Source of the DNA: a phage | Assembly: GCA_025043315.1 (NCBI GenBank) | Contig: GCA_025043315.1_4324.1 | Strand: one strand, 5' to 3' | DNA length: 46,202 nucleotides | In this document: positions 1 to 46,202 of the stretch, piece after piece | Numbering within the stretch: position 1 is the first letter of the stretch | Layout: each line of letters starts with the position of its first letter | Translations under genes and position numbers: made by a program | Notes under the pieces: generated by a model | Told to the model about the DNA's origin: nothing | Database searches by the model: none | Seen by the model: only the letters and a program-made list of their open reading frames with translations

Positions 1-130
1 GACGCACCAGAGCATTATTCGCATAAATCGAAGCAAGAATTGTAGGGTCTTGATTCTGTAAACTCCCGTAAATCTCACTACCATCACTGCCGCCTAGAAA
101 TATATCGGCGTAGCTGTCTGTCTTGACCAT
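1..130 (-). CDS. 5' fragment of the gene following terL (MVKTDSYADIFLGGSDGSEIYGSL...), runs off the left edge; possibly portal N-terminus
   Basis: ATG at 128-130 (minus) with GGAG SD at 136-139; frame open to position 1; sits directly after terL. Confidence 0.4.
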   Translation of the reverse strand, partial: MVKTDSYADIFLGGSDGSEIYGSLQNQDPTILASIYANNALVR

Positions 131-177
131 GTTTTTCTCCAATAAAAAAGCCCCATGTAGAGGCTAGTTTATCACGG
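131..177 (-). terminator. hairpin/T-tract/SD cassette, copy 1
   Basis: minus strand AAACTAG-CCTCTACATGGGGC-TTTTTTATT-GGAGAAAAAC-ATG between terL and the next gene. Confidence 0.5.
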
Positions 178-1743
178 CTATTTAATTCCCGCTATGCGCA
201 TTAGTCTAGCCTTAGGATCATCTGCGATATTGAGAACAAGGTTTACCGCCATTGTTAGACAGTCAATTTGGTCGTCGTGATTGTGGCTGTCGTCAGCCGT
301 AAAGGCCGCAATCTCCGTAAGTAATCCATTTAGCCATGGCGCAGACTCTGGTAGAACTACGTTACCAGCTTTAATCTGTGGCAATGCGCTCATTACCCTG
401 GTTAGCTTGTCGTTATCCGGTACGTATGGCTCGACTGGGGTTCGCATAACTCTACTGGCCGACTGGATAAGGCCGATGCCGGATGCTTTCTTCTCGATGA
501 TGATTTTACGAAGGATGCCATCTGACTGACTGGTTGCCCTTGATTTCTTCTCGAAGTCCAGTAGTTCAGCTTCCAGCTCCGGCGCCTCCCATTTACCACG
601 GCGCTGGTCTATAAGGTAAATCTTGGCATCCTTATAGCCCCACAACTGAAGTACAGAGAAGTCACTATAACTCTTTGTAGTCATCGCAGTATCGCAAGTT
701 ATGAATCTGTAATCGTACTTGGCTGGGGGTCTGAATGTGTCGCTAATTCGCTGGAACCAATCCACGTTAATCAGATTGCCACCGAGCGCTACTGGTTCCT
801 GCTGATATTGACTAAGGAAAGTATATGGGTCACTATCCCACATTGCGACCAGGTCATGCACAGATTCCTTTCCTGGGAAGTAGCTGTAATACCTCACACC
901 ATCGCGATCAACATATTCGCTTGATAGCACGTCATCAATGAATTGCTTTTTAATCCAGTCAGGTAGTGTGTCGACGTAATCTTCAGTAACCAGCGCTGGT
1001 ATCTTCACCAAATCAAAATCAATACCCATACCTCCGCTAAGCATGAACCATGTTGAGTCATTGACGTGAAGTCGCTGCTGAATCTGTATAATTGGAGTTG
1101 CCTTACCCTTTACAGAGCTTGCGCGGCGCGAACGAATGGTATTGCCAAGCAGTGTGTGACTCTTAGCTCTGTATACAGATGAAAACATCTCGTCTGGCTT
1201 GTCGAAGTCATCCAGTATTACCGCTCCACTGTATGTGTCGGTAATATATCCACCACGCGTACCGGTAATTCTACCTCCTTTTGATGCTGATATGGACTCA
1301 AATCTAACCTTTCCATTGTCGTCAACGATCTGAATCTCGTCATCTTTATTTGTTCCGAATTTGCAAGGCCAAAGCTCCTGGAACTCCTTTGATGATATCA
1401 AATCACGGACTCGCTTTGAGTTGCGCTTAACGTTTGAGTCGGCGAAAGAGATATTAAGGTTTCGAACCTTCTTCAGCTTTAGCATCGAGTAGACGGGGAA
1501 GTGGATTGATGTGATTTCTGTTTTTCCGCTGCCTGGCGCTATGTTAATTATGGTATCTTTGCGCTCTCCGGCGATAATCTCGTCAATGATTCTGCACAAG
1601 TACTTGTGATGCCAGTTGGGGATGTATCGCTCGCCCTGGGTGATTTGGAACCAGCACCGAAGGAACCCCTCGAAGCTGTGTTCTGATATCGCCTTAACCG
1701 CCATCTTTTCCTGAACGGTCATTTCCTCCCATACTAATGACAT
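178..1743 (-). CDS. terL: terminase large subunit
   Basis: 521 aa ORF; looks like a phage terminase ATPase/nuclease by eye; SD GGAG 9 nt upstream of ATG; adjacent to putative small subunit and portal. Confidence 0.85.
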   Translation of the reverse strand: MSLVWEEMTVQEKMAVKAISEHSFEGFLRCWFQITQGERYIPNWHHKYLCRIIDEIIAGERKDTIINIAPGSGKTEITSIHFPVYSMLKLKKVRNLNISFADSNVKRNSKRVRDLISSKEFQELWPCKFGTNKDDEIQIVDDNGKVRFESISASKGGRITGTRGGYITDTYSGAVILDDFDKPDEMFSSVYRAKSHTLLGNTIRSRRASSVKGKATPIIQIQQRLHVNDSTWFMLSGGMGIDFDLVKIPALVTEDYVDTLPDWIKKQFIDDVLSSEYVDRDGVRYYSYFPGKESVHDLVAMWDSDPYTFLSQYQQEPVALGGNLINVDWFQRISDTFRPPAKYDYRFITCDTAMTTKSYSDFSVLQLWGYKDAKIYLIDQRRGKWEAPELEAELLDFEKKSRATSQSDGILRKIIIEKKASGIGLIQSASRVMRTPVEPYVPDNDKLTRVMSALPQIKAGNVVLPESAPWLNGLLTEIAAFTADDSHNHDDQIDCLTMAVNLVLNIADDPKARLMRIAGIK

Positions 1744-1744
1744 G

Positions 1745-1894
1745 TTAGTTTCTCCACCATTTTCTCTGAGATGATTTCGCTTTGTAGATATTGGAAAATC
1801 CTTCGGTATGAATTAACTCTCCATCCTTGAAGACCTCAAGCATATAAATAGTCCTTCCAGCCACCATTAATGTGCTAAGTTTTGCCTCAATCAT
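1745..1894 (-). CDS. small hypothetical protein (49 aa, MIEAKLSTLMVAGRTIYMLEV...)
   Basis: ATG at 1892-1894 with AAGAGGG SD; stop overlaps terL start; below ORF-track length cut-off. Confidence 0.3.
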   Translation of the reverse strand: MIEAKLSTLMVAGRTIYMLEVFKDGELIHTEGFSNIYKAKSSQRKWWRN

Positions 1895-1912
1895 TGTTAT
1901 ACCCTCTTATTG

Positions 1913-2419
1913 TTATAGCTTGCTGATCACTGACTCTAGCGCTTCCTTCATGCTATCTACGTCGTTAGCGGTGGAGTTATTGCTAATGGTAATCTCCTGC
2001 GGCTTATCAATACCAAGCTCCTTACCAACGATGGTGGAGTTGATAATACCTGCAACGCCAAGCTGATATTTTTGCTCGTAGATTACGTTATCAATAAATT
2101 CCATCACATCAGAGTATCCAGCCTCTGTACGCCAGCGTGCGAATCTATTGATGTTAACACCCATGAAGAGCGCCAGTCCAGTTAAGGTGAACACTCGCGG
2201 CTTGTGTACAAGGTTTTCACTAACAACGCCCCGGAAAGCCGCCGTCTCAATAGCTTTGATTGCCTCACTCTCAGCCCATGAGAAGTATCGAACAGCGAAA
2301 TCGAAAACTTCCTCAGGCGTGTACTTGCGGTTGATTGCCACCATAGCAATATCGCCATACTTCTTGTTGTATAGCGCCTTGAAATTTCCCTCACCCATCT
2401 TTAATTCTGCTTTGCTCAT
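1913..2419 (-). CDS. terS: putative terminase small subunit
   Basis: 168 aa ORF immediately upstream of terL; perfect AAGGAGG SD; call is positional. Confidence 0.5.
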   Translation of the reverse strand: MSKAELKMGEGNFKALYNKKYGDIAMVAINRKYTPEEVFDFAVRYFSWAESEAIKAIETAAFRGVVSENLVHKPRVFTLTGLALFMGVNINRFARWRTEAGYSDVMEFIDNVIYEQKYQLGVAGIINSTIVGKELGIDKPQEITISNNSTANDVDSMKEALESVISKL

Positions 2420-2462
2420 AAATCCTCCTTTGTTGAGGTCAGATTATACCATATTACAGACG
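2420..2462 (-). promoter_or_regulatory. candidate extended -10 promoter (TGGTATAAT) for terS-terL
   Basis: minus-strand TGGTATAAT (TATAAT = 2443-2448) between terminator and terS SD; weak T-rich -35. Confidence 0.35.
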
Positions 2463-2485
2463 AAAAAAAGCCCTCAAGAGAGGGC
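2463..2485 (-). terminator. rho-independent terminator (GCCCTC-AAGA-GAGGGC plus T7 on minus strand)
   Basis: perfect 6-bp stem 2470-2485 with A-run 2463-2469 on plus strand. Confidence 0.7.
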
Positions 2486-2530
2486 TAAAAACAACGAGAG
2501 AAACGAAAATTAACGAGGGTATAACACTTT

Positions 2531-2713
2531 TTACTTTCGCTCACGAACGTAAGCTACCAGGAATTTGTGAGTGTCAGTGTCAGCTCCTGACATCTCTTTT
2601 ACTTTCGCTACCGCATCCTCAGCGCTGATTGCGGCAACTGACGCGATATAATCTTGAGTGCAATTCTTGCAACTGCGGCCCATTAAGCGAATGGACAGCC
2701 TCACATCCCACAT
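2531..2713 (-). CDS. hypothetical small protein (MWDVRLSIRLMGRSCKNCTQ...)
   Basis: track ORF 2531..2758 trimmed to internal ATG at 2711-2713 with AAGGAG SD; the longer N-terminus would overlap the tRNA. Confidence 0.45.
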   Translation of the reverse strand: MWDVRLSIRLMGRSCKNCTQDYIASVAAISAEDAVAKVKEMSGADTDTHKFLVAYVRERK

Positions 2714-2728
2714 AATGAACTCCTTAAT

Positions 2729-2805
2729 TGGCGCCCGAGGCTGGATTCGAACCAGCAATCTAGAGATTAGAAGTCTCTTGCGATATCCGCTTTCGCCACT
2801 CGAGC
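2729..2805 (-). tRNA. tRNA-Arg, anticodon TCT (reads AGA), CCA encoded
   Basis: minus-strand cloverleaf folded by hand: acceptor GCTCGAG/CTCGGGC, D-stem GCGA/TCGC, anticodon stem AGAGA/TCTCT with loop CTTCTAA, T-arm GCTGG-TTCGAAT-CCAGC, discriminator G, CCA. Confidence 0.8.
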
Positions 2806-3014
2806 TTTTAATGAGTCCCGGTTACGGCTCCGGGGCTGCCTGATACAGCCGGTTAATCTGCCTGTTTGCGCTAGGTCTTAATGCCGCATACGCTACTTAA
2901 TGAGCAACGGACTTAGTAGTTGCGCTCCGTGCGCCGTTGCCACTTGGTGGCCTCGTTTGTCTACGTGGTTAATGTTAGATAATTCCTGTCAGTGATGCAA
3001 GCTATTTTTAACAA

Positions 3015-3266
3015 CTACAGCTTAACTGGTGGATGTTTGAGCTTTCCATACACAATGTCGTCAAGTGTGCTGCGGCAAATCATCATATCCACATTACTGT
3101 TCTCCACGTGCATACATTTCTTGCACAGCAACTTTGTTTTAAAACCATTCATGTAATTAGCCTTCTCGAACCATTTAATGTCACGATAGTAAACGTAATG
3201 ATGCTTCTTGCAGCCGTGTAAAATCTGCCTCAATGTTCTCATGCCGCCACCATAAAGTAAGCCCAA
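3015..3266 (-). CDS. hypothetical Cys/His-rich small protein (possible zinc binding)
   Basis: ORF with HGCKKHH, CKKCMH and ICRS motifs. Confidence 0.4.
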   Translation of the reverse strand: MGLLYGGGMRTLRQILHGCKKHHYVYYRDIKWFEKANYMNGFKTKLLCKKCMHVENSNVDMMICRSTLDDIVYGKLKHPPVKL

Positions 3267-3299
3267 GTAATCAGCCCCGCGATAAACCAGATTGTTAGC

Positions 3300-3539
3300 T
3301 CACTCATAAAGACTATTCCCATTCTCGTCATGACCAACTCGACCTTTTAGATACCCTGCGACCCAAACAAATCGATCCCTACTGACAACTGTAGAAACAG
3401 GCTGCCAAATCTCAGTGATGATACCAGCAACCAACTTATCATTCTTGCGGTCCAGCTTGCTTAGTGACTCATACTTATCGTTGAGCCTTTTAGCCTGGCG
3501 CTTTACCGCATTGAACATCGCCTCATTTAGTCCGAACAT
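3300..3539 (-). CDS. hypothetical protein
   Basis: 79 aa ORF in tightly packed minus-strand early array. Confidence 0.45.
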   Translation of the reverse strand: MFGLNEAMFNAVKRQAKRLNDKYESLSKLDRKNDKLVAGIITEIWQPVSTVVSRDRFVWVAGYLKGRVGHDENGNSLYE

Positions 3540-3542
3540 TAT

Positions 3543-3731
3543 TTAAGCTCTCTTTGTATCAGCAAAATCAATCTCTTCGAAATCGTATTCATCAAATGCC
3601 CTCTTATCATTACATTTCATTGAATTTACGAATGATTCAGCGTCACACCTTTTAGGGAATGCGATGACGCTTATAGAATCTTCGTCACCTATATTATACC
3701 CATAAACTACATAAATCTTTGAATAACTCAT
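3543..3731 (-). CDS. hypothetical protein
   Basis: 62 aa ORF directly downstream of palindromic promoter module at 3762-3804. Confidence 0.5.
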   Translation of the reverse strand: MSYSKIYVVYGYNIGDEDSISVIAFPKRCDAESFVNSMKCNDKRAFDEYDFEEIDFADTKRA

Positions 3732-3761
3732 TTCTCAATCTCTCGTTGTGTTGATGTGGTA

Positions 3762-3804
3762 ATTATATGCCATCCGTGGCGACTGCGTTTAGCAATTCGT
3801 GCTA
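3762..3804 (-). promoter_or_regulatory. palindromic promoter module (TAGCAATTCGTGCTA 3790-3804; TATAAT at 3762-3767)
   Basis: 15-bp palindrome, 22-bp spacer, -10 hexamer, conserved leader CCACATCAACACAACGAGAG before ATG of 3543..3731. Confidence 0.6.
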
Positions 3805-4391
3805 TTTATAGAATGACTTAACAAAAGCCTCAGGTGTTACACCACGCTTGCAAGGCTTAATTAAATCCTTAATGATGAACCAGTGGAAAGTCTTCATATC
3901 AAAGACCAGTCGTTCACATGCGATCACATATTAAGTGAAGCTCATTCTTTCTTCTCCCGTTCCATCCACATTTTAGCCAGCTCGTAATAAGCTATCGCCT
4001 CCTCGACCTTTTCAGCTTCATCCTGCATTCTCTTACACCACTGGCTTGGTGATTCGTAGTTATCCATTAGTAAATTATAACCTCATCTTCTGAAAGGTAG
4101 ATATCCTCGCCATTCTTGTTCTTTACGATGTAGCAGCTACCATCATCACTCATCTCTGCGAAGAACACATCGCCACGCTGAATTAGCGCCACATAATCAC
4201 TCTCGCCAACATAAACAATCTTAATCATAGAATCACCTTACTTAAATTATCGTTCGTTAGAATGCGTTTTAGCGTCGTCTACGCCTGCCGAAATTATGTA
4301 GATAGTGGCGAAGCCTAGAGACCAAAGCAACCACGGTAGAGCCTCAACAAAAACATCGCCCATCATTAACTCCGTGTGCATATCGTTTACC

Positions 4392-4574
4392 TCAAATCTT
4401 ATTCAATTGCTCAAGAATTTCGTATGCCATCTCTCGAGCTTGCTCTTCGGTCATGTGGATGGTATGAACCTGTGGCTCTTCTCGCATCCCGCAAGCCTGG
4501 GCAATGATGAATGTTGTGTATCCGTCGAAGTGGTTGGCCTGGAGCTTTGGTTCTGATTGGGCAAATCGTGCCAT
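4392..4574 (-). CDS. hypothetical protein
   Basis: 60 aa ORF downstream of a variant promoter module. Confidence 0.45.
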   Translation of the reverse strand: MARFAQSEPKLQANHFDGYTTFIIAQACGMREEPQVHTIHMTEEQAREMAYEILEQLNKI

Positions 4575-4605
4575 CTGTAATCCCTCATCTCTTTTAGGTG
4601 GGGTA

Positions 4606-4648
4606 ACTATAACAAATTACCCCGGTACCGTTTTATCAATTAGTGCTA
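4606..4648 (-). promoter_or_regulatory. palindromic promoter module, degenerate palindrome (TATCAATTAGTGCTA 4634-4648; TATAGT 4606-4611)
   Basis: same 22-bp spacing and leader as the other copies. Confidence 0.45.
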
Positions 4649-4798
4649 CTCGGCTACTCTATATGAATTAATATCACCACCAAGAACCAACCATTGAGCC
4701 TTTGCACCATCGTAGGTATCGTAGACTCGAACGTGCCTAACGCTGTTAAACTTGCCAGTGTAGTACGTGTGGATGTAAATCATTTCTTTGCCCCCCTA

Positions 4799-5014
4799 TC
4801 ATGATAACTTTGAGAATGCAACCAGTGCTTCACCAGTCATTGATCTGATAAAAACTCTTCCGCCATTTTCTTTTACGTGCATATGCACGCCAGTCTTCGG
4901 TGATTTAACTGTGAGGATTTCGCGCTCGTTTACTACAGCAATCAACTTCATGCCGCGTCGGAATCCAAAAATATTACAAGCTCTGGAGCTTGCAAAATCA
5001 ACATTTAGAATCAT
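4799..5014 (-). CDS. hypothetical protein
   Basis: 71 aa ORF in early array. Confidence 0.4.
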   Translation of the reverse strand: MILNVDFASSRACNIFGFRRGMKLIAVVNEREILTVKSPKTGVHMHVKENGGRVFIRSMTGEALVAFSKLS

Positions 5015-5241
5015 TTCTTTGTCGCCTTATCCCAGTTAGTCAGGTACGCAGTATTGCCGCTTAGCGCCTCGTATTGTCGCGATGACTCAAAGTCAATAAC
5101 GTCGAACTGCTGGTTATTAATCTGATCGCCAACTTCTTTCACTACTCGCATCTGCTCGAATGATAGCGTGGAGTACATTGGTTTCATGATGATACTCTTT
5201 AGCACTGCTGCGTCTTTCTCTGACAGGTTAATTGTAATCAT
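5011..5241 (-). CDS. hypothetical protein
   Basis: 76 aa ORF downstream of promoter module 5360-5402. Confidence 0.5.
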
Positions 5242-5359
5242 TTTCCAAATACTCCCTTAGTCTTCAGATTGTGGCGATAGAACTGCATGATGTGACCGTT
5301 GTGGTGATTGCTTGATGGGTATTGCTTCATTTTTCCCGCCTCTCGTTTGGTGTGAACTA

Positions 5360-5402
5360 ACTATAACAAAACCCACCTGAGCGGGTTTAGCAATTTGTGC
5401 TA
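5360..5402 (-). promoter_or_regulatory. palindromic promoter module (TAGCAATTTGTGCTA 5388-5402; TATAGT 5360-5365)
   Basis: palindrome overlaps stop of the upstream gene; 22-bp spacer. Confidence 0.55.
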
Positions 5403-5660
5403 TTTACCAACCTTAATTGATTTAGACGATTCATGAATAATCTTCTGCCCGTAAAGCTCCTTAGCTTTCTGTAATGAATCAATCGAGTCATTGAGGTCTG
5501 TAAGGTAATCCTTGTGCCCACGTAAACCCATGCAAAGCATCTTCTTTATCGCGTGCTGAGTTGCTGGGTCAGATACGCGGAACGCATCAAGAACACGATA
5601 AACATCTACTGTTGTTACTGTGCCATCAATGCCAATAATTTCACGATCGTACTTACTCAT
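5400..5660 (-). CDS. hypothetical protein
   Basis: 86 aa ORF. Confidence 0.5.
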   Translation of the reverse strand: MSKYDREIIGIDGTVTTVDVYRVLDAFRVSDPATQHAIKKMLCMGLRGHKDYLTDLNDSIDSLQKAKELYGQKIIHESSKSIKVGK

Positions 5661-5851
5661 ATATCAATCCTCGTTATTGTGCCGCCATGCGTCTTAAGCA
5701 TGAGTTTTGCGTATTTTTCGTCTACATATTGCAGGAGCATATCAATACCCCCGCTGCTGAATTTGTGTTCGTATATTGTCACTTGACTTTCATTAGATTG
5801 GTTGATTCGGGGATTATGCCAGTCAGGATGAATAAATCGAGTATCCTTCAT
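5657..5851 (-). CDS. hypothetical protein
   Basis: 64 aa ORF with overlapping start/stop to neighbours. Confidence 0.45.
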   Translation of the reverse strand: MKDTRFIHPDWHNPRINQSNESQVTIYEHKFSSGGIDMLLQYVDEKYAKLMLKTHGGTITRIDI

Positions 5852-6099
5852 TGCTTCTCTGCCTCGTCCGCCGCCAGGATTAATGCCGAAGCCAGTTTTC
5901 GCGCTTGCTCAGGGGTGTATTGCATCAGCGTCTGGAAATCTTCGTATTCACCCGGATCGAAATTCAGAGATACAACGGCACCGCGATGGCTTTCTGTAAT
6001 GCTGACCTCGGCTTGGTTAAAGTAAACATCTTCAATACGAACACTTTCCATCTTCATTTCCTCTTCGTTGTTGATATGGTAATCATAGCTGACTACCAT
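5848..6099 (-). CDS. hypothetical acidic protein
   Basis: 83 aa ORF downstream of promoter module 6082-6124. Confidence 0.5.
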   Translation of the reverse strand: MVVSYDYHINNEEEMKMESVRIEDVYFNQAEVSITESHRGAVVSLNFDPGEYEDFQTLMQYTPEQARKLASALILAADEAEKQ

Positions 6100-6124
6100 A
6101 TTTATTGTTTAGCAATTCGTGCTA
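6082..6124 (-). promoter_or_regulatory. palindromic promoter module (TAGCAATTCGTGCTA 6110-6124; TATGAT 6082-6087)
   Basis: 22-bp spacer; leader CCATATCAACAACGAAGAGG. Confidence 0.6.
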
Positions 6125-6499
6125 TTCACCGCTCAGGAGTGATTTAGCTTTCCGGTAGAACTCAATCGCCGCCTCCACCTCTTCTTCACTGTACCGTAAG
6201 TGGTATGGTAGTCTACTAGGGTGCTCACCATCGTAAGTTTTGAAGTTAGGTTGCCAGCTTAAATCCGTCAAGGCAGGGTTGACGTAAACCTTATCCCCAA
6301 TTAGACAGGTAACATTCATCTTATCGAGCTCTGGAATTAGCTTATCCTTAATCAATAGCATCATTCCATCGCGCCCCGCAAATGGTTTCAGCTTGCGAGC
6401 ACCTTCATATAGAGACCTGATGCCGACAACTCCTTTGCCGTTAACTCCCATTTTCCTGATGATTCTAATCAGTACACCAAGCTCATCACCATTATACAC
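6122..6499 (-). CDS. stand-alone paralog of the C-terminal domain of the 9708..11291 replication protein (GTG start)
   Basis: GKGVVGIRSLYEGARKLKPF...NVTCLIGDKVYVNPAL aligns by eye with residues ~465-525 of the 527 aa protein. Confidence 0.5.
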   Translation of the reverse strand: MYNGDELGVLIRIIRKMGVNGKGVVGIRSLYEGARKLKPFAGRDGMMLLIKDKLIPELDKMNVTCLIGDKVYVNPALTDLSWQPNFKTYDGEHPSRLPYHLRYSEEEVEAAIEFYRKAKSLLSGE

Positions 6500-6645
6500 C
6501 TCTGAGGTATCAATAGAGCCCCAAACGCCGTTGACTGTCGATACCCGTTAGCATTGATTGCAACCCGCAGTGGCGGCAGCCCATCCTGGATAGCGATATT
6601 CATAATCTGCTCGTCCGTCAGTTTATCCTCGTTAAAGTCAAACAT
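6484..6645 (-). pseudogene. N-terminal remnant of a second copy of the 9708..11291 gene, out of frame with 6122..6499
   Basis: 53-codon ORF MFDFNEDKLTDEQIMNIAIQDGLPPLRVAINANGYRQS... matches MFDFNEDKLSVEQVMAIAAADNLPPLRVAINANGYRQS of the full-length gene; same TAATG context. Confidence 0.55.
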
Positions 6646-7124
6646 TACTTAATCTCCTCAATAATTAAACGGTAATCCTTAATGGCCTTCATGGCGGCTG
6701 CAAGCGCCTCACCTTCATACTCAGAAAGGTCTGGCATCACCTTAGAAATCTTAGCCTTGAACTCAGTGATTGCCTCATCCTTGATCGCGTTGTTGGTCTT
6801 CTTTCTAATCCCAATGTTTGCAGTTCCAGGAATCAGCTTAATAACCAGCTTCTTGTTTCCAGCTAGAGTGGTTTCACCAAACTCACTATCACCCTCATCC
6901 TCATCATAATGGTGAGTTGCCTTCAGCCCTGCATCTCTCAACTCAGGCATACGAGCCGTTGTATTGTAGATGTATGAGCTCTTAAGCTTTTGTAGACCAC
7001 CCTCCTCGGCGCCAATAAGGCTCTCAATCTTGTTGAGTGTCACGCTGATCTGCTTATCCTCAGAATTAAGCGCTGCTTTTACCATCTCACGAATCACTTG
7101 GCCTAATGTTACCTTCTTGTTCAT
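6645..7124 (-). CDS. hypothetical protein, first gene of the leftward early operon
   Basis: 159 aa ORF with GAGAGGAG SD and canonical sigma70 promoter upstream. Confidence 0.6.
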   Translation of the reverse strand: MNKKVTLGQVIREMVKAALNSEDKQISVTLNKIESLIGAEEGGLQKLKSSYIYNTTARMPELRDAGLKATHHYDEDEGDSEFGETTLAGNKKLVIKLIPGTANIGIRKKTNNAIKDEAITEFKAKISKVMPDLSEYEGEALAAAMKAIKDYRLIIEEIK

Positions 7125-7155
7125 CTCTATAACTCCTCTCGTTTAAGTTGAATCC

Positions 7156-7184
7156 ATCATATACCGACTTACACATGTAGTCAA
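7156..7184 (-). promoter_or_regulatory. canonical sigma70-type promoter TTGACT-N17-TATGAT
   Basis: -35 at 7179-7184 and -10 at 7156-7161 on minus strand; leader AAACGAGAGGAG resembles palindromic-promoter leaders. Confidence 0.5.
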
Positions 7185-7204
7185 GTGTAATTTTTGGTAA
7201 CTTT

Positions 7205-7540
7205 TGGGGGCGTTACGCGAAATGGCACGCTAGCTAAGCTATAGCTCAATGTAGTTTCGTGTCGTGCGTGTAACGAGGTAAATTGGCTAGATGGCTCCAT
7301 AATGGCTAAATCTCACATAAAATAGCAACAATGTATTCTGATGGGAAAAAACATATAGATATCGCCGGGACCCCCGTTACACGACTTACATACAATAATA
7401 ATAATAATAATAATAATAATAGAAAGAAGATATATATATATATTAAGCACTTATAGCGTAAGTCAGGGCGTATCTGCGCGTAACTAGCGTAACGATAGGC
7501 GCTGGCTTACATCGCGCTACGTCGGTTACGCGTCAGCTCA
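7205..7540. promoter_or_regulatory. regulatory region A: GTTACG-type repeated boxes, (AAT)9 at 7394-7421, (AT)7 at 7430-7443; homologous to region 25515-25850
   Basis: shared blocks AAATGGCA, AGCTATAGCTCAATGTA, AGGGCGTAT, ACATCG-N-TCGGTTACG with region B. Confidence 0.55.
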
Positions 7541-7726
7541 AAATGGCTCAGCCAGAATAAAAATCAACTTGTATGGTAGTCAACCCAGCTTTCATTCACT
7601 AACTCCCCACTTCATTTCACTTTTCGCAACAATCAAAAACATCATTGCATCAGAAGCAATATTGCTGTATGCGCAATAATCATGTGAATCATTGCAATAT
7701 CTGCAACAATCCATAAATCTGACGAA

Positions 7727-7770
7727 TAGCACTTTTTGCTAAAGACATGTTAAGGTGGTGACGCTATAGT
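7727..7770 (+). promoter_or_regulatory. palindromic promoter module (TAGCACTTTTTGCTA 7727-7741; TATAGT 7765-7770)
   Basis: 23-bp spacer; leader TAGCTCATCAACAACGGGGAG before HNH gene. Confidence 0.55.
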
Positions 7771-7791
7771 TAGCTCATCAACAACGGGGAG

Positions 7792-8340
7792 ATGGATATG
7801 AAGATTGATAAAGATGAATTGCGTCACGAAAGCGCACTGATTGGTCGAGTTAGTGACCCTGAAATTTGGAATTCGATATTTGAATATGATGGGGAAAACC
7901 TAATAAGAAAAGCAACAACATCAAGTAGAGCGAGGGCTGGAGATGTTGTGGGGTGCCTTGATAGGGGTTACTTAACTGTCAGGTTCAATAAAAAGCTATA
8001 CTTTGTTCATAGGATCGTATGGGAAATGCATAATGGACCCATTCCTGATGGAATGTATATTGATCACATAAATCACAAGAGAGATGATAACGGATTGGTC
8101 AATTTAAGGCTTGTAACAAGAATTGAAAATCAAAGAAACATGTCAATTAGCAAAAGGAATAGTAGCGGCTTTGTTGGTGTCTCATGGAGTAAGGTGCACA
8201 ATAAGTGGGAGGTTAGAATAGGAGTGGGGAATGGCACGAAAGACATGTATTTAGGAAGATATGATGCCATTGATGAAGCAGTTGCAGTTAGAAAGAAAGC
8301 GGAGTTAGATATTGGGTATCACAAAAATCACGGAGAATAG
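7792..8340 (+). CDS. HNH homing endonuclease with AP2-like DNA-binding domain
   Basis: HNH-type motif IDHINHKRDDNGLVNLRLVTRIENQRN, then SSGFVGVSW...KWEVRI; paralog of 18683..19213. Confidence 0.75.
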   Translation: MDMKIDKDELRHESALIGRVSDPEIWNSIFEYDGENLIRKATTSSRARAGDVVGCLDRGYLTVRFNKKLYFVHRIVWEMHNGPIPDGMYIDHINHKRDDNGLVNLRLVTRIENQRNMSISKRNSSGFVGVSWSKVHNKWEVRIGVGNGTKDMYLGRYDAIDEAVAVRKKAELDIGYHKNHGE

Positions 8341-8581
8341 ATATGAAAATTCGCTGCACCAATTGCATTACAAGTACCGACAAAAAGTGTTAACACCGTT
8401 CGTTAAAGGCTCTGTATACGACGCTGAGCCGCTAATCATTAACGGCAAGACAATCCCGAACGAATGGGTTATTAATGGTGCTGAGCGACCGCACAAGCAC
8501 GATTCTGGATGGATTGCCATTGCAGGCTGGAAGGTTGGAATGTTTATCCCTGGAATTGCAACTTTTGACGAGGTGAAATGA
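8312..8581 (+). CDS. hypothetical protein, start uncertain (TTG in track; GTG at 8386 possible)
   Basis: ORF overlaps HNH 3' end; no convincing SD. Confidence 0.3.
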   Translation: MGITKITENRYENSLHQLHYKYRQKVLTPFVKGSVYDAEPLIINGKTIPNEWVINGAERPHKHDSGWIAIAGWKVGMFIPGIATFDEVK

Positions 8582-8754
8582 TGCTTAAGCCATCAGATCT
8601 TGATGCCTGCGACATGAAGGTTATAGCTTCAATGATACATAGCGGCGTGAGGTTCAATGCTAGCGCGATCAACATGAACGGCAAAACTGAGCGTGACTTG
8701 GAAAGCAGTTTCGAAATCACAATGAAAGCAATCAAGAAGGCAATGAAGAAATGA
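8578..8754 (+). CDS. hypothetical small protein (58 aa, MMLKPSDLDACDMKV...)
   Basis: ATG with GAGGTGAA SD; overlapping stop/start with both neighbours. Confidence 0.4.
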   Translation: MMLKPSDLDACDMKVIASMIHSGVRFNASAINMNGKTERDLESSFEITMKAIKKAMKK

Positions 8755-8939
8755 AAATTAAATTAATCAGCTTTGCAACAAAGCACGGAAAATATGAGAA
8801 AGATTTCTACGAGGTGGAGATCGGAGGAGTTTACGAAGTTATTTACCAGTATGAGTCGGGCGAGGTTAGCATCAAGACTCCTGCCGGAAGGGAGCTCCCA
8901 TTGTTTACATCCGAGTTCGAATACATTATCGAGGCGTAA
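8751..8939 (+). CDS. hypothetical protein
   Basis: 62 aa ORF, ATGA overlap with upstream gene. Confidence 0.5.
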   Translation: MKIKLISFATKHGKYEKDFYEVEIGGVYEVIYQYESGEVSIKTPAGRELPLFTSEFEYIIEA

Positions 8940-8942
8940 AAG

Positions 8943-9104
8943 ATGCTACTACCATCTGAGATAAATTATTACGATCTTGACACCGTCGCAGCTTACAGCG
9001 GAAAGGTCTGGCCTTGCGGTGACTGGTTTCGCGAGGACTTGCTAGAAAGCCATGAAATTATGCTCAAGGCGATAGAGAAGGCAAGAAGTAGCACTAATTG
9101 CTAA
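8943..9104 (+). CDS. hypothetical small protein (53 aa)
   Basis: ORF whose TAA lies inside the palindrome at 9089-9103. Confidence 0.4.
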   Translation: MLLPSEINYYDLDTVAAYSGKVWPCGDWFREDLLESHEIMLKAIEKARSSTNC

Positions 9105-9131
9105 AGTCCTTCGGGGCTTTTCATGTATATT
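9089..9131 (+). promoter_or_regulatory. palindromic promoter module (TAGCACTAATTGCTA 9089-9103; TATATT 9126-9131)
   Basis: 22-bp spacer; leader CTCATCGAAACGAAACAACGAAGGG. Confidence 0.6.
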
Positions 9132-9167
9132 AATCTCATCGAAACGAAACAACGAAGGGTAAAAGAA

Positions 9168-9521
9168 ATGACTACTACGATTACCAAAAACTGGATCAGC
9201 AACGAAAATGTACTCTATAAAGCTCGCGTTAAAGATGGTGTAGAACAAATCAAGAAAGATGGAAAATGGATTAACCTTGAAGAGCGCGGCAAGTACATCA
9301 AGACAAAGACCATTTACTGCACAAAGGTTAACCATCGCTCATCCATTCGTAAATACTTTACTGAAGGGGAGAGATATCAAGTAGATCTCCATGCTGGACT
9401 TGGGCAGCGCGCTGGATACATTTACGATAAGGAGGGCAGCGCATGGCAGCTATATCGTGACGAAGATGTTGGCTTTGTTACAGTTTGTGGAGACTATCGC
9501 TTTGAGGCTCAATACAAATGA
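9168..9521 (+). CDS. hypothetical protein (MTTTITKNWIS...)
   Basis: track ORF 9123..9521 trimmed to ATG after SD AAGGGTAAAAGAA, because the upstream part is promoter/leader. Confidence 0.55.
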   Translation: MTTTITKNWISNENVLYKARVKDGVEQIKKDGKWINLEERGKYIKTKTIYCTKVNHRSSIRKYFTEGERYQVDLHAGLGQRAGYIYDKEGSAWQLYRDEDVGFVTVCGDYRFEAQYK

Positions 9522-9634
9522 TTGATTTACTTGGTGGTGGGTACTTTATTATCTTGATCGTAGTTGAGATTCTTAAGATTGCATTATATGGAGCTGGATT
9601 GTGGATGTGTCTAAAGTGGATTAAGAACAACTAA
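9518..9634 (+). CDS. small hydrophobic protein (38 aa, MIDLLGGGYFIILIVVEILKIALYGAGLWMCLKWIKNN), one predicted TM helix
   Basis: ATG overlaps upstream stop (ATGA); below track cut-off. Confidence 0.35.
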   Translation: MIDLLGGGYFIILIVVEILKIALYGAGLWMCLKWIKNN

Positions 9635-9677
9635 TAGCACAAATTGATAATGAATTATAAGCGGTCGTTGATATAAT
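9635..9677 (+). promoter_or_regulatory. palindromic promoter module (TAGCACAAATTGATA 9635-9649; TATAAT 9672-9677)
   Basis: 22-bp spacer; leader GACCGCTCAGAAACAACACGGAGAG. Confidence 0.6.
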
Positions 9678-9707
9678 GACCGCTCAGAAACAACACGGAG
9701 AGAAGTA

Positions 9708-11291
9708 ATGTTTGATTTCAACGAAGATAAGCTATCTGTTGAACAGGTTATGGCAATTGCTGCCGCAGACAACCTCCCACCCCTGCGCGTGGCTATCAAT
9801 GCTAATGGATATCGCCAGTCTCAATCATTCTGGAAGGCTCCGGTCGAGATTGATGCAGCTAATGATAAGTATCCTGTAATCTCACTAGGAAATGATATTG
9901 ATGTTGTTGGCAAGCTGTCAGCCAATATTGCTCGCTCAGTTCAGTTTCCGGAGTCTTCAGCTTATATGCACTTCCTGGGGTGTATTTCCGCTGCAATGCT
10001 GGGTCGATTTACTGTTGAGTATCATGGAACTCAGCAGCCGACTTCGCTGTACGTCGTAACGAGTCAGCCACCATCGACCGGTAAATCAGCAATTAACTCA
10101 CTCTCCATTGCTCCAATGATCGCCGAGACTGAGCGACTGAACGAGGTGCGCAAGCGTGAGCGCAAAAAGATTATGGCCAAGCTATCCGCATTATCCAAAG
10201 AGATGAAACAGGAGAAATCTCCGTCAGAGATGGCTTCACTTTTTGAAGAGAAAGAGGAGTTAGAGGAAAAACTCGAGAAACTTTGTGATATCGTATTCCC
10301 GGTATCAGATACCACACCTGAAGGTCTTGCGCGAATAAACAACCGCCAGGGCAACTTTGCGGTAATTTCTGACGAAGCGACGAGTGTTAACTCACTGCTT
10401 GGCATGACCTATGGAGATGGCTCTAAGAAAACGAACAGCGAACTTGTGCTTAAAGCATGGGATGCTGGTAACGTATCTATCGCGCGTGCGAACGCAGAGA
10501 ACAACATGAGCTTCGTTGCTATGGGTTGCATATCGGTAATTGCGCAGGATGAAACAATCAATGCCATCATGAACGCTGGGGCGCGTGGCATTGGCGTATC
10601 GGAACGTTTCCTTTTGGTCCGCGAGAAGTCATTCCTGGGCGAACGTGTATTCGTTGATGAGAATGGAGACTCAACTTACGAGCCAATTGATGATGGACTA
10701 AAGGCTGATTACTTCCGCTTAGTTCATGAGATAATGAGTGAGCAAGATGTTAAGCTGACAGTAAGCAACTCAGCGATGAAATATCTCAACCGTGCTCGTC
10801 AGGAGATGGAACCTCACCTTGCTGACGGCGGAAAGTATTCGCACACAATGTTGCGCGGCGCTCTTGGTAAGTTCGATAAGCAGGCTATCAGGATTGCAGC
10901 CGTTCTTCACACAGTTCGTAACTGGTTCAACCCAAATGGCGGTAGTCCGCAAAAGTCCAGAGAGATTGATCTCGACACCATGCAAGAGGCTGTAATTATG
11001 TTCCATGAACTGAGTAAGACTTATCTGTCATCTGCAAACGCTGCTGGGCATGCTGGCGACAATGCAGAGATGAATAAGCTGATTGATATTCTGATTAAGC
11101 AAGGTAAGAGCGGTAAAGGTGTTGTTGGTATTCGTTCCCTGTACGAAGCTGCTCGCAAGGTTAAGCCATTCGAGGCTCAGGCGGGAGTGATGACGAAGAT
11201 TAAAGATCACTTGCTGCCAATGCTTGATGAGAAAAACTACACGTGCCTGATTGGTGATAAAGTTTACATTAATCCACGACTATTGGGGTGA
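9708..11291 (+). CDS. P-loop NTPase replication protein (primase/helicase-associated), C-terminal domain duplicated at 6122..6499
   Basis: Walker A-like SQPPSTGKSA and Walker B-like FAVISDE; 527 aa. Confidence 0.6.
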   Translation: MFDFNEDKLSVEQVMAIAAADNLPPLRVAINANGYRQSQSFWKAPVEIDAANDKYPVISLGNDIDVVGKLSANIARSVQFPESSAYMHFLGCISAAMLGRFTVEYHGTQQPTSLYVVTSQPPSTGKSAINSLSIAPMIAETERLNEVRKRERKKIMAKLSALSKEMKQEKSPSEMASLFEEKEELEEKLEKLCDIVFPVSDTTPEGLARINNRQGNFAVISDEATSVNSLLGMTYGDGSKKTNSELVLKAWDAGNVSIARANAENNMSFVAMGCISVIAQDETINAIMNAGARGIGVSERFLLVREKSFLGERVFVDENGDSTYEPIDDGLKADYFRLVHEIMSEQDVKLTVSNSAMKYLNRARQEMEPHLADGGKYSHTMLRGALGKFDKQAIRIAAVLHTVRNWFNPNGGSPQKSREIDLDTMQEAVIMFHELSKTYLSSANAAGHAGDNAEMNKLIDILIKQGKSGKGVVGIRSLYEAARKVKPFEAQAGVMTKIKDHLLPMLDEKNYTCLIGDKVYINPRLLG

Positions 11292-11294
11292 TGA

Positions 11295-11630
11295 GTGTTT
11301 ATTTTGGATTTGTACCGCTTCTGCGAGTCGTATTCATACTTCACGCGCCAGCATTTGGCGCGATTCATCTACCAACATAAGGACTCTCAGAGATTCAGTA
11401 AGGCGGCAGGATTATCGCATAGGGAGTTTTGCAGTGCGGCTTCAAAGGAGTTCTGCGCGAAGATGCTTAGTGCTGGTTACATTGATGGTAAGTGCGGCGA
11501 GTTTGTTAGCAAGGGTAGTTTGAAAAGGCCATTTGGCTTCAACTTTGAGGCACTTAGTGGGTATGAGAGCAAGTACATAAAAGAGATGATGAACATAGGA
11601 AAAATGACGGACGACGAGTTATTTAGATAA
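11295..11630 (+). CDS. hypothetical protein
   Basis: 111 aa ORF ending at the convergent terminator. Confidence 0.45.
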   Translation: MFILDLYRFCESYSYFTRQHLARFIYQHKDSQRFSKAAGLSHREFCSAASKEFCAKMLSAGYIDGKCGEFVSKGSLKRPFGFNFEALSGYESKYIKEMMNIGKMTDDELFR

Positions 11631-11660
11631 AAATATAGCCTCCATTAGGAGGCTTTTTTA
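11629..11660 (+). terminator. rho-independent terminator at convergent junction (AGCCTCC-ATTA-GGAGGCT plus T6)
   Basis: 7-bp perfect stem 11637-11654, T-tract 11655-11660. Confidence 0.7.
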
Positions 11661-12034
11661 CGTCTTAAGATTAAGGTCAGGAGAATCAGAACAAGCAACC
11701 CCATAGCTCCTGTTCCAACCCACGGAAGCGCTGATGATTCGTTATTGGTAATTTCAATCTTTTCGGCAGTGATTGTTGAGGCCTTAATCGAATTGTCAGC
11801 AGTCTTTTTTCCGCTCGAGCTATCCAGAGAGCCTACGCTAGAATCCTTAACGGAAGCGTCGCTGGAGCTGCTGGAATCAACCTTATTCGTTAACCCAACG
11901 CCAATCTTGTTGTTCTCAGCCCCGGCCTGAGCTGTAACTTCCGGCTTGCTTCCAATCAATCCAGTCAGTGCATCAGTTGCCGAACATCCAGATAAAGCCA
12001 CGCACATAACTAACGCTGCAATCCGCTTAAGCAT
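11645..12034 (-). CDS. unimolecular spanin (lipoprotein signal plus C-terminal TM)
   Basis: N-terminal MLKRIAALVMCVALSGC with lipobox LSGC; C-terminal hydrophobic helix then RRKKAS; last gene of lysis cassette. Confidence 0.65.
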   Translation of the reverse strand: MLKRIAALVMCVALSGCSATDALTGLIGSKPEVTAQAGAENNKIGVGLTNKVDSSSSSDASVKDSSVGSLDSSSGKKTADNSIKASTITAEKIEITNNESSALPWVGTGAMGLLVLILLTLILRRKKAS

Positions 12035-12495
12035 AACTTAATCTCCTCGTTCCTGCGATTCACCAACCCCTTAACGACAACCTTTTTGCCATTAACGGTA
12101 GCTTTATTCCAGAGGCCCAAAGCCTTGCAACCTTGCTCAATCTTACCCTGGTTAATTAACTTAACGGCAGTGGATTTCCTCATCGCTGAGCCGCCAACGT
12201 TATAGCTAAAGCTAATTAACGCCGCTCTTGTCTGCTGTGAAATTGGGTAAGTCACAGCATCCTGAACATGCTTACCATGAATCTGAATGTGCTTCTCAAG
12301 CAGGTTCCGGCACTCCCTGTTGCTGTAAGTCTTACCCCAAACTACGTCAGGACCAGTAATACCAGAACAAACCGTTGGGATTCCGGCAATGTCCATGTAT
12401 GGCTTGTTCTCCACACCCTCAACAAGCTCAATAAGCGGCGCTGCGATGTATATTGCCGCAGCTGTCGCAGCACCAACTACCAGCTTCTGCTTCAT
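12010..12495 (-). CDS. SAR endolysin (T4-lysozyme-like fold)
   Basis: N-terminal Gly/Ala-rich signal-anchor LVVGAATAAAIYIAAPL; catalytic triad pattern E-x8-D-x5-T in VEGVENKPYMDIAGIPT; AAGGAG SD. Confidence 0.8.
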   Translation of the reverse strand: MKQKLVVGAATAAAIYIAAPLIELVEGVENKPYMDIAGIPTVCSGITGPDVVWGKTYSNRECRNLLEKHIQIHGKHVQDAVTYPISQQTRAALISFSYNVGGSAMRKSTAVKLINQGKIEQGCKALGLWNKATVNGKKVVVKGLVNRRNEEIKLCLSGLQR

Positions 12496-12711
12496 TTACT
12501 TACTCCTTATTTTGATTGCTGTTTTAAGGTCTCCAGATTCAAGTGCGCGCCGAATAGCCTGGCTATCCTTATACTTCCAGTAAGCACCCCAAGCTCCAAA
12601 AATGATTAGAGCGATAAGACTGATTATTGCTATAGTCATTTGACCAGTTGCCGCGCCGGTTACCGCAGCGCCTCCAGTTGATGCCGTAGCGGCGTTAATT
12701 ACTTCCCTCAC
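12496..12711 (-). CDS. putative holin/pinholin (71 aa from GTG; track gives 97 aa from ATG at 12789)
   Basis: TM segment MTIAIISLIALIIFGAWGAYW and charged C-terminus; directly abuts endolysin; GTG at 12709-12711 has AAGGTGG SD, while ATG at 12789 abuts a terminator T-tract with no SD. Confidence 0.45.
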   Translation of the reverse strand: MREVINAATASTGGAAVTGAATGQMTIAIISLIALIIFGAWGAYWKYKDSQAIRRALESGDLKTAIKIRSK

Positions 12712-12789
12712 GCGATCCACCTTTATGTATTTGTCAATGTTTAAGTTAGTAAAAGAATGATACATTAGCACCGCTCGGAAAAGAAGCAT

Positions 12790-12816
12790 AAAAAAGGGGA
12801 GCCAAAAGGCCCCCCG
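12790..12816 (-). terminator. terminator-like hairpin (GGGGGGCC/GGCTCCCC plus T-tract on minus strand)
   Basis: stem 12796-12815 with A-run 12790-12795 on plus strand. Confidence 0.5.
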
Positions 12817-12840
12817 CTTGTAAAGTTATGTTTTTTCTGC

Positions 12841-13017
12841 GCTAGTCAGCGATAATAAATTCAACTAACGAACCATCAATCGGCGCTAAAATGTGAGTCA
12901 TGTCATCGCCGTAAATCTTGTAATATCCATCACCCTGGTACTCTGCATTGTACGGCTGGTTAACTGTAAATGGCAGCGTCTTGGATTTGTTCTTGGTGCA
13001 ATAAATCATTTTAGTCA
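12841..13017 (-). CDS. hypothetical small protein (58 aa)
   Basis: ATG with GAGGAAACACAAA SD; promoter module upstream. Confidence 0.4.
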
Positions 13018-13058
13018 TTTTGTGTTTCCTCGTTTAGTTCATCTCGTTTCGATGTGGT

Positions 13059-13102
13059 GATTATGCCGCATTTCTACGGCATGGGTTAGGCAAAGAGTGC
13101 TA
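13059..13102 (-). promoter_or_regulatory. palindromic promoter module, degenerate (TAGGCAAAGAGTGCTA 13087-13102; ATAATC 13059-13064)
   Basis: 22-bp spacer; leader CACCACATCGAAACGAGATG. Confidence 0.45.
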
Positions 13103-14233
13103 TTAACTAAACATTTCGGGACGGCAAGTGAATCGGCCAATCTCACCAAACTTAGGGCTATAGATTATCACTGAAGCCTGTCGGTATGATCGATACCCTC
13201 CATTGGCGCTGTACGCATCCTTACAACCAAGTTGTCCATGAGACTCATCAATGCCTAAGTTACCCTCTGTAATCGTTTGATGGTGGTAATGGCCCGAGTG
13301 AGTGTAAACATACTCAGATTCACCAAAGGCCTTGCGATGATCGCGAGCCAGGGTGGACAGTCGAGTGTCAGGTTTTTTGAGTTCATGTCCATGACAGTAA
13401 CCAAGCAGGGTCTTTCCAAACTGTGTTACGTGAAGCGCCGCAGGAGATGCATCAACATTAACTCGAGGCTCATCCATATAGAACGCCGCCATTGCAGCGC
13501 GAAGCCAAATCATACCTGAGAGGTCGTGGTTGCCAGGGATAATCTGCACCTCAACCTCGGCGTGCTTATCAAGCATCCGACTAATTGCTCGGCGGGTAGC
13601 TCGCACCGCTACGTAAACAAGCTTGTGATAACGGCTATCTTGATCAAGAATATGACGACTCGTTGGAGTTACCGCTTCCATTCCGTCAGAGTGAAGGAAG
13701 TCTCCACCAATCAGCAATACAGCTTTCTTTGAGTTAGGGGCTTTTGCTACCGCGTAATCAAAGTAATCATTAAGGATTCTCTCAGCAATTTCAGTACTGT
13801 AGTTCTCACCACATTCAGCGTGGTGAGCCATGGCGCCAATGTGAAGGTCGAACACTGGGTAAAGGCTCAATGTGTCCTCAAATAATGATACTCTGAGCGC
13901 CTTAGGTTTCTCACGTGGCAACTCATCAGTTAGGGCTTGAATTACCTGAAGCATCATTTCTTCTTGCTTCTCTTTGTCAATGTCAGACTTAACCCACTGT
14001 TGCTTAATCTCACCATCCGCACCAATAAGGCTAGAAACACCCTTAACAGCGTAACCCTGCGGAATCAGATTGCTAACATCACGACCGTGACCTTCACCCA
14101 TCTTAGCCAATTTACTGCGACGCAATTCAACGTTGCGAATGTTCATTCCGTACTTCTCTGCGATTGCTTTGTTAGTCATGCCGTTAGCGAGCTCTTCGCG
14201 CAATTGTTCGTTGGTAATTTTTGCAGTTGCCAT
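13103..14233 (-). CDS. metallophosphoesterase (calcineurin-like) with N-terminal HTH-like segment
   Basis: motifs DLHIG, GGDFLHSD, GNHD, GHELKK; N-terminal GMTNKAIAEKYGMNIRNVELRRSKL. Confidence 0.65.
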   Translation of the reverse strand: MATAKITNEQLREELANGMTNKAIAEKYGMNIRNVELRRSKLAKMGEGHGRDVSNLIPQGYAVKGVSSLIGADGEIKQQWVKSDIDKEKQEEMMLQVIQALTDELPREKPKALRVSLFEDTLSLYPVFDLHIGAMAHHAECGENYSTEIAERILNDYFDYAVAKAPNSKKAVLLIGGDFLHSDGMEAVTPTSRHILDQDSRYHKLVYVAVRATRRAISRMLDKHAEVEVQIIPGNHDLSGMIWLRAAMAAFYMDEPRVNVDASPAALHVTQFGKTLLGYCHGHELKKPDTRLSTLARDHRKAFGESEYVYTHSGHYHHQTITEGNLGIDESHGQLGCKDAYSANGGYRSYRQASVIIYSPKFGEIGRFTCRPEMFS

Positions 14234-14291
14234 TTATAAGTTCCTTAATTCATTACGATAAAGTATAAGATAGTAAAGCTAAACAGTGGGA

Positions 14292-14310
14292 CTAATGCTA
14301 CTAGCATTAG
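14292..14310. promoter_or_regulatory. perfect inverted repeat TAATGCTA-C-TAGCATTA
   Basis: 8-bp arms in the intergenic gap upstream of the phosphoesterase gene; arms are the promoter palindrome half-sites in swapped order. Confidence 0.35.
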
Positions 14311-14315
14311 TATCT

Positions 14316-14567
14316 TCATTCAACTTCTTTCAACCAGTAGTCAATCAAATCAGCACTGATTGTTAACTTATGGCCAAGGTCAGTCATGCAAAGGTTCCCG
14401 CATGCTGGGGAGTAGTAAATCTGAACCCACTTTCCGTCTTTAGTTTTTGCGTTCACATCCACATAATCAGGAGGGAACCAGTCAGCAATAGGTATGGCTC
14501 TAAACTTCGCACCACTTTGCCCATGCACTAAATCGTAATGCTCTGGCTGAAAATCTAAACCCAACAT
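14316..14567 (-). CDS. hypothetical protein
   Basis: 83 aa ORF. Confidence 0.45.
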   Translation of the reverse strand: MLGLDFQPEHYDLVHGQSGAKFRAIPIADWFPPDYVDVNAKTKDGKWVQIYYSPACGNLCMTDLGHKLTISADLIDYWLKEVE

Positions 14568-14569
14568 AC

Positions 14570-14818
14570 TTAATCCTTAGACTTTGTTATCTTAAACTTG
14601 AATCCCTCAGATTTAAGGAACTCATTAACATCAATTCTTACGCCTGGCTTAACTCTTACGTATTTTCTTGGGCGCTCATCCATGTAAGAGAATTTTCCAT
14701 TGAACACGACACTAATATCTTTTATATCAAAGAAGCGGGATATCTGCTTAATGTCATCCTGTAACCCCGCCTCACCACAATGCGCCCAAACTGCGGCGCG
14801 TCCAGTTTCAACTATCAT
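14570..14818 (-). CDS. hypothetical protein
   Basis: 82 aa ORF. Confidence 0.45.
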   Translation of the reverse strand: MIVETGRAAVWAHCGEAGLQDDIKQISRFFDIKDISVVFNGKFSYMDERPRKYVRVKPGVRIDVNEFLKSEGFKFKITKSKD

Positions 14819-14940
14819 AAGTCGTAAGCCATTTTCAGGTATTCTTTAGCACACACCCAGCAATGTTCTGAGCCGGTTTTAACTGCTTCATTTGCATAGG
14901 TCTGTGCAATCTCGAACATCTCTTTGTCTACAATTTTCAT
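14815..14940 (-). CDS. hypothetical small protein (41 aa, MKIVDKEMFEIAQTYANEAVK...)
   Basis: ATG at 14938-14940, overlapping neighbours; below track cut-off. Confidence 0.3.
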   Translation of the reverse strand: MKIVDKEMFEIAQTYANEAVKTGSEHCWVCAKEYLKMAYDL

Positions 14941-15155
14941 CTCACAATCTCCACATCCAATTTTGAAACACTAACAACAATACCCGCATCGTTTTTAACG
15001 ATGTATCTATCTGAGTCTGCGGAAATTTCAAGAACAAAATAGCTATTCCCGCGCTTTAGAAGGTACTCATCAATATCCATCCGTGGGGTGTTGTTTCTTG
15101 GCTTAAACGTAACAACGAACGGTCTATTATTAATCATAAAAAATCCTCCGGGCAA
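14937..15155 (-). CDS. hypothetical protein
   Basis: 72 aa ORF. Confidence 0.45.
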   Translation of the reverse strand: MPGGFFMINNRPFVVTFKPRNNTPRMDIDEYLLKRGNSYFVLEISADSDRYIVKNDAGIVVSVSKLDVEIVR

Positions 15156-15355
15156 TCTTTTTTCATTTCTGCAATGTCTGTAACCATACGGTCACGCCAT
15201 GTCTCGATATCAGTGCTCAGGTAGTCTTCTTCAAAGCTATAATCAAGGCAGTCAGCTAAAAACCATTTGTCTCCCTTGTATCCTGACTTATGCAGTTCCT
15301 GTACAGCTATAGCTTTGAAATAATCCCACTGGTCTTCAAACTTAAAAATTGCCAT
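15134..15355 (-). CDS. hypothetical acidic protein
   Basis: 73 aa, rich in D/E. Confidence 0.45.
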   Translation of the reverse strand: MAIFKFEDQWDYFKAIAVQELHKSGYKGDKWFLADCLDYSFEEDYLSTDIETWRDRMVTDIAEMKKDCPEDFL

Positions 15356-15606
15356 TATTCTAATACCTCGTCAAATTTTTCGCCAAATTCGTTTTTAACA
15401 GTTTCTAAGTCATCTTTGTATGTCGGGCTAACTTCAAATGCGTAAGACTTATCATCAACATCAATCAGTATATATCCAACGCTTGTTGTTATTGCCAGTT
15501 CATACATATAACCAGTCTTGCGTGATTCGTAGAATTTTCCAGTGTAGATAGTAGCCATTTTGTTTCTCTCTCTGTGTTTCGTTTCGATGGAGTAACTATA
15601 CCCCAC
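15355..15606 (-). CDS. hypothetical acidic protein
   Basis: 83 aa ORF downstream of promoter module. Confidence 0.5.
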   Translation of the reverse strand: MGYSYSIETKHRERNKMATIYTGKFYESRKTGYMYELAITTSVGYILIDVDDKSYAFEVSPTYKDDLETVKNEFGEKFDEVLE

Positions 15607-15637
15607 CTTTTAAAATCGTCTTTAGCAATTAGTGCTA
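15595..15637 (-). promoter_or_regulatory. palindromic promoter module (TAGCAATTAGTGCTA 15623-15637; TATAGT 15595-15600)
   Basis: 22-bp spacer; leader TACTCCATCGAAACGAAACACAGAGAG. Confidence 0.6.
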
Positions 15638-16054
15638 TTTTGAAATCATTTCTTTGAATGCTGCAATAAAACCCTCGCGACCATAGGCCACAGCCGCGAA
15701 ACCTCCTGATTCTCTCACGCTTTTAAGGAAAGACTTCTGTTCGTTACTGACTGGACTAGCTTGTGTTTTTCCAGCTCTCTTTAGCTCTATGGCTCCAAAA
15801 GGGTACTTACCACGCAGAGATTCAGGTATCAGAAACAAGCAATCTGATACGCCCTTAAGCAATCCTTTAGCCTGGTCCTTTCTTGCCTGACCGATGCTCT
15901 TCATCGATTCATTAACCGTGTGCCAATAAACAATCTGCGGGTAGTTATACTTAACCCAATCAGAGCAAAAGATTTGTTCGTCATCCTCCTTTGGGCATGA
16001 TTTAACGGGGCCAGGGTAAAACTCAATGTAATCTTCTTTATCTGTTATGTTCAT
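15635..16054 (-). CDS. VRR-NUC domain nuclease
   Basis: PD-(D/E)XK-like GVSDCLFLIP...GAIELKRAGKTQASPVSNEQKSFL; adjacent to SF2 helicase. Confidence 0.65.
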   Translation of the reverse strand: MNITDKEDYIEFYPGPVKSCPKEDDEQIFCSDWVKYNYPQIVYWHTVNESMKSIGQARKDQAKGLLKGVSDCLFLIPESLRGKYPFGAIELKRAGKTQASPVSNEQKSFLKSVRESGGFAAVAYGREGFIAAFKEMISK

Positions 16055-18045
16055 AACAATTCTCCAAAATTCTTAAAAGCTATTATATCCTTTCCTTTGC
16101 CATTCTTGCGGTGTGTCACCTGGACTGGCGCGCGAAACTTATCTGCGTTAGTCATAATCATTCTGGCATTCTTCAGCCTGCCAATTCGTGCTGCTTCAGC
16201 GCGATTTTCAATGTGAGCAAGGCAAAAGTTTTTCCAAAGCACACTACAAACCCTATGGTCAGATTCTGGATTGAAGAACTCCCAAGCGTTAAATCTTTCT
16301 CCGTTGTGGGCCATGATATTGTACTTAACAACAATGCCCGTTTGATTCTTGCTTAAACCAACTTGAAAATCATAAACCCGCAAATAGTCTCCGCGACGAT
16401 ACATCTTTCCAGTCAGGTTAGCGTTTGGGTCCTTAAGCGTTTCTCCGCATTCACGACAAACTTTTGCTGCTATGTCATTTTTAGTTCCACAACCTTTCTT
16501 GATTACCGCCTTTGTTTGTTGGTCGGTAATATCATCACATGTCGTGAACTGGAAAAAGTGATCGCATCTAACACCATCAATCTTATTGCTACAGCGTCTA
16601 GCAAATGGCGAGTTCTCATATCCACATTGCGGACACTGGCGAACCTTATCACCACCTTTTCTTGAGGATTTAAACTTCTCAGCCTGAATCTCCTCAATTA
16701 TTGGGTCAAAGTAAAGCTCTGCCATGTCATCAAGCGCTCCGGCAAAGTCTAATACCAAGTGGTCCTCCTTCTTGAACCCAGCATCTATGTGCGCCTTTTT
16801 TAGTTTTCGCATGCCACGACCAAGAAGCTGAATCATTAAGGTTAGACTGCCAATCTTGCGTAGTATGACGCTAGTATCCCACAGCGGTTGGTTTACGCCC
16901 GTAGTTAGACAACCAATCTGGAATATTATTTTGTACTTCCCTGTCTGGCAATCTGCAAGAATCTCTCTGCGCTTCCTCTCTCCGGTAGAATCGGTGATAA
17001 TGGCGTAAGGGTATCCATCCGGCAATGCCGCAGCAGCCTCATCACAATGAAGTTTTCCAGCGCAGGTGACCAATGCGGCGTTGCGAGTCTCCAGTATTTT
17101 GACGACAAACTGCATTATCTTTTGTGTCATGGTTTGGTTGTCGTGAATCTTTGCGGCCATTGCATCCATTTCTTTTCTGCTAAAGTCTTTCACGCCATCA
17201 CTACCGTCTGGAACAAACTCGCTAAGGTCATAACCCAAATCGCCAACCTCGCCATAAACAGTGGGAACCACGAATCCCAAATCAACAAGGTAATTTGTTG
17301 GAACCTGAATCACAGTTTTTCGCCAGAACCCACGGATATTTGGATTGCTAACGACGATATGATCATTGTTTCGATAAGGGCTACCAGTAAGGCCGAATAT
17401 ACGAAGCTCCCGCCCGTATTTTTCACGGCAGCGACGCTTCATCTCAGTGATTATTAGCGTGTACTGCGCGCGACCAGTGCCAAACAACCCTGTGTTTACG
17501 CCATCCTTAAAAACCATCTCGCCTTTCTTTGTGCTCATTTGTTCAAATGTTTCTTCGTTCTCTTCAGCCTCAACGATATCCATGTGATCAACCATATGAC
17601 ACTCATCGATTGCAATAACTGCCGGAACATAGTCACCAAGCCCCTTAAATAGGCCGTTGGCTGCCGTGCCCTCACTAGCAACTATGGTTGGGTAGTAAAC
17701 TGATTTAACGTTAAGTCCGGCGCAATAGACGCTGTTGCGGATGCCGAAATTACGAAGTTCTTCTGAGTTCTGGCTTACTATCTCTGACTGGCGAGAAAGA
17801 ACCATGTAAGGCAACCCCAATTGCTCCATGCGCTTTCCAATCATGGCGAGAATGATTGTCTTACCAGCAGATACTGAAAGGTCTGCGATAAATGGGGCCT
17901 CGTACTTCCCAATAGCCTTTCCGATAGCATCAAATGTAACGCACTGGAACTCGTAAGGAGTTATCTCTCCAAACTGATAGTCTTTCTGAATCTGTTTGAT
18001 TCTTTCTTTATCGAAGTTTGCAACCTGCTTCTCGATAGGCAACAT
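16051..18045 (-). CDS. SF2 DNA helicase with C-terminal zinc-ribbon region
   Basis: Walker A SVSAGKT, DExH-like IDECHMV, motif VI LGRGMRK; Cys clusters CPQCG...CRECG. Confidence 0.8.
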   Translation of the reverse strand: MLPIEKQVANFDKERIKQIQKDYQFGEITPYEFQCVTFDAIGKAIGKYEAPFIADLSVSAGKTIILAMIGKRMEQLGLPYMVLSRQSEIVSQNSEELRNFGIRNSVYCAGLNVKSVYYPTIVASEGTAANGLFKGLGDYVPAVIAIDECHMVDHMDIVEAEENEETFEQMSTKKGEMVFKDGVNTGLFGTGRAQYTLIITEMKRRCREKYGRELRIFGLTGSPYRNNDHIVVSNPNIRGFWRKTVIQVPTNYLVDLGFVVPTVYGEVGDLGYDLSEFVPDGSDGVKDFSRKEMDAMAAKIHDNQTMTQKIMQFVVKILETRNAALVTCAGKLHCDEAAAALPDGYPYAIITDSTGERKRREILADCQTGKYKIIFQIGCLTTGVNQPLWDTSVILRKIGSLTLMIQLLGRGMRKLKKAHIDAGFKKEDHLVLDFAGALDDMAELYFDPIIEEIQAEKFKSSRKGGDKVRQCPQCGYENSPFARRCSNKIDGVRCDHFFQFTTCDDITDQQTKAVIKKGCGTKNDIAAKVCRECGETLKDPNANLTGKMYRRGDYLRVYDFQVGLSKNQTGIVVKYNIMAHNGERFNAWEFFNPESDHRVCSVLWKNFCLAHIENRAEAARIGRLKNARMIMTNADKFRAPVQVTHRKNGKGKDIIAFKNFGELL

Positions 18046-18146
18046 ATCTGAATTCCTATAAAAATTGTCTTGTAGCGTTTAATTGAGTACAATATTACCA
18101 TCAAATCATGATGACTTTTAACAAAAAATGCTATTGAGGTAATAAG

Positions 18147-18632
18147 ATGAATGCAGTCGACAAGCGAACCATTAACGGTAATAACGGAACCATCCGCACT
18201 GAAGACAAAAAACAACGGAAACGACCTTCAGGTTACTACGTTTTGAAAGATGAGGTAAGGGCGGGTTTACGTGCGCGGCTGGAAATTGTTCTTGATTTCT
18301 TCGGCACAAAGGCAAATATGGCAAAGCAATTAAAGGTAACACCACAGGCTGTAGAGGAATGGTTTAAGCGCGGTATGATTTCTGCGCGCGGGGCTCAACT
18401 CTCACACAACTACTACAAGCGAACAGGGGAAGGCTTTCGCGCCACATTCTGCCGACCAGATCTGCAATTCGACGGAAACGGCAAGCCTCTTACTCTACGT
18501 TGCAAAAAGCGTCACATGCTGCGTGTTGTTACTGAGGCTGAATTAGCCACCAAGCCAGAGTGTCGATCATGGCGCAAGATTAAGGAAGAGAATCGCAAAA
18601 AGCGAGAAGCAGAGACAAATAGCACGAATTGA
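18147..18632 (+). CDS. HTH DNA-binding protein (Cro/YdaS-like), candidate regulator
   Basis: HTH-like TKANMAKQLKVTPQAVEEWFKRGMIS; basic N-terminus. Confidence 0.5.
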   Translation: MNAVDKRTINGNNGTIRTEDKKQRKRPSGYYVLKDEVRAGLRARLEIVLDFFGTKANMAKQLKVTPQAVEEWFKRGMISARGAQLSHNYYKRTGEGFRATFCRPDLQFDGNGKPLTLRCKKRHMLRVVTEAELATKPECRSWRKIKEENRKKREAETNSTN

Positions 18633-18662
18633 TAAACAATGGCGCTATGCATTGTGTATAGT
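18620..18662 (+). promoter_or_regulatory. palindromic promoter module (TAGCACGAATTGATA 18620-18634; TATAGT 18657-18662)
   Basis: 22-bp spacer; palindrome overlaps stop of upstream gene. Confidence 0.55.
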
Positions 18663-18682
18663 GCCTTTATTGTTTATGGAGG

Positions 18683-19213
18683 GTGTATATGAAAGTTAAT
18701 GATTTTGTTTATGTTGACGATGAATTTAAATTAAGATGGAAGAGTAGAGGTGTTGAATTCTTCAAAACAGAGAGGTCATCAAAGATCTGGAATAGTAGGT
18801 TTGCAAACAAGGAATGTGGATACATTAGGGATGACGGCTATCTTTCTTTTGAGTTCAATGGTCGAGCATACAGAAATCACAGGGTGATATGGGAAATTGT
18901 AACTGGTAATGAAATAGATGATAACATGGAGATTGACCATATAGATCATAATACAACAAACAACAATATTGAAAACCTTAGACTTGTTGACAGGAAAGAG
19001 AATTGCAAAAACCAATCCATGATGCCCCATAACTCGAGTGGCTTCACAGGTGTTCACTGGTGGTCAGCAAGAAACAAATGGAGAGCCCGCATCGAATGTG
19101 ATGGCAGAGTGAAAACAAAAACATTTGAAGACTTTAATGACGCTGTCGAGTGGAGAAAAGAAATGAACATAAATCTTGGCTTTCACAAGAATCATGGAGA
19201 TAAGAAAAAATGA
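18683..19213 (+). CDS. HNH homing endonuclease with AP2-like domain (second copy)
   Basis: IDHIDHNTTNNNIENLRLVDRKENCKN, SSGFTGVHW...KWRARI. Confidence 0.75.
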   Translation: MYMKVNDFVYVDDEFKLRWKSRGVEFFKTERSSKIWNSRFANKECGYIRDDGYLSFEFNGRAYRNHRVIWEIVTGNEIDDNMEIDHIDHNTTNNNIENLRLVDRKENCKNQSMMPHNSSGFTGVHWWSARNKWRARIECDGRVKTKTFEDFNDAVEWRKEMNINLGFHKNHGDKKK

Positions 19214-20133
19214 AATTTTATGATAAGAAAGAGGTATTGCCAAGAATGATGGGGATGTGGAAGGATGCCCTCATAAACATTTGTGATGCGCCTGAGAGCT
19301 TCTTTAATGGCAAGCACCAGCCATGCCTATATTGTGGAGGTCGGGATCGGGCTAGATGGACTGATAACCTATCTATAAAAGGTGACGGCGGAAATATATG
19401 CAATCAGTGCGGAAACGACACTGGAATAGGGTTGATGATGAGGCTTACTGGAATGAACTACAGTGAGGCCATAAATGTATTAGGTGACTGGCTCAACCTT
19501 ATACCTGCAGAGGTTATATCAAAAGCAAACAAAAGAGCATCTCGTACATCACCATACAAAATGGGCGCCCAGATTGATCACGAAAGATGCTTAGAGATAA
19601 TGGAAAGGACGGAAAGAGTAGAATCAACTCCGCTCAGTACATATGAGGGTATCTATAGCGAGTTTGGTTTTGATGTTGGCAGGACGAAATCAGGCGAATT
19701 AATACACGCAGTACCGTGCTTTATGGCTTATAATGATGGCATATCAGATGATATGTGCAATGTGATGTTTATCAATGAAGAGGGAGATGTTAGTTATGCT
19801 GCAAAAGATTATACTCGCCAGTCTGTGGCTGTTATTGGTTCCTTTAAGGATGATGAGTACGCTTACCTGGTCGATAATTGGGTTGATGGTGTTCGCGTTC
19901 ATCTTGCTACTGGCAACCGCAGCGTGCTTGTTTGCCACTCCAGCTACAACATGGAAATGGTTGCTTATGCGCTTAAAAAATACAAGTTACGCGTCGCTTG
20001 TACTATCCACGATTTTGATTTACTTGCCGTTGCTGACGATCGCAATCTTGATGTTGTAATGCCAAATGATGATAATTTTTTCAAGTCAGGAATAAGAAAG
20101 AGAATATACAAGGCAAGCGAATTACTAAACTAA
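19210..20133 (+). CDS. putative DNA primase with N-terminal zinc ribbon
   Basis: C-x2-C...C-x2-C (CLYCGG...CNQCGN); replication-module position. Confidence 0.5.
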   Translation: MKFYDKKEVLPRMMGMWKDALINICDAPESFFNGKHQPCLYCGGRDRARWTDNLSIKGDGGNICNQCGNDTGIGLMMRLTGMNYSEAINVLGDWLNLIPAEVISKANKRASRTSPYKMGAQIDHERCLEIMERTERVESTPLSTYEGIYSEFGFDVGRTKSGELIHAVPCFMAYNDGISDDMCNVMFINEEGDVSYAAKDYTRQSVAVIGSFKDDEYAYLVDNWVDGVRVHLATGNRSVLVCHSSYNMEMVAYALKKYKLRVACTIHDFDLLAVADDRNLDVVMPNDDNFFKSGIRKRIYKASELLN

Positions 20134-20156
20134 CCTCCTTCGGGAGGTTTTTTTAT
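20133..20156 (+). terminator. rho-independent terminator (CCTCC-TTCG-GGAGG plus T7)
   Basis: hairpin 20135-20148 then T-tract. Confidence 0.7.
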
Positions 20157-20181
20157 GCATTAAAGATGATACAATCCACTT

Positions 20182-20196
20182 TAGCAATTCGTGCTA
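20182..20196. promoter_or_regulatory. palindrome TAGCAATTCGTGCTA without the usual -10/leader, upstream of tail fibre gene
   Basis: exact palindrome core; no TATAAT-like hexamer at the 22-bp position on either strand. Confidence 0.4.
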
Positions 20197-20221
20197 AACA
20201 ACAATATAGGAATTGATTATT

Positions 20222-22579
20222 ATGGCAATTTATGACTTAGGAACCGCATCGCTAGCCGCGAATGGCGAAGTGACTGGCGTAGGAACAACATGGAAGGCAC
20301 CACTTACACTGATCAGAGTTGGTGCAACCATCGTATTTAAAACTGAACCAGTACAGATTTACACCATCTCAGAAATCATCAGCGATACGCGGATTAATGT
20401 TTACAACCCTAATTCTGAAACTGTTCCTGCTGGCACTGGTTACGCGATTCTTGCGCACGACGGGATTACCGTCCAGGGTTTAGCTCAGGATGTTGCCGAA
20501 ACTTTGCGCTACTATCAGTCAAAAGAGACCTCAATTGAGTCATTAATTGAAATAATTGAAAACTCAGATATTGATGTTATTGATGGCAAAATTCAGGAAA
20601 TGCAGCAAATTCTAAGTAGCACAATGGCAGCCGAAGGATCAGCAAAATCCAGTAGTGATAGCGCTCTTGAATACAGTAATAAATCAATAAGCAGCGCTAA
20701 TGAGTCAAAGTCTGCAAGGGATGAGGCTGTAGCCGCTAAGAATTCGACAATTGAAGCGATTAATAACGCAGGAGATGCAGGTACACTAGTGACATTATCT
20801 GGTTCTAATGGGGCATCACTTATTGGAACCACTGATGGTTCAACCATTCAGGACGAGATTTCGAGTCTTAAAGCCAATGGGGCTTCAATTATTCGAACCA
20901 CTGATGGTTCAACCATTCAGGACGAGATTTCGAGTCTTAAAGCCAATGGGGCTTCAATTATTCGAACCACTGATGGTTCAACCATTCAGGACGAGATTTC
21001 GAGTCTTAAAGCCAATGCTGGAAATCTTAGGGCAGAACTAGCTTCTGATAATGGATTTAATATCGTCAATTACAAGAGGCCTGGTGTTAATGGTTCTGTA
21101 ATTAATTCGCTATCTACCAGGTACGCTTACACTTTAGACGCCGTGGCTGATTTCGGAGCTGACCCAACAGGTTCAACAGATAGTTACGAAGCATTGCAGG
21201 CGTGGGCGAACGCATGTGTTGCTGGGCCATGGGCTACAGGAACTATTAACGGAATATTCAGGATCAGTAAAACACTTGAGTTCGCCAATATCGCTGGATT
21301 GACCATTATTGCTAACTGTTACATATACCCAACTTTCGAATCTGGCGATGCTGTGATTCGCTATCGCAATGGCCAGGGTCTTCGTGTTTACGGTCGCTTT
21401 GAAGCGTCAGGTCAGAATAAGATAGGTATCCGTGCGGCTCATAAGATTTACACCGATAATGATAATGGTTTTAGCTTTTCCTACCTATATGGTGCTTGCG
21501 CTAGTGATGCTCTTACTGGTTTCGAGTTTGGTGACGCGGCTTATCCTAGCGGTCTAGTTTCCGAAATGTCACTGATTGGTGGTTACTCAGTGGGGTGCCC
21601 ATGCGCGGTTCGAGCTATAGGTTCCCAGTGCTATATTAACTTGGATGGATTCGATGCTGTGTCTGGAGGGGTGGGTGATCTTAGTTCCGTTACACAATAC
21701 ACCATTCATGTAAAGGGGGCTAATGTTAAAGTTCGTGGCGGTGAGATTCAGCACAATAATAATATCTACGGAGCTAGCATTCTCGTAGAGCCTCAAACTG
21801 ATCCTCTTTTCAATAATCAGTTCGGAAGCATTGAGGTTAATGCTTGCCATGTTGAGACAGCAGCGCAGCTGTGTTTTATTGCGAATCTTGATGGTGTGGA
21901 ATCACCTAAGAGTGATTTTACTAATATTTCATTTAAAGGACTGCGTGGTTATCACTCCCAGGATAACGGACCATTTATTAGCACGCACTCAACTGCCATT
22001 GAAAGTAACTATTCTGGAACCATTAGTTGGGCTAATATGTCTGGAATGCACTGCGGAGTCACCAGAACACAGCCTAACATACAGGCTGGGAGTCTATCTA
22101 GAGTGTACTACGACGAGACATATGGTGCTGGGTTCCGTAAAGGATTACAGTCTGTATCTGGCGGTATATTGCACTTTAGTCGTAGGCCTGTATGTATAGC
22201 TCAGAACACAGGTGGACAGACTCTTACTGCAGCCACTGACAAAATAATTTGGGGGGGGCTGGTTTCAACTGACGACTCTTACCGCTGGAACGCACAGTAC
22301 AGCGGGGGTACATTTACAGTGCCAGCGGGTGGTTTAAAGGATGTTCACGTTCATGCTGTAGCAAGGATTGACACAAATGTTCAGCTTAGTATGACTGTTT
22401 TCGTAGACGGCGGCGCACAAAGTTTGGCTATACCCAGCGCGGGAGCGGCTGAGCTTAATGCATTCCTTGGTGATTTAGATGCGGGTAGAGAAATTGAGAT
22501 CAGAGCTAGTGTAAGTCCAGGTTCGGCTATTTTGAATGGAGGTTATTTTGAGAGGATGACTATTACTGCATCAAGGTAG
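20222..22579 (+). CDS. tail fibre / tailspike protein with three tandem 23-aa repeats
   Basis: 785 aa from ATG at 20222 (track 788 aa from TTG 20213); repeats GASxIxTTDGSTIQDEISSLKAN x3; C-terminal Gly/Asn-rich region suggestive of a beta-helix. Confidence 0.7.
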   Translation: MAIYDLGTASLAANGEVTGVGTTWKAPLTLIRVGATIVFKTEPVQIYTISEIISDTRINVYNPNSETVPAGTGYAILAHDGITVQGLAQDVAETLRYYQSKETSIESLIEIIENSDIDVIDGKIQEMQQILSSTMAAEGSAKSSSDSALEYSNKSISSANESKSARDEAVAAKNSTIEAINNAGDAGTLVTLSGSNGASLIGTTDGSTIQDEISSLKANGASIIRTTDGSTIQDEISSLKANGASIIRTTDGSTIQDEISSLKANAGNLRAELASDNGFNIVNYKRPGVNGSVINSLSTRYAYTLDAVADFGADPTGSTDSYEALQAWANACVAGPWATGTINGIFRISKTLEFANIAGLTIIANCYIYPTFESGDAVIRYRNGQGLRVYGRFEASGQNKIGIRAAHKIYTDNDNGFSFSYLYGACASDALTGFEFGDAAYPSGLVSEMSLIGGYSVGCPCAVRAIGSQCYINLDGFDAVSGGVGDLSSVTQYTIHVKGANVKVRGGEIQHNNNIYGASILVEPQTDPLFNNQFGSIEVNACHVETAAQLCFIANLDGVESPKSDFTNISFKGLRGYHSQDNGPFISTHSTAIESNYSGTISWANMSGMHCGVTRTQPNIQAGSLSRVYYDETYGAGFRKGLQSVSGGILHFSRRPVCIAQNTGGQTLTAATDKIIWGGLVSTDDSYRWNAQYSGGTFTVPAGGLKDVHVHAVARIDTNVQLSMTVFVDGGAQSLAIPSAGAAELNAFLGDLDAGREIEIRASVSPGSAILNGGYFERMTITASR
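20811..21017 (+). repeat. 3 x 69-bp in-frame tandem repeat inside tail fibre gene
   Basis: units 2 and 3 identical, unit 1 differs at a few positions. Confidence 0.9.
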
Positions 22580-22603
22580 TATTTAATATTCATTATTTTG
22601 TCA

Positions 22604-22635
22604 TAAAAAAAGCCCCGAAAGGGGCTTTATCTTTT
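22604..22635. terminator. bidirectional rho-independent terminator (AGCCCC-GAAA-GGGGCT)
   Basis: hairpin 22611-22626 flanked by A-run and T-run; between convergent tail fibre and ssb genes. Confidence 0.7.
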
Positions 22636-22636
22636 A

Positions 22637-23053
22637 TTAGAATGGGATATCGTCGTTGAATTGACTTTGCTGCTGAGGTTTTTGTTGCTGAGTTTTCTGT
22701 TGTTGTCTTTGCTGCTGCTGTTGTGGCACTGAATCACCACGCTGACTAAACTCAAGTCGAGGGTTATTCATATTAACTGTAACGTAAGTATTGCCATCTT
22801 TATCGCGGACATCAACCGACAAACTCTCGGCGCTTAGGCTGACAACTTTACCTTCCTGAAATGCTTCGTTATACCAATCCAGCATCGACTCTTTGGCGAA
22901 AAGTACTGCGCGGTAGTTTGTGTACTTAGTTTGACCATCTTTATCCTTGTATCGCTCGCTCAAATCAACTGCAAACATCTTCCAGTTACCATTTTCGTTT
23001 GCGCCTTCTTTAGTGAACGGAGCGCGGCGAATCTGACCAGTAATTACGTGCAT
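22637..23053 (-). CDS. ssb: single-stranded DNA-binding protein
   Basis: Gln-rich linker (QQQQQRQQQKTQQQKPQQQSQ) and acidic tip FNDDIPF as in bacterial SSBs. Confidence 0.75.
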   Translation of the reverse strand: MHVITGQIRRAPFTKEGANENGNWKMFAVDLSERYKDKDGQTKYTNYRAVLFAKESMLDWYNEAFQEGKVVSLSAESLSVDVRDKDGNTYVTVNMNNPRLEFSQRGDSVPQQQQQRQQQKTQQQKPQQQSQFNDDIPF

Positions 23054-23095
23054 GTTTTTATCTCTCTTTTTGCTGGGTCCAAAGCCCCGTTTAAT

Positions 23096-23746
23096 TTAGA
23101 ATGTGTCGATTTGTTGTGATTCTACTTCAATCTTTTCTTCATGACTACTTTTTTCCGCGACTTTCTTTGGTGTTGCTGGGTTGAATCCAGTTGCTGCGTT
23201 TGCTTCGATTTCTGCTTTTCGCTCGATAATGTGAGGTTCAAAAACCTTCCACCCCGCTGCGTCAAGTGATTGCTTGGCTTCTTTCCAAACATTACGAAGC
23301 TCATCAAGGGTGTTGCATTTCTCGAGCTCTCTCTTGAAGTCCTTAACACCTTTCGCTGCGAGATTTCCATCATCATCTGCCTGGCTAAGTCCTAGTGCTG
23401 CTGTGATGCCGTAACGTCGCGCGTATGTAAGTGCAGAACCGTAACCTTGAGCGTCTTGCTTGCTGATTGGGACAATCATTAAGAAGCTAACCCACTCCCC
23501 TGATTCGGCGTGGAATAGCTTTGTCTCAACCTTCATGCGATTCGTTTGTTCATAATCAAGCACACTTTGGAACATAACAAGACCGCACTCATCTAAACCT
23601 GGCTCGACAGCCGCCAAAACGTCTTCTAAGGTAGCGTATTTATTCTTAAGGTGTGAGTTCTGCTTAGACTTTTCAGCCTTCGCAAATAGCGATTTAGCAG
23701 TGTGCAGGGCGTTTAAAATTGATTTGCATGATTCTGAAATTTGCAT
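23096..23746 (-). CDS. Erf-family single-strand annealing protein
   Basis: motif GSALTYARRYG; adjacent to ssb and exonuclease. Confidence 0.6.
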   Translation of the reverse strand: MQISESCKSILNALHTAKSLFAKAEKSKQNSHLKNKYATLEDVLAAVEPGLDECGLVMFQSVLDYEQTNRMKVETKLFHAESGEWVSFLMIVPISKQDAQGYGSALTYARRYGITAALGLSQADDDGNLAAKGVKDFKRELEKCNTLDELRNVWKEAKQSLDAAGWKVFEPHIIERKAEIEANAATGFNPATPKKVAEKSSHEEKIEVESQQIDTF

Positions 23747-23775
23747 CTTTAACCTCGTTCGTTGTTGATGGGGTA

Positions 23776-23818
23776 ATCATACCCCACCTTTTAATTTTGT
23801 ATTTAGCAATTCGTGCTA
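23776..23818 (-). promoter_or_regulatory. palindromic promoter module (TAGCAATTCGTGCTA 23804-23818; TATGAT 23776-23781)
   Basis: 22-bp spacer; leader TACCCCATCAACAACGAACGAGG. Confidence 0.6.
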
Positions 23819-23819
23819 T

Positions 23820-24785
23820 TTAGATTTCTTTGTATTGTTTTAGAGCCCAATCAGGAACTAATAGCTCTTGCTCTGTTATGCCGTTCGAGTACCCAGGCCA
23901 AATATCCAACTCCTTGCACTTCTTGTAGGTCGCCAGCGCCTCTAAATATTGAAGCCTTCCGATTCTGAGTTGCTCATCTGTCAAGGTGTACAGCATTGGT
24001 AGATATGGCTCCACCTTCTCCTGCGCAAGCAATCCTACAACAACCTTTCGCTTCTCGCTGAATGCCTTCACAAACAGATCTCTCTGAAGAGCCATTTTTG
24101 CAAGGTATCCGTGAGAGAATGCTGACTTACCAAATCCTTCCGGGCTTGCGTCAGCTGTTGTTTTATAATCTGTGATCCGAACGACTCCATCAACAACGTC
24201 AACGTGGTCAATTCGAATCTTCACTCCGACACCAAGAATCTCACCGAATATTGATAGCTCTTTTTGTGCTGTCTCACTATTCACGATTGCATTATATGCC
24301 GGTATATTGCAAAGAACCTCACGCATAGCCACAACTTTATCGTAGTCTGCTGCGCTAACTAGCTCCTTGCCCTCTACAAGAGCCTGTGCGCTCTCCTGCT
24401 GCTCAATTAGCCATTTAACATCCCAATCCTCACCGGAGCGATACATCATCTCTACGAGCTCGATATACCCCTTCCCTGACGTGCCAGCTACGCCAACTTT
24501 TTTAAGTGCTGCCGATAATCCGGCCTGGCTTGTAATTAATCCTTCAATCGCGTCAAGGTCTGTAGCTCGAAGGTATTCTTTATCAAACATGTCACCTTCG
24601 AGGATGTACGTGTGTGACAGGGTTCCAAACTTAAGCGCCTTGCTATTATTGTTGCGCTGCTTGAACTTCCACTTAGCTGGTGAACCCTGGATAATCTCGA
24701 CAAGTGAGGAGCCTGAGATGTGGTCAGTTTCAGCGTGGTAAGCCTCGTTGCTTAGCTCCTCTCTCGTAAAAACTTTAAAAGTCAT
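23820..24785 (-). CDS. putative PD-(D/E)XK recombination exonuclease
   Basis: 321 aa; nuclease-like RIDHVDVVDGVVRITDYKTT; upstream partner of Erf. Confidence 0.5.
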   Translation of the reverse strand: MTFKVFTREELSNEAYHAETDHISGSSLVEIIQGSPAKWKFKQRNNNSKALKFGTLSHTYILEGDMFDKEYLRATDLDAIEGLITSQAGLSAALKKVGVAGTSGKGYIELVEMMYRSGEDWDVKWLIEQQESAQALVEGKELVSAADYDKVVAMREVLCNIPAYNAIVNSETAQKELSIFGEILGVGVKIRIDHVDVVDGVVRITDYKTTADASPEGFGKSAFSHGYLAKMALQRDLFVKAFSEKRKVVVGLLAQEKVEPYLPMLYTLTDEQLRIGRLQYLEALATYKKCKELDIWPGYSNGITEQELLVPDWALKQYKEI

Positions 24786-24979
24786 TTTATTTTCACCTCA
24801 ACATTTCTCGTTGAAACGGTAACGGGAACCTCACTACAACCCATAAGTACTTTCGCCAAATCAGAACAGGTAGTTGTTATATTTATCTCCCTTCCTGTGG
24901 CAAATTTTACCCTTAACCTTACCTCAGGATCTTTCTCGTCGTTGTATGGTGACTTGTTAATGTCAATAAATGCCTTCAT
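24782..24979 (-). CDS. hypothetical protein
   Basis: 65 aa ORF. Confidence 0.4.
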   Translation of the reverse strand: MKAFIDINKSPYNDEKDPEVRLRVKFATGREINITTTCSDLAKVLMGCSEVPVTVSTRNVEVKIK

Positions 24980-24982
24980 GAT

Positions 24983-25177
24983 TTACCCCTTGACCTTAAC
25001 CACTTTAACAGACTTCAAATCCTCCTCAGTGAAGTAACCAGTCAGCACATCTCGGGCTTCTTCTTTGGTCTCGAATCTGTCCGCTTCGCTCTTATCTGTT
25101 GTGTATCCAGCAGGGCCGCCAAAGTAGCAGTCTCCGAACAGTGCGTTGTTTTTCTCTTTGATAATGTAGTATGTCAT
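24983..25177 (-). CDS. hypothetical protein
   Basis: 64 aa ORF. Confidence 0.4.
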   Translation of the reverse strand: MTYYIIKEKNNALFGDCYFGGPAGYTTDKSEADRFETKEEARDVLTGYFTEEDLKSVKVVKVKG

Positions 25178-25524
25178 TTTTGTAACCCCACGATGATTTC
25201 GATATGCTCTTTAGTTGTCTTTTCTATTCTAATTGATTTATTTTTCCAGTCTTCACCATATGATGACTCGCATAATTTAAGAGCTATTTCGTAAGTTAAC
25301 CCAATAAAAACCGGAGCATAGCTAGGTAGTATTACGGTGTGAGCTGAGTATCTATCTATTTTCTTTCCCATTTTCGTATCTCTTTGGTTGTTTGCTTTCG
25401 ATGAGGTAACTATATATTCGCAAGTGCAGCCAGTCCAATTGGTTTCGCCAATCGTTGATTCAAACTTACGCGTGAATATTTGTAATTCCGTGTAGGCATT
25501 GCCACTTGTTACGTAAAATGGCAT
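25174..25524 (-). CDS. hypothetical protein (start uncertain)
   Basis: 116 aa ORF whose ATG lies inside conserved regulatory region B. Confidence 0.4.
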   Translation of the reverse strand: MPFYVTSGNAYTELQIFTRKFESTIGETNWTGCTCEYIVTSSKANNQRDTKMGKKIDRYSAHTVILPSYAPVFIGLTYEIALKLCESSYGEDWKNKSIRIEKTTKEHIEIIVGLQK

Positions 25525-25850
25525 CTAAGCCCAGCTATAGCTCAATGTAACCGGCGTGTATATCGTGTATATCATTTATTGCTGATGGTGTATTGGTATA
25601 GCTGCCGCACAATACTGTATAAATCCACATGATATTAAAATTATAACCGGAACACTCTATAGAAGTAGTTACATGATATACACAGTAATATATATAATAA
25701 TAATAATAAGAGTAAAATGTTGATATATATAGATATTTTAATGTAACTAATGCGTAAATTGGCGTAACAGGGCGTATATCATTTTCCGCGGATGAGATTG
25801 TATACATCGAGTTACATCGGTTACGTGTAACTGTGATTTGTGGTGAATTT
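25515..25850. promoter_or_regulatory. regulatory region B, diverged homolog of region A, with short (TA)n/(AAT)n tracts
   Basis: shared blocks with 7205-7540; GTTACG boxes; AT-rich simple repeats at 25680-25730. Confidence 0.5.
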
Positions 25851-25859
25851 GGCGATAAA

Positions 25860-25902
25860 TAGCACTAATTGCTAAAGGAATCTGACTGTCTTTAGGTATA
25901 TT
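25860..25902 (+). promoter_or_regulatory. palindromic promoter module (TAGCACTAATTGCTA 25860-25874; TATATT 25897-25902)
   Basis: 22-bp spacer. Confidence 0.55.
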
Positions 25903-26004
25903 TATGCGCATGGCGGCAATGGTGTCGTCATACAACCTGAATTTCAGGCTTAACATCAAATCATGACCCAAATTTGGGTCATGAAAAACAGAAGAGAGAT
26001 TAAA

Positions 26005-26244
26005 ATGAACTTAGCCTTACTTAATGAAGATGTAAAAATGAATAGTTATGATTTTTTGAATAATGTTGTCAACCCAGCCAGAGAGGTGGCAGGAGAGTCA
26101 AAGCTGCGTCACAACTGGTTTCTTGAAAAAATTGTGGATGAGATTGGTGCTGAAAATTTGTGCTACCGAAAATCGGTAGCGCAAAATACGAGCAACCAAA
26201 TGGCAAGGAGTCAGAAAATTGATACTGTAGATTTAAACATGTAG
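26005..26244 (+). CDS. N-terminal part of a Rha-like regulatory protein, ends at in-frame TAG
   Basis: AREVAGESKLRHNWFLEKIVDEI resembles the Rha-domain core as I recall it; start chosen at third ATG with AGAGAGATTAAA leader. Confidence 0.4.
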   Translation: MNLALLNEDVKMNSYDFLNNVVNPAREVAGESKLRHNWFLEKIVDEIGAENLCYRKSVAQNTSNQMARSQKIDTVDLNM

Positions 26245-26247
26245 CAA

Positions 26248-26673
26248 ATGCTTCTTGTTGGAATGCGTGAGTCAAAGGCAGTTCGCCTAGCGGTTCTTGA
26301 TAAGCTTAAGCAGATGCAGGCCACCATTAAAAAACAAGCAGAAGTAATCAGCCAGATGGTAAGTATTGATGAACTAAAAGAGGCGAGAATGATGCTTGGT
26401 GTAGCTAATGCGCAGAATGCACATCTTAGCCAGCGCATTGTTGCAGAGCAAAGAATAAATGAGATCTTACTCATGGATAAGAATACCGATGAAAAGCTCG
26501 ACATGCTGGCTTGTGAGGCTCGCCAGTGCTGGGTTAGCCGCTCTGATGAGATGGAGGAAAGATTTAAGTATGAAGTGCAATGCTTCGCTCTTAAAGAAAA
26601 GACGGACGCACTGACCGGATTAATTGAGAATGAGCTAGGTATTGATATTAAGCTGTTGCTCGAAAAGAAATAG
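26248..26673 (+). CDS. C-terminal part of the same Rha-like reading frame (141 aa), in frame with 26005..26244 across TAG-CAA
   Basis: same frame as upstream ORF, separated only by TAG at 26242-26244 plus CAA. Confidence 0.45.
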
Positions 26674-26713
26674 CACTAATTGCTAAACACTGGTCGCAAG
26701 GATGCGATACTAT
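26671..26713 (+). promoter_or_regulatory. palindromic promoter module (TAGCACTAATTGCTA 26671-26685; TACTAT 26708-26713)
   Basis: 22-bp spacer; leader TACTCCATCGAAACGAAACGAAC. Confidence 0.6.
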
Positions 26714-26753
26714 TACTCCATCGAAACGAAACGAACTTACTAAGGAACATAAA

Positions 26754-26999
26754 ATGACTAACTTAATCAAATCAGTAATCATCGCCGCAGCAGTAATCAT
26801 GGCAGTTGGTTGTTCTTCCGGTCCTCGCCCGGATGGTTGGTGTGCAACCCAAGCAAACGGCGTATGCGTGGCTAAGTGGGAAGGCGGTGTAGTTGTTCCG
26901 GCTGGTGAGCTTGATGTTCGCTACGCCGGAATTGAAAGCAAGGCCGGAGGCGGTTACGGTGGGTCAGTTGCAGATCATGGTTCTAAGGAGTGGAAATAA
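26754..26999 (+). CDS. small lipoprotein (candidate superinfection-exclusion protein)
   Basis: signal peptide plus lipobox MAVGC; 81 aa. Confidence 0.7.
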
Positions 27000-27961
27000 T
27001 GCCACAGGGTATTTTAATCGACCTTAATGATGGAAGGCCAGCTATGGAGATTACTGCGGGGCTAAGAGCACCCGCCGTGACCGGCTCAATAAACACGAAT
27101 GGACTTTCAACCCCAGCAAGTTCGTGGGATTTTGGATTGACAATGTCTCCTGGCTCTACGGCTTTCTGCCTACCAACGAAAGCAGTCCACGTTGACACTT
27201 ACGATGTTATACCCGAAGTTTATTACATGAACGGGTTTCAAAAGGTAAATGACGGAACTGGCAGGATAACGCTTAGCAACTTCAATGGTGCCAATGGTCG
27301 AATAATTGACTTTGCGGGTAATTGTTTTGAAATTCTACCAGCATCATCTTCATCAAGCCCAGGGATACTCGTTGAGAACTCAACTGATTTCCTTGCTATA
27401 TCAAGCAACTCGAGACTAATGTCAGCAGCATGGGTTGGAGGCATACAGGTTAACGGGGCGGCATCGCTACCAGTTAGCGGCATACCATTCGGCAAGTGGG
27501 ATAATCCAAACGTATCACTTGAATCAGATGGATCAACAATATGGTGTAGGGATATAACCTACGGAGGTACAGATGATGTTGCGGCAAGTACTTATGTTCA
27601 GCTGGTGATATTCAGAAATGAACCCCCACCAGCCGGACCAGGACTAACAATGTCGAATAGTTCTGGTCAGATTGTTTTTTCCAGCGTTAGACGACCATTT
27701 GTTCTTGGTGGATTCATTCAGATCAACAATGGATACCAGTCAATAAATGGTGGATTCTTCCCGCTGCTCAGATGCGGCGCTACGACTAGAGTTACTGGAG
27801 GGTATAACAACTTAAGATACAAGGGGGTTTGCATGTCTGGTGGTAACGTTAGAGCAGTACCAGGTACTGTAATTGGTAACTACTCAACTCAGACTGGCGC
27901 TCAGTTCCCTTTCGACACAAATATATCAATGGCACTTCCATTTATTCCAAACTTCTACTAA
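26998..27961 (+). CDS. hypothetical protein, possibly fibre/receptor-binding-like, translationally coupled to the lipoprotein
   Basis: ATG overlaps lipoprotein stop (TAATG) with AAGGAG SD; Gly/Ser/Asn-rich 320 aa. Confidence 0.45.
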
Positions 27962-27992
27962 AAGAAAAGCCCCAATTAAGGGGCTTTATTTA
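27961..27992. terminator. bidirectional rho-independent terminator (AGCCCC-AATTAA-GGGGCT)
   Basis: hairpin 27968-27985 flanked by A- and T-runs between convergent genes. Confidence 0.7.
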
Positions 27993-30900
27993 TTACCACA
28001 CTCCAACTACCACTCTTCCTCCGTTCGGTAAGTTTACAGTGATTCCGTTATTGTTAATCTGGACCGTGTTATTAATTCCGTTAAATGCGAAGTTACCATT
28101 ATTGGCATACAGGTTACCCCTTACAGTGGCGTTATTAAATTCCGCACTTCCTGACTTGTCAATCGCCCATCCTTGAGAGCCAGCAACGTAGTTGTTAGAT
28201 TGAATCCTGTTACCAATCTTCGCGTTAGTAATTGAGCCATCGCCAATTACCGCGCTTTGGATGATTACGTTTCCGTTCTCTACAACGAAGGGGAGTTGCC
28301 ACTGACCGGAACCAGAACCAATGCCGTTACTGATTGCGAATCTGTTTGCGTCAAAAATGAACTGACTGCGAACGTTTCCACCAGTGCCAACTAGCTCCAT
28401 GCTCATGCCGGATGAATAAGTCTGACCATTGTATTTCAGGCCAAGGCTAATTCCGTACTGCACGCCAGTTGATGTGGCATTAGAGAATGCGTCTAACTTC
28501 TGGTTTAGAGCCGCCTCGTTTTCGCCAAGTCTTGCTGATAGAGCCGTGTCTGCAGTAGTTCTTGCTTCTGTCTCTGTGGCTAATGCAGTCTGAACTTCTG
28601 TAATCGACGATACAACTTCATCATCTATCTGTGCTTTAAGGGCTGTTAGAGCCTCTACGCGCGCCTGAGTTTCATCTGCTATGAGATTAACTGCCTGAAC
28701 ATATTCAGCCTTACGTTTGCCATTCTCCTTTGTCATTCTGCGAACATCGCCATCATTAGCCAATGCGTTCTCGATAATTGCCTCGGCTTGATTCTGAATG
28801 TCCTGGTTTTTCTCAATTGCATTCTGCTCGAGATATTTGAATCCTTCAGAACCCTCGATATCAACCTTGATGTAATCATTGATGATGTTGGCGTCGTCAG
28901 TACTCATGCCCCTAGCGAAATAAGACCAATCAGAGGTATTGCCAATTCTGTCAATCAATCTTGCACGATACCAAATGACCTTGCCTGGTTGAATCGGCGC
29001 GTGCCAGTATTCATAGGCTGGATAAGGCAGTAACGTCAGCAAACTTGCGTTATCAGGATTATAAGTACCGTCACCATTATCAGGAACCTGCTGAAGTTCA
29101 GTGTAAGCAGTATCACCAGATCCTTCAGGAAATCCCCATTTAACACGGATGCCAAATACTTCATCAGTTGATGCAGTGATAACTGTAGGCGCAGATGGGC
29201 GGCCAATCTTACCAGTTAGCGATACAGTTACAATGTCAGACCAGGCAGACACGTTTTCAGTATCTGATACGCTGCGAACCCTAACGTCATAGATTCCTGC
29301 GTAAATACCTTCGATATCAACCTCTGTGCTAGCTGTTCTGGGTACGTTAATCCAGTTGCCATTCTCTTTTCTCCACTGAACATTGTAGGTTTTTGCGTAT
29401 GGAGCTTTATCCCATCCGATAACCATCGTCTCAACTGATAAGCCTTGAACAACCTTACTGTAGCTTGACACTGTTAAATTCTCAGGCGGCGACAATCTGT
29501 CAGGCTCTACGATTGAAGTCGGACGATCAACAATGTTAACGCCGTAGTCAATCTCGTCATACTTGTTAGGGTCATACTCTACTGCGGTAATTGTATACTG
29601 GAATGAGTCCGAGCCGTCGGAATCCGCTTTTTGAATCCCGGTCACAACATACTGCTGAAGCGCCAGATTATCCTTATCGATTGCGAATACAGTATCAGGC
29701 TGAGCTACAAAGCTGAAAGCTGTGTTCAGGTTAATCGTCCTACCATCATCAGATACGCTTGCAATGGTTCTTGCCTCCGGACTTCCGTCAGGCTTGTTCA
29801 GAAGAATTCTGTCACCAGGCTCTGCGTCAACTTTAAACGGGGTAAAAACCTGCAATCCCTGAACTGATTCAATACGACCGGAAAGGTTTAACTGATAGTT
29901 GCTGGACCATGCCGCGTCATTGACCGCAATAACCTCACCAATCATCGGAATCATACCTTCCAACCCGGTAGTGAAGCTGATAGTTTCGCTTCTTAGGTTG
30001 GTTTTCAGGAGCCATCTTCCGCGTCTGTTTGCTTCACTTCTGCGAGTACATCCAATCGCAGTTAAATCTACAGGGTTAAATCCAAAACGACGAGTTGCCT
30101 CCAGCTCGAATACTGTCTCAACATCCTGCTGATAGTTGTTCTCCACATCATCAAACTGAACGTTTGCGGTAGTGTAAAGACTTTTATCACTGGCAAATGT
30201 GCGGCTGAATAATCCATTAACGACGTTATCATTCGTGAAGATGTAAGATGGATTACGAGGTTTGTCGACAACAATACCAATCTTTTCGCCATCGTAGAAA
30301 GTTAAGCCACGGAAGATTGAGCAGATATCACGAATTAGTGTGTAGGCCTCAACTTTATTCTGGACAACCATGTCGCATAGATATCGCGGCTCCATACCAC
30401 CCTTACCATCTGGAACCATCTGGTCACAGAATTGCGCGGCTTCATACAGGCCCCACTTATCAATCTCTACACCCAACTCTCGCTGATCAAGACCGTAGCG
30501 GCGGTTTGTCACTAAGTCATAAAGAACCCACGCAGGGTTATTTGACCATGCCATTTTAAATAGACCATTCCATGTGCCACTATAAGTTCTGCTTTCAGGG
30601 TCATAGTTTGTAGGAACCTGAATCAACTTCCATCGCTTCTTGATAGAGATTGTCGGGATACCGTTAGGAAAAAGGTCAGAGCCAAACTCAACGTAAACAA
30701 GAGCCGTAAGCGGATAGCGGAATTTAGCGTCGATTACTTCCTGATAGGTTGTAATCTGCATCCCGTTTACCAGCGTGCTACTTGTCGAATCTGGCGTAAT
30801 CTTACGGATACGAACCAGGGCGCTATCAAATTCAGCCGGAAGGTTTACACGAATGCTGCGGTCGTAACCTGTAGTTGTCTTCCCGTTAGCAACTCCTCGA

Positions 30901-31418
30901 GTATATTCCTGGTAAGCGCCACCATTAACAGAAATGTCTATCGCGTACTCGCATGTGGTTCCGTTCAGATCGCCATTACTTTCTTGCTTAACCAGCCTAG
31001 GCCAATATAGCTTTACACGAATCGCTGATAGCTGAGTATTGTTAACCGCAATGATGTACGGGGTATCGTTCGTGATTTCTCTGGAGGCCTGAATCTCTGA
31101 GTTAGCACCATCAAGCCCAGCGATATAGTCCTGATACTGCGTACCAGCACGGAACTCAGCGCGAACACCTTCATAGTTGTAGCTACCATCCTGATTTTGT
31201 ACCGGAACGTCAGCAAGGTATAAATCCTTCATTGAGAAGTTTGAATCTACCTCTCCGTCAGCGACAGCAAGCAACACCTTAACCTTGTTTAATGAAATAA
31301 GGTTGTCTTCTTGCTCCACTGGTTGATGCGGCTTCTGACTACCACCCTTAGCACCATAAATCTTAATATCTTCAGCCATATCACAAAGCCTCATGTTTGT
31401 TTTGATCATTTGTGCCAT
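27993..31418 (-). CDS. tail tip / central fibre protein, lambda J-like
   Basis: 1141 aa; segment GAKGGSQKPHQPVEQEDNL resembles the lambda J N-terminus as I recall it; follows I, K, L, M; true start may be ATG at 31379. Confidence 0.8.
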   Translation of the reverse strand: MAQMIKTNMRLCDMAEDIKIYGAKGGSQKPHQPVEQEDNLISLNKVKVLLAVADGEVDSNFSMKDLYLADVPVQNQDGSYNYEGVRAEFRAGTQYQDYIAGLDGANSEIQASREITNDTPYIIAVNNTQLSAIRVKLYWPRLVKQESNGDLNGTTCEYAIDISVNGGAYQEYTRGVANGKTTTGYDRSIRVNLPAEFDSALVRIRKITPDSTSSTLVNGMQITTYQEVIDAKFRYPLTALVYVEFGSDLFPNGIPTISIKKRWKLIQVPTNYDPESRTYSGTWNGLFKMAWSNNPAWVLYDLVTNRRYGLDQRELGVEIDKWGLYEAAQFCDQMVPDGKGGMEPRYLCDMVVQNKVEAYTLIRDICSIFRGLTFYDGEKIGIVVDKPRNPSYIFTNDNVVNGLFSRTFASDKSLYTTANVQFDDVENNYQQDVETVFELEATRRFGFNPVDLTAIGCTRRSEANRRGRWLLKTNLRSETISFTTGLEGMIPMIGEVIAVNDAAWSSNYQLNLSGRIESVQGLQVFTPFKVDAEPGDRILLNKPDGSPEARTIASVSDDGRTINLNTAFSFVAQPDTVFAIDKDNLALQQYVVTGIQKADSDGSDSFQYTITAVEYDPNKYDEIDYGVNIVDRPTSIVEPDRLSPPENLTVSSYSKVVQGLSVETMVIGWDKAPYAKTYNVQWRKENGNWINVPRTASTEVDIEGIYAGIYDVRVRSVSDTENVSAWSDIVTVSLTGKIGRPSAPTVITASTDEVFGIRVKWGFPEGSGDTAYTELQQVPDNGDGTYNPDNASLLTLLPYPAYEYWHAPIQPGKVIWYRARLIDRIGNTSDWSYFARGMSTDDANIINDYIKVDIEGSEGFKYLEQNAIEKNQDIQNQAEAIIENALANDGDVRRMTKENGKRKAEYVQAVNLIADETQARVEALTALKAQIDDEVVSSITEVQTALATETEARTTADTALSARLGENEAALNQKLDAFSNATSTGVQYGISLGLKYNGQTYSSGMSMELVGTGGNVRSQFIFDANRFAISNGIGSGSGQWQLPFVVENGNVIIQSAVIGDGSITNAKIGNRIQSNNYVAGSQGWAIDKSGSAEFNNATVRGNLYANNGNFAFNGINNTVQINNNGITVNLPNGGRVVVGVW

Positions 31419-31428
31419 TCTACACTAA

Positions 31429-31452
31429 ATAAAAAACCCGCACTAGGCGGGT
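31429..31452 (-). terminator. terminator-like hairpin between I and J (CCCGC-ACTAG-GCGGG plus T-run)
   Basis: stem 31437-31451 with A-run 31429-31436. Confidence 0.45.
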
Positions 31453-31459
31453 ATGATAT

Positions 31460-32032
31460 TTAAGCAATGTCTTCACTATATGAACCAGCCGAAAACACAG
31501 AGCCGCCAACCGTTCGATAACCATATGGAAGGCAAACCGGATAACCAGCGGCTACAGTGTTCACAGCCGAGCCGAATGCGTAAGAGGCGCGGTTGCTTGT
31601 TTTGTTGCTCTGGGTCTTTAATCCAGTCGCTTGCGGCGAGAGTAATTGAGCAATACCGCCAGCAGCCAGAGAAACACCAGCGCCAACAAGATAAATCTGC
31701 CCGGTAAAGATGCCAACCGTGATAAGAGCGGCGCCTAAAATAGTCTGAAAAAGCCCGCCAGACTTACGGCCTTGAGGGATTGGTAAGATGCGTATCTCCT
31801 GAACGGCACTAAAATCAGCTATTCGATGCTCGTTCACATTTTTACCATCCACAAAAATAGCATATCTGCTGTTTTGACCTACATGGCTATTCATGAACTC
31901 CTTGAACTCGGGGATCTGTGAGCAAAGTGCCCGCATAGCTTCAGGCACGCTATTCACTGCCATCTGGTGAATCTTTCCAAACCTGCGGCCTAGAGATAGG
32001 CCTAACTTAATATCAATCAGTTTCTGGGTCAT
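31460..32032 (-). CDS. tail assembly protein, lambda I-like
   Basis: 190 aa, hydrophobic Gly-rich C-terminal half; position between K and J. Confidence 0.7.
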   Translation of the reverse strand: MTQKLIDIKLGLSLGRRFGKIHQMAVNSVPEAMRALCSQIPEFKEFMNSHVGQNSRYAIFVDGKNVNEHRIADFSAVQEIRILPIPQGRKSGGLFQTILGAALITVGIFTGQIYLVGAGVSLAAGGIAQLLSPQATGLKTQSNKTSNRASYAFGSAVNTVAAGYPVCLPYGYRTVGGSVFSAGSYSEDIA

Positions 32033-32771
32033 AAATTACATCCTCAGGTAAATTCTTATGGCGAACGATCCGCACTGTACGCTCTCGCCAGTAATCGGAA
32101 TAGATATCAATGGAACTCATTTTACCATAAAGATGGTGAATGAATCTGTTGTTGCCAATGTATATTCCAGCGTGGTTTGTTACCTCACTCTGCACCTGCA
32201 TCATAATCATTGAGCCAACCGGGGTGTCTGAAGTTTTTACCAGCTCAAATCCTTCCTTAATCCAGTTGTCGTCATAGATATTTTCATTGTACCGTTTCTC
32301 CCACCACGGGTAATTAACTCGGTAGTCATTCAGTTTGACACCGTATTTCTTGTGGAATTCCATCACAAGCCCCCAGCAATCAAAGCTACCAAGCCCCCAC
32401 GGGCGACCAATCAGTGGCATAGATGATGGCTCAAGGATGCGCATATCTCCCTCCGGAATGCTGACGATAACATAAGGAATCTCGCACTCGTTGCAGCTGC
32501 AAATATCCGCTGGGCTAGGTCTTGTTGTTGCTCCGTCGCCTGTGTGAGAGTGAACTACATAAACAATTGACTCGTTATCAACCAGATTAAATGCAATGTC
32601 GGCATACTCATTCGAATCAAGGATGAACTCATTCTCAGGGTCTTTGCTGGCATTTGTGATTCTGTGATACTTCTGCGCCCGACCCTTTTGGGTGACAACG
32701 CCACAGCATTCGTGCGGGTAAACTTCCTTTGCGTGCTGGAAGATTTCCAGCTTAACTTTTGGTGTTAACAT
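32013..32771 (-). CDS. tail assembly protein, lambda K-like (JAB/MPN plus NlpC/P60-like)
   Basis: HECCGVV and HSH motifs; start moved to ATG 32769-32771 with GGAGGT SD (track TTG start runs through a T-tract). Confidence 0.75.
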   Translation of the reverse strand: MLTPKVKLEIFQHAKEVYPHECCGVVTQKGRAQKYHRITNASKDPENEFILDSNEYADIAFNLVDNESIVYVVHSHTGDGATTRPSPADICSCNECEIPYVIVSIPEGDMRILEPSSMPLIGRPWGLGSFDCWGLVMEFHKKYGVKLNDYRVNYPWWEKRYNENIYDDNWIKEGFELVKTSDTPVGSMIMMQVQSEVTNHAGIYIGNNRFIHHLYGKMSSIDIYSDYWRERTVRIVRHKNLPEDVIYDPETD

Positions 32772-32829
32772 TTTACCTCCAATAAAAAAGGCCAACCTTT
32801 CGATTGACCTAGTTTAACACTAATTTAGT
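32772..32829 (-). terminator. hairpin/T-tract/SD cassette, copy 2
   Basis: minus strand AAACTAG-GGTCAA..TTGGCC-TTTTTTATT-GGAGGTAAA-ATG. Confidence 0.5.
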
Positions 32830-33195
32830 TTATTCAAAATAAACCTCAAAATCTATAAATACTGAAGCACCATTGGATTTAAGCTCCTCAGCCTCAATCA
32901 GCTTTTCATCAAATAATGACTTAGTAACATCAATCCAATTCATTCTATATTTCATCTTTCCATCATGCGTATCACTTAAAAGATTGAATCCCACATCATT
33001 AAGTTCAACTCGTGAAAAGTTGTAATAACTATCATGGAGCATGCTGGTAAATTTTACAGTTTTACCATCATCATCCCTAACCTGATAGTAACGACCTGAG
33101 TCATCAACATCACAGGCGTAAGCTTCACCAACAGAAAATAAACCTTCGCATTCTTCTTTGTCTTTCTTGTATCCGTTAAATTTAATGTAGAACAT
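32830..33195 (-). CDS. hypothetical protein inserted between L and K (moron candidate)
   Basis: own promoter module upstream and hairpin cassette downstream; start at ATG 33193-33195 with GAGGAG SD. Confidence 0.5.
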   Translation of the reverse strand: MFYIKFNGYKKDKEECEGLFSVGEAYACDVDDSGRYYQVRDDDGKTVKFTSMLHDSYYNFSRVELNDVGFNLLSDTHDGKMKYRMNWIDVTKSLFDEKLIEAEELKSNGASVFIDFEVYFE

Positions 33196-33223
33196 TTTTA
33201 ACTCCTCTCGTTTGTGTAAAGTA

Positions 33224-33266
33224 ATCATACTCCATCCGTGGCGACTTCGTTTAGCAATTCGTGCTA
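33224..33266 (-). promoter_or_regulatory. palindromic promoter module (TAGCAATTCGTGCTA 33252-33266; TATGAT 33224-33229)
   Basis: about 55 bp near-identical to the copy at 3762-3804. Confidence 0.6.
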
Positions 33267-33267
33267 T

Positions 33268-34023
33268 TTAGTTCTGATTCGCTTTGGACTGAAGGCTAGC
33301 CGCAGCGCATCCACCAAATGAAAGCTGATTATTCTCTCCAAATCTAAGCTTGCAACTGTTAACAGTTCCTGCGCAGAAGTCTAATGATGGATCGCTTACC
33401 GGTTTATCATCCTTGTCAAAATAACGATTACCAGCATAATCACAGCCATTACCGCTACGATACCAGCCCCTAGAAGCCCAGTAGCAAACAGACTGAACAA
33501 GTCTCGCAGGAATATAGATACCATCCATATCCATAGGGCTACTTAGCTCGAATGACGCCGTCTTGTAATCAACCTGCTTCGGTCGCTCAATGAAGTAAAC
33601 AAATCTGCGATAGTCACCATCAGCAATGCTCCCGTCTTCATTGATGTTATCTCGCGTAGTAATCCAGATGGTAACCTTAGCTTTAACAAGTCCGTTGTAT
33701 GTGCGAATCAATGCGCTGATACGCTGGTCTACGTTTGATACTGTTAGCGTCACTTTGTTGGCTTTGCCGTCAGAGGTCATATTGATACCCGAGATACCGA
33801 AAGGTCTTGGTCCATACTCTTCTCCGCGAAATGTAATCGTCTTCTCTGGTAGTGGCTCGCCATTCATCTGGGCCAGCATAATCTCTTCTGGTGTGTATGA
33901 AATGTTCTCATTGTGGAAGTTGTAAACGAGACTTCCAAAGGAGGTTCCGTCAACCTGGATTAGTGTCACAATCTCGCCAGGGAAAAGGCTTTGCAGCTGA
34001 TTTTCAAACTTTGGACTTAACAT
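33268..34023 (-). CDS. minor tail protein, lambda L-like
   Basis: start moved to ATG 34021-34023 (track TTG 34035); position between M and K. Confidence 0.75.
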   Translation of the reverse strand: MLSPKFENQLQSLFPGEIVTLIQVDGTSFGSLVYNFHNENISYTPEEIMLAQMNGEPLPEKTITFRGEEYGPRPFGISGINMTSDGKANKVTLTVSNVDQRISALIRTYNGLVKAKVTIWITTRDNINEDGSIADGDYRRFVYFIERPKQVDYKTASFELSSPMDMDGIYIPARLVQSVCYWASRGWYRSGNGCDYAGNRYFDKDDKPVSDPSLDFCAGTVNSCKLRFGENNQLSFGGCAAASLQSKANQN

Positions 34024-34061
34024 GATTTTCTCCAATAAAAAAGCCCCTAATGGGGCCTAGT
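34024..34061 (-). terminator. hairpin/T-tract/SD cassette, copy 3
   Basis: minus strand AAACTAG-GCCCC-ATTA-GGGGC-TTTTTTATT-GGAGAAAATC-ATG. Confidence 0.5.
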
Positions 34062-34412
34062 TTAACGCATTGCGCTAAAGACTTCCACGAATTGCATGCT
34101 CACAGTCTGAACATCCTTACTGAGTGGTGTAACGCTAATGCTATCCTGCTGAATAACAAACATTGATGTATCACCCTGCGGAGTGGTCCAGAAGAATGGA
34201 GTGATGATGTGGTTGAAGCAGAAATTCATCACATCGCGCCAATCCTTGTTGGTGTAAGTCATCTGGTAGCTTCTGGTGTTGCTCCTGTATCCACCCGCAC
34301 CCCTTTGGGTGTAACCATTGCCGAAGCTAACAATTCTAGCATTGTTTGTGTTAGAAAATGCAGCCCCTCCGTTTTGGATTTGCGTGCACCAATTAAAAGT
34401 ATCAATAGCCAT
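34062..34412 (-). CDS. minor tail protein, lambda M-like
   Basis: 116 aa ORF immediately downstream of tape measure. Confidence 0.7.
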   Translation of the reverse strand: MAIDTFNWCTQIQNGGAAFSNTNNARIVSFGNGYTQRGAGGYRSNTRSYQMTYTNKDWRDVMNFCFNHIITPFFWTTPQGDTSMFVIQQDSISVTPLSKDVQTVSMQFVEVFSAMR

Positions 34413-34442
34413 AAAAATCCTTAGGGGCCGAAGCCCCGTTAA

Positions 34443-37418
34443 TTAGTTGAATCCACGAAGGTAAGCATACGCCCTGCCGCCCTGCTGGAAAGACTGAGCA
34501 ATCTCTTCCGCTACGATTGCCTTGACGCCGTTTTGCAATGCTTTAGCTTGCTCTGGGTCGCTACCCACCCCCGAGTTTACGTTAACAGTGATTCCGCTAA
34601 CATTAACATCCGTTCCACCAGAAACCAAACCGCCACTTGCATAACCAGATGGACCACCAACCGCGCCGCCGTTTGCATATCCCTTCATTAGAGCGTAAAG
34701 GTTTTTTACGCCAATTCTGCTAGTCGCTTCTTTTGTGAATACGAACTCACCGCGGTGTACCGTTCCTGCTGGCTGATACTTACCACCATCACCAGTATAG
34801 CCGCCGCCAGCAAAACCTATGGCAGATGCAATTGAACCAATAGCACCACCTGTGCCACCGAAGCTACTTAAGCTAGACTCGATAGCCTTGACAACAAGAA
34901 GCTGAGTTGCAATCTTGGCGATCTGCTTAAGAATGTTAACCGTGAATTCCCTGAAATTAGTCTCGCCAGTTGTTACAAGGTTTGTAATCTGGTCGGTAAT
35001 ACCTTCAAAGACCGTTGTGGTTAAACTTCCAGCAATTGAGAATGCATCCGTCGCGCTCTCAGCCCAATTAGCAAAGGATTGATTCACGCCAGCGAGCCAG
35101 TTTTCACGTAGCGCATCCTCCTGAGCATAAAAGTTACGTCTTGCTTCGAGAAGTTGCGCGAAATCTACGTCATCAAGAGAACCACCAGCATTAACCTGAT
35201 TGGACTGAAGAGCCTGAATCTCTTTGGCTCTCTGCTGCTCCCGAGAAGACAGGCCAGCACCCAAATTAATATTGCTTGCCTCATTGTTAATCTGAAGAAT
35301 CTTCTTGCGGTTATCTTCAGCTAACTTATTGGCACGCTCCTGCAAAACAATCTGATCGCCTAACTCAGCTTTCTGCCTTGCGAGTGCAAGAACTTTATCC
35401 TTCTCAATGAGAAGTCTTGCTTGCTCTTTGGTAATTGAGCCATCAATTTGCCTCTGCTCAAGAATCTGGAATTTAGCCTCTTCCTGAAGGTACTGCTTGC
35501 GCTCATTACTTATTACTGCGCCAATATCCCTGTTTTCCTGAAGTACCTTTAGTTGAGCCTGAAGTGCCAGCACGCCAGATTCGTAACCAATTGTAAGGTC
35601 TCTTTGCTCTTTAGCCCTACCATTTTCTTCTTTCCTGCTCTTCTTGATCGCATCAAGTTCATCCTGAAGCGCCTTCTTCCTTTTTGCAAACTCCTCATCA
35701 GTACCTGACTGCTCATTGGAATTCTGATTTTCCCTGCGTGTAACGTAACCAAGTTCTCCTTCTCTGATTCTGGCATCTCTCTCCCTGATAGACTTCTCTA
35801 GCTCAAGGTTTTGCTTCTTGGCGGCATCGATAATCTTCTGCTGACTCTTGATTACATCATCACCGACACCATCAAGGCCTGGGATATTCTGCAATGCCTG
35901 AGTTGCACTAATTACAAACTCACCAATCAGCGCGTCACCTTGGTTAATGAAGACCTTAATCTGTTCAATTGTCCCGGCTATTACATCAACAAACAGGTTT
36001 AGAGCCCCAACCGTTCTGCGACTAATTGCATCCCATACATCAGATATGTACTTCCTGAAGTCACTCCAGGCCAATTCAAGAGGAGTAAGCTGGGCTGCAA
36101 TATCGTTAAGGTTTGCTTCCTGTGATTTGCTAAATATATCAATGGCAGCAGTTACGGCTTCAACCTCACCCCTAGTCTCTCTCAATCTTTCAATTGTTGT
36201 TAACTGCCCCTGTGTAAGGAAGTTAAACCTCTTGTCTAAATCAGCAAGTCCTTGAATTGGGTCGCTCGCAATCTGGTTATAGTAACCAGTAATCTCCTTC
36301 GCATCCCTACCTGTCAACTGCGCCCATCTGGCGGTTGATTTGGTAATCTTGTCAATCTGAGTCAGCGTAAGGTTCCCTTGCTCAATAAGGCTTGTTGCGA
36401 TGCTAGTCACAAGTCCTCTTGTAGCACCAGTAGCGTCAGAAACAGAGCTAACCAACTCTCTAACCTGCGAGATTGATGCGATTGTAGAGTTGTTGGAGAA
36501 TGCAATCGCAGAATTTAATGCTCTGAATTCACTCTCTGCCTGAGCGGCACCGATACCGAGAGCAACAAGTGCCCCACCCAAAACGCCAACAGCAACATTG
36601 AATGGATTTAAGGCTGCGAGCGCGAATCTAAAGGTGTTACCAATACCTCCAAATGCATCCTTAATTTGTCCGCCTTGCTGAATTGCAATAAGCCAAATCG
36701 GAATGCCGCCAGCAAGTGATGTCCCAATATCTGTAATCTGCGCTGGCAATTGAGAGATTGCAGCCTTGTATTGACCTGCGCTTAATCCTGATTTCTGAAA
36801 AGCCTTACTCTGAGCAATTAACTGGGTGTTTGCCTTCTTTGATGCATCGGCGATTCTGTCAATAATAGGCGCCGCCTGAGAACTTACGCCAAGCTGAGCA
36901 GCTTGTAGCTTAAGATACTCCTCACGCGTCAATGTTGCCGCTTGAGCCTGACGCTCAAGTGATGCAATGAACCTATCCGCTTCAACCTTTGCCTTTGCCT
37001 TATCCTTTGCAGCTTGCGCTGCCGCTCTACCCTCTTCAGTTAGCGCCGCACGTGAACGAGCAAGTTTTGCGTTCTGCGTTTCAAGAGCCTCACCTAAGCG
37101 GAAAAACTCCTCATCAGGAACAACGCCAGCTGCGAATGCCTTATCAAGACCTACTGCCGCCTCCTGAAGTTTACGGAATTTTGCAGCCGTTGGGTCGATA
37201 GCTGTTTGCAACTTAGCCAGAGATGCTTTCTGCTCAGCCAGTGCGCGAGCCGTATCTCTAGCCTGGGTTTTAGCAACCTGCTCGGCATTTACGAACTCAC
37301 TAATCCCAGAGGCAGCCTGTTGGTTGGCCTGTCTGAACTTTTGCAGGGATTGCGTGCCCCTATCGACTTGCGAGACGTCTACGGCTAGTGTGATTCCGGC
37401 TAATTCATTTGTTGCCAT
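34443..37418 (-). CDS. tail tape measure protein
   Basis: 991 aa, long Ala/Gln/Glu-rich coiled-coil region, Gly-rich C-terminus; follows G/GT chaperones. Confidence 0.85.
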
Positions 37419-37453
37419 CTAAGCCTCCATAATAGAAAACCCGCCGAAGCGGG

Positions 37454-37765
37454 TTATTTTTTTCTCAGGTTATCCATCATCTCGAGAGCCTTAGCTTCAA
37501 GGATGCGTAAATCACTGAGCACCAATTCTTCTTCTGAGACATTATACACTCTAAAGAGGAAATTTAGCACGTTGTAATCTAACCCTGTAGCTCCGTTAGC
37601 TCCGACTCTCCACTGTGTCGCCATTGAACAATAAATGTCCCACGCCTTCATCATGTTTTCGTCGAAGTGTAAAACTTCAGGCTCTTCATCTTCGTAATCA
37701 GAGCGGCGCATCCCAATAGCTTCCAGTTCGGCATCAGTTGGCTCTGACTGGTACTGTAGATACAC
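37454..37765 (-). CDS. tail assembly chaperone, T-like frame, expressed as G-T fusion by -1 frameshift
   Basis: in the -1 frame relative to 37774..38088; frame open back to the slippery site. Confidence 0.55.
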   Translation of the reverse strand: MYLQYQSEPTDAELEAIGMRRSDYEDEEPEVLHFDENMMKAWDIYCSMATQWRVGANGATGLDYNVLNFLFRVYNVSEEELVLSDLRILEAKALEMMDNLRKK

Positions 37766-37773
37766 CGCCCTCT

Positions 37774-38088
37774 TTAGTTTTTTACACGCTGACCAGCCAG
37801 TGCTTGCATATAGGCGGTAGTTAGCGCAACGGTTGAAGCCGGGAACAGGTCGGAGAACTCATTAACGTTATCCTCGTTGTATTCCTCTTCCAAATCCCAA
37901 TCAGAGGCAATTGCCATGATAAGCTCTTTGGTGCTCAAATCTTCCTTGCTAAGCAATTCCTGCAGCTCTGAAGTCTTCTTGTGCTTAACTGTAAAGATAA
38001 CCTCTACATCCTGGTCGTTAGCCAGCTTGAATTTTACAGGCAGCTTAAAGTCAGGGAGTGCTGCCAGTGAAAGTTTGAACTTTGCCAT
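37774..38088 (-). CDS. tail assembly chaperone, G-like
   Basis: 104 aa acidic protein ending ...AGQRVKN; slippery heptamer A-AAA-AAC at 37777-37783. Confidence 0.6.
   Translation of the reverse strand: MAKFKLSLAALPDFKLPVKFKLANDQDVEVIFTVKHKKTSELQELLSKEDLSTKELIMAIASDWDLEEEYNEDNVNEFSDLFPASTVALTTAYMQALAGQRVKN
37777..37783 (-). other. candidate programmed -1 ribosomal frameshift site (A AAA AAC)
   Basis: heptamer in X-XXY-YYZ phase at the last two codons of the G-like ORF. Confidence 0.55.
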
Positions 38089-38127
38089 CTTAGTTAATCC
38101 TCTTATTGTTTGTGAGTATGTATTCTA

Positions 38128-38376
38128 TTACTTAGTGTTTTCTTTTGCAATCTTAGTAGCTGAGTCCTTACAAACCTCTTTGCCATATTTCATGATTTGA
38201 TCAACTTTGCCACCCACAAGTTCCTGGCATGCTCGCTCAGCTTTAGCAAACTCAACAGTATATTTGTTTGCCTTGCTGTTTGCATCGGCATCGCCAGTTG
38301 GGTTGACAATCTGAACTACTGCATAAAAAGCAACCAGAACCGCAGTAAGCTTGATGATGTTTTTAACGTTATTCAT
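38128..38376 (-). CDS. small secreted or membrane-anchored protein (moron candidate)
   Basis: N-terminal hydrophobic signal IIKLTAVLVAFYAVVQI; own promoter module upstream. Confidence 0.5.
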   Translation of the reverse strand: MNNVKNIIKLTAVLVAFYAVVQIVNPTGDADANSKANKYTVEFAKAERACQELVGGKVDQIMKYGKEVCKDSATKIAKENTK

Positions 38377-38409
38377 TTAATTAATCTCTCATTTCGTTTC
38401 GATGAGTTA

Positions 38410-38452
38410 ACTATACAGGAAGATTGGATTAACGCTTTAGCAAAAAGTGCTA
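38410..38452 (-). promoter_or_regulatory. palindromic promoter module (TAGCAAAAAGTGCTA 38438-38452; TATAGT 38410-38415)
   Basis: 22-bp spacer; leader TAACTCATCGAAACGAAATGAGAGA. Confidence 0.55.
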
Positions 38453-38455
38453 TGC

Positions 38456-38482
38456 AATAAAAAAACCCTCCGAAGAGGGTTT
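38456..38482 (-). terminator. strong rho-independent terminator after major tail gene (AACCCTC-CGAA-GAGGGTT plus T-run)
   Basis: 7-bp stem 38464-38481; A-run 38457-38463. Confidence 0.7.
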
Positions 38483-38487
38483 GTGTT

Positions 38488-39144
38488 TTAAACTTCAGCT
38501 GCCACAGAGGACAGTCTACCACGAATGGATACAGCGATGGATACCGTTTCGATTTCGTTAACACCAATGGTAGGGGTGTCGTTGAAAGCGATAGTGCCGG
38601 ACTGCAAACGCATTTCCTGAGCGCGAGGTACAAACAGACGAATGGCAACAACCTGGCCTGACTCATCGTAGTTACGCAGAACCGGATAAACCGGGTTAGT
38701 GTACTCATGAGCGAAGGTGAAGGTATTCGTTACCGCAGACTTGTAAGTTGGAATCTGCTGTTCGCGGTCATCAGAAAGGCACTGGAAGCTAACAAACTGC
38801 TGTTCGCCGCCGTCAGTAGATACATCCTGAACGCACGGAACTTCGAACCAGGAAGTAATCTTAACAACTTCACCAGTTAAGCCGGCCGGGAACTTGGTGG
38901 TGTTGGAGGTATCAATACCTTCAACTGTTACCGAAGTGCCAGAAACTTCAGTTACTCGAACCTGCTTGTCACTAAGAAGCGTGGAGCTGGAGGCGGTAAA
39001 CAGAAGGTAGTCACCCTTAGCCAGGCCGGATGCGCTAGCTACGGTTAAAACTGGTTTAGGTGCGTTAGAGATTGCAGTTACATCAATTGTGTTACCGCGA
39101 GAGCCTTCTACGAAGACCTGCGTGCCATTGCTGAGATGAGCCAT
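38488..39144 (-). CDS. putative major tail protein
   Basis: 218 aa ORF immediately upstream of chaperones and followed by a strong terminator. Confidence 0.6.
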   Translation of the reverse strand: MAHLSNGTQVFVEGSRGNTIDVTAISNAPKPVLTVASASGLAKGDYLLFTASSSTLLSDKQVRVTEVSGTSVTVEGIDTSNTTKFPAGLTGEVVKITSWFEVPCVQDVSTDGGEQQFVSFQCLSDDREQQIPTYKSAVTNTFTFAHEYTNPVYPVLRNYDESGQVVAIRLFVPRAQEMRLQSGTIAFNDTPTIGVNEIETVSIAVSIRGRLSSVAAEV

Positions 39145-39159
39145 GTATTTTTCCTTTTG

Positions 39160-39561
39160 TTAGTCTAGACGAACATAAAAATGAACCGGGATAAACCACC
39201 CAGACTTGGATTTGATAACCGGGTCAACAACTCCAGACTCATAAATGGTCCCGATGTCAAGCATTGTACCATCAACGATAGATTCTGCCAATTGATTAGC
39301 GATTTGTCTCGGCTTGTCAATGCCAGTCCCAGGGCTGAAGAAAACAGAAATCTGCACCATGCCTACGTAGTATTTGCACTTCCTGCTTAATCCGTATGTC
39401 ACAGTATCAACTTCCGTGTAGTCATACTTTAGCCAGATAGAGCCATCCGCTGGAGGAGTGAAAGCAACGTTTTCCCAAGATACTGGATATCTGACTGGGA
39501 AGCTGCTCACCAGCAAATCATTAACATATTTCCTGGCAGCTATAGACAATTCATAATGCAC
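39160..39561 (-). CDS. putative tail completion / neck protein
   Basis: 133 aa ORF between head-tail joining genes and major tail; call positional. Confidence 0.4.
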   Translation of the reverse strand: MHYELSIAARKYVNDLLVSSFPVRYPVSWENVAFTPPADGSIWLKYDYTEVDTVTYGLSRKCKYYVGMVQISVFFSPGTGIDKPRQIANQLAESIVDGTMLDIGTIYESGVVDPVIKSKSGWFIPVHFYVRLD

Positions 39562-40000
39562 GCTTAGCCTCCTCTACTGCTTCCTGAAAGTATCGACCAA
39601 GCCGCATCTGAACAATCCTAATAATGCCGTTTGGTGCCTGACCCGAGCCGCCATACTCAAGGTGAATTGAGTAATCAAGCCTGTTTGTTATGTAAATAAC
39701 TTTGGTTCCCTTTGCTCTGGCTACCGCCCTTGCCTGTCTTGCTAGTGCTCTTTTGGTCTCTGTTCCAAGTTTATCATAGTCAATTACTGACTGCTGAGCC
39801 GGGGAGTTAGCTGTTATTTGCCAGTTGGCTTTGAACCTGCCAGTGTCAACTGGTGACTGATCTACCAACCCCTTAGCTGTGTTGATAATGGTTCCTGCAA
39901 CAACCTCTTCAACTCCAGACTCAACCTTATCTATCCACTCAGAAATGGAGCGGCTAAATTCAATAACCCCGCCATTATCCTTCGGTATAAAACTAGCCAT
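39551..40000 (-). CDS. putative head-tail joining protein
   Basis: start moved to ATG at 39998-40000 with GGGTGG SD (track 40039). Confidence 0.4.
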   Translation of the reverse strand: MASFIPKDNGGVIEFSRSISEWIDKVESGVEEVVAGTIINTAKGLVDQSPVDTGRFKANWQITANSPAQQSVIDYDKLGTETKRALARQARAVARAKGTKVIYITNRLDYSIHLEYGGSGQAPNGIIRIVQMRLGRYFQEAVEEAKRAL

Positions 40001-40364
40001 AAGTAGCCACCCTACGAAGGATTGGTCTATATCCAACAACTGTGCCGGTTGGTTTTACAGGTCGCGGGTCAACAACAACGAAAGTCTCACCATCAACCTT
40101 AATCTGATAACCCTGATTAATTTCCACCTGTGCCGTGAAGATTCCGCGTTTATCGCCAAACTGGATAAACTCACCATCTATATCGCGCGTCTTGATTTCT
40201 CGCACTAAGCCTTTTAACTGGAATGTTTGCGCTGGCACTTCTACCTCAACGCCGTTAACGATTTCAACATATCCAGCGCCAGTACTCATTTCATAAACGC
40301 CATTTGCATCACTAAAGAAGTTAATGCCAGCTCGAGTAATTGATTCGATTTCGTTGTAGTTCAT
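39993..40364 (-). CDS. putative head-tail joining protein
   Basis: start moved to ATG 40362-40364 (MNYNEIESI...) giving ATGA overlap with upstream gene. Confidence 0.4.
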   Translation of the reverse strand: MNYNEIESITRAGINFFSDANGVYEMSTGAGYVEIVNGVEVEVPAQTFQLKGLVREIKTRDIDGEFIQFGDKRGIFTAQVEINQGYQIKVDGETFVVVDPRPVKPTGTVVGYRPILRRVATYG

Positions 40365-40762
40365 CGGCAACCACACCCACCGCCACCAGCGGAAGTAATC
40401 AATCCAAATCCACCGCCTTTCTTGCGGAGCAGTGCTTTGTACATACGGCCCCATGAGGAAGATGATAAATCACCCTGGATTGCTGATTGGTTATCATATG
40501 TGATAGAGAACTCACCGCTCAGTGCATAACTTGCCATTCTACGACTGTATGTTTCCAGGCCTTCATTCTCGCCCTTAAACGCGCCATCAGCAAGCATTAG
40601 GTGCAGCGCGTAAAGGCCAACAGCCTTATCTTTGTCTGCTCCAAACTTGCTTTCGCATACATATAGACGTGCCAAATCAATCCATACATTAATTGCTTCG
40701 TCATCCACCGCTTTAAGCGCAGGAACAAGAGAGCGCATAAACGCCAAAATTGCATCATTCAT
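40361..40762 (-). CDS. putative head-tail connector / packaging-associated protein
   Basis: start at ATG 40760-40762 with GGAG SD (track TTG 40777); Gly-rich C-terminus. Confidence 0.4.
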   Translation of the reverse strand: MNDAILAFMRSLVPALKAVDDEAINVWIDLARLYVCESKFGADKDKAVGLYALHLMLADGAFKGENEGLETYSRRMASYALSGEFSITYDNQSAIQGDLSSSSWGRMYKALLRKKGGGFGLITSAGGGGCGCR

Positions 40763-40803
40763 ATTAGCTCCATACAATAAAGGACGCCGAAGCGCCCTGT
40801 TTG

Positions 40804-41049
40804 TTATTTGTACTCGTTACCAGTCTCAGCTTCGGAGATGGTTTTCGGTTCTTTGCGCTTTTTCTTGCTAACAATTTCTTGCGCGATTTGCTTGGTTGCT
40901 TTAGCGTCACCTTCAATAGTGAGTTTACCCTCTGCGATTAAACGCTTGAGTCCGTCGCAAATTACATCAACCTCGAAAGTGTCACCAGGCAAATATTTCT
41001 CACCCTTGTAAACGATAAGGCAAGCGCCGGTGTGTTCTAAACGAATCAT
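40804..41049 (-). CDS. hypothetical protein
   Basis: 81 aa ORF downstream of capsid terminator. Confidence 0.4.
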   Translation of the reverse strand: MIRLEHTGACLIVYKGEKYLPGDTFEVDVICDGLKRLIAEGKLTIEGDAKATKQIAQEIVSKKKRKEPKTISEAETGNEYK

Positions 41050-41112
41050 TTTTGTCTCCTTTGTTTATCTGGTTGAGTGATTATAACCCAACAATCCCAT
41101 TTGGTACAGACG

Positions 41113-41136
41113 TAAAAAAGCCCTCCGAAGAGGGCG
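41113..41136 (-). terminator. rho-independent terminator after major capsid gene (GCCCTC-CGAA-GAGGGC plus T6)
   Basis: stem 41120-41135, A-run 41114-41119. Confidence 0.7.
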
Positions 41137-41141
41137 ATTTA

Positions 41142-42083
41142 TTACGCGAAGGTGATACCTTTCATTACAGCCATCGTCAGTGGACGATAAACGATCAAAC
41201 CTGTAGCTTTTGATGTTACAGGGTACTTAAAGTGCAAGTCCTTAGGTTGCCCTGGAAGAACGTTGGTAGCTTCCGGAACCTCGATAGACATATTGAGTGG
41301 ACTCTTCTCAAACGCCAGAGCAGCCTTACCACCTGCGCCATCGTAGTTGTCCAGGATCTGCAGATAACGCAGATTGATTCCCGAGTTGTTGGTAGCGAAC
41401 AGCTGCGCGTAACTGATAGAGGTGTTGGGAACCAGCTCTTGCATCAGGCGGCGAGCGGAAGCAGGCAGCAAGATATCAGTTGCGGTGTGAGTGCCATTGG
41501 TCGAAGTCTCGATTGCATCAATAAGTGCGGTGATGTCAGTCATGGCAGCAGCTGCGGAGTTCCACGTACCACCAACAACGTTGTTGATGTTCGGATGGTT
41601 GAATACGCTAGTGATACCGTGCGGAGCAGAGCCAGACCAAACCAGCTTATCAAGCAGATTGTCGTGCGCTTCGAAAGCAAGTTCCTGCTTGCGAGTTGAC
41701 AGAGACTGACCAGTTGCAGCACTAGCTTTAATTTCATCAGTAGAAATCAGGAATGCGTTACCGAAACGGAACACTTTGCCTTGTTTCTCGGTCATAAACG
41801 CATCAACCAGCGGCAGGTCGTCAGAGTAATCTGCGATAATCTGCGCAATACCAACGCCATCAAATTCTGGATATTCGAAATACTTCGCATGGCCGGGGAT
41901 TTCATTGGTTACAGGGAAGATATTAACAACGGAGTTTTCTGCGTATTCTTTTTCGTAAGCGCGATTCAGAGCAGCAGTAAGCTGGCTAACAGTCCAGATA
42001 CCAGCGGCATCTGCTTTATCTACGCCCATCTGCTCGAGGTGGGCGGTGATTTTTGCTTGTTCTGCATCAAATCTAATGGCCAT
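41142..42083 (-). CDS. major capsid protein
   Basis: 313 aa ORF looking like an HK97-type capsid protein by eye; followed by strong terminator. Confidence 0.75.
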   Translation of the reverse strand: MAIRFDAEQAKITAHLEQMGVDKADAAGIWTVSQLTAALNRAYEKEYAENSVVNIFPVTNEIPGHAKYFEYPEFDGVGIAQIIADYSDDLPLVDAFMTEKQGKVFRFGNAFLISTDEIKASAATGQSLSTRKQELAFEAHDNLLDKLVWSGSAPHGITSVFNHPNINNVVGGTWNSAAAAMTDITALIDAIETSTNGTHTATDILLPASARRLMQELVPNTSISYAQLFATNNSGINLRYLQILDNYDGAGGKAALAFEKSPLNMSIEVPEATNVLPGQPKDLHFKYPVTSKATGLIVYRPLTMAVMKGITFA

Positions 42084-42175
42084 TCTTTATTGTTCCTTTT
42101 CAGTTATGTGTCTACGGATTCATTATACAGTAGGGCGACCGCAAATCAACAGATAAGTTAGTCGCCCATAATTCG

Positions 42176-42748
42176 TTAGCTCGAGATGATCTTAGCTACG
42201 CGAAGTTGCGCGAGAAGGTTGTTTAGCTTAGTGCCTACCGCGTTAACTGCAGCGGTAGCTGATGTGGCCACTTCAGCGGCTTCAGCACCAGTCACGGTCT
42301 GGCTACCGACGTCATCGACAGCCGCACCTGCAACAAACTTATTGCCAGGCATGGCTTGGTTTGCACCAGTACCAACAATCGGGGCAAAAGTGGCTGGTTT
42401 TCCGGTTACGTCAGCCCAAGATACTGAAACAGCACCGCCTGAACTTCCTTTATATGCGTAAGCAAAGAACTGTCCTGGCGACAGGCTCAGGCTTGATGTA
42501 TCAATGGTAAATCCGTCATTAGAAGCGGTCTCAATATCTTCGAACAACTTTCGCATATTGGTTGAAGTGATCACCTTGGCTTCAGTGATTGAACTATCAG
42601 CGCCCTTGGCGACAACTATTGAATATGACTGAGAGCCATTTACCGTAATTTTACTTACTGGCTGAAAGCCTGCTGTGATAGCTGCTTGCAATAGTGCATT
42701 GAATCGTCCGCTATCTGCGTTGATAGCCTTAACTTCGGTGTAAGCCAT
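42176..42748 (-). CDS. hypothetical structural protein (Ala/Gly/Thr-rich)
   Basis: 190 aa ORF between decoration-like gene and capsid gene. Confidence 0.45.
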   Translation of the reverse strand: MAYTEVKAINADSGRFNALLQAAITAGFQPVSKITVNGSQSYSIVVAKGADSSITEAKVITSTNMRKLFEDIETASNDGFTIDTSSLSLSPGQFFAYAYKGSSGGAVSVSWADVTGKPATFAPIVGTGANQAMPGNKFVAGAAVDDVGSQTVTGAEAAEVATSATAAVNAVGTKLNNLLAQLRVAKIISS

Positions 42749-42803
42749 GTTTAGTCTCCTTTTCTAAGTGAGAATTGAATATAACATGGGAGTAATTTGA
42801 TTA

Positions 42804-42827
42804 CAAAAAAAACCTCCCGAGGGAGGC
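42804..42827 (-). terminator. rho-independent terminator (CCTCCC-TCG-GGAGG plus T-run)
   Basis: stem 42813-42826, A-run 42804-42812. Confidence 0.65.
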
Positions 42828-42846
42828 TTTAATTTGGGTTTAAGGT

Positions 42847-43311
42847 TTACTTTTGTTTAACCTGAACTTCAACAAGTCCATCTACGTCTGCTGGTTTGGT
42901 GCTGGGGATGAATCCACCTGCAAAGGTCCAGCTGGTCTCAACAGTGCCTTCCTTCTGGACGATGCCAGTTGCAGATACTTTAACTGGAGCGCCGAAGACT
43001 ACGTCGGTCGCTAACGAAATATCAGTTCTAACCCAGATTCGACCAGTAGTCATTACGTTAACGGCTTCATTTACGCGAGCAGTGCCATCCGGAGTCTCGT
43101 AGTTAGATCGAACAACTACACCAAGAGCATTACCGGCAACTAGACCACTTGCTTCCACAATCTTGTGCCCATCTACAGGCTGAGCGGTTGTAAACTTAAC
43201 AACAGTGCCAGCCGGGATTGGTGCTGCACCGCCAACTACACAAGCTCCGTCGATGTTATAGAGCGAAGTATCAGAAATCATACCTGCCAGTGCTACGGAA
43301 CGAATTGCCAT
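42847..43311 (-). CDS. putative head decoration / abundant head protein
   Basis: 154 aa ORF followed directly by a strong terminator. Confidence 0.4.
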   Translation of the reverse strand: MAIRSVALAGMISDTSLYNIDGACVVGGAAPIPAGTVVKFTTAQPVDGHKIVEASGLVAGNALGVVVRSNYETPDGTARVNEAVNVMTTGRIWVRTDISLATDVVFGAPVKVSATGIVQKEGTVETSWTFAGGFIPSTKPADVDGLVEVQVKQK

Positions 43312-43323
43312 GTTTATAACTCC

Positions 43324-44409
43324 TTATTTCTTAATTTTAGCTAAACGAGCACGCGGGTCTAATTTCTTAGGCTCTACGGCGCTGTCAGATTTGTCGGAAG
43401 CGGTAGTAGCTTTACGTACTTCAGCCATTTTATCAGATTCTTTGGCAATGTCGAACGCCGCGTCGATGTATGCGTCAGACTTCTCGGAAACATCAAGGCC
43501 GGAGACTTCTTTAACGTAAGCAACTTTAATGCCTTTAGCATCCAGACCGTCGGCCTTAACACCAGCTTCAGCAGCAACAGCAACCAGGGCGGCAATGGCA
43601 TCAGCGTCAGCTTTCGCTTTAGCCACGGCAGCTTCGATTTCAGCAGGCATTGCATCAACTTTAGCTTTCAGTGCATCGCGCTCAGCAATTGCGGTGTCAG
43701 CCTTTGCGTTCAGCGCTTCGATGTGAGAAGCGATTTCTGGGGCGACCTCAAATTCCTGCGCGCCGTCGAGTTTAATCTTAATCATTTCCTGTTTATCCTC
43801 TTTATTGATATCAACGTCAGTAGTATACGGGTTTTCCTGCTCACCGTCCATATTCAATTTGGCAATACCTGCTCTACCTCGATATACCATTGCGAGATGG
43901 TTCACTTTAATGTCACGCTGAATTGCGTCGAACTCCTGCCAACCATCTGGCGCATCGAATTGATCACCATCAGATTTAAGGACGTACTCGCCAGTAACTG
44001 GGTCTCCCCAGCCCGGGGTCTCGTCAAGAATTGCAGAGTATCCAACCGATAACTCTCTGGCGTTACCTGCCATGGCCTCCTGAATCGCCGCGTTATCGTA
44101 AACAACAATTGGGGCAACTACCGAGCTACCTAATGGTTCAGCTTTGCCAGTAACGGAACCTACCACTACCTCTTTAGCGTTATGCGAGTTAACGAAAACA
44201 TGGTCCATAGTCATTGGTTTACCCTGGTAGCTCGCGAGTGATTCATCCTTGAAAACCTCCTCTGCTGGGCGAAACTCTCGAACGGTGCGACCATCCTCGG
44301 TGTAGTAGACCTGCACACCGAGGCGTGCGACTACTGGTGTGTCGACTAGAAATCCATTCTCGTCGATTGTTGCCTTGAACTTTGCGCTGTCATAGCGGAT
44401 TTTACTCAT
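43324..44409 (-). CDS. putative prohead protease / scaffolding protein
   Basis: 361 aa; C-terminal Ala/Lys/Asp-rich coiled-coil; position between minor head protein and capsid. Confidence 0.45.
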   Translation of the reverse strand: MSKIRYDSAKFKATIDENGFLVDTPVVARLGVQVYYTEDGRTVREFRPAEEVFKDESLASYQGKPMTMDHVFVNSHNAKEVVVGSVTGKAEPLGSSVVAPIVVYDNAAIQEAMAGNARELSVGYSAILDETPGWGDPVTGEYVLKSDGDQFDAPDGWQEFDAIQRDIKVNHLAMVYRGRAGIAKLNMDGEQENPYTTDVDINKEDKQEMIKIKLDGAQEFEVAPEIASHIEALNAKADTAIAERDALKAKVDAMPAEIEAAVAKAKADADAIAALVAVAAEAGVKADGLDAKGIKVAYVKEVSGLDVSEKSDAYIDAAFDIAKESDKMAEVRKATTASDKSDSAVEPKKLDPRARLAKIKK

Positions 44410-44421
44410 TTAATTCTCCTA

Positions 44422-45150
44422 TTATGATTCCCAATCTGGAACCGACCAGCAACGACAACCGTATTCTTGACCTGGAAATATATCGTTACCACCTAGTTTA
44501 AAGCTAAGGCCCTCTCTCGCTATATGCGATTGGCGCTCCCTATCGTCCAGCATGCCATGCCAGATGTAACGGCTAACACCAGCATCCTCAAGCCTGCGTC
44601 TCATAAGTGTGGAATTCAGACTTGAAACAATCCCAGACGCAATGTTTGCCGTTCGCTTCCTGTAGATTTTGTACCTATCAGATAGCTTAACGTAGTCACC
44701 ATTCTGTATTGTTGCAGCCGTCTGCAAGAAATCATCTTTAATGTTATTCAGTAATTTAATCGCTGACTTATTAGTGGTGTAAATCCACTGATTTAGGTCA
44801 TCATTATACCAAGGCTCATCACCATTGATGCCGTTAACATCAAGGTTCATAACGCTAGGATTGGACCTTCCTCCGGTCTTTATTGCAAGCACAAGAAATT
44901 GCGAGCTATTGTATCTGTATATAGCTGCACCTATGGCTGGGATGGTTGATATAAATGAAGCCACCAGCGCCGCAATTATCCCGTCAAGATATCCATCCTC
45001 TTCCTCCAGTTCCTCTGCAGTATCAATTTTAAGTCTTGTTGCTGATTCCCTCATTGCTGAAATTAGCTCAGTTACCGCAATGCTAAGATTGCGGTTTACC
45101 TGACTCTCAATTGTCTGTGGGTACTTCCAGCGGGTCATTACTGGTTTCAC
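44422..45150 (-). CDS. minor head (head morphogenesis) protein, Mu F / SPP1 gp7-like
   Basis: C-terminal ...QEYGCRCWSVPDWES with CRC motif; immediately downstream of portal. Confidence 0.6.
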   Translation of the reverse strand: MKPVMTRWKYPQTIESQVNRNLSIAVTELISAMRESATRLKIDTAEELEEEDGYLDGIIAALVASFISTIPAIGAAIYRYNSSQFLVLAIKTGGRSNPSVMNLDVNGINGDEPWYNDDLNQWIYTTNKSAIKLLNNIKDDFLQTAATIQNGDYVKLSDRYKIYRKRTANIASGIVSSLNSTLMRRRLEDAGVSRYIWHGMLDDRERQSHIAREGLSFKLGGNDIFPGQEYGCRCWSVPDWES

Positions 45151-46202
45151 TAATTGTCACCTCTGTTTCTACTGAACCGTCACTAATCTTAACCTCTGGA
45201 GCGATTGTGCGCAATGTATCTCTTGCCTCATCAATATCCATAGCGCCAGCTGCAATTAGTGTCGCAATGCTGTTTACATTCTTCTCCAGAATCTCTGCTT
45301 TGTCCTTGCTTGATTCCTGTGCCAGAGGGTTAAACTCAACTGACCATTCGTCAACGTTAACAATGAACGGGATTAAGAACTCAAGAATAGGAAGCAGTTC
45401 AGAGTTACGTTTGCGGTCAACCAGCTTATGGAATGTCTCAAGCGCTGTATTCTGGCTTGAAGATACGCCTCCGACGTTCTTGTTCTTCAGGATGATTTCA
45501 TGAATGCCGCTCAGCGCAACGATCCTGTCAAACTTCTTATCCAGGAACGAATCAATCCCGCCAATGTCAGAGTTCAGAACGCTATACTCTTCAGATTCCG
45601 CGTCAATGCCAATCGCCTGACCAACGCCGCTATTGTTATCAACCTGTGCTAGGCGCAACCTTGCAGCACCAAATCCTTCACTATCATCACATAACTCAGC
45701 CAGATTTTTGGCTTTCCATACCGCCTGCTGCTTGCGCTTCAGTAACTGCGTAGCAAGTCGTTCACAGTTGGTGTAATCCTTAATTGAGTCAAGAATATCA
45801 CTGGATAGAACGCTGCGGCCCCACCCATCATTTTGCCGACGCATTACGTTAGGAATTCGCTCGCCATCGATGATATGAATTCGGCTGTAATGCACATCGT
45901 AAAACATATCGCTTTCGTTTGTGGTGATACGATAGGTTAGCGGCTTGCCAAAGCGCGCGTTGCGTGGGTTCTCCTCGCGAGTTTGTACTTTTACTTGTGT
46001 GCGGTCGTAAACACGGACAGTTTCAAGTTCAGCGCCTTCTCTGACCGGGCTTGTTAGCGCTCTATTATCCTTAACGATAGCGACAATGGCAGAGCCACCG
46101 AATAATCTCGCCCATGACCAGGCATCGTTAATATTCTGCGTCATTTCTAGGTCATCCCAGCGTGACCAGAATGCAGGTTCGTCATCAATACCATCAATGT
46201 GG
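45107..46202 (-). CDS. portal protein, 3' part (runs off the right edge)
   Basis: 345 aa from first ATG but frame stays open upstream to the window end. Confidence 0.65.
   Translation of the reverse strand, partial: HIDGIDDEPAFWSRWDDLEMTQNINDAWSWARLFGGSAIVAIVKDNRALTSPVREGAELETVRVYDRTQVKVQTREENPRNARFGKPLTYRITTNESDMFYDVHYSRIHIIDGERIPNVMRRQNDGWGRSVLSSDILDSIKDYTNCERLATQLLKRKQQAVWKAKNLAELCDDSEGFGAARLRLAQVDNNSGVGQAIGIDAESEEYSVLNSDIGGIDSFLDKKFDRIVALSGIHEIILKNKNVGGVSSSQNTALETFHKLVDRKRNSELLPILEFLIPFIVNVDEWSVEFNPLAQESSKDKAEILEKNVNSIATLIAAGAMDIDEARDTLRTIAPEVKISDGSVETEVTISETSNDPLEVPTDN

Follow-up and report, generated by a model that had tools for sequence, protein, structure and literature searches.

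The chromosomal promoters closest to the elements described here are the class II marbox promoters of E. coli and Salmonella (micF, lpxC P2, lpxL P1 and rfaY P1, among others). These have, like the phage modules, an asymmetric box of 20 bp that contains GCAC and (Y)AAA and lies in forward orientation over the -35 position, a poor -35 and a sigma70 -10 element. The marbox consensus reportedly given by Martin et al. in 1999 is AYnGCACnnWnnRYYAAAYn. The marbox of native E. coli micF, ACAGCACTGAATGTCAAAAC, is separated by 18 bp from the -10 hexamer TAGAAT, and the RamA site at micF is at about -41. Class II activation requires a forward-oriented marbox (PMC12052159, PMC10268841), and the -35 match of Salmonella class II promoters averages only 1.9 (PMC10268841). 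A second precedent is a 21-nt direct repeat of phage TLS, aaATAGCACnnnTTGnTAAAA, also found in T1, Rtp and Rogue1 (Kropinski and co-workers 2024, PMC11447400), which is the same element as the one studied here: it is intergenic, follows the direction of transcription, precedes start codons by about 76 nt and comes in three subtypes (AAA/TTT/GAA). Its function was left open as a stoperator, an enhancer site or an UP element, and no link was drawn to the marbox, to a fixed 18-bp distance from the -10 or to phages outside the Drexlerviridae (PMC11447400). Our literature search on marbox, MarA, SoxS or Rob and T1-like or other phages found no paper making this link. How T1-like phages are transcribed has been an open question since the T1 genome paper; to our knowledge, their genomes lack genes for an RNA polymerase or a sigma factor and contain hardly any recognisable sigma70 promoters.

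The window, the whole 46,202-nt stretch analysed here, comes from a T1-like coliphage of the Drexlerviridae, subfamily Braunvirinae. It contains 16 copies of a module and one orphan box, 17 sites in total. Each module has, in order, a 20-bp box (aATAGCACnnnTTGCTAAAn), an 18-bp spacer, a TATAGT-like -10, C-1/A+1, a CA-rich leader, an SD and an ATG. The original prediction of a dispersed promoter module built around the palindrome TAGCA-N5-TGCTA is supported: this motif occurs 12 times exactly (vs. 0.01 expected) and 18 times with ≤1 mismatch (vs. 1.9 expected) in the window. The palindrome is separated by 22 bp (23 bp at 7727) from a TATAAT, TATAGT, TATGAT, TATATT or TACTAT hexamer, which is followed by a CATCGAAACGA-like leader of 20-39 nt with SD and ATG, and we saw this shared architecture in 15/15 of the full copies listed previously. 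A further full copy was missing from the list; it precedes the helicase gene 16051..18045 and lies at 18115..18134 (-). The site at 20182, given as palindrome only, indeed has no -10 but is minus-oriented. Matches to canonical sigma70 promoters in the window are at chance level (42 vs. 39 expected; 28 vs. 33 expected). There is a good canonical promoter at 7184..7156(-).

The box had not been recognised as a known host factor site. Judged by its sequence, it is a marbox, the target of the AraC-family host activators MarA, SoxS and Rob, of consensus quality and with the orientation and 18-bp distance of micF. Fourteen of the 15 specified positions of the marbox are conserved across 97 modules, Y19 being the exception. 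The Grainger-lab definition, gcannwwntgnnaaa (PMC12052159), has 16 exact matches in the window compared to 0.96 expected, and AYNGCACNNWNNRYYAAA has 11 compared to 0.045. We scored the sites with a matrix derived from 70 Salmonella MarA/SoxS/Rob/RamA ChIP-seq sites (Table 1, PMC10268841). The matrix consensus, GCACAAATTGCTAAA, is exactly the window site 5386(-); five window sites reach the matrix maximum (18.08) and 14 score ≥17.19, above 68-70 of the 70 chromosomal sites. Sites scoring ≥15 number 0.25 in shuffled windows and 1 in phage T7. The median score is 11 for chromosomal sites vs. 17-18 for phage boxes, which are at or near the theoretical optimum, unlike the degenerate chromosomal marboxes.

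The idea that the palindrome is the recognised unit did not survive an analysis of 91-97 non-redundant modules collected with half-site-independent seeds. G4 was found in 91/91 modules, but its symmetry partner C14 in only 60/97; C7 (87/91) and T11 (93/97) are near-invariant and mutually non-complementary, and the A-runs flanking the box are both on the same strand. This asymmetric conservation excludes a symmetric dimer site, and by the same alignments the palindrome is a by-product of an asymmetric site. Most T1 copies have TTGTTA, a change that destroys the palindrome and leaves the marbox intact. The bases contacted by Rob in its cryo-EM complex (-47G, -45A, -38G, -37T and A/T at -35/-34; PMC9178005) are kept in 91/91 to 96/97 modules, except at -37, where C is found in 60 and T in 31 of 97 modules. 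T2, A3, T11 and T12 are near-invariant beyond the generic marbox consensus, which could reflect selection for a particular paralogue, or a different protein of overlapping specificity.

The geometry agrees with the earlier placement of the box at a class II activator position. All 16 full modules carry it in forward orientation, with GCAC promoter-distal and AAA promoter-proximal, as in micF. The box ends 18 bp before the -10 in 14/16 window modules (the exceptions being 7727, with 19 bp, and 13087, whose box contains an insertion) and in 129/160 instances across relatives, and its centre is at about -40.5, overlapping the -35 region. As originally claimed, the module has no usable sigma70 -35; on average, the best fit to TTGACA agrees at 2.6 of 6 positions. 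Among the aligned modules, for which a TAnnnT hexamer was a selection criterion, G is found at -14 in 74/97, but T at -15 in only 40/97, indicating that the majority of copies lack a full extended -10. C-1 (66/97) and A+1 (83/97), 7 nt after the hexamer, support the predicted start; we found no literature on transcription start sites in Drexlerviridae. A covarying inverted repeat surrounds the -10. We rejected these hairpins as intrinsic terminators, since a T-rich tail follows just 1 of 47 stems of ≥6 bp. The boxes come after the stop codon of the upstream gene, often with hairpins or terminators nearby. The conserved start region, the leader, the covarying repeat and the virulent-phage genes served set these predicted phage marboxes apart from host mar-sox-rob promoters. 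A mobile or miniature element was also rejected: conservation is limited to the box, the -10 and the start region, the spacers differ, and no transposase was found among 41 ORFs run through Pfam or PHROGs or in the annotation of the relative BEK6. An Rfam search gave no RNA family at the gathering threshold for the module, the sole match being a tRNA-Arg.

Relatives of the window have about 20 of these promoters per genome (16-20 copies per 45 kb). The module also recurs in unrelated backbones. Murrayvirus IME_EC2, a podovirus of 59% GC, has 6 sites with the same box, spacing and -10, and Hungariovirus C130_2, a podovirus of 55% GC, has 8 sites, 7 with the full architecture; 0.1 would be expected by chance. 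Neither genome has nucleotide similarity to the window, and the only proteins in common by tblastn and phmmer are the helicase, primase, VRR-NUC, Erf, ExoVIII, endolysin and an acidic 73-aa protein. Phages 87-96% identical to these coliphages are assigned the hosts Pseudomonas, Campylobacter and Stutzerimonas in GenBank. If these labels are correct, such hosts, by assumption, probably lack MarA, SoxS and Rob, which would speak against the marbox reading.

We found no AraC/HTH_18, MotA or AsiA domain in the 20 window ORFs of ≥89 aa, nor in one further 73-aa ORF, by Pfam. A phage-encoded MarA-like protein was rejected because phmmer searches of the six-frame ORFs with MarA and SoxS queries found no match with E below 0.07; a very divergent phage mimic could escape Pfam, phmmer and tblastn. 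The absence of an AraC-like protein, together with the presence of the module in two podovirus genera that share few proteins with the window, argues for a host factor. The phage HTH proteins previously proposed to bind the box fare less well: the product of 13103..14233 is a Metallophos/SbcD-like nuclease rather than an HTH protein, and 18147..18632 encodes a Cro/C2-like HTH regulator (161 aa, phrog_2856) that is present in the window and T1, but has no detected homologue in IME_EC2 (6 boxes) or C130_2 (8 boxes), whose own HTH regulators are of other families. A PDB sequence search with the 161-aa regulator gave no match. A plausible sigma70 promoter for its gene is seen at 18065-18093.

With 16 of 17 boxes placed exactly where a marbox activates a promoter, the phage probably switches on its early and middle genes via host proteins. 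We consider it reasonably probable that each module is a class II MarA/SoxS/Rob-dependent sigma70 promoter; binding, activation, the exact start site and the choice among the three host proteins are what we infer from sequence. A monomer of the activator, most likely Rob in unstressed cells and MarA or SoxS under stress, would bind the asymmetric 20-bp marbox in forward orientation at about -50..-31, one helix-turn-helix reading GCAC (-47..-44) and the other TTGCTAAA (-40..-33). It would take the place of the missing -35, touching sigma70 region 4 and the alpha C-terminal domain, and RNA polymerase would thereby be recruited to the TATAGT-type -10 with G at -14. Transcription would start at the conserved A, 7 nt past the hexamer, to give a transcript with a 20-39-nt CA-rich leader and an SD. 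Early, middle and moron genes would in this way be wired to a host regulator in place of -35 elements. The main caveat for the marbox reading is that most Rob is sequestered when cells are unstressed, yet T1-like phages grow explosively in ordinary broth. Without stress, there is also little MarA or SoxS, and Rob is reported to be for the most part kept away from DNA (PMC2787020; PMC10268841).

More tentatively, it is possible that at least three virulent enterobacterial lineages (Drexlerviridae, Murrayvirus and Hungariovirus) have swapped the -35 for consensus marboxes, with MarA, SoxS and Rob as the principal early and middle activators. Signals from bile salts, fatty acids, oxidation and antibiotics might then feed into phage development, each replicating genome with its ~20 optimal sites, orphans included, could titrate the regulators from host defence genes, and the covarying -10 hairpin might add a further layer of control. 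The consensus class II marbox reading turns an unexplained repeat of ~20 copies into a simple experimental question. If true, a lytic phage family would depend on a host stress-response activator, for which we found no earlier example in the literature. This would bear on phage therapy and the effects of antibiotic stress on phage yield, on the notorious vigour of T1 contaminations and on promoter annotation in hundreds of Drexlerviridae genomes, and the modules could serve as very strong marbox reporters.

An activator encoded by the phage itself, either a dimer of the Cro/C2-like 161-aa regulator on TAGCA-N5-TGCTA or an unrecognised small protein, could instead activate sigma70 RNA polymerase from about -42, though we think this unlikely. 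The model would be lambda CI, whose dimer site at OR2 is centred at about -41/-42 and stands in for the -35 or adjoins it; CI bound there touches region 4 of sigma70 and activates PRM. The perfect inverted repeat of the 5-bp arms in 12 copies and their centre near -42 fit this scheme, as do a conserved HTH regulator, encoded by both the window and T1, whose gene has its own plausible sigma70 promoter, the canonical promoter 7184..7156(-), which could give immediate-early expression, the extra conservation of T2, A3, T11 and T12 and the scarcity or sequestration of the host activators without stress. Unlike OR2, however, the phage box is conserved asymmetrically and is oriented with transcription, the TTGTTA copies of T1 have lost the palindrome but not the marbox, and identical boxes occur in IME_EC2 and C130_2, where the regulator was not detected. 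The exact match to a host-factor ChIP-seq consensus in micF register would also be left unexplained. The T4 middle promoters likewise lack a -35 and combine a good -10 with a TGCT-containing box further upstream, but MotA binds a box whose centre is at -30, some 12 bp from the -10; we rejected a T4-type MotA/AsiA system, given the box centre near -40.5 and the lack of MotA/AsiA domains by Pfam in the 20 window ORFs of ≥89 aa and one further 73-aa ORF.

We give still less weight to a negative or architectural role, in which the boxes are stoperator-like roadblocks, insulators or MarA/SoxS/Rob decoys and extended -10-like promoters fire unaided. The stoperators of mycobacteriophage L5, a temperate phage, are bound by the phage repressor and block elongation; they too are numerous asymmetric intergenic sites oriented with transcription. 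Stoperator and enhancer ideas were raised by the TLS authors (PMC11447400), boxes lie behind stop codons, often near hairpins or terminators, and three have no -10 (window 20178-20197, T1 8365 and T1 34903). Several boxes without a promoter (20178-20197; T1 8365) mean that activation cannot be the sole role. The G at -14 could aid some activator-independent initiation, and ~20 consensus sites per replicating genome would make an effective sink. A roadblock or decoy, on the other hand, would need neither the rigid 18-bp distance nor the forward orientation, the presence of T at -15 in only 40/97 modules speaks against promoters firing unaided, and the gene list of this virulent phage shows no L5-like repressor/integrase module. 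Least probable of all, and in our view very improbable, is that RNA polymerase itself reads the box, as an UP-like or distal -35-like element, and needs no accessory protein. The A-rich flanks and the resemblance of TTGCTA to TTGACA would favour it, and UP elements are mentioned as possible in the TLS paper (PMC11447400), but invariant G4, C5, C7 and G13 are not features of UP elements and the marbox fit holds position by position. As a -35, TTGCTA was rejected because its 22-bp distance to the -10 exceeds the 16-18 bp compatible with sigma70.

The individual sites are described here with their ChIP-seq matrix scores. On the minus strand, module 3731..3805 has its marbox at 3786-3805 (ATAGCACGAATTGCTAAACG), a -10 TATAAT at 3762-3767 and a predicted +1 at ~3755, before the ATG (3731) of a 62-aa ORF (score 17.34). 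Module 4574..4649 (-) has marbox 4630-4649 (GTAGCACTAATTGATAAAAC), TATAGT at 4606-4611, predicted +1 ~4599 and ATG 4574 of a 60-aa ORF (17.93). In module 5330..5403 (-), marbox 5384-5403 (ATAGCACAAATTGCTAAACC), whose 15-mer equals the ChIP-seq consensus, precedes a spacer with a terminator-like hairpin, TATAGT at 5360-5365, predicted +1 ~5353 and ATG 5330 of a 30-aa ORF (18.08). Module 6051..6125 (-) has marbox 6106-6125 and TATGAT at 6082-6087, flanked by the inverted repeat ATATGGTA/TACCATAT, with predicted +1 ~6075 and ATG 6051 of a 67-aa ORF (17.34).

Module 7726..7800 (+), with marbox 7726-7745, a 19-bp spacer, TATAGT at 7765-7770 and predicted +1 ~7777, serves a 180-aa HNH/AP2 homing endonuclease (ATG 7798; 17.54). 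Marbox 9088-9107 of module 9088..9170 (+) is followed by the spacer hairpin AAAGTCCTTCGGGGCTTT, TATATT at 9126-9131, predicted +1 ~9138 and ATG 9168 of a 117-aa ORF (18.08). Module 9634..9710 (+), with marbox 9634-9653, in which AAT replaces AAA, TATAAT at 9672-9677 and predicted +1 ~9684, lies before a 527-aa DUF3987 protein (ATG 9708). The diverged module 13018..13103 (-) has a 1-nt insertion inside its box (ATAGCACTCTTTGCCTAACC, 13084-13103), CATAAT at 13060-13065, predicted +1 ~13053 and ATG 13018 of a 58-aa ORF. Module 15558..15638 (-) has marbox 15619-15638, TATAGT at 15595-15600, predicted +1 ~15588 and ATG 15558 of a 67-aa ORF (18.08). The copy upstream of the 664-aa helicase, 18045..18134 (-), is weaker (14.88), with marbox 18115-18134 (ATAGCATTTTTTGTTAAAAG), a -10-like AATATT at 18091-18096 and ATG 18045; this box position is also occupied in T1. 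In module 18619..18691 (+), marbox 18619-18638 overlaps the stop codon of the Cro-like regulator gene and the -10 TATAGT (18657-18662) sits inside a terminator-like hairpin, 18641-18665, upstream of a 174-aa HNH endonuclease (ATG 18689; 17.19).

The orphan marbox 20178..20197 (-) (TTAGCACGAATTGCTAAAGT; minus-strand reading GCACGAATTGCTAAA) has no -10 and no downstream gene and adjoins the terminator 20132-20149 (17.34); its T1 counterpart is T1 34903. Module 23746..23819 (-) has marbox 23800-23819 and TATGAT at 23776-23781 in the loop of GGTGGGGTA/TACCCCATC, with predicted +1 ~23769, before an Erf-like recombinase (ATG 23746; 17.34). Module 25859..25965 (+), with marbox 25859-25878, TATATT at 25897-25902, predicted +1 ~25909 and an atypical 54-nt leader, serves a split anti-repressor-like gene (ATG 25963; 18.08). 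Module 26670..26756 (+) has marbox 26670-26689, TACTAT at 26708-26713, predicted +1 ~26720 and ATG 26754 of an 81-aa ORF (18.08), whose N-terminus looks by eye like a lipoprotein signal.

The served genes had been described as early, middle and moron genes, not the structural operon, but two copies lie inside the tail-gene cluster. In module 33195..33267 (-), marbox 33248-33267, TATGAT at 33224-33229 and predicted +1 ~33217 precede the ATG (33195) of a 121-aa homologue of the PHROG family phrog_14592, 'virion structural protein' (17.34), and the exclusion of the structural operon is therefore only partly right. Module 38376..38453 (-) comes directly after the terminator 38463-38482 and has marbox 38434-38453, TATAGT at 38410-38415, predicted +1 ~38403 and ATG 38376 of an 82-aa ORF (17.54). 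Judged by eye, this ORF has a hydrophobic N-terminal stretch.

The window phage is a T1-like siphophage of 46.2 kb (Drexlerviridae, Braunvirinae), 87-90% identical to Veterinaerplatzvirus and BEK-type coliphages, with a lambda-like tail module, a helicase/primase/ExoVIII/Erf replication-recombination block, two HNH homing endonucleases and one tRNA-Arg. Canonical sigma70 promoter matches occur at chance level, a scarcity also reported for phage TLS (PMC11447400). The palindrome TAGCA-N5-TGCTA, by contrast with expectation, was found 12 times in exact form (0.01 expected) and 18 times with one mismatch (1.9 expected). Read in orientation, every copy listed in the original prediction is aATAGCACnnnTTGCTAAAn, followed by a TATAGT/TATAAT/TATGAT-type hexamer, a CATCGAAACGA-like stretch, an SD and an ATG, which bears out the shared architecture described there. 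An additional, weaker copy lies at 18115-18134 (-), upstream of the helicase gene. Every copy had been thought to point at the gene downstream; this does not hold for the box-only copy at 20182 (20178-20197), which points at no gene because it is minus-oriented and abuts a terminator.

Two published definitions of the marbox, which MarA, SoxS and Rob (AraC-family activators of E. coli) bind, are matched by the oriented box at each position they specify; the site had at first not been recognised as a known host factor box. The pattern AYNGCACNNWNNRYYAAA occurs 11 times in the window versus 0.045 expected; a marbox consensus was reportedly set out by Martin et al. in 1999. The definition of the Grainger laboratory, 5'-gcannwwntgnnaaa-3' (PMC12052159), has 16 exact matches versus 0.96 expected. 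As an independent test, we used a weight matrix made from 70 Salmonella ChIP-seq sites for MarA/SoxS/Rob/RamA (Table 1 of PMC10268841). Its consensus, GCACAAATTGCTAAA, is window site 5386 letter for letter, and this site and four others in the window reach the matrix maximum, 18.08. With scores of at least 17.19, fourteen window sites exceed 68-70 of the 70 chromosomal ones. In shuffled windows 0.25 sites scored at least 15; phage T7 had a single, intragenic one, and the same matrix found 19 sites in T1.

The symmetry of the box was assessed in modules gathered from the window, its relative BEK6, T1 and T1-like IMG/VR contigs (91-97 non-redundant modules, depending on the seed), using seeds that fixed one half of the box only, or neither half. 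G4 is present in 91/91 modules versus 60/97 for its symmetry partner C14 (T in 31). C7 (87/91) and T11 (93/97) are near-invariant and mutually not complementary, positions 9 and 10 are exclusively A or T, and the A-runs lie on one strand (A16-A18 in at least 92/97, A1 in 84/91). In T1, most copies read TTGTTA, which breaks the palindrome and keeps the marbox. The box is thus asymmetric and oriented, and the palindrome, originally taken as the recognised unit, is incidental. A symmetric dimer was rejected since it would not yield such conservation; the pattern would fit a monomer whose two helix-turn-helix units differ.

The modules share box orientation and box-to--10 distance with native E. 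coli micF, where a 20-bp box (ACAGCACTGAATGTCAAAAC) is followed by 18 bp and the -10 TAGAAT. The distance is 18 bp in 14/16 window modules (it is 19 bp in module 7727, and the box of 13087 contains an insertion) and in 129/160 instances across relatives. Given a predicted start 7 nt past the hexamer, the box spans -50..-31, so that its G (-47), A (-45), G (-38) and A (-35/-34) coincide with bases that Rob touches in the activation complex solved on micF by cryo-EM (PMC9178005); at -37, micF has T and the phage modules have either C or T. On micF, the centre of RamA lies at about -41 (PMC8811837). In class II promoters the box is forward-oriented and overlaps the -35 (PMC12052159, PMC10268841); all 16 window modules are forward-oriented. 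The best -35 hexamer match averages 2.6 of 6, and the -35 is likewise absent from Salmonella class II promoters (PMC10268841). The core promoter has G at -14 in 74/97 modules, C-1 in 66/97 and A+1 in 83/97. This geometry matches that of class II marbox promoters, and the box over a poor -35, 18 bp from the -10, supports the class II activator placement first proposed.

The genes served are small early ORFs, two homing endonucleases, a DUF3987 protein, the helicase, Erf, an anti-repressor-like gene and a small ORF whose N-terminus, judged by eye, resembles that of a lipoprotein. The exclusion of the structural operon held only in part, as two modules serve tail-cluster genes, one of them a virion-protein homologue. 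Both HNH genes, 7798-8340 (+) and 18689-19213 (+), one also with AP2, have their own marbox module 5', which suggests that mobile genes carry the module along or pick it up.

Judging from the sequence, we consider it probable, with moderate confidence, that host MarA/SoxS/Rob act on the modules as class II activators. A monomer of Rob, MarA or SoxS would bind -50..-31, bend the DNA and replace the -35 contact, touching sigma70 region 4 and the alpha C-terminal domain by analogy with the Rob and RamA complexes (PMC9178005, PMC8811837). Host polymerase would thereby be recruited to the -10, starting at the conserved A. For unstressed cells Rob suggests itself, being constitutive and having the highest binding affinity (PMC10268841). 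A caveat is that, without inducers, Rob is reportedly largely sequestered and MarA/SoxS are reportedly scarce (PMC10268841, PMC2787020). T1-like phages nevertheless multiply vigorously in broth. Boxes of consensus strength may compensate for scarce activators, or infection may activate or stabilise the regulators. A few GenBank records give non-enteric hosts, Pseudomonas syringae, Campylobacter jejuni and Stutzerimonas stutzeri, to phages with 87-96% identity to coliphages (PP134917, MG065688 and OR754315); either these labels are doubtful or they are cases that would challenge MarA/SoxS/Rob dependence.

The strongest argument for a host factor is comparative. The motif search in other phages that had been proposed recovered the module in T1 and its relatives, and also in Enterobacteria phage IME_EC2 (Murrayvirus, 59% GC; 6 sites versus 0.1 expected) and Escherichia phage C130_2 (Hungariovirus, 55% GC; 8 sites, 7 with the full architecture, versus 0.1 expected), as ATAGCAC[GAA/TTT/AAA]TTGCTAAAnn, 18 bp and TATAGT. 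Both genomes are of podovirus type, and their ejection and needle genes are P22-like. At the nucleotide level they showed no similarity to the window or T1, and the genes that tblastn and phmmer detected in common were limited to helicase, primase, VRR-NUC nuclease, Erf, ExoVIII, endolysin and one strongly acidic 73-aa protein. What these phages share is Enterobacteriaceae hosts, which carry MarA, SoxS, Rob and in some cases RamA (PMC10268841). A phage-encoded binder of the box is rather unlikely: the HTH proteins of phages with identical modules belong to other families (HTH_3 in IME_EC2, weak Myb/HTH_23 matches in C130_2), and no AraC-type protein was found in the window ORFs. Among all six-frame ORFs, phmmer searches with MarA and SoxS had no match below E = 0.07, and HTH_18/AraC, MotA and AsiA domains were not found by Pfam in 20 window ORFs of at least 89 aa. 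One HTH binder proposed earlier, 13103-14233, turned out to be a Metallophos nuclease; 18147-18632 is a 161-aa ORF encoding a Cro/C2-like regulator (weak P22_Cro match; phrog_2856). In favour of a phage binder, and as a caveat on the host-activator reading, conservation of T2, A3, T11 and T12 exceeds the generic marbox consensus.

Some marboxes lack a usable promoter: window 20178-20197 (-) and T1 34903, 8365, 15083 and 18847. One such orphan, by the terminator between primase and tail-fibre genes, is conserved in T1; another T1 marbox lies 16 nt upstream of the terS start codon, and the T1 late region also has antisense-oriented modules. Since orphan boxes exist, activation need not be the sole role of the box, and they would fit a negative, insulator or decoy role, which we nevertheless regard as improbable. 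Direct reading of the box by polymerase seems very improbable indeed.

The acidic 73-aa protein (15134-15355 (-), phrog_2676) is the only small protein detectably common with IME_EC2 (gp13, E = 5e-4); because of its charge it is unlikely to bind DNA, and its target could be a host protein. In IME_EC2, marbox modules at 28180-28264, 36140-36227 and 62-165 are followed by another leader, which has a conserved 5'-UTR hairpin (GGGCGgcaatgggtCGCCC-like) and not CATCGAAACGA. Some of the C130_2 copies have T1-like leaders. An IMG/VR contig of 176 kb and 43% GC (L071/L121), a much larger phage genome, has a single marbox, then a terminator hairpin, a TATATT more than 18 bp away and the T1-type leader ACATCGAAACGAAAC; this site may represent a variant of the module or a fragment gained by transfer.

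The repeat itself is already known. The 2024 re-annotation of TLS describes 21 copies of a 21-nt direct repeat, aaATAGCACnnnTTGnTAAAA, oriented with transcription about 76 nt upstream of start codons and present also in T1, Rtp and Rogue1, for which stoperators, enhancer-binding sites or UP elements were suggested (PMC11447400). Other T1-like genome papers limited promoter searches to TTGACA-N17-TATAAT. Our literature searches found no paper linking the repeat to the marbox or reporting it outside Drexlerviridae; the promoter type being known too, it is this link and this spread that appear new. The link makes an old open question directly testable, and is of high practical interest.

In a third to a half of modules, the spacer (typically -24..-19) pairs with the discriminator (-6..-1) in a stem of 5-9 bp, with the -10 hexamer in its loop. 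The arms vary by module yet remain complementary (GGGGTA/TACCCC, GGGGTT/AACCCC, AAGGCC/GGCCTT, AGCGGTC/GACCGCT, ATATGGTA/TACCATAT; GGTGGGGTA/TACCCCATC in module 23804), as at 23769-23790, 4599-4625, 6075-6100 and 9660-9690, and likewise in T1 and many IMG/VR loci. The longest Watson-Crick run averaged 4.55 with the own partner versus 3.58 with swapped partners, a value not reached in any of 300 permutations; when the comparison was rerun with 40 permutations, z was 11. A role as terminators was rejected, with a T-rich tail in 1/47. The stems may form the 3' structures of transcripts that read through from the gene upstream. In a second class (modules 9089 and 5388), a GAAA- or TTCG-loop hairpin lies entirely within the spacer, touching a T-rich -10.

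The 670-bp non-coding stretch between divergent gene blocks (7125-7797) is a candidate origin or control region. It contains (AAT)n (~7393-7422) and (TA)n (~7431-7445) runs, four GCGTAAC copies including an 18-nt inverted repeat (7477-7494/7515-7532), and the window's best canonical sigma70 match, TTGACT-17-TATGAT (7184..7156, -). Adjacent ORFs at 25963-26244 and 26248-26673 (+) match profile positions 1-55 and 79-219, two halves of the PHROG anti-repressor family phrog_8235; the BEK6 counterpart is one 215-aa 'Roi' gene, and the window gene (25963-26673) thus appears split. GC-rich hairpins of perfect symmetry that have T-runs on both strands, resembling bidirectional terminators, are sited at gene-block boundaries and between tail genes (22609-22628, 27966-27987, 31436-31452, 37438-37455, 38463-38482 and 11637-11654).

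Follow-up and report, generated by a model that had tools for sequence, protein, structure and literature searches.

Terminal winged-helix domains and small N-terminal domains of superfamily 6 (SF6) and AAA+ replication proteins serve as recruitment or regulatory modules, as in MCM and ORC. Shorter proteins that carry the binding modules and are devoid of the catalytic or effector part are exemplified by Tn5 Inh and the papillomavirus E2-TR, each produced from the same gene as the longer protein through alternative starts or splicing. DUF3987 proteins have been placed in helicase superfamily 6 as distant kin of MCM with a C-terminal winged helix (Kazlauskas et al., PMC4889955). The PriCT-DUF3987 protein AgaPH was characterized biochemically as a 5'-3' helicase and binds its primase-polymerase (PMC11724360).

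Here we analysed a 46,202-nt stretch of DNA, hereafter the window, from a T1-like coliphage of the family Drexlerviridae, subfamily Braunvirinae. The window carries an intact gene for a 527-aa DUF3987 helicase at 9708..11291 on the plus strand (Pfam DUF3987, E 1e-41; PHROG 2373, 'DNA helicase'), with an N-terminal module (N module) at 9708-9833 and a winged helix at about 11049-11288. The Walker A motif is PPSTGKS (residues 121-127) and the Walker B motif is ISDEA (residues 220-224). The AF2 model of this protein is confident (pLDDT 90.6, pTM 0.88) and shows three short helices in residues 11-41 and the order of elements of a winged helix in residues 451-521. The best Foldseek matches of the model were MCM2-7 subunits (E 8e-6, probability 1.0), which agrees with the published placement of the family (PMC4889955). 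By its domain, its Walker motifs and its predicted MCM-like fold, the 527-aa gene belongs with the DUF3987/SF6 helicases, among which unwinding has been shown only for the distant AgaPH. The gene is under very strong constraint, with dN/dS of 0.012-0.042.

A second, inverted copy of both ends of the helicase gene

On the minus strand, at 6122..6645, two overlapping open reading frames (ORFs) resemble the two ends of the helicase. The first, a 58-aa ORF at 6645..6469 that begins with MFDFNEDKLTDEQIMNIAIQDGLPPLRVAINANGYRQSTAF, is identical to helicase residues 1-41 at 32 of 41 positions (78%, E 4e-21). The second, a 125-aa ORF at 6499..6122 deposited as HCL7432451.1, is identical to helicase residues 454-525 at 46 of 72 positions (64%, E 2e-28) and runs for 48 residues past this part. 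It lies in the -1 frame relative to the first, with an overlap of 31 nt, as an earlier note on this DNA had described. That note had taken the region for a truncated and inverted second copy of the helicase gene. Both similarities are far above chance and are not due to low complexity, which establishes the second, inverted copy of both gene ends. Some measurements in the note needed revision: the N-terminal similarity stood, yet the first ORF has 58 codons and reaches to 6469, where the note gave 53 codons and an end at 6484, and the C-terminal match extends over about 72 residues instead of about 60, so that the unique tail has 48 aa and not 60.

HMMs of the N module and of the winged helix were compared with the complete set of 751 segments from a six-frame translation of the window, and each matched the small locus and the helicase only (N module, E 5e-31 and 4e-27; winged helix, E 2e-45 and 3e-30). 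The PHROG 2373 profile of the helicase, in turn, matched the small protein, hereafter the mini protein, at profile positions 2-40 and 439-513 only. The TAATG start context is common to both copies, as had been reported, and the resemblance extends further, over about 15 nt (GAGGAGATTAAGTAATG in the mini gene versus GGAGAGAAGTAATG in the helicase gene), so the duplication took in the ribosome-binding site. The loss of the ATPase core also held up, as no Pfam hit was obtained for an intact ortholog and no P-loop was present in any translation of the locus.

One conserved gene split by a missing T

Comparisons with related phages showed that 6122-6645 is one small conserved gene of T1-like phages, split in two by one missing T. 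The closest relatives at this locus are DTL (92% DNA identity) and AugustePiccard/Bas01 (88%), and the nearest family members in general are 87-92% identical to the window copy. At the T run at 6523..6525 on the minus strand (codons F41/W42, with the deletion at codon 42; GGCGTTT[T]GGGG), AugustePiccard, DTL and the closest metagenome relative read GGCGTTTTGGGG, versus GGCGTTTGGGG in the window. When one T was put back, an ORF of 174 aa was obtained. The mini gene was identified as a frameshifted copy of PHROG 7327 by the HMM of this family, together with DNA alignments to AugustePiccard, DTL and the metagenome relative. The repaired protein covers positions 1-179 of the 179 in the HMM (E 5e-81); the 58-aa ORF covers only 1-42 (E 2e-22), and the 125-aa ORF 56-179 (E 1e-49).

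PHROG 7327, the function of which is given as unknown in the catalogue, consists of proteins of about 164-187 aa (174 aa in close relatives) and includes AugustePiccard bas01_0066 (QXV76197.1), IME253 HOR61_gp21 and DTL HOS46_gp16. The one-piece ORF of about 165-190 aa that is the norm of the family is present in the window only after one T is restored. The AugustePiccard ortholog is a single annotated CDS of 175 codons, that of IME253 has 174 aa, and in the nearest metagenome relative the locus is one continuous ORF of about 174 aa. Among the 120 best-matching clusters at 90% identity, 116 are 170-187 aa long and 69 are exactly 174 aa. The repaired protein was matched in a single frame by all 60 best of 128 phage records. 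The search for an intact copy in relatives, which the earlier note had proposed, was thus successful for AugustePiccard, IME253 and the metagenome relative; the copy in DTL is cut to 140 aa. These results contradict the suggestion that the two-ORF layout is the native state, since relatives carry one continuous ORF and the window differs from them by a 1-nt deletion (TTTT to TTT). They bear out instead the alternative that the same note had set against its own reading, namely one continuous gene interrupted by a frameshift.

The anatomy of the split copy follows from the position of the deletion. The 5' fragment (6469..6645, minus strand) consists of codons 1-41 of the native N module (6523-6645), followed by 17 out-of-frame codons and a TGA. 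The 3' fragment (6122..6547, minus strand) is in the -1 frame, which is open from 6547, and the 125-aa ORF from GTG 6499 is a mechanical delimitation within it. It comprises the winged-helix module (6269-6484, minus strand), delimited by the helicase match and by AF2 secondary structure, and the family-specific tail of 48 aa past that match (6125-6268, minus strand). The annotation is corrected accordingly: the 58-aa and 125-aa ORFs are the two halves of one disrupted gene, not a relic plus a stand-alone domain. The window copy shares with the other members of PHROG 7327 the family, the position behind a DUF7174 gene and the architecture of N module, winged helix and tail, and differs from them in being split by the 1-nt deletion at codon 42, an allele that was found in no other record or contig.

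A genuine mutation or an error

The read set behind the contig is ERR8651901, for which we compared two assemblies, the NCBI third-party assembly (TPA, E. coli) and that of Logan. The same split was seen in the Logan assembly. Because it is present in both assemblies, the frameshift is probably a genuine inactivating mutation, which we regard as more likely than an error by a factor of about four. No degradation is seen in the remainder of the gene, and the repaired window copy has a dN/dS of 0.26-0.28 against DTL and AugustePiccard; without decay in the rest of the gene, the inactivation is most likely recent. The allele appears private to this sample: the exact 31-mer carrying TTT had no hits in viral_contigs, and the 58-aa and 125-aa products were found only in ERR8651901.

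A sequencing or consensus error, in which case the phage would carry an intact gene of 174 aa, is an unlikely account of these observations. It would fit a difference of one base in a homopolymer, the undecayed downstream frame with its low dN/dS, the indels that several other public assemblies show a few codons from the T/G run, and the derivation of both frameshifted assemblies from one read set. Two different assemblers nevertheless arrived at the identical base call. Third-party pathogen assemblies at NCBI are Illumina-based as a rule, and Illumina reads are not prone to errors at a homopolymer of 4 nt. Curated phage genomes, namely IME542, DTL and the vB_EcoS group, moreover include genuine inactivations of this gene.

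Expression from the split gene

If the mutation is genuine, the two fragments might in principle be made separately, the C-terminal one through initiation at GTG 6499 or reinitiation at ATG 6451, with the N-terminal stub, the winged-helix-plus-tail fragment or both acting alone. The C-terminal frame is open across 125 codons, the 58-aa stub retains the native ribosome-binding site and the overlap with the DUF7174 gene, and ATG 6451 sits 17 nt past the stop of the first ORF with AGGA just upstream. A similar arrangement of N fragment and C fragment is found in IME542 (locus L016) and in a metagenome pair (P0295 and P0273). Several features make such a functional split quite improbable, however. 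GTG 6499, from which the earlier note had supposed that the C-terminal domain may be made alone, turned out to be codon V50 of the intact gene, and the GAGG next to it abuts the GTG and so offers no spaced Shine-Dalgarno sequence. A product from ATG 6451 would be devoid of helix 1 of the winged helix, and the IME542 remnant begins inside the domain. Split alleles are singletons, the one-piece form is dominant, and no sign of selection for the split state was seen. As the native signals are held by the stub, GTG 6499 has only an unspaced Shine-Dalgarno sequence and the ATG 6451 product would be without helix 1, a functional mini protein is most likely not made in the present phage.

Distribution and repeated breakage of the mini gene

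In every mini-bearing locus examined, the gene immediately upstream is a DUF7174 gene, whose stop codon overlaps the start codon of the mini gene. In the window it encodes 159 aa (6645..7124, minus strand; Pfam PF23796, E 3e-47), and the junction of the two genes is TAATG, in which the TAA stop overlaps the ATG. A sigma-70-like promoter sequence upstream of the pair was predicted from a consensus scan (7156..7184, minus strand; TTGACT-17-TATGAT, 10/12). No paper on DUF7174 was found in the literature.

The mini gene was found in about 106-113 of 526 helicase-bearing phage records, and about one in five of the T1-like (Drexlerviridae) coliphage records carry it. Against a library of 1.84 billion, the mini profile matched 49 representatives, of which about 10 are full-length clusters. 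Disrupted alleles were present in several other lineages and differed in their lesions. The IME542-type copy has a stop at codon 34 and a frameshift near codon 70, and its pieces are listed in BFVD as separate proteins of 35 aa (A0A410T6F5) and 103 aa (A0A410T6A7). Like the window copy, it consists of an N-terminal stub and a C-terminal ORF in a natural isolate, with different and independent lesions. In DTL an in-frame TAG at codon 141 cuts the product to 140 aa, and in the vB_EcoS-12397 group a stop is found at the codon adjacent to that of DTL, so that two lineages have stops at 140/141. Metagenome alleles include several with a frameshift inside codons 39-47 and one with a frameshift near codon 92, and the indels cluster at the TTTTGGGG tract (codons 40-43). 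The mini gene has a dN about 10-fold higher than the helicase. The optional presence and the independent breaks in IME542, DTL, the vB_EcoS-12397 group and the metagenome alleles argue that the mini gene is dispensable; it is also fast-evolving and has been broken repeatedly and independently. As a separate observation, the indels near the same T/G homopolymer in other public assemblies are compatible with a hotspot of mutation and equally with one of sequencing error.

Selection on the mini gene and its probable single origin

Pairwise comparisons among 11 mini orthologs gave dN/dS values of 0.13-0.46, and values below 0.55 were obtained in the N module, linker, winged helix and tail each, wherever they could be estimated. 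When each mini gene was compared with the helicase gene of its own genome, DNA identity was only 67-74% and saturation was seen at synonymous sites (pS 0.7-1.0), so the duplication is old, with no recent gene conversion. The corresponding pN is only 0.13-0.24 in most genomes; in L005, L006 and L008 it rises to 0.33-0.51 for the winged helix (up to 0.51 in L005). Residues that are among the most conserved across the helicases are kept in the mini N module (A18, A29, I30, N33-G34-Y35 and W42) and in the mini winged helix (K71-G72, R84, P88-F89, G91, L103, P105, L107, C114 and P124). Both copies are constrained to one common amino-acid pattern.

To place the family, we built a neighbour-joining tree of the concatenated modules with 94 tips. 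The 11 mini sequences were monophyletic and nearest to helicases of the window type, with 55-75% identity for most and 46% for L012; the median identity among the helicases was 49%. The monophyly and this affinity indicate a single origin of the mini family inside Drexlerviridae.

On these substitution patterns, the mini family is to be regarded as a real gene under purifying selection, and not as a relic. Judging by the selection on its coding sequence, the mini protein would be expressed from its conserved operon position. It is accordingly very improbable that the locus is a remnant of the helicase duplication in neutral decay, or a sequence conserved as DNA through inverted repeats or gene conversion. 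Repeated breakage in different lineages, absence from most Drexlerviridae and an evolution about 10 times faster than that of the helicase would be expected of such a remnant. They are outweighed by the low ortholog dN/dS with synonymous sites near saturation and by the full length kept by more than 100 clusters. Recent gene conversion and recombinogenic inverted repeats were also rejected, as the identity is only 67-74% over 110-210 nt, with saturated synonymous sites, and the repeats have diverged too far to recombine homologously. A programmed -1 shift of the ribosome, or slippage during transcription, is hardly credible and was rejected. The frames do overlap with the required -1 shift at a T run followed by a G run, but the junction (ACG GCG TTT GGG GCT) has no X XXY YYZ heptamer, in line with the slippery site reported as absent, a run of three T is far too short for slippage, and relatives use a single frame, so that neither a recoding signal nor the two-frame layout is conserved.

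The window gene is therefore a frameshifted allele of an already catalogued family, and the finding is largely explained in these terms. What is newly recognised, as a modest new insight, is the origin of PHROG 7327 as an ATPase-less helicase paralog. Searches of the literature on Drexlerviridae helicase escape mutants, early-gene transcriptomes and truncated phage paralogs with an MCM winged helix found nothing on the mini gene.

Architecture of the mini protein

The mini protein is laid out as an N-terminal three-helix module, a connector of about 10 residues, a C-terminal winged helix and the 48-aa tail. For an intact member, AF2 gave a model of moderate quality (pLDDT 68, pTM 0.57). The N module is formed by helices at residues 11-21, 25-33 and 36-41 in both the mini protein and the helicase. 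The elements of the mini winged helix were predicted as H55-69, E73-75, H76-84, H95-110, E113-116 and E119-122, and the order H-E-H-H-E-E is common to both models. The tail is disordered at 130-154 and then forms a conserved helix at 154-171. A candidate origin of the tail from the gene downstream of the helicase (11295..11630) was rejected, as a tblastn alignment that suggested it had run through the helicase stop and was a spurious extension; this gene was not matched when a tail HMM was compared with every six-frame segment in the window.

Foldseek searches with the mini model against BFVD recovered orthologs and T1-like helicases. Against PDB, the model (pLDDT 68) gave only weak winged-helix matches with E of at least 0.1, among them the MCM8 winged helix (6l0o, TM 0.57 to the target), ORC/Cdc6, the C-terminal region of RuvB and MukE. 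Sequence searches with the helicase, the mini profile and DUF7174 found no relative of solved structure.

Compared with DUF3987/SF6 helicases, including the 527-aa protein of the same phage and AgaPH, the mini protein shares the first approximately 42 residues and the C-terminal winged helix. It differs from them in that it is without the AAA+ core and the Walker motifs, carries the 48-aa tail, is dispensable and shows an about 10-fold faster evolution. Because the AAA+ core is absent, the mini protein as predicted from its sequence cannot be a helicase, and the mini gene lies outside the DUF3987 helicase family, the defining core of which was looked for and was absent. The topology predicted for its winged helix fits that of the C-terminal winged helices of MCM, ORC/Cdc6 and RuvB; in the parent helicase, the winged helix is located behind the AAA+ motor. 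In the mini protein it is detached from the motor and encoded by a separate gene, and the structural matches to those proteins are not significant (E of at least 0.1).

Proposed origin and function

We consider, with a probability of roughly 0.8, that the locus is best explained as one frameshifted gene for an ATPase-less helicase paralog that arose by duplication and whose product may have a modulator or decoy role. The DUF3987 helicase gene, together with its ribosome-binding site, would have been duplicated once within the present phage lineage. An in-frame loss of roughly codons 50-447 would then have removed the whole AAA+ core and left the N module joined through about 10 residues to the winged helix, to which a new tail of 48 aa was presumably added. 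In the present phage, the loss of one T from TTTT at codon 42 would have converted this gene into a 58-aa stub and a remainder in the -1 frame.

Only the peripheral modules were kept, which in MCM and ORC are of the recruitment or regulatory type, and the intact mini protein would therefore bind the partner or partners of the helicase. We infer that it is non-catalytic, displays the two interaction surfaces of the helicase and would compete for, or bridge to, a helicase partner. Candidates for this partner are the primase, DNA of the adjacent control region (an origin or operator) and a host factor. Its role may be that of a dispensable modulator, adaptor or decoy and not that of a core replication protein. 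Fast evolution, optional presence, repeated loss and purifying selection together form a profile typical of accessory regulators or host-interaction genes. The mini protein would also suggest that the helicase binds its partners through the N module and the winged helix, and the uncharacterised PHROG 7327 gains a clear origin and domain logic. A more specific proposal, that the intact protein acts as a mimic of the helicase termini that titrates or redirects the primase, the adjacent GCGTAAC-rich divergent region with its control or origin-like character, or a host defence sensor for the phage helicase, can be put forward only tentatively. The repeated knock-outs could reflect conditional selection and not neutral loss, for instance if the protein triggers a host system that the phage escapes by losing it. 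A comparable competitor logic is provided by Tn5 Inh and E2-TR; in contrast to these, the mini gene would be a separate, ancient and diverged paralog.

The adjacent intergenic region

The mini gene and the helicase gene belong to two opposite operons of one divergent intergenic region of 670 bp, an early control region, the mini gene being in the leftward one. We compared intergenic repeat motifs among the phages for co-variation with the divergence of the mini protein. Clusters of GCGTAAC were present in the intergenic regions of the window (at 7200-7540), AugustePiccard and DTL, and of GTGTAAC in IME253; elsewhere there was no clear pattern.

Premature stops and frameshifts in the mini gene

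In-frame stops in the mini gene, the ATPase-less paralog of the DUF3987 helicase gene, were found at the adjacent codons 140 and 141 in two lineages, namely DTL (L002, at approximately 6106-6110) and the vB_EcoS-12397 group (L005, 43 records, at approximately 6418-6423). The translated contexts of these stops are YEG*HASRLPYH and VYE*EHPSRLPYH, and the stops of the two lineages are independent events. Beyond them, the mini frame is still open and conserved as far as the normal stop, and the 140-aa DTL-like form of the protein was found on 18 contigs.

Further frameshifted mini alleles were observed in public assemblies (P0281, P0282, P0288, P0283, P0295 together with P0273, and P0275), and three of these are broken between codons 39 and 43, at the TTTTGGGG tract, which is also the site of the window's deletion. 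The tract is a hotspot either of mutation or of sequencing error. The mini gene of an IME542-type phage (L016, 6001-6529) is broken twice, by a stop at codon 34 and by a shift of the reading frame near codon 70, and its 35-aa and 103-aa pieces are separate protein entries in BFVD and UniProt.

Mosaicism and possible module exchange

Comparisons with DTL and AugustePiccard gave a dS of 0.19-0.24 for the mini locus (6122-6645), which is thus the closer of the two to these phages, and of 0.74-0.86 for the helicase locus (9708-11291); the histories of the two loci differ (mosaicism). In L019 (1275-2026, minus strand), a relative without the mini gene, the DUF7174 gene is followed through the same overlapping junction by a 67-aa ORF that still starts with MFDLDE, although it is otherwise unrelated to the mini gene. 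The retention of both the junction and this start suggests that modules were swapped precisely at the start-codon junction behind DUF7174.

The rightward operon opens with a gene (7792-8340, plus strand) for a 182-aa homing endonuclease with HNH_3 and AP2-like domains; this gene is probably a mobile insertion, because no equivalent is annotated at the corresponding position in AugustePiccard or DTL.

Repeated motifs in the divergent intergenic region

The motif GCGTAAC/GTTACGC occurs 10 times in the 46-kb window, where about four copies are expected, and 4 of the 10 are clustered at 7212-7531 (with 7394-7445), in the divergent intergenic region separating the DUF7174/mini operon from the helicase-side operon. 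The clustered motifs, some direct and some inverted, flank (AAT)10 and (AT)7 microsatellites, and degenerate copies are located at 7268, 7375 and 7456. The cluster, which is also kept in AugustePiccard and DTL, could be an operator or an origin-like element.

Resemblance of the terminal helix to a phrog_1312 ORF

The helix AEKVEEAIAYYELAK of a 41-aa phrog_1312 ORF (3942-4067, minus strand) is similar to the conserved terminal helix EEEVEAAIEFYRKAK of the mini protein, and the profile of the family-specific C-terminal tail matched this ORF weakly in a search within the window (E 0.013); the likeness may be due to chance.

Follow-up and report, generated by a model that had tools for sequence, protein, structure and literature searches.

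What is held in the 650 bp of gene-free DNA (7141–7790) that separate two divergent gene arms of a phage, and what might this DNA do? The window analysed here (the whole stretch of 46,202 nucleotides, contig GCA_025043315.1_4324.1 of GenBank assembly GCA_025043315.1) comes from an Rtp-like member of the Drexlerviridae, matches phage DTL at 91% identity over the region and is syntenic in gene order with Rtp, T1 and TLS. T1 is a classic T phage, and T1-likes often contaminate laboratory cultures and industrial fermentations. The region itself is already known, as an unremarkable, conserved part of a phage family already described and not as a new type of element. It is probably, though far from certainly, the left-end control region common to T1-like phages, a composite of four functional parts (Table 1). 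What is new here is that its module of boxes and AT-rich DNA has a collinear paralogue at 25.5 kb.

Table 1. Features of the gap, of its second copy and of the genes considered with them (positions in the window)
Feature	Position	Strand	Details
Large terminase	178–1743	minus	Terminase_6C, E 4e-8
Small terminase	1913–2419	minus	P22 gp3 type, PF16677, E 5e-13
Mini-helicase	6122–6645	minus	phrog_7327; second gene of leftward operon; frameshift splits gene in window
DUF7174 gene	6645–7124	minus	Left border of gap; start codon at 7124
RBS GAGGAG of leftward arm	complement of 7133–7138	minus	Start codon at 7124
Sigma-70 promoter	7156–7184	minus	-35 TTGACT 7184–7179, 17-nt spacer, -10 TATGAT 7161–7156; 10/12 matches
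Module A	7190–7535	.	~350 bp; 11 STTACRC-type boxes, mirrored orientation around AT core
AT core of module A	7386–7446	.	(AAT)9 7394–7421, AGAAAGAAG, (AT)7 7430–7443
Candidate pac / genome-end zone	7536–7723	.	~190 bp, specific to region A; missing from module B
Rightward promoter module	7724–7791	plus	Box GAATAGCACTTTTTGCTAAAG 7724–7744; -10 TATAGT 7765–7770
Leader and RBS of rightward promoter module		plus	Leader CTCATCAACAACG; RBS GGGGAG (7786–7791)
HNH_3 homing-endonuclease ORF	7792–8340	plus	PF13392, E 2e-19; right border of gap
DUF3987 helicase	9708–11291	plus	PF13148, E 1e-41; phrog_2373; homologue of T1 gp09 / Rtp67
Cro-like helix-turn-helix regulator	18147–18632		Homologue of Rtp52 / T1 gp23; kept in all four lineages
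Module B	25455–25835	.	Paralogue of A: same box order and orientation
AT core of module B	25686–25746	.	(AAT)5 and (AT)4-5; second least stable duplex, z 5.4
ATAGCAC box directly after module B	25858–25877

A gene-free gap with a predicted promoter at each end, both facing outward

An earlier reading of the letters alone (the sequence-only reading) had described the gap as a non-coding control region between divergent gene arms, and this description holds in relatives too, as the 650 bp are kept as non-coding DNA in 137 phage records. The ORFs within the gap are 36–46 aa long, and their coding potential was dropped because relatives, where the gap is annotated as 'none', carry 1-nt indels among themselves and against the window, and most records leave these ORFs unannotated. 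On the right border, ~7845–8337 of the HNH_3 ORF, the gene that the rightward promoter would drive, is an insertion relative to DTL and Rtp, with similarity to relatives breaking off at ~7844 and resuming at ~8338. An Rfam search of 6900–8000 with a permissive E-value returned chance-level matches only (best E 0.096, far below gathering scores), a tRNA scan found none in the region, and none of five sub-segments folded better as single-stranded DNA than its shuffles (z -1.2 to +0.8). On these grounds a structured RNA or tRNA gene was dropped, as was a cruciform, hairpin or ssi-type origin. GC skew simply tracks gene orientation and for this reason was left out of the evidence on an origin.

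On the left side of the gap, TTGACT-17-TATGAT sits 32 nt upstream of the DUF7174 start codon, correctly placed for the arm of DUF7174, the mini-helicase and small early genes, and its spacer lies within the 17 ± 1 nt of a sigma-70 promoter. Of 8 aligned relatives, 6 keep both hexamers and two show single changes, which supports the canonical sigma70 promoter that had been proposed here for the leftward genes. As a host sigma-70 promoter, this site would start the leftward early arm.

On the right side, the palindromic module that had been assigned to the HNH gene (7727–7770) proved to be promoter-associated. It consists of TAGCA-N5-TGCTA at 7727–7741 followed by the TATAGT hexamer, and it forms part of one of eight copies of an ATAGCAC box in the window, where 0.04 would be expected. 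Seven of the eight copies aim at a downstream gene, ~65–90 nt ahead of its start codon, and a TATAGT-like -10 lies ~19 nt past most or all of them, usually followed by a CTCATCGAAACGAAAC leader. The box fits the consensus aaATAGCACnnnTTGnTAAAA of the 21-nt intergenic direct repeat described for TLS (German et al. 2024, PMC11447400), whose authors list the function of the ATAGCAC repeats among open questions. That the box stands at a fixed distance from the -10 element speaks for a promoter element, one that lies 5 nt upstream of where a -35 normally sits, and together the box and TATAGT (7724–7770) would drive the rightward arm as one of eight family-specific promoter modules.

Boxes, a meltable core and their second copy

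Between the leftward promoter and the candidate pac zone lies module A, whose boxes are ordered > < > < > > to the left of the AT core and < < < > > to its right and which also holds a perfect palindrome, AGCTATAGCT, at 7237–7246. Counted with STTACRC, a consensus chosen after inspecting the sequence, the window has 37 matches (16.3 ± 4.2 in shuffles), 8 of them within 7168–7531, for which the rate outside that interval predicts ~0.2. A looser scan places 11 boxes in ~370 bp vs 2.7 per kb genome-wide. All repeats listed in the sequence-only reading are present, at the same positions or displaced by 1–2 nt, and the boxes are conserved; its CGTAAC/GTTACG boxes are exact at 7212, 7479, 7488 and 7525, whereas those at 7268 (TGTAAC) and 7376 (GTTACA) turned out to be one-mismatch variants. 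Every box is kept in the 8 aligned relatives while the spacers between boxes drift, and for the left half of the region (7141–7527) no similarity to Rtp or T1 could be detected at the nucleotide level.

No other 60-bp duplex in the 46-kb window is as unstable as the AT core around which the boxes are mirrored (z 5.7; next non-module segment 3.3), and when folded as a single strand the core is no more structured than its shuffles (z +0.3). When whole genomes are scanned in 60-bp segments, the cores of modules A and B rank as the two least stable in the window, in Rtp and in TLS (z 5.0–5.7, next ≤3.6), and in the ~31 kb of T1 examined these cores are again the least stable (z 4.7 and 5.5). Conserved clusters of short repeated boxes beside an AT-rich segment prone to unwinding are what iteron origins carry, and we regard the core of module A as a candidate DNA-unwinding or bending element.

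Both microsatellites of the core are present as reported, the AAT tract as (AAT)9.3 with 100% matches at 7394–7421. The suggestion that they could vary in length did not hold when repeat lengths were compared across related phages: a 28-nt AAT-type tract and (AT)7 recur unchanged in 10/11 distinct relatives from at least four genera that differ by 8–20% elsewhere in the region, and substitutions of AAT to ATT accumulate inside a tract of constant length. If the two tracts were a hypermutable contingency locus, switching the flanking operons by changes in length, the number of units should differ among close relatives. Slippage is conceivable in perfect repeats of this length (9 and 7 units), and one metagenomic relative does have one AAT unit more (+3 nt) and two AT units fewer (-4 nt); however, this sole variant nearly preserves the total length (net -1 bp), tract lengths elsewhere stay the same despite the internal point substitutions, and both promoters are >200 bp from the tracts, all of which makes such a switch highly improbable. 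A scan for piled-up contig ends as a sign of termini gave no indication of where these lie: among viral_contigs it found only copies of known phages and one contig breaking inside the (AAT) tract, and among metagenomes 11 matches, one of them a true relative.

The same arrangement of boxes and core is found a second time in the genome. Module A aligns with 25508–25828 in three collinear, equally spaced blocks of 81%, 78% and 85% identity (E 1e-5, 2e-9 and 0.025), and module B carries the palindrome AGCTATAGCT as well, at 25533. The paralogy is also seen within Rtp (83% over 123 bp, E 1e-33) and within T1 (75% over 91 bp, E 3e-10). Module B is non-coding and conserved in 134 phage records, most widely in its core (25657–25829). 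In an unbiased k-mer test each lineage proved to have an enriched box of its own that is common to both modules, namely GCGTAAC in the window, TGTAACA in T1 (6/6 copies), GTGAACA in TLS and TCCGCGG in Rtp (6/6).

Genome ends of relatives and the candidate packaging zone

The segment between the boxes and the rightward promoter holds a conserved block, AAAATCAACTTGTATGGTAGTC (7560–7583), TTCATT(T)CAC repeats (7590–7620) and a cluster of GCAACAATC, ATCATTGCA and GCAATA (7626–7711). The GCAACAAT/TTGCAAT repeats of the sequence-only reading are found in this cluster: GCAACAAT occurs at 7626 and 7703, and ATTGC/GCAAT occurs 6 times in 7644–7698 vs 0.2 expected. From 7625 to 7745 the DNA is nearly invariant in 8 relatives.

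That reading missed that, judged by where relatives' ends lie, the region appears to hold the pac zone and the genome end, conventional or physical, of T1-likes. The PhageTerm start of MSK (36,862, p 1.6e-9) corresponds to 7576, with the direction as in T1, and the SU57 record ends at the equivalent of 7559/7560; the SU57 authors chose this end because read frequency changes abruptly there, and they place the pac of T1-likes in this untranslated region. The records of Rao1, EC3a and ZL19 begin or end at ~7586 (start), ~7541 and ~7538, respectively, that of Sf12 also ends within the equivalent of 7538–7685, and Rtp position 1 corresponds to ~7667. Position 1 of T1 falls within a GATTGTTGC repeat, its record begins 538 bp upstream of the first left-arm gene and 1–2800 is annotated as a terminal repeat, and in TLS a pac located by restriction mapping, within this same gap, serves as position 1. 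All three records, of T1, TLS and Rtp, open inside the homologous divergent intergenic gap. Together the mapped ends scatter over ~150 bp (7538–7685). The record starts of Rtp, and possibly of others, may copy the T1 convention rather than measured ends. For TR2, a close relative, the published PhageTerm pac site is 18,637, which in the deposited record lies between the ssb and erf genes, outside regions A and B; in SU57 no sub-molar pac fragment was seen.

Both terminase subunits are of the kind used in headful packaging (PF16677 and Terminase_6C). They are encoded at the left end of the window; from the candidate pac zone it is therefore ~5 kb to the genes of the packaging enzyme, on the side toward which packaging would run. 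We infer that the P22-gp3-type terminase would make the first cut of a packaging series within 7536–7723, and packaging would then run leftward, from module A through the early genes to the terminase genes. Relatives' mapped ends narrow the putative packaging-start zone of an Rtp-like phage to ~190 bp and offer a biologically meaningful start coordinate for genome records.

Origin, operators or packaging site: the modules weighed against known systems

If the boxes are bound by a phage protein, the likeliest candidate, judged from sequence and a structural model, is the winged-helix C-terminus of the DUF3987 helicase. This helicase is 93–100% identical to Rtp67, and its C-terminus is a predicted winged helix resembling ORC/Cdc6 origin-binding domains. 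The C-terminal ~100 aa are common to the mini-helicase, which joins the N-terminal 42 aa of the helicase to its predicted C-terminal winged-helix domain and might act as a modulator; in a relative the unbroken protein has 174 aa. A comparison of the helicase sequence with PDB chains gave nothing better than E 0.1, and a Foldseek search with the mini-helicase model gave no significant match. The Cro-like helix-turn-helix regulator is an equally possible box binder, and across the four lineages it and the winged helix change in parallel, so that their divergence does not tell the two apart.

The boxes together with the least stable duplex resemble iterons with their unwinding element, which makes it plausible that the modules have to do with replication initiation. 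Spelled out, modules A and B would be assembly sites of a protein–DNA complex in which a phage protein (the DUF3987 winged helix, tuned by its mini paralogue beside A) binds mirrored arrays of lineage-specific 7–8-bp boxes, and binding melts or bends the length-constrained (AAT)n/(AT)n tract between them; A and B would then be the replication origin or origins of T1-like phages, possibly a two-site origin as in P4 ori/crr, with one copy beside pac. We hold this reading tentatively, as possible rather than probable. If it is true, a single control region serves the start of replication as well as that of packaging. Neither module contains GATC, and DnaA boxes in A and B are found as one-mismatch matches at chance level, unlike in an oriC-like origin. 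DnaA boxes and GATC clusters are not defining for origins that use a phage initiator. An exact IHF consensus is absent from A and occurs once in the core of B. Against an origin stand this lack of DnaA boxes and GATC clusters and the fact that no promoter reads into the AT core. For TLS (2024) and SU57 (2020), the published analyses report having found no replication origin.

Both modules lie exactly between divergent transcription units, with an ATAGCAC promoter after each (7724 and 25858) and a leftward promoter or leader on the other side (7156–7184 and 25391–25414), and box a (7167–7174) falls within the spacer of the leftward sigma-70 promoter. This is also what would be expected if A and B were operator arrays, where a helix-turn-helix regulator such as that at 18147–18632, conserved in all four lineages, binds the boxes and times early versus middle expression, with the AT tract as a bendable or UP-like element; for the repeats of the family, the TLS authors considered roles of the stoperator or enhancer type (PMC11447400). 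However, six other ATAGCAC promoters function without such a module, at ~350 bp and 11 sites the module is large for the control of a promoter, and extreme, length-conserved duplex instability is unnecessary for an operator, so that we consider operators alone rather unlikely. Operators and an origin are not mutually exclusive.

A third use of the boxes would be packaging itself, with the whole of 7190–7723 as the pac site, the small terminase binding boxes that flank a bendable AT core and cutting nearby, and module B secondary to it or a copy in decay. Two well-known sites are built in this way, from repeated short boxes on both sides of a bend: P1 pac has seven hexamers and an IHF site, and SPP1 pac consists of pacL and pacR. 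The genome ends of relatives lie 25–150 bp from the last box, a near-IHF site, AATCAACTTGTAT, is found at a mapped end, and earlier work tied ATATA repeats to the T1 pac site according to the MSK paper. Yet module B is equally conserved and has the same boxes while no ends map to it and the 190-bp end segment is missing there, and across the 134 records its core is more strongly conserved than the flanks, which is unexpected for a decayed copy. That the boxes change by lineage while the terminase stays of P22-gp3 type is a further, weak argument against this assignment, which we judge distinctly unlikely. We keep an origin as our working interpretation: a family-wide, duplicated module of boxes and an unwinding-prone core is a concrete origin candidate, the best at present, and a testable lead, and it defines targets for marker-frequency mapping, for footprinting and for engineering packaging- or replication-defective phages.

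The closest comparison is with the left-end region of T1, TLS and Rtp, which has the same syntenic position between two divergent early arms and the same order of elements: an ATAGCAC promoter, a GATTG/GCAAY cluster with the record start, TTAC-type boxes, an AT core, further boxes and a sigma-70 promoter. In these phages the AT-rich core lies ~215–280 bp from position 1, and with Rtp there is direct nucleotide similarity over 7528–7748 (88%). In contrast to T1 and Rtp, the left half of the region is dissimilar here, the boxes are lineage-specific and an HNH gene has been inserted just after the rightward promoter; the ends reported for the nearest relatives (7559–7586) lie ~80–100 bp to the left of the equivalent of the Rtp/T1 record start. 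The 21-nt repeat of TLS is matched in consensus at 7724–7744 and is present in 8 copies in this window, and the copies described here go beyond it in the -10 at a fixed distance of ~19 nt and the leader that usually follows.

With the origins of lambda-type phages and iteron plasmids the modules share clusters of short repeats, conserved in relatives, that flank the most meltable DNA of the genome. They differ in that the boxes are 7–8 bp long, irregularly spaced and mirrored, rather than tandem iterons of 19–22 bp, that the module is neither inside nor beside an initiator gene, that there are two copies per genome and that DnaA boxes are lacking. The pac sites of P1 and SPP1 likewise consist of repeated short motifs in non-coding DNA near a somewhat imprecise cleavage zone from which headful packaging proceeds in one direction, whereas the candidate pac zone here is ~5 kb from the small terminase gene and has no GATC methylation sites.

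Finally, the pair of modules is reminiscent of P4 ori/crr, two separated cis elements that carry the same short repeats with an AT-rich stretch adjoining. The TLS box GTGAACA presumably resembles the P4 type I repeat TGTTCACC. The modules of this phage are 18 kb apart, compared with ~4.5 kb between ori and crr in P4. In P4 alpha, a primase, a helicase and a C-terminal winged-helix domain that binds the origin are united in one protein (PMC2777425), and this phage encodes a primase with a zinc ribbon typical of P4-alpha and T7-gp4 primases (the T1 annotation likens its counterpart to P4-type alpha) and a helicase with a predicted winged helix at its end. Unlike in P4, primase and helicase are separate proteins here, and the helicase is of the DUF3987 rather than the D5/SF3 type. 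The likeness to P4 is one of analogy and not of membership.

Left-end control region of a T1-like phage

The window is a complete phage contig of 46,202 bases. Its phage is an Rtp-like member of the T1 family (Drexlerviridae, Braunvirinae), and region A, the intergenic stretch at about 7141-7790, has 91% identity to phage DTL and matches 137 phage records. The gene order of Rtp, T1 and TLS is that of the window in reverse orientation. Because the gap between the flanking genes (7125-7791) is unannotated in the relatives' records, which differ from the window by single-base indels, and holds ORFs of only 36-46 aa, it is non-coding, as the sequence-only reading had proposed. All features listed in that reading are present, and it was correct in describing divergent promoters within a control region: region A is the T1-family left-end control region, a known kind. 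Rfam, tRNA and single-strand folding searches of region A returned nothing, and no GATC sites or DnaA boxes were found; GC skew was dropped as a signal since it merely mirrors gene direction.

The canonical sigma-70 promoter proposed for the leftward genes is borne out by its score and conservation. The 'palindromic module' assigned to the rightward HNH gene is also real, and is more exactly a known family element in a promoter setting, as TAGCACTTTTTGCTAAAG at 7727-7744 (8 window copies versus 0.04 expected) fits aaATAGCACnnnTTGnTAAAA, a 21-nt repeat known from TLS and, by the account of the same paper (PMC11447400), from T1 and Rtp, with its function given there as an open question. When the eight copies are lined up, a TATAGT-like -10 element lies ~19 nt past the ATAGCAC box, mostly followed by a common leader, CTCATCGAAACGAAAC, which argues that the element is a promoter module. 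Relative to the -10, the box sits ~5 nt upstream of the place of a normal -35, a spacing that suggests factor dependence or an UP-like role. One copy (20179-20196) has no gene downstream on its strand. The HNH_3 homing-endonuclease ORF (insertion ~7845-8337) is absent at this position in DTL and Rtp. It appears to be a fusion with the right arm's resident first gene, from which it takes the promoter, the RBS and ~17 initial codons.

Coordinates of features in the window
Feature	Position	Strand or direction	Remarks
Small terminase gene	1913-2419	minus	P22 gp3 type; ~5 kb from pac zone, in packaging direction
tRNA-Arg (anticodon TCT)	2729-2805	minus	between early genes and small terminase gene; SU57 reported with tRNA of same type
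Mini-helicase gene (phrog_7327)	6122-6645	minus	second gene of leftward operon
DUF7174 gene	6645-7124	leftward	left neighbour of gap
Sigma-70 promoter	7184-7156	minus	TTGACT-17-TATGAT; scores 10/12; conserved
Module A	7190-7535		boxes and AT core
(AAT)9	7394-7421		perfect repeat
(AT)7	7430-7443		perfect repeat
Pac zone	7536-7723		probable packaging-initiation segment
HNH_3 gene	7792-8340	rightward	right neighbour of gap
DUF3987 helicase	9708-11291		T1 gp09 / Rtp67; 2 kb right of region A; candidate binder
Cro-like helix-turn-helix protein	18147-18632		alternative candidate binder
69-bp tandem repeat	20807-21017		3.1 copies, 97% matches; inside long ORF 20213-22579; 23-aa repeat at protein level, likely tail fibre
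Region B	25380-25960		also complex and non-coding; divergent operons on either side; core (AAT)5/(AT)4-5
TATAGTTACCTCATCGAAAGCAAA, -10-plus-leader motif	25391-25414	minus	inside mechanically called ORF 25174-25524
Module B	25455-25835		copy of module A
ATAGCAC-box modules	7727, 9089, 15620, 18116, 20179, 25860, 26671, 38435		T1-family promoter repeat

Probable packaging start

Several relatives' linear records end within region A, which probably holds a packaging zone that the sequence-only reading missed. The T1 reference record starts 538 bp upstream of the first left-arm gene, with 1-2800 annotated as terminal repeat; TLS position 1, a restriction-mapped pac, falls in the same intergenic gap as region A, and position 1 of Rtp corresponds to ~7667 in the window. 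The SU57 genome end, which its authors set where read frequency steps abruptly, aligns to 7559/7560, and the same authors assign the pac of T1-like phages to this untranslated region. For MSK, PhageTerm placed the start of packaging at 36,862 in the forward direction (p 1.6e-9), according to its paper; this aligns to 7576 in the window, with a leftward direction as in T1. Record starts of Rao1, ZL19 and EC3a align to ~7586, ~7538 and ~7541, respectively; contig-end surveys were uninformative. From these mapped ends of individual relatives, the genome ends therefore fall in 7538-7685, and those of SU57, MSK and Rao1 lie at or a few bases from the invariant block AAAATCAACTTGTATGGTAGTC (7560-7583). 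The published PhageTerm pac position of TR2, a close relative, is 18,637, which in its record (OP251154.1) is a 40-bp gap between ssb and an Erf-type recombinase gene, outside regions A and B, and so conflicts with MSK, SU57, TLS and T1. We are fairly confident in placing the pac zone within 7536-7723.

A duplicated box and AT-core module

A comparison of region A against the remaining window sequence revealed that module A has a collinear, diverged copy, module B, a duplication that had also been missed. Three blocks match (81%, 78% and 85% identity), the distances between them are close to equal in the two copies (164 nt against 160 nt, then 132 nt against 135 nt), box order and orientation are identical, and both copies carry the perfect palindrome AGCTATAGCT and the (AAT)n...(AT)n core. 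An ATAGCAC promoter follows copy B within 30 bp; in copy A, ~190 extra bases are intercalated exactly where the genome ends map. As these A-only bases carry the mapped ends, the pac segment is probably distinct from a module with some other job. In Rtp, modules A and B share 83% identity with each other over 123 bp (E 1e-33), and in T1 75% over 91 bp; module B persists as non-coding sequence across 134 records, its core being the most widely conserved part. Since the TATAGTTACCTCATCGAAAGCAAA motif lies inside it, the ORF at 25174-25524 probably has an over-extended start, giving region B a non-coding span of ~580 bp.

Six CGTAAC/GTTACG boxes had been proposed, of which four are exact and two are one mismatch off. 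For the consensus STTACRC, 8 of 37 window matches fall within 7168-7531, and a looser pattern yields 11 boxes; the consensus was picked after data inspection, and phylogenetic footprinting, which is independent of that pick, found every box kept in 8 aligned phages from several genera and the spacers drifting. The TTGCAAT-type repeats (GCAACAATC/ATTGCA) are likewise real and clustered. Both perfect microsatellites are present, and their suggested length variation is not supported, as neither the 28-nt AAT-type tract nor (AT)7 differs in length in 10 of 11 distinct relatives, where AAT-to-ATT substitutions are the sole changes. The one relative found with differing lengths, metagenomic OERM01000355.1 (~position 4700), has 3 nt more in the AAT tract and an AT tract of (AT)5; together these come to -1 bp, so the total length is nearly kept. 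The tracts are length-constrained rather than hypervariable.

Nearest-neighbour energies over 60-bp segments rank the AT cores of modules A and B first and second in duplex instability across the window (z 5.7 and 5.4; next non-module segment, 3.3), and homologous sites rank the same in Rtp and TLS (whole genomes) and T1 (~31 kb examined). Unbiased k-mer enrichment returned, besides AT repeats, a different box for each lineage that is common to both its modules: GCGTAAC in the window, TGTAACA in T1 (6/6 copies examined), GTGAACA in TLS and TCCGCGG in Rtp (6/6 copies). Because the boxes vary by lineage yet match between two distant sites per genome, they point to binding by a putative phage-encoded sequence-specific protein.

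Candidate binding proteins and known systems

The DUF3987 helicase is one candidate binder and the Cro-like protein an alternative. The mini-helicase keeps only 42 N-terminal and ~130 C-terminal residues of the helicase, and an AlphaFold2 model (pLDDT 80.6) predicts a winged helix at its residues 55-122. Relatives have the intact gene (174 aa), whereas in the window a frameshift divides it into ORFs of 58 and 125 aa. The gene may have become a pseudogene, the shift may be programmed, or the sequence may contain an error. On balance we lean slightly towards the composite explanation of divergent promoters, a pac zone and box modules as candidate origins. That the modules are replication origins is itself plausible but unproven, and we advance it tentatively; the duplicated module is the region's most interesting content and gives the family's origin, still unmapped, a concrete candidate that can be tested.

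In P22 and Sf6 the pac site lies inside the small terminase gene, whereas here the pac zone is ~5 kb from the P22-gp3-type gene. The closest working analogy for the modules together with the helicase and primase is P4, with no membership claimed. P4 replication depends on ori and crr, two cis sites that lie apart and have repeats in common. The alpha protein of P4 unites primase and helicase and binds the origin through a C-terminal winged-helix domain, and the primase here carries the zinc ribbon of P4-alpha/T7-gp4 primases.

What the first reader, a model, noticed from the sequence alone, without database searches (positions are those of the whole stretch)
11645..12829. Lysis cassette: holin, SAR endolysin, unimolecular spanin, with an ambiguous holin start
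The endolysin has a Gly/Ala-rich N-terminal signal-anchor and the E-x8-D-x5-T triad; the next gene combines a lipoprotein signal with a C-terminal TM helix, the unimolecular-spanin layout. The holin ORF's first ATG (12789) directly abuts a terminator T-tract with no SD, while a GTG at 12711 has AAGGTGG and gives a 71-aa two-TM-like protein. The start, and a possible holin/antiholin pair, are unresolved.
Basis: partly seen in the sequence, partly recalled or inferred. Interest (0 to 1): 0.45.

Follow-up and report, generated by a model that had tools for sequence, protein, structure and literature searches.

The report
T1-type phage lysis cassette
This is the ordinary three-gene cell-bursting module of a T1-like E. 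coli phage (small holin, membrane-tethered lysozyme, one-piece spanin), and comparison with relatives settles the doubtful holin start in favour of the GTG that gives a 71-residue protein.

Summary
On the minus strand the window carries holin (12711..12496), SAR endolysin (12495..12010) and unimolecular spanin (12034..11645), bracketed by two intrinsic terminators. It is the orthologue of phage T1 genes 13-12-11, in a Drexlerviridae/Braunvirinae genome.

The holin start can be resolved. The GTG at 12711 aligns with the start codon of 25 distinct relatives from at least 8 genera (24 ATG, 1 GTG). It has the only good Shine-Dalgarno (-7.2 kcal/mol, against -1.5 and -3.4 for the upstream ATGs). 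The holin family aligns as 71 columns with no gap.

The 78-nt upstream "extension" evolves as non-coding DNA. It shows no codon periodicity, has 1-, 2- and 5-nt indels, and carries in-frame stops in many relatives. No dual-start (antiholin) motif is conserved.

The endolysin is homologous to the phage 21 SAR endolysin R21, SAR region included, with an invariant E26/D35/T41. The spanin has T1 gp11's lipobox (LSGC), a C-terminal TMD and no periplasmic Cys.

What remains open is the holin topology: one strong TMD plus a weakly hydrophobic N-terminal segment that resembles TMD1 of the phage 21 pinholin. The effect of the unusual GTG start is also untested. Interest is low: this is a new member of a well-described kind.

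The parts
12796..12815 (-). Intrinsic terminator hairpin upstream of the holin gene. Its T-tract at 12790-12795 runs straight into the spurious first ATG at 12787-12789.
   Evidence: Found by the terminator scan. It folds at -18.3 kcal/mol, z = -2.9. A terminator at the equivalent place is present in every genus inspected.
12717..12723 (-). Shine-Dalgarno sequence AAGGTGG of the holin gene, 5 nt upstream of the GTG start.
   Evidence: The anti-SD duplex is -7.2 kcal/mol. The values are -1.5 for ATG12789, -3.4 for ATG12765 and +0.7 for GTG12720.
12496..12711 (-). Holin gene (71 aa, GTG start, TAA stop at 12496-12498), the orthologue of T1 gp13. The strong TMD is aa 25-45 (12577-12639). The weakly hydrophobic Ala/Gly/Thr-rich N-terminal segment is aa 4-23 (12643-12702). 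The basic C-tail has net charge +5.
   Evidence: PHROG holin phrog_2877 is 71 positions long and matches aa 28-97 of the 97-aa ORF. Identity to T1 gp13 is 59% without gaps. Twelve sequences from at least 8 genera align over 71 columns with no gap and an invariant M1. Codon-position variability is 11/5/49 inside the gene and 11/15/8 upstream.
12010..12495 (-). SAR endolysin (161 aa, T4-lysozyme-type muramidase), the orthologue of T1 gp12. The SAR segment is aa 5-22 (12430-12483). Catalytic residues are E26 (12418-12420), D35 (12391-12393) and T41 (12373-12375). The ATG directly follows the holin stop codon.
   Evidence: Pfam PF00959 scores 4.2e-36. The R21 structure 3HDE matches at E = 3.9e-27 over query aa 8-160, so the match includes the SAR region; RrrD 4ZPU matches at 7.5e-28. 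E26, D35 and T41 are invariant in 10 family members. The SD duplex is -8.8 kcal/mol.
11645..12034 (-). Unimolecular spanin (129 aa), the orthologue of T1 gp11. The lipoprotein signal is aa 1-16. The lipobox LSGC is at 11984-11995, with Cys17 at 11984-11986. The C-terminal TMD is aa 105-123 (11666-11722), followed by RRKK. The gene overlaps the endolysin gene by 25 nt.
   Evidence: PHROG phrog_1804 scores 8.3e-49. Identity to T1 gp11 is 38%, E = 2e-24. G16 and C17 are invariant. Apart from Cys11 in the signal peptide, the only Cys is C17. The SD duplex is -8.9 kcal/mol, against -3.3 for the internal Met10 start used in the DTL annotation.
11637..11654 (.). Bidirectional terminator closing the cassette. 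The spanin stop codon lies in the loop of the hairpin.
   Evidence: Both strands score in the terminator scan. The fold is -15.3 kcal/mol, z = -4.4.
12842..13018 (-). Context gene only, not shown to be part of the cassette: a 58-aa DUF7244 protein homologous to T1 gp14, lying upstream of the terminator.
   Evidence: Pfam PF23896 scores 3.4e-29. T1 has the same gene order. PMC13164509 proposes it as an SH3-like auxiliary lysis protein.

Best explanation
This is the T1-type lysis cassette of a Braunvirinae (Drexlerviridae) coliphage. It is expressed from the minus strand as three tightly packed genes.

(1) Holin. The 71-aa holin starts at GTG 12711. It accumulates in the inner membrane, anchored by TMD aa 25-45 with its basic C-tail in the cytoplasm. 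At a critical concentration it triggers and collapses the proton-motive force. By analogy with the phage 21 pinholin S21-68, the conserved, weakly hydrophobic N-terminal segment (aa 4-23) most likely acts as a releasable first TMD. This step is inferred, not shown.

(2) Endolysin. It is exported by the Sec system but stays tethered and inactive through its uncleaved N-terminal SAR segment. Depolarisation releases the segment, and the enzyme refolds in the R21 manner. There is no Cys in the SAR segment, so no disulfide caging. The released enzyme degrades the murein.

(3) Spanin. After lipidation at Cys17 and Lol sorting to the outer membrane (Ser at +2), the u-spanin bridges the outer and inner membranes through its C-terminal TMD. 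Once the murein is gone, it disrupts the outer membrane, presumably by membrane fusion.

The 97-aa and 89-aa readings of the holin ORF are artefacts of an open frame in the non-coding leader. The GTG start is a derived, uncommon state (24 of 25 distinct relatives have ATG). It probably lowers holin synthesis and so delays lysis somewhat; this is an inference.
For: Synteny and homology:
- The gene order matches T1 genes 16-14-13-12-11 and the convergent genes 10 and 9.
- The cassette DNA matches 94 phage records.
- 822 phage records hold a holin homologue.

Start codon:
- The aligned position is a start codon in all relatives. It is ATG in 20 public genomes and in 4 further IMG/VR contigs, and GTG in L022.
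- SD duplex energies favour 12711.
- The upstream frame is closed within 1-10 codons in L015, L019, EC3a, L021, RobRod40, G8, 2725-N35, T145P1, Shelby, KP1801, IME347, haarsle, PHB07, EcoS-95 and e4/1c.
- Codon-position variability is 11/5/49 in the CDS and 11/15/8 upstream, where there are also non-triplet indels.
- The family alignment is 71 columns with no gap, and the PHROG model is 71 positions long.

Endolysin:
- It is homologous to R21 (3HDE) through the SAR region.
- The catalytic triad is invariant.
- The sequence A18-A19|P20 puts Pro at +1 of the only well-placed Ala-X-Ala site. By established knowledge of signal peptidase I, this blocks cleavage.
- The catalytic E26 lies 4 residues after the hydrophobic segment.

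Spanin:
- Its lipobox LSGC is identical to that of gp11, which was shown to complement lambda RzRz1 (PMC6139136).
- It has a C-terminal TMD and no periplasmic Cys. Kongari et al. report the absence of periplasmic Cys for all 58 u-spanins they surveyed.

Holin N-terminal segment:
- Its hydropathy (KD 0.84-0.91; summed Hessa-scale apparent insertion free energy (dG) about 6.7-7.5 kcal/mol) is comparable to the verified S21-68 TMD1 (KD 0.5-0.64; summed dG about 6.2-6.4).
- It is strongly conserved.

Literature: published papers call the T1 module pinholin + SAR endolysin + u-spanin (PMC6139136, PMC11447400, PMC13164509).
Against: - No experiment on this phage exists. I found no experimental test of the T1-type holin's topology or hole size in the held literature.
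- The holin has no detectable sequence similarity to S21-68 (E = 5), so the pinholin analogy rests on composition and on pairing with a SAR endolysin.
- AlphaFold gave one long helix with pLDDT 46-53 over the N-terminal 20 residues, which is no evidence for a hairpin.
- The T1 GenBank record and the phage Shelby annotation describe a single TMD.
- No promoter was recognised between the upstream terminator and the holin start, so how the cassette is transcribed is not explained.
Confidence: 0.88

Rival explanations
1. The longer ORF is real. In this reading a 97-aa (ATG 12789) or 89-aa (ATG 12765) product is the holin, or is an antiholin made alongside the 71-aa holin, as in the dual starts of lambda S107/S105 or S21-71/68.
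For: The frame is open for 38 codons upstream in the window and in BEK1-1, DTL, JeanPiccard, FP and 12210I. GenBank records and gene callers use the longer forms: DTL 97 aa, BEK1-1 89 aa, and cluster P0001 at 89 aa with 174 member sequences. The TLS paper speculates about a dual start in its own holin.
Against: - SD duplexes for these starts are only -1.5 and -3.4 kcal/mol.
- ATG12789 abuts the terminator T-tract.
- The extension shows no codon periodicity and has non-triplet indels.
- In-frame stops lie 4-10 codons upstream in close relatives, and 1-8 codons upstream in five other genera.
- ATG12789 is itself GTG or absent in JeanPiccard, L016, L019 and L022.
- The extension adds no TM segment.
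- No Met-x-x-Met type motif is conserved at the true N-terminus.
- The leader RNA has no significant structure (z = -0.54).
Confidence: 0.03
2. The holin is a single-pass protein (N-out, C-in) whose N-terminal segment never enters the bilayer. It may form large, non-specific holes rather than pinholes. The lysis logic is otherwise unchanged, because any depolarisation releases a SAR endolysin.
For: Only aa 25-45 passes a TM threshold. The T1 and Shelby annotations state one TMD. AlphaFold shows one continuous helix. The link between the two segments is very short (T22-G23-Q24).
Against: The N-terminal segment is as hydrophobic as the experimentally established SAR-type TMD1 of S21-68. Its many conserved Gly/Ala/Thr positions suggest a membrane or helix-packing role. 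Kongari et al. and the TLS and KanT1 papers classify the protein as a pinholin or class II holin.
Confidence: 0.3
3. The endolysin is a conventionally secreted enzyme with a cleavable signal peptide, so lysis timing would not depend on the holin.
For: The N-terminus looks like a signal sequence, with K2 and K4 followed by an 18-residue hydrophobic stretch. One relative's annotation notes 'signal peptide found with Phobius'.
Against: - The hydrophobic stretch aligns with the SAR domain of R21, which is retained in the active enzyme structure 3HDE.
- Pro20 follows the A-A site.
- Cleavage further downstream (after G27) would remove the catalytic E26.
- The segment is Ala/Gly/Thr-rich, as in known SAR domains.
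Confidence: 0.04
4. The module has a fourth member. In this reading the upstream 58-aa DUF7244 (SH3-like) protein at 12842..13018 modulates endolysin activity, as proposed for KanT1 and T1.
For: It is adjacent to the cassette in T1 and in the window. [quoted passage not shown]
Against: - It has no signal or TM segment (by inspection of the sequence), so it cannot reach the murein before lysis.
- A strong terminator separates it from the holin.
- It is absent from most of the family.
- There are no functional data.
Confidence: 0.12

Closest known systems
Phage T1 lysis cassette (gp13 holin, gp12 SAR endolysin, gp11 u-spanin; NC_005833 42878-43982)
   Same: Gene order, gene sizes (71, 161-162 and 129-133 aa) and flanking genes (gp16 exonuclease, gp14 DUF7244, convergent gp10/gp9) are the same. 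The holin is 59% identical with no gap. The spanin is 38% identical with the same LSGC lipobox. There is a terminator upstream and one downstream.
   Different: The window's holin starts with GTG rather than ATG. The endolysin and spanin genes overlap by 25 nt here, against 1 nt in T1. The endolysin is only about 45% identical to gp12 and lacks the 2-residue insertion near the C-terminus. No HNH gene (T1 gene 15) lies between the exonuclease and the DUF7244 gene.
Braunvirinae relatives (JeanPiccard/Bas02, BEK1-1, DTL, EC3a, Rtp-like L015)
   Same: The cassette DNA is 88-90% identical. The holin protein is identical to that of JeanPiccard, whose record already annotates holin, endolysin and u-spanin.
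   Different: All of these use ATG at the holin start. Their annotated holin lengths disagree (71, 75, 89 and 97 aa) for the same gene.
Phage 21 pinholin S21-68 with SAR endolysin R21
   Same: The endolysin is a true homologue of R21 (E = 4e-27), including the SAR region and the E/D/T triad, and it lacks a SAR-domain Cys as R21 does. The holin has the same size and layout as S21-68: a weak Gly/Ala-rich N-terminal segment, a strong TMD and a basic C-tail.
   Different: The holin shows no sequence similarity to S21-68. It has no M-K-S-M dual-start motif. Phage 21 uses a two-component Rz/Rz1 spanin, not a u-spanin.
Phage P1 Lyz (SAR endolysin with disulfide caging)
   Same: It has the same N-terminal SAR tether and the same T4-lysozyme-type catalytic triad (established knowledge; Pfam PF00959).
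   Different: P1 Lyz regulation needs a Cys within the SAR domain. The window's SAR segment has none; its Cys residues are at positions 43, 62, 123 and 155.

Membership tests
T1 gp11 u-spanin family | N-terminal lipoprotein signal with a lipobox and an invariant Cys | tested here: met
   The signal is MLKRIAALVMCVA-LSGC, with Cys17. G16 and C17 are invariant in 10 members. LSGC is the wild-type gp11 lipobox (PMC6139136).
T1 gp11 u-spanin family | C-terminal transmembrane domain followed by basic residues | tested here: met
   W105-L123 has KD 2.33 and summed Hessa-scale dG -2.1 kcal/mol, and is followed by RRKK.
T1 gp11 u-spanin family | Sequence homology to gp11 | tested here: met
   BLASTP gives 38% identity, E = 2e-24. 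PHROG phrog_1804 scores 8.3e-49.
T1 gp11 u-spanin family | No periplasmic cysteine | tested here: met
   The only Cys residues are C11 (in the signal peptide) and the lipidated C17.
T1 gp11 u-spanin family | Beta-strand-rich periplasmic domain | not tested
   No secondary-structure prediction was run for the spanin.
T1 gp11 u-spanin family | Actual lipidation, outer-membrane localisation and complementation of a lambda RzRz1 defect | not testable with these tools
   This needs globomycin or palmitate labelling and a complementation assay.
SAR endolysin (R21 type) | T4-lysozyme-type muramidase domain with the E-x8-D-x5-T triad | tested here: met
   PF00959 scores 4.2e-36. E26, D35 and T41 are invariant.
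SAR endolysin (R21 type) | N-terminal, weakly hydrophobic, Gly/Ala/Ser/Thr-rich TM segment with basic residues before it and no usable signal-peptidase site | tested here: met
   K2 and K4 precede L5-I22, which is 50% G/A/S/T. Pro20 lies at +1 of the A-A site. The segment aligns with the R21 SAR region in 3HDE. No dedicated predictor such as SignalP was available.
SAR endolysin (R21 type) | No Cys in the SAR domain, which distinguishes this type from the P1 Lyz disulfide-caged type | tested here: met
   Cys residues are at 43, 62, 123 and 155 only.
SAR endolysin (R21 type) | pmf-dependent membrane release and activation | not testable with these tools
   This needs fractionation with and without an energy poison.
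T1 gp13-type holin (PHROG 2877 / PF27028) | Sequence homology over the full 71 residues | tested here: met
   phrog_2877 scores 2.4e-36 over profile positions 2-71 of 71. Identity to gp13 is 59% with no gap. All database homologues carry PF27028.
T1 gp13-type holin (PHROG 2877 / PF27028) | First gene of the lysis cassette, immediately upstream of the endolysin gene | tested here: met
   The holin TAA at 12496-12498 is directly followed by the endolysin ATG at 12495.
Pinholin (class II, S21-68-like) | Two TMDs, the first a releasable SAR-type domain | tested here: inconclusive
   The hydropathy of aa 4-23 matches S21 TMD1, but it is below TM thresholds. AlphaFold is uninformative.
Pinholin (class II, S21-68-like) | Sequence homology to S21 | tested here: not met
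   BLASTP gives E = 5. This would be a functional analogue at most, not a family member.
Pinholin (class II, S21-68-like) | Small (about 2 nm) holes that cannot release a cytoplasmic endolysin | not testable with these tools
   This needs complementation tests with lambda R against R21.
Dual-start holin/antiholin (lambda S, S21) | Two in-frame starts a few codons apart, each usable, with the longer product adding a positive charge | tested here: not met
   The only near-upstream in-frame start (GTG 12720) lies inside the SD and has no SD of its own (+0.7 kcal/mol). It would add M-D-R, with net charge 0. It is not conserved outside Braunvirinae.

The most novel reading that the evidence does not exclude
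The most novel reading has two parts. First, the T1-type 71-aa holins would be a second, sequence-unrelated pinholin family. Their invariant Gly/Ala/Thr-rich N-terminal segment would be a releasable TMD1 that acts as a built-in antiholin, convergent with S21-68. Second, the window's rare ATG-to-GTG start change, shared with one other lineage (L022) and with the 174-member cluster P0001, would be an adaptive way of tuning lysis timing. A related open point is how the cassette is transcribed. A terminator lies 70-90 nt upstream in every genus inspected. A conserved TTGAC(A/T) lies 20-24 nt before the start codon in several genera, too close to be the -35 element of a promoter for the holin.
Probability: 0.3. 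Interest if true: 0.35.

Novelty: new member of a known kind. Interest (0 to 1): 0.12.

Why it matters
The main value is for annotation. The same holin gene is deposited at 71, 75, 87, 89, 91 and 97 aa in public records. One record also starts the spanin at an internal Met, which removes the n-region of its signal peptide. The comparative test used here fixes the 71-aa start for the whole family. It combines start-codon alignment, SD duplex energy, codon-position variability, indels and in-frame stops.

Biologically the cassette is the textbook T1 arrangement. The only points of modest interest are the GTG start codon, which may delay lysis, and the still-untested topology of T1-type holins.

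Tried and rejected
- Pfam-A and NCBIfam have no model that recognises the holin, giving only sub-threshold DUF4126/TatA hits or nothing. The precomputed PF27028 label comes from the protein database, and I could not read its description.
- AlphaFold2 on the holin with an 11-row alignment gave mean pLDDT 68 and one long helix, with low confidence over aa 1-20. It does not help decide between one TMD and two.
- Folding the holin leader RNA (12672-12790) looked for a lambda-sdi-like switch and found nothing significant: z = -0.54.
- An Rfam scan of 11400-13200 gave only a chance snoRNA hit at E = 0.2.
- The sigma-70 promoter scan found no site between the terminator and the holin start on the coding strand. 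Manual inspection of TTGACA (12732-12737) shows it lies too close to the start codon to act as a -35 element.
- The J Virol paper on T1 gp11 localisation (PMID 30135120, PMC6206483) is not held.
- One paper search failed because a term was too short.
- The word-indexed protein search for holin homologues returned only 12 proteins. Diversity therefore came from tblastn of phage genomes.
- I considered an internal start at Met25 (ATG 12639) and rejected it. Its SD duplex is -2.7 kcal/mol, and that Met is Leu, Val or Thr in other genera and in one close relative (L019).
Full report
**What is there**

The region holds three tightly packed minus-strand ORFs.
- The first is an ORF at 12789..12496. 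It is 97 aa from its first ATG and 71 aa from the GTG at 12711.
- The second is at 12495..12010 (161 aa). Its ATG directly follows the first ORF's TAA.
- The third is at 12034..11645 (129 aa). It overlaps the second by 25 nt.

An intrinsic terminator lies upstream (stem 12815-12796, T-tract to 12790; -18.3 kcal/mol, z = -2.9). A bidirectional terminator lies downstream (11654-11637; z = -4.4), with the last gene's stop codon in its loop.

**Identity**

Profile searches name the three proteins holin (phrog_2877, 2.4e-36), endolysin (phrog_7, 6.4e-50; Pfam Phage_lysozyme, 4.2e-36) and Rz-like spanin (phrog_1804, 8.3e-49).

The DNA matches 94 phage records at 80-90% identity, all T1-like siphoviruses of Drexlerviridae/Braunvirinae. 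The best whole-genome match is only 87% identical over 72% of the first 25 kb, so the window is a distinct relative.

Gene order is that of phage T1: gp16 exonuclease, gp14, gp13 holin (71 aa), gp12 endolysin, gp11 spanin, then convergent gp10 and gp9. The holin is 59% identical to T1 gp13 with no gap. The spanin is 38% identical to gp11 (E = 2e-24). The endolysin is about 45% identical to gp12.

**The holin start**

Public records disagree for this one gene. The annotated lengths are 97 aa (DTL), 89 aa (BEK1-1, and database cluster P0001 with 174 members), 87 and 91 aa (other clusters), 75 aa (vB_Ec-G8) and 71 aa (EC3a, JeanPiccard, RobRod40, 2725-N35, T1 and all distant genera). Five lines of evidence decide for GTG 12711.
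1. The position aligned with 12711 is a start codon in all 25 distinct relatives examined. It is ATG in 24 and GTG in L022.
2. Anti-SD duplex energies are -7.2 kcal/mol for 12711, -1.5 for ATG12789, -3.4 for ATG12765 and +0.7 for GTG12720. The endolysin and spanin starts score -8.8 and -8.9.
3. The upstream frame is closed by a stop 4-10 codons upstream in several close relatives: Rtp-like L015, L019, EC3a, L021, RobRod40, G8, 2725-N35 and T145P1. It is closed 1-8 codons upstream in Shelby, KP1801, IME347, haarsle, PHB07, EcoS-95 and e4/1c.
4. Among 11 Braunvirinae sequences, variable sites in the 216-nt gene fall 11/5/49 on codon positions 1/2/3. This is the signature of protein-level selection. 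In the 78-nt "extension" they fall 11/15/8, and that stretch also has 1-, 2- and 5-nt indels.
5. Twelve holins from at least 8 genera align over exactly 71 columns with no gap and an invariant Met1. The PHROG model is 71 positions long and matches aa 28-97 of the long ORF.

The extension also adds no hydrophobic segment long enough for a TMD.

**Holin/antiholin pair**

No dual-start motif is present.
- The in-frame GTG three codons upstream (12720) is part of the SD (GGTGG). The ATG four codons upstream in EC3a-like phages is part of ATGGAGG.
- Neither has an SD of its own, and neither exists outside Braunvirinae.
- Met25 is not conserved and has no SD.
- The leader RNA shows no significant structure.
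- The TLS paper's dual-start speculation (M1RDFLLM) does not transfer, because the window has VREVINAA.

**The GTG start itself**

The window differs from its closest relatives by A-to-G at +1 (…GGATCACATG… becomes …GGATCGCGTG…). Only L022 and the representative of cluster P0001 (Val at the aligned position) share the GTG. GTG initiates less efficiently than ATG in E. coli, and holin dose sets the lysis time; both points are established knowledge. From these I infer a modest delay in lysis. This is untested.

**Holin topology**

- One segment is clearly transmembrane: aa 25-45 (MTIAIISLIALIIFGAWGAYW, KD 2.28). It is followed by a +5 C-tail, which should be cytoplasmic.
- The N-terminal aa 4-23 (VINAATASTGGAAVTGAATG) is 80% Gly/Ala/Ser/Thr, has KD 0.84-0.91 and is highly conserved.
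- I checked my recalled S21-68 sequence against phage 21 and found 100% identity over 68 aa. Its experimentally established SAR-type TMD1 is equally weak (KD 0.5-0.64).
- A two-TMD, pinholin-like behaviour is therefore plausible, and the literature proposes it.
- Against membership of the S21 family, there is no sequence similarity to S21, and AlphaFold does not resolve a hairpin. I found no experimental study of this holin family.

I treat "pinholin" as the likeliest mechanism. The holin is not a member of the S21 family.

**Endolysin**

- It is homologous to R21 (3HDE, E = 3.9e-27, query aa 8-160) and to RrrD (4ZPU). The match extends through the N-terminal hydrophobic region, which R21 retains in its active form.
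- E26, D35 and T41 are invariant in ten family members.
- The SAR segment (K2, K4, then L5-I22) has no Cys, so regulation should be of the R21 refolding type rather than P1 Lyz disulfide caging.
- Pro20 follows the only well-placed A-A site. Any cleavage further downstream would remove the catalytic Glu. A cleavable signal peptide is therefore very unlikely.

**Spanin**

- The signal peptide MLKRIAALVMCVA carries the lipobox LSGC, followed by Ser at +2, which directs outer-membrane sorting.
- There is a C-terminal TMD (aa 105-123) followed by RRKK, and no periplasmic Cys.
- All of this agrees with the gp11 family as described by Kongari et al. They showed that gp11 complements lambda RzRz1, and they give LSGC as the wild-type gp11 lipobox.
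- The Met1 start (SD -8.9 kcal/mol) is right. The internal Met10 start used in the DTL and G8 records (-3.3 kcal/mol) would delete the n-region of the signal peptide.

**Mechanism**

Steps supported here by homology, or shown for homologues:
- Sec export and membrane tethering of an inactive endolysin.
- Release of the endolysin on depolarisation.
- An outer-membrane lipoprotein with an inner-membrane anchor that disrupts the outer membrane after murein breakdown.

Steps that are inferred:
- The holin triggers by forming small holes after its N-terminal segment leaves the membrane.
- The GTG start lowers holin supply.
- Transcription reaches the cassette by terminator read-through or from an unrecognised promoter.

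**Verdict**

This is an ordinary, well-described T1-type cassette in a new Braunvirinae relative. Interest is low.

Noticed in passing
window 12732-12737 (minus strand); also L005, L011, L012, L013, L022 upstream of the holin: A TTGAC(A/T) hexamer lies 20-24 nt upstream of the holin start codon in Braunvirinae, Vilniusvirus and three Tempevirinae genera. It is absent in T1/Shfl1, Webervirus, IME347 and e4/1c. That is too close to the start codon to be the -35 element of a promoter for the holin. On the + strand it forms a weak promoter-like site, TTGTCA-16-AAGAAT, at 12731-12758. Its function is unexplained.
   Followed up: partly
window 12790-12815, and the equivalent place in L005-L014: Every genus inspected has an intrinsic terminator 70-90 nt upstream of the holin start, yet no sigma-70 promoter was detected between it and the gene. 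How the lysis genes are transcribed is therefore not evident from the sequence.
   Followed up: partly
window 12842-13018 (minus strand): A 58-aa DUF7244 protein (Pfam 3.4e-29), the homologue of T1 gp14. A 2026 paper calls it a stand-alone SH3 domain and proposes an auxiliary lysis role (PMC13164509). It has no signal or TM segment, and a terminator separates it from the holin. That argues against any action on murein before lysis.
   Followed up: partly
L002 (DTL) 2594-2956; L024 (vB_Ec-G8) 1095-1457 and 379-606; L001 (BEK1-1) 1836-2105: Public annotation is inconsistent. The spanin is started at the internal Met10 in DTL and G8, which loses the signal-peptide n-region. The holin is annotated at 97, 89 or 75 aa in DTL, BEK1-1 and G8 respectively.
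   Followed up: yes
window 11637-11654: The 5' arm of the bidirectional terminator encodes the spanin's C-terminal K-A-S, and the stop codon sits in the loop. The C-terminal K..A is conserved across spanins of the family (K127 invariant). Protein and terminator constraints may therefore overlap here.
   Followed up: no
window 13103-14233 (minus strand) and 9708-11291 (plus strand): The flanking genes are a DNA repair exonuclease/phosphoesterase (phrog_704, 1.5e-147) and the homologue of the T1 gp9-type DNA helicase (by synteny with annotated relatives). Unlike T1 and BEK1-1, the window has no HNH homing endonuclease between the exonuclease and the DUF7244 gene.
   Followed up: no

Follow-up and report, generated by a model that had tools for sequence, protein, structure and literature searches.

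The repeated box at the promoters of T1-like phages may well be a marbox, read by MarA/SoxS/Rob-type activators of the host, with the phage helix-turn-helix (HTH) protein, an ortholog of T1 Pir, acting as an immediate-early modulator; we give this reading as a whole a probability of about 0.55. The DNA considered here is a stretch of 46,202 nucleotides (the window), whose features are collected in Table 1. Judging from sequence and promoter geometry, a host activator of this type is the most likely reader of the box. It would occupy the box and recruit sigma70 RNA polymerase to promoters that have no proper -35, and about 16 such class II-like promoters would drive most transcription units of the phage. 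The pir gene would be transcribed from one of very few canonical -35/-10 promoters, and its product would be an immediate-early DNA-binding regulator that modulates the regulon without being the box reader. The initial annotation of this DNA had proposed that the HTH protein itself reads the repeat, which it took for a palindrome. Against this proposal stand the marbox match, the class II placement and the asymmetry of the box, the 24 variants of the protein's HTH segment and the Pir-independence of the T1 promoter P_orf65.

Table 1. Genes, promoters and associated elements of the window
Feature	Position	Strand	Remarks
Box promoter	3762..3805	-	box + 18 bp + TATAAT
Box promoter	4606..4649	-	3 mismatches to 20-mer, 18 bp, TATAGT
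Box promoter	5360..5403	-	
Box promoter	6082..6125	-	
Box promoter	7726..7770	+	19-bp spacer
Box promoter	9088..9131	+	
Box promoter	9634..9677	+	
Box promoter	13060..13103	-	
Box promoter	15595..15638	-	
DNA helicase gene	16051..18045	-	divergent from pir
P_pir	18065..18093	+	canonical sigma70-type promoter TTGTCT-17-TACAAT, without box
Helicase promoter -10 (TAATAT/AATATT)	18091..18097	-	shares base pairs with P_pir -10 (18088-18093)
Helicase promoter box, marbox-like 20-mer ATAGCATTTTTTGTTAAAAG	18115..18134	-	in pir 5'-UTR, 12 nt before ATG
pir-like gene	18147..18632	+	161 aa, single-HTH protein, predicted Cro-type fold, ortholog of T1 gp23 (Pir)
Box ATAGCACGAATTGATAAACA	18619..18638	+	includes 18620-18634; overlaps pir stop codon; promoter box of HNH/primase unit
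pir terminator hairpin with U-rich tail	18634..18675	+	3' arm holds -10 of next promoter; dG -19.4 kcal/mol, z -4.4
-10 hexamer TATAGT	18657..18662	+	18 bp past box
HNH homing endonuclease gene	18689..19213	+	inserted between pir and primase; missing from many relatives
DNA primase gene	19210..20133	+	
Inverted 'orphan' box	20180..20200	-	between primase terminator and tail-fibre start; without usable -10
Box promoter (recombinase unit)	23776..23819	-	
Second box-less promoter	25409..25437	-	TGGACT-17-TATAGT with usual leader; ahead of exonuclease/recombination operon
Box promoter	25859..25902	+	
Box promoter	26670..26713	+	
Box promoter (tail genes)	33224..33267	-	
Box promoter	38410..38453	-	

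The Phage Genome and Its Pir-Like Protein

The window covers nearly the whole genome of a T1-like phage (Drexlerviridae, Braunvirinae), whose gene order agrees with that of annotated relatives and of T1 itself. Identity over the region from 17000 to 21000 is 94% to Escherichia phage BEK1-1 and about 85% to TR2 and Sd1. Helicase, pir and primase lie in synteny in the window, TR2, T1, Vc1, Motto and TLS, the helicase gene being divergent. The 161-aa protein gives an end-to-end match to phrog_2856 (PHROG 2856 'transcriptional regulator'; residues 1-156, E 1.2e-83) and is 52% identical over 133 aa to T1 gp23, which was named 'Pir' by Laganenka et al. 2019 (PMC6737242). The phrog_2856/Pir family is matched by 825 phage records, is confined to T1-like phages and occurs almost entirely on Enterobacterales. 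The open reading frame at 18147-18632 is real, and its product is the T1 Pir ortholog and a core protein of T1-like phages. The family that it joins as a new member is known and partly characterised. Because the T1 ortholog, with 52% identity and shared synteny, represses its own promoter, the Pir-like protein is very probably an autoregulating transcription regulator.

The DNA-binding domain announced by the initial annotation is borne out. The Pfam families P22_Cro (PF14549) and YdaS (PF15943) match residues 48-80 weakly, below their gathering thresholds (26.2 vs 30.2 bits and 19.9 vs 30 bits, respectively), and precomputed matches to both families are present on several homologs. A profile search against solved structures likewise returned Cro-type matches, which are weak. 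The AlphaFold model, built with 37 homologs (pLDDT 88), predicts an all-helical Cro fold with one HTH formed by helices 55-62 and 66-75; its N-terminal arm is disordered, and a small extension is present at the C-terminus. Structure prediction had been proposed at the outset for a dimeric HTH: the HTH is there, and the model has a single one per chain.

A Directional Box at the Promoters of T1-Like Phages

The repeat on which the initial annotation was built is real. Its motif family has 29 matches in the window against 5.9 expected, a count reached by none of 100 shuffled sequences. It is nevertheless not a palindromic module, as had been claimed, but an asymmetric 20-mer, ATAGCAC-nnn-TTGCTAAAc, and it is not specific to the plus-strand block that starts with pir: about 16 promoter copies lie on both strands across the genome. 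Nor does each gene downstream of pir carry a module of its own, since the one at 18619-18638 serves the HNH and primase genes together and the tail-fibre copy is inverted; this last, orphan box has a counterpart in T1 at 34902.

The symmetric part of the box is limited to 5+5 bp, TAGCA/TGCTA, and the copy at the pir stop reads TGATA in one arm and hence retains 4/5. Among 96 sites from five phages, the dyad is broken at A1, C7, T11, A17 and A18, which carry 1.4-2.0 bits each. G4 is invariant, and the position paired with it in the dyad has C in 57 sites and T in 36. In these alignments, the variation at that partner position tracks the degeneracy of the marbox (RYY) and not symmetry. All 16 promoter copies of the window point toward the downstream gene, likewise in T1, TLS, Motto and Vc1, and this strict orientation also fits a directional site.

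When the copies are aligned toward the downstream gene, the order of the module is aaATAGCACnnnTTGCTAAAc, 18 bp, a good -10 (TATAGT, TATAAT or TATGAT), the conserved leader TTACcCCATCgAAACGAaac, GAGAG and ATG. The spacing between box and -10 is exactly 18 bp in 14/16 promoters of the window and in 66/96 sites of the five phages. A search by -10 and leader alone recovered a box at 18-19 bp in 8/9 intergenic promoters, and no window box promoter has a proper -35 at 17 bp. A generic sigma70 -35/-10 scan of the window gave no excess over shuffles (36 vs 33.4) and was used only to locate P_pir and the promoter at 25437. Box copies are fused to terminator hairpins and to the common transcribed leader.

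This repeat had been seen before. In the re-annotation of TLS, 21-nt intergenic direct repeats aaATAGCACnnnTTGnTAAAA were described in 18 copies, oriented along transcription and lying about 76 nt before start codons; the same type of repeat was noted in T1, Rtp and Rogue1, and its function was left as an open question between a stoperator, an enhancer site and a UP element (PMC11447400). The TLS repeat is the box of the window; the marbox match and the class II geometry are absent from that report (PMC11447400).

Match to the Host Marbox

The marbox consensus obtained by ChIP-seq of MarA in E. coli is gcactaattgctaaa (PMC5684230). Four window sites (9088, 15619, 25859 and 26670) match it at 15/15 positions and most others at 14/15. 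The more degenerate AYNGCACNNWNNRYYAAAYN (AYnGCACnnWnnRYYAAAYn) is reportedly the classical marbox consensus of Martin et al. 1999. With this consensus and at most one mismatch, there are 15 sites in the window, 21 in T1, 21 in TLS, 16 in Motto and 9 in Vc1, against 0.5-1.2 in shuffled sequences (0.8 for the window) and 0 in lambda.

Position agrees as well as sequence. MarA is a monomer with two HTH motifs that binds a non-palindromic site, centred near -41 at micF (PMC8811837; PMC9638938), and class II promoters are those in which a forward marbox overlaps the -35, with its centre between -36 and -55 (PMC6900184; PMC12052159). In MG1655 micF, the 20-mer acaGCACTGAATGTCAAAac ends 18 bp before the -10 TAGAAT; this is the spacing of 66/96 phage sites, which thus share the class II geometry. 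In the structure of Rob with polymerase on micF, GCAC has its G at -47 and its A at -45 (PMC9178005), and the phage boxes place them at -47/-45 too, if the -10 is taken to span -12 to -7. That the marbox match and the micF-like 18-bp spacing arose together by chance is very unlikely.

No MarA/SoxS-like protein was found encoded in the window when approximate MarA and SoxS sequences were used as queries, and ten other candidate open reading frames of the window show no transcription-factor domain. A phage-encoded marbox reader of the AraC/XylS two-HTH type was accordingly rejected, there being no MarA/SoxS homolog in the window. T1 Orf65 was likewise rejected as a general box reader, since neither the window nor BEK1-1 encodes a homolog. 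A scan of viral contigs for ATAGCACNNNTTGCTAAA, in search of unrelated users of the box, was uninformative: single chance matches dominate, and nearly all contigs with several matches are T1-like genomes of 46-53 kb. A limited literature search found no link between the marbox or MarA/SoxS/Rob and T1-like phages.

The Two Ends of pir

Upstream of pir, P_pir has equivalents with a -35, 17 bp and a -10 in T1, TLS, Vc1, Motto, TR2 and most of the 22 helix-3 classes. The TLS annotators list its equivalent as P57, one of only three sigma70 promoters in the TLS genome (PMC11447400). In most helix-3 classes examined, the pir start follows 10-13 nt after the box of the divergent helicase promoter. The overlap between the -10 elements of P_pir and of the helicase promoter recurs in T1 (TATAAT/TATTAT) and, as a TGTATAATACA palindrome, in Klebsiella phages. 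Because these base pairs are common to both promoters, the layout suggests that the two cannot be occupied jointly; polymerase would fire in one direction at a time, and this could provide a switch from early expression to replication.

An operator for autoregulation was also sought. Across 51 distinct P_pir regions, the search for a dyad gave a mean best arm of 4.78, the same as in shuffles, and the only recurrent 'dyad' at P_pir consists of the two overlapping -10 hexamers. The word GTAAACG lies near both Pir-repressed promoters of T1; it was set aside, having 10 genome copies vs 6 expected, which is not significant, and being absent from the P_pir of the window. As a lead for the Pir operator, clustered GTTAC(G/A) repeats were noticed in two AT-rich non-coding regions that are paralogous, at 7200-7560 and 25500-25850.

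At the 3' end of pir, TAGCACGAATTGATA at 18620-18634 does overlap the TGA stop of pir (18630-18632), as the initial annotation had stated. Its suggestion that this copy would suit autoregulation is not supported: the copy belongs to the promoter of the downstream HNH/primase unit, a box between -24 and +5, counted from the end of the pir stop codon, is retained throughout the family, and the published autoregulation was measured on a fusion of the promoter region. The overlap reflects compaction and not autoregulation. The box at the stop codon would serve as the promoter of the HNH/primase unit, packed into the pir terminator hairpin.

Pir as a Candidate Modulator of the Box Regulon

The activities of T1 Pir were established with promoter-gfp fusions in phage-free E. 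coli, in which it represses its own promoter and P_recE and stimulates P_dam and P_hol, P_orf65 being Pir-independent (PMC6737242). The same work showed that T1 Orf65 represses P_pir and activates its own promoter (PMC6737242). The lysogeny framing of that study has been disputed (PMC8262962); the Pir reporter data are independent of the contested claim.

When these promoters are mapped onto the T1 genome, P_orf65 proves to be a near-perfect box promoter (ATAGCACGAATTGCTAAAAC + 18 + TATGAT). A box is present in the P_dam region, and for hol one lies about 370 bp upstream. Neither P_pir nor P_recE has a box, both being canonical -35/-10 promoters (TTGACT-16-TATAAT in the case of P_recE). The box-less promoter at 25409..25437 of the window is likely the counterpart of T1 P_recE. 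As P_orf65 is a near-perfect box promoter and yet Pir-independent, the box is not sufficient for a response to Pir. The T1 data suggest that Pir would lower canonical promoters (its own and recE) and raise some box promoters (dam and hol); since it does not raise orf65, Pir would modulate the regulon without being the box reader. The T1 box promoters were assayed in cells with host proteins only, which is compatible with a host activator and does not prove one.

Comparison of the family points the same way. Among 72 distinct combinations of protein and upstream region drawn from 87 sequences, the helix2-turn-helix3 segment occurs in 22-24 different versions (PQAVEEWFKRG, IQVVQQWRKRG, NSLLTIWIKNG, LKTVWGWKERG and VRLTNAYRLRG, for example), and the box consensus is identical in every class. 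No residue is invariant between G53 and G76 of the protein alignment; conservation is nearly complete in the N-terminal arm, helix 1 and the C-terminal part. Because the reader of an invariant 20-bp site is expected to keep its recognition helix, a protein so variable in this segment is unlikely to read the box, and Pir is probably not its reader.

Alternative Explanations

Several observations count against a host activator. Pir stimulates two box-containing promoter regions of T1, for which direct binding is the simplest account, and pir, like few other genes of the phage, can be expressed with no activator present, a hallmark of phage-encoded activators that act on later promoters. The TAGCA/TGCTA half-sites are spaced by about 10 bp centre to centre, which an HTH dimer could use. 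Boxes are kept in Motto (16 sites; reported on Pseudomonas aeruginosa) and in Vc1 (9 sites; Vibrio cholerae), and a single common box leaves temporal order unexplained. Both MarA and SoxS are inducible, and the supply of activator to some 16 promoters per genome copy is a difficulty. Rob, for its part, is described as largely sequestered in the absence of inducers (PMC9178005). In a rival reading, a dimer of the HTH protein would bind TAGCA-N5-TGCTA and activate all box promoters, in the manner of T4 MotA or of a late activator, with its own shutoff through the helicase box in the 5'-UTR and the likeness to the marbox due to convergence or mimicry. Such a dimer would fit the canonical promoter of pir (one of about three in TLS), the activation of P_dam and P_hol and the repression of P_pir in T1, where the P_pir region holds a reversed box, as well as the half-site spacing and the persistence of boxes in phages reported on non-enterobacterial hosts. 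We nevertheless consider it unlikely: the box fits the marbox at every informative position with a micF-like spacing that chance would hardly produce, the dyad is violated at five high-information positions, and the recognition helix is highly variable where the box is invariant. In T1, moreover, the near-perfect box promoter P_orf65 is Pir-independent, P_recE is Pir-repressed without having a box, and the promoter fusions were assayed without any other phage protein.

Two other roles for Pir appear less probable still. Pir could act mainly through protein-protein contacts with sigma70 region 4, polymerase or a box-bound host activator, like T4 AsiA or a co-activator, and so penalise -35-dependent promoters and favour box promoters. 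The conserved surfaces of the protein are indeed the disordered N-terminal arm (DKRTxNGNNGTxRGxDKKxRKRP), helix 1 and the C-terminal part and not the HTH helices, the published pattern is one of two repressed canonical promoters and stimulated or neutral box promoters, and no dyad operator is detectable at P_pir. However, the predicted fold is a standard DNA-binding Cro-type HTH, most members have a Gln at the start of the recognition helix, consistent with DNA contact, and the proposal is entirely inferential; we regard it as quite improbable. Slightly less probable again is that Pir serves mainly the replication module, by binding iterons or an origin; it would target the clustered GTTAC(G/A) repeats, and its effects on promoters (recE and its own) would be a by-product. 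The gene lies between helicase and primase in all relatives, the window has two paralogous regions of iterons and AT-rich DNA, and T1 does likewise. All six TGTAACA copies of T1 fall in those regions, one of them directly upstream of the Pir-repressed P_recE, the spacer of T1 P_pir carries TGTAACG, and the iteron word varies between subfamilies, as does the recognition helix. This association is, however, one of position only, and phylogeny confounds it; the word is absent from P_pir in many relatives, and the stimulation of P_dam, where no iteron is visible, is left unexplained. The reading of the box as a host marbox with Pir as modulator thus remains the one that we prefer.

Significance

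T1 belongs to the original set of T phages; to our knowledge, nobody has established how its transcription is controlled. Reading the repeat as a marbox appears to be novel and turns the open question of the TLS repeat into a testable one. In its broadest form, it would mean that T1-like phages (Drexlerviridae) hand recognition of nearly all their promoters to host MarA, SoxS and Rob through consensus-grade class II marboxes, with Pir as the switch from a few ordinary early promoters to the host-activator-dependent set, a proposition for which we would give even odds. If true, a family of virulent phages would depend on the mar/sox/rob regulators, apparently a new case, and phage development would be coupled to salicylate, oxidative and bile-type signals, as well as to the mar/sox/rob status that a clinical strain happens to have. 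Such a dependence would also matter for phage-antibiotic interactions, for host range (largely Enterobacterales) and for the contamination of cultures by T1-type phages, and the boxes would constitute compact promoter-terminator parts dependent on a host activator. The gain for the protein itself is smaller, as it is the ortholog of the already studied Pir.

Comparison with Known Systems

T1 is the closest system in which the protein has been studied. T1 Pir and the window protein share the canonical promoter type with a reversed box in the 5'-UTR; they differ in the recognition helix (PQAVEEWFKR in the window protein vs NQTVQGWKER in T1 Pir) and in the C-terminal tail, which is basic and longer in the window protein. 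Orf65, the second regulator of T1 that represses P_pir, has no counterpart in the window. The all-alpha Cro proteins, such as Xfaso1 Cro (3bd1), P22 Cro (1rzs) and N15 Cro (2hin), are about 100 residues shorter than the window protein, whose extra residues form a basic N-terminal arm, disordered but conserved, and a C-terminal part in which two Cys are near-invariant. Unlike these proteins, the window protein scores below the Pfam gathering thresholds and has no dyad operator found at its own promoter, and its phage is virulent, with no repressor partner.

The box promoters are closest to the class II promoters of the micF type in E. coli, with which they share the box (GCAC ... TTGCTAAA), its forward orientation, the overlap with the -35, the 18-bp gap and the poor -35. 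They differ from them in that host marboxes are degenerate, whereas a virulent phage genome of 45-50 kb holds 15-21 near-consensus copies. A functional analogy, and one of function only, can be drawn with the middle promoters of T4. There, with the MotA box and AsiA, the sigma70 -10 is kept and an activator box replaces the -35, and a phage protein made early redirects polymerase from -35-dependent promoters to those that depend on the box. No homolog of AsiA or MotA was recognised among the window proteins scanned, and the box of the window differs from that of T4 in matching the site of a host activator and in being centred near -40 and not -30.

Architecture of the promoter units

Most promoters of the window that carry the box, a directional marbox-like 20-mer, also contain a hairpin that encloses the 18-bp spacer, the -10 element, or both. 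Two layouts occur: either the spacer is occupied by a terminator hairpin and the -10 lies inside the U-tract, or the -10 is bracketed by the two arms (GGGGTA-tgat-TACCCC). The sequence of the arms varies from one promoter to the next, while their complementarity is kept. Each such unit is therefore a fused terminator-promoter.

Directly after the -10 and before the GAGAG ribosome-binding site, at least 10 units of the window share a transcribed leader of conserved sequence, TTAC(C)CCATC(G/A)A(A/C)ACGA(A)AC, which may serve as a translation signal, a stability signal or a protein-binding site. The same leader follows both box-less promoters, i.e., P_pir, the promoter of the gene orthologous to T1 gp23 (Pir), and P_25437. 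In the latter, a -35 element (TGGACT) takes the place of the box, and the -10 and leader are of the usual type. P_25437 is likely the counterpart of T1 P_recE, which is repressed by Pir in published reporter assays.

One box is an inverted orphan that lacks a usable -10 and faces back towards the primase gene. It may be an antisense or roadblock element, or else a scar left by recombination where two modules meet. T1 carries an orphan box in a matching arrangement at 34902.

Features of the window (strand in brackets where given)
Feature	Coordinates	Location or remark
Hairpin-embedded box promoters (examples)	9108-9131, 5360-5383, 23769-23786, 6079-6104, 18634-18675	
Conserved leader (examples)	15575-15594 (-), 23755-23775 (-), 26714-26735 (+), 18094-18110 (+)	
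P_25437, second box-less promoter	25409-25437 (-)	Ahead of exonuclease/recombinase operon
Inverted orphan box	20180-20200	Between primase terminator (20132-20149) and tail-fibre start
Paralogous non-coding region 1	7200-7560	Divergent-transcription switch point
Paralogous non-coding region 2	25500-25850	Divergent-transcription switch point
HNH homing endonuclease gene	18689-19213	Inserted between pir and primase
HNH homing endonuclease gene	7792-8340	AP2-like DNA-binding domain
Three tandem 69-nt repeats	20807-21017	Within lateral tail-fibre gene

Repeats and HNH genes

The two paralogous non-coding regions are ~60-70% identical across ~350 nt. Each contains 6-7 GTTAC(G/A)/(C/T)GTAAC repeats and an (AAT)n + (TA)n tract, and they have in common a 42-nt block with the palindrome AGCTATAGCT. 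Both regions resemble origins or arrays of regulator-binding sites. The HNH gene next to pir is missing in many relatives. The tail-fibre repeats are 96% identical and encode a repeated 23-aa segment.

Comparison with related phages

The layout of the paired regions is the same in T1, where all six genome copies of TGTAACA fall within 469-494 and 29932-30093. TLS and Motto have a different repeated word. Marbox-type sites are kept in T1-like phages with non-enterobacterial hosts as reported, with 16 in Pseudomonas phage Motto and 9 in Vibrio phage Vc1; the recognition helix of their Pir homolog is very different (VRLTNAYRLRG). If these host assignments are correct, the marbox reader, i.e., the protein that recognises the box, must be either host-supplied or phage-encoded.

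Follow-up and report, generated by a model that had tools for sequence, protein, structure and literature searches.

A probably young, stepwise-built 69-bp in-frame tandem repeat in the predicted stalk-head linker of a Drexlerviridae lateral tail fibre

The fibre locus

The window, meaning the whole 46,202-nucleotide stretch of phage DNA that was analysed, carries a gene for a 785-residue protein containing an in-frame tandem repeat. The features of the gene and its flanks are as follows.

20132..20149, + strand: terminator-like hairpin 3' of the primase gene and upstream of the fibre gene (consensus scan alone)
20222..22579, + strand: lateral tail fibre / tailspike gene, 785 aa (ORF list, PHROG families, synteny)
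20222..20470, + strand: virion-anchor domain at the N-terminus (aa 1-83), conserved across the lateral fibres of Drexlerviridae
20471..20809, + strand: helical stalk, aa 84-183 predicted as long helices (AF2 H84-114 and H117-183)
20810..20878, + strand: repeat unit 1, encoding GASLIGTTDGSTIQDEISSLKAN (variable-site table)
20879..20947, + strand: repeat unit 2, encoding GASIIRTTDGSTIQDEISSLKAN, orthologous to unit 2 of the relative P0002
20948..21016, + strand: repeat unit 3, encoding GASIIRTTDGSTIQDEISSLKAN, nucleotide-identical to unit 2
21017..21052, + strand: AGNLRAELASDN, a helix continuation completing the ancestral 35-aa element (the AF2 helix H255-274 passes through)
21053..21124, + strand: GFNIVNYKRPGVNGSVINSLSTRY, a GASLIG-type element that is older, has diverged and belongs natively to the head module; conserved in head homologues
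21125..22576, + strand: predicted tailspike head (aa 302-785), a right-handed beta-helix followed by a C-terminal beta-sandwich (AF2, Foldseek)
22609..22628, both strands: bidirectional terminator-like hairpin separating the fibre gene from the convergent SSB-like gene (consensus scan, both strands)

The ATG at 20222 is the same start as in Sd1, and the TTG at 20213 given by the ORF lister lies three codons upstream. The protein is identical to database protein P0001 / HCL7432471.1, locus tag N2X82_002375, and matches phrog_24092 (E 2e-74) together with ten other tail-fibre PHROGs, while the N-terminal DNA matches Sd1, Rtp and other fibre genes, the 5' ~300 nt sharing 85-92% DNA identity with ~30 T1-like phages. 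These matches bear out the first-pass annotation, which had called the gene a tail fibre gene. The gene order helicase(-), regulator, primase, fibre, SSB-like(-), Erf(-), exonuclease(-) is that of Sd1 (primase, fibre, SSB, Erf), L005 and L007, and agrees with the description of Drexlerviridae lateral tail fibres from the BASEL collection (PMC8594841). With both the shared N-terminal anchor sequence and the position between replication and recombination genes found, the gene can be assigned to the lateral tail fibre of a T1-like Drexlerviridae coliphage. Promoter-like matches around the fibre gene were not above shuffle expectation.

Architecture of the protein

The anchor region aligns with residues 1-100 of the Klebsiella depolymerases 7LZJ/7VYV, and the AF2 model is of poor quality over this part (aa 1-83). 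The following stalk terminates in the conserved junction NAGDAGTLVTLSGSN, a motif common to most Drexlerviridae fibres, and DpK2, a homologue of the window fibre, possesses an N-terminal triple-helical bundle (PMC8552709). The head was modelled with pLDDT above 90 and successive strands across aa 338-580. Its top Foldseek matches are the tailspikes Det7 gp208, CBA120 TSP4, HK620, Depo32 and DpK2, with a probability of 1.00 to Det7, CBA120 TSP4, HK620, Sf6, DpK2 and Depo32, and AF2 and Foldseek agree on the beta-helix fold that marks the central domain of tailspikes and depolymerases. In sequence, the head shares 48-54% aa identity with tail proteins of PhAPEC7, Agtrevirus CECAV_050 and the O45 phages GA2A/Ro45lw. 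It is accordingly modelled as tailspike-type and putatively glycan-cleaving or glycan-modifying; a Pfam search with the fibre protein gave only sub-threshold noise and no family, catalytic families included.

In many phage families the head module has the motif LRxELAS at its left edge, homologues from other phage families show LRxxLAS just ahead of the head, and head homologues keep the pattern G(F/A)(D/N)LIxYKxxGVxGSVxNxLSxRY, exemplified by GADLIGFKQDGVVGSVQSELSKRF in P0020. Sequence and model together place the repeat array in the linker joining the predicted triple-helical stalk to this head, which is in line with the earlier statement that it lies between the N-terminal anchor and the large C-terminal domain. 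Because that domain is predicted to be a tailspike beta-helix, the "shaft length" that copy number was said to change is more aptly taken to mean how long the stalk-head linker is. AF2, run as a monomer, gives each repeat unit a loop plus a short helix at low confidence (pLDDT 43-64). The +4/+3 spacing of I209/I213/L216 in these low-pLDDT monomer helices would fit a short coiled-coil segment, and the spacing pattern goes on over 255-274 in unit 3. A PDB sequence search with the linker region alone returned only chance-level matches.

Anatomy of the array

The first-pass annotation had reported three in-frame tandem 69-bp units at 20811-21017. The three units are confirmed, and the codon-phased array lies one base further left, at 20810-21016, corresponding to aa 197-265 of the ORF, upstream of the head (from ~aa 300). 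Tandem Repeats Finder delimits 20807-21017 (period 69, 3.1 copies, 97% matches, score 401), by far the top-scoring tandem repeat of the window, and a repeat search yields three 73-nt copies spaced 69 nt apart. As had been described, units 2 and 3 are identical (0/69 nt differences) and unit 1 departs from them at few positions, three in all, every one within its first 16 nt: position 6 (A in unit 1, T in units 2 and 3, synonymous), position 10 (C versus A, Leu>Ile) and position 16 (G versus C, Gly>Arg). The longest exact direct repeat in the array is 123 nt (20826-20948 = 20895-21017, offset 69), which is beyond chance in 46 kb. Head-to-tail units with such long exact identity are characteristic of repeats prone to slippage or unequal recombination. 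The 4-nt microhomology AATG stands at both edges, and no strong inverted repeats or hairpins were found in the array.

Copy number among relatives

The comparison of copy number in relatives that the first-pass annotation had proposed returned one, two or three units: one in Sd1, two in P0002, P0003, P0122 and P0124, and three in the window (P0001) and P0123. Sd1, P0037, P0038 and P0039 carry a single GASLIG element after the same NAGDAGTLVTL junction. The fibre gene of P0002 is 95% identical to that of the window, and P0003 contains two elements of 62% nt identity with a 35-aa period, the unit length being a multiple of three in every relative (69 or 105 nt). P0123, with three units, matches P0124, with two, at every one of the 739 other residues. 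Each copy number, three or two, is found on two allelic backgrounds, and a 2/3-unit polymorphism is seen among alleles at least 99% identical; P0122, P0123 and P0124 were compared at the protein level from assemblies, and the 2-unit state of P0122 and P0124 could reflect short-read assembly collapse of the repeat.

A strict regex census (GASLIG...T[VI]Q) of the 120 best homologues found more than one copy in P0001-P0003 only. Exact-pattern scans for the unit-unit junction and for the conserved head-start DNA gave no match in IMG/VR, JGI metagenomes or GTDB genomes, exact-pattern scans of RefSeq complete E. coli genomes were likewise negative, and a related-locus search of IMG/VR recovered Sd1 alone.

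Unit-by-unit history

The window units (W1, W2, W3) were compared with those of P0002 (P2_1, P2_2), using a P0003 unit (P3_2) as outgroup. The two P0002 units differ from each other at 8/69 nt (88% identical; 89% matches in Tandem Repeats Finder) and share no exact run longer than 21 nt, while the derived states A10, C16 and A37 are common to P2_2, W2 and W3. Since the P0002 units are this diverged and its unit 2 has the derived Ile and Arg in common with the window, the first duplication is the older event, and the step from one unit to two predates the split of the window from P0002. Part of the divergence of P0002 unit 1 could stem from a small imported recombination patch instead of age. 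None of the six differences between W2 and P2_2 changes an amino acid in the fibre frame, pointing to selection on the units at the protein level.

W1 combines unit-1 states at positions 10 and 16 with the unit-2 state at position 37, and is best read as a chimera with unit-1 states over at least its first 16 nt and unit-2 states from position 37. At positions 45, 54, 57 and 66, all three window units have C, G, T and C, versus T, A, C and T in P2_1, P2_2 and P3_2. These four shared derived synonymous states and the chimeric unit 1 argue that conversion or unequal exchange has evened out the units of the array, which would be why unit 1 resembles units 2 and 3 so closely in the window. Several multi-step paths, differing in the order of conversion and expansion, would lead to the same product.

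The third copy alone is very recent. Were the duplication as old as the split between the window and P0002, the chance of 0/69 differences between W2 and W3 would be 0.002-0.03; unit 3 is not in P0002, P0122 or P0124 and is present in P0123. The "very recent duplication" of the first-pass annotation therefore survives for the unit 2/3 duplicate, not for the step from unit 1 to unit 2.

Stepwise origin and competing accounts

The array is a real, recently changing and fairly ordinary length polymorphism of a known type. The likely reading, though short of certainty, is that a tandem repeat in frame with the coding sequence, young and still changing, has been built stepwise in the stalk-head linker of a Drexlerviridae lateral fibre. 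The ancestor would have had one 35-aa GASLIG element, composed of GASLIG, a short loop, T(V/I)Q and a ~20-residue helix ending in LRxELAS. In the first step, a 69-bp sub-segment would have been duplicated before the window and P0002 lineages split, with the junction at the 4-nt AATG microhomology cutting the helix, after which unit 2 would have gained Leu>Ile, Gly>Arg and Val>Ile. In the second step, confined to the window lineage, gene conversion or unequal exchange would have homogenised the units, spreading the four new synonymous states to all of them and turning unit 1 into the unit-1/unit-2 chimera. In the third step, slippage or unequal homologous recombination, either of which we infer, over the 53-nt identical tract left by homogenisation would have produced the third identical unit; the same process can delete it, which would give the 2/3 polymorphism. 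The comparisons themselves establish the anatomy of the array, the succession of events and the differing copy numbers of the relatives.

Each unit is predicted to add a ~12-residue non-helical segment and a ~10-residue helix per chain, presumably packed in a trimer, so that the number of units would determine how long the stalk-head hinge is. Flexibility of the hinge would probably be set by copy number as well, and the linker would be altered, with a possible effect on adsorption, without touching the receptor-binding or enzymatic head. An improbable extension of the stepwise account is that the GASLIG element acts as a self-contained trimeric spacer bead, with one to three young copies before one ancient copy, whose quick and reversible gain and loss is selected to tune the reach or the flexibility of the head through O-antigen or capsule of varying thickness. 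The GASLIG element might also be a preferred crossover site for head swaps between phage families.

Among the competing accounts, the strongest, which we hold to be unlikely and still worth weighing, takes the first duplication as the scar of an out-of-register recombination between two fibre genes, each with its own GASLIG element, at the grafting of the head onto the stalk, with later copy changes as in the stepwise account. The site is indeed a module junction, the DNA similarity to Sd1 stops at 20838 inside unit 1, and the head homologues from Schitoviridae, Ackermannviridae, Autographiviridae and prophages all begin with LRxELAS plus a GASLIG-type element. The two elements of P0003 resemble sequences of different origins, and the fibre genes (95%, 89%) are more alike between phages than the backbones (~89%, 83%), which indicates horizontal exchange. 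The P0002 units, however, are similar to each other and keep the same 69-bp register with AATG at both array edges, an array that intragenic duplication fits at least equally well, and a donor gene with a GASIIR-type element was not found among the homologues.

It is quite improbable that the assembler mis-resolved a short tandem repeat and that the real copy number in the phage is lower (or higher). The window comes from a third-party short-read-type assembly of an E. coli isolate, the 123-nt exact repeat exceeds most assembly k-mers and is about as long as a short read, and P0123 and P0124 differ in copy number alone, as variable repeat resolution would also give. Against these points, exactly three units occur in two independent records, an NCBI TPA contig (46,202 bp) and an ENA contig (47,589 bp), whose proteins (window and P0123) differ by 8 aa elsewhere, so the caveat of an assembly artefact, raised in the first-pass annotation, is weakened by the second assembly. 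Assemblers, moreover, usually collapse tandem repeats rather than expand them, and the two P0002 units are too diverged to be an artefact, which attests to genuine duplication at this site.

Had one 69-bp segment been triplicated very recently in a single event, with three point mutations then arising in unit 1, units 2 and 3 would be expected to be the same and unit 1 to differ at only three positions, but this account is very improbable: P0002, with its diverged units, has the GASIIR unit-2 variant too, the three differences are bunched at one end, within the first 16 nt (P ~0.012 for this end block), where unit 1 retains the ancestral GASLIG states of Sd1 and P0003, and all window units have the four derived synonymous states in common. 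It is scarcely credible that the repeat serves at the DNA level, as protein-binding iterons, a recombination site or an alternative-frame gene, and not as a repeat of the fibre protein, in spite of open alternative frames (a 77-aa ORF at 20808-21041 on the + strand and an 84-aa ORF at 20593-20847 on the - strand), given the synonymous W2/P2_2 differences, the unit lengths divisible by three and the lack of strong inverted repeats or hairpins. The alternative-frame ORFs were rejected as by-products of a stop-free repeated unit.

Significance

Read as a stepwise series, the array offers a clean natural example, with dated intermediates, of the linker geometry of a receptor-binding protein changed by duplication, conversion and re-duplication of a 23-residue element, the observed states being one, two and three units with one diverged and one identical pair. 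Provided that adsorption or host range depends on copy number, the 69-bp unit would offer a simple means of engineering tailspike reach, and the array would deserve monitoring as a marker in phage therapy stocks, since propagation can alter identical repeats. Should the spacer-bead reading hold, a phage receptor-binding protein would here contain a contingency locus that tunes length. The array also flags a site where short-read phage assemblies may misreport gene length.

Comparison with known systems

Phage fibre genes with in-frame tandem duplications have been described before. Those of T4 gene 37 reportedly lie in the distal receptor-binding tip, flanked by His boxes, and are said to have been selected for expanded host range. 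Like the window array, they are in-frame tandem duplications of a small tail-fibre gene segment, with a copy number that varies between variants. They were described as host-range duplications by Tetart, Repoila, Monod and Krisch (1996, J Mol Biol 258:726; cited in PMC6957217 and PMC6365445) and arise by recombination between short repeats. Unlike them, the window array sits in the stalk-head linker, far from the binding surface, so that the duplicated segment (aa 197-265) is outside the receptor-binding tip, and a reading of the translation reveals no His-box or histidine-rich motif within the 23-aa units or next to them. The window array works like a fibre-gene duplication and is not a member of the T4 gp37 type.

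In the Enterococcus phage EfV12-phi1, in-frame tandem duplications precede the carbohydrate-binding part of the tail fibre gene (Wandro et al. 2019, PMC6365445), and long reads revealed 0 to at least 4 extra copies within populations, with repeats lacking internal sequence diversification and an effect presumed to be on fibre geometry (PMC6365445). The unit there is 1.8 kb versus 69 bp in the window, the duplications arose in experimental coevolution with a documented gain of infectivity (PMC6365445), and the fibre is the long fibre of a myovirus, whereas the window encodes a siphovirus lateral tailspike.

DpK2 of Klebsiella phage RAD2 (PDB 7LZJ) and Depo32 (7VYV/7VZ3) have an N-terminal anchor and helical stalk homologous to those of the window fibre (E 2e-37 over aa 1-233) and share its architecture of triple-helix stalk, linker and beta-helix head. 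At the same junction they hold one copy only of a GASLIG-equivalent segment (PDGFDSIG...ALRNLKP), in a linker region not resolved in the cryo-EM maps, and their K2-capsule-specific heads are unrelated in sequence to that of the window. The Drexlerviridae lateral fibres, such as Sd1 gp17 and Rtp gp50, occupy the same locus between primase and recombination genes and, as in the window, combine a conserved N-terminus with a hypervariable remainder. Most of them continue after NAGDAGTLVTLA with a different intermediate domain without the GASLIG element, which occurs in two to three tandem copies in the window clade only.

Architecture of the fibre locus

The fibre ORF (20222-22579, 785 aa) is a 100% match to P0001, the window's own database protein (HCL7432471.1), labelled 'TPA: hypothetical protein [Escherichia coli]'. 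It lies between the primase and SSB/Erf/exonuclease genes, the standard Drexlerviridae locus, with tail-fibre PHROGs matching its N-terminal ~200 aa (phrog_24092, E 2e-74) and its first ~300 nt matching lateral tail fibre genes in ~30 T1-like phages, including Sd1 and Rtp. It thus fits the BASEL description of Drexlerviridae lateral fibres, in which the N-terminus is conserved, the rest is hypervariable and the O-antigen is the presumed target (PMC8594841).

The N-terminus is homologous to the Klebsiella tailspikes DpK2 (7LZJ) and Depo32 (7VYV/7VZ3) (E 2e-37). The AF2 model (mean pLDDT 78.5) places long helices at aa 84-183 and, very confidently, a beta-helix and beta-sandwich from ~aa 300, and Foldseek against the PDB matched the tailspikes Det7 gp208, CBA120 TSP4, HK620, Depo32, DpK2 and Sf6. 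On these grounds the 'tail fibre' is a stalked tailspike carrying a repeat array in its stalk-head linker (aa 197-265), in agreement with the first-pass annotation, which had placed the array between the N-terminal part and the large C-terminal domain. Tail proteins of PhAPEC7 (Schitoviridae), of an Agtrevirus and of the O45 phages GA2A and Ro45lw share 48-54% identity with the head. In the related proteins P0004 and P0006 (524 aa; ~44 kb, phage-sized contigs) the head domain, at 57-76% identity, stands alone with just ~45 N-terminal residues and without a stalk; therefore the head module circulates with very different attachments: stand-alone, Tail_spike_N, P22 head-binding, T7 fibre N-terminus and N4-like gp66.

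The repeat array and its unit

Tandem Repeats Finder (TRF) gave 20807-21017 as the outstanding tandem repeat of the window (period 69, 3.1 copies, 97% matches, score 401), and a second repeat search found three 73-nt copies at 69-nt spacing, confirming the in-frame 69-bp array reported earlier at 20811-21017; only the register shifts, as codon-phased units start one base to the left (20810-21016).

20810-20878, + strand, repeat unit 1, GASLIGTTDGSTIQDEISSLKAN, fibre ORF frame
20879-20947, + strand, repeat unit 2, GASIIRTTDGSTIQDEISSLKAN, fibre ORF frame
20948-21016, + strand, repeat unit 3, GASIIRTTDGSTIQDEISSLKAN, fibre ORF frame

As first noticed, units 2 and 3 are identical (0/69 nt differences) and unit 1 differs from them slightly, at unit positions 6 (synonymous), 10 (Leu/Ile) and 16 (Gly/Arg) and nowhere past nt 16. 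The longest exact repeat spans 123 nt (20826-20948 = 20895-21017), and AATG stands at both array edges. Alternative-frame ORFs of 77 aa (20808-21041, +1 frame) and 84 aa (20593-20847, - strand) cross the repeat; the former, itself a triple repeat (MVQPFRTRFRVLKPMG...), was rejected as a gene, being a by-product of a repeated unit without stops.

Sd1 and the proteins P0037, P0038 and P0039 carry one GASLIG element behind the shared NAGDAGTLVTL junction, and most other Drexlerviridae fibres lack it. The full ancestral element is ~35 aa long, comprising GASLIG, a loop, T(V/I)Q and a helix through LRxELAS, and shows as a 35-aa period in P0003. Each 23-aa window unit is modelled as ~12 non-helical residues and a 10-residue helix (H209-218, H232-241), at a low pLDDT (43-64) expected for a trimeric neck modelled as a monomer. 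Since the modelled helix extends into AGNLRAELA solely in the last unit (H255-274), the 69-bp duplication appears to have cut it. Head modules of other phage families all start with LRxELASxxG(F/A)(D/N)LIxYKxxGVxGSVxNxLSxRY, an older paralogous element of GASLIG type (window aa 278-301). The array position is probably a hinge, because the triple-helix bundle and linker of DpK2 beside its C3 symmetry break are not resolved in the structure (PMC8552709), the built model beginning at the GASLIG-equivalent residues of the alignment.

Probable stepwise history of the array

Relatives of the fibre protein with DNA
P0002: 762 aa; loci L005 and L006; gene 95.2% identical to the window gene; two units, 8/69 nt apart
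P0003: 774 aa; locus L007; two elements, 35-aa period, nt identity only 62%

In the variable-site table, unit 2 of P0002 and window units 2 and 3 share derived states (Ile, Arg, Ile) at positions 10, 16 and 37, so unit 2 is orthologous between the two lineages and the first duplication predates their split. At positions 45, 54, 57 and 66 all window units carry C, G, T and C versus T, A, C and T in both P0002 units and the outgroup, P0003 unit 2, so that four derived synonymous changes have spread by concerted evolution. Window unit 1, with unit-1 states at 10 and 16 and the unit-2 state at 37, is chimeric, the switch lying between positions 17 and 36. Had the third copy arisen at the lineage split, units 2 and 3 would show 0/69 differences with a probability of 0.002-0.03. 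Together, the shared unit-2 states, the array-wide synonymous states and the identical pair indicate stepwise assembly, in which an old duplication made units 1 and 2, homogenisation followed across the window array, and an extra third copy arose very recently. The recency proposed for the triplication thus holds for the third copy, and the single event does not. All six differences between the orthologous second units of the window and P0002 are synonymous, pointing to purifying selection on the unit peptide.

The fibre gene is 95% (L005:10001-12289) and 89% (L007:10001-12325) identical to the window in nt, above the genome backbones (~89% and ~83%), and divergence from P0002 switches sharply within the N-terminus, from ~9% (20222-20491) to ~0.7% (20492-20761). 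This pattern indicates that the allele and its array moved between distinct phage species by mosaic horizontal exchange. Sd1 DNA similarity stops within unit 1, which marks a module boundary and lends something to the reading, rather doubtful at about one chance in four, that the first duplication is a scar of out-of-register head swapping instead of an intragenic event.

Copy-number polymorphism

Further members of the 90%-identity cluster of P0001
P0123: 785 aa; ENA contig, 47,589 bp; 3 units, as window; 8 aa differences, every one in the head
P0124: 762 aa; 2 units; matches P0123 at all other residues
P0122: 762 aa; 2 units; third allelic background, 5 aa differences
P0121: 257 aa, partial; head-domain fragment, array outside coverage

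The comparison across relatives proposed in the first-pass annotation gave one unit in Sd1, two in P0002, P0003, P0122 and P0124, and three in the window and P0123, the counts of P0122-P0124 being those of assembled proteins. Both the 3-unit and 2-unit states recur on more than one near-identical background, as frequent gain and loss through slippage or unequal recombination would produce. Short-read assemblers can collapse a 123-nt exact repeat, yet a pure assembly artefact is unlikely given the independent 3-unit record (P0123) and the diverged, hence unambiguous, P0002 pair.

Other features of the genome

18683-19213, + strand, HNH_3 endonuclease ORF, 176 aa (Pfam E 6.5e-16)
7792-8340, second HNH_3 ORF
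7394-7421, perfect (AAT)9 microsatellite, directly followed by an (AT)7 run
22637-23053, - strand, SSB-like ORF downstream of the fibre gene
22666-22702, imperfect 15-bp tandem repeat, 2.5 copies (TRF)

The first HNH_3 ORF lies ~1 kb upstream of the fibre gene, with a Cro-like regulator on one side and the primase on the other. As Sd1, L005 and L007 lack it at the equivalent position, it is probably a mobile homing endonuclease. The microsatellite, a further slippage-prone tract, lies in ~650 bp (7147-7791) with no ORF of at least 50 aa; possible roles of this stretch are regulation, origin or packaging. The SSB-like ORF, without a Pfam match, has a Gln-rich, low-complexity C-terminal tail (QQQQQRQQQKTQQQKPQQQ), for which the 15-bp repeat codes. 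A third-party (TPA) assembly labels the contig Escherichia coli, yet the genome on it is that of a virulent-type T1-like (Drexlerviridae) phage, which suggests that the isolate was cultured together with a phage; no exact terminal overlap was found between the window ends (1-46202). Over the first 25 kb, the nearest deposited phages (vB_EcoS-12469II and relatives) align across 72% at just 87% identity, which makes an undescribed species probable.

Comparison with known fibre duplications

The array offers a well-resolved natural series of one, two and three copies, with a diverged and an identical pair, and a practical caution for genome assembly and phage propagation. Plausibly, unit copy number would tune linker length or reach, a putative function. 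Fibre genes with in-frame tandem duplications are already well known: the duplications in T4 gene 37 broaden the host range (Tetart et al. 1996, as cited in PMC6957217), and Enterococcus phage EfV12-phi1 acquired 1.8-kb duplications of variable copy number during coevolution (PMC6365445). The window unit departs from both in its small size (23 aa) and in its place, the stalk-head linker instead of the binding domain.
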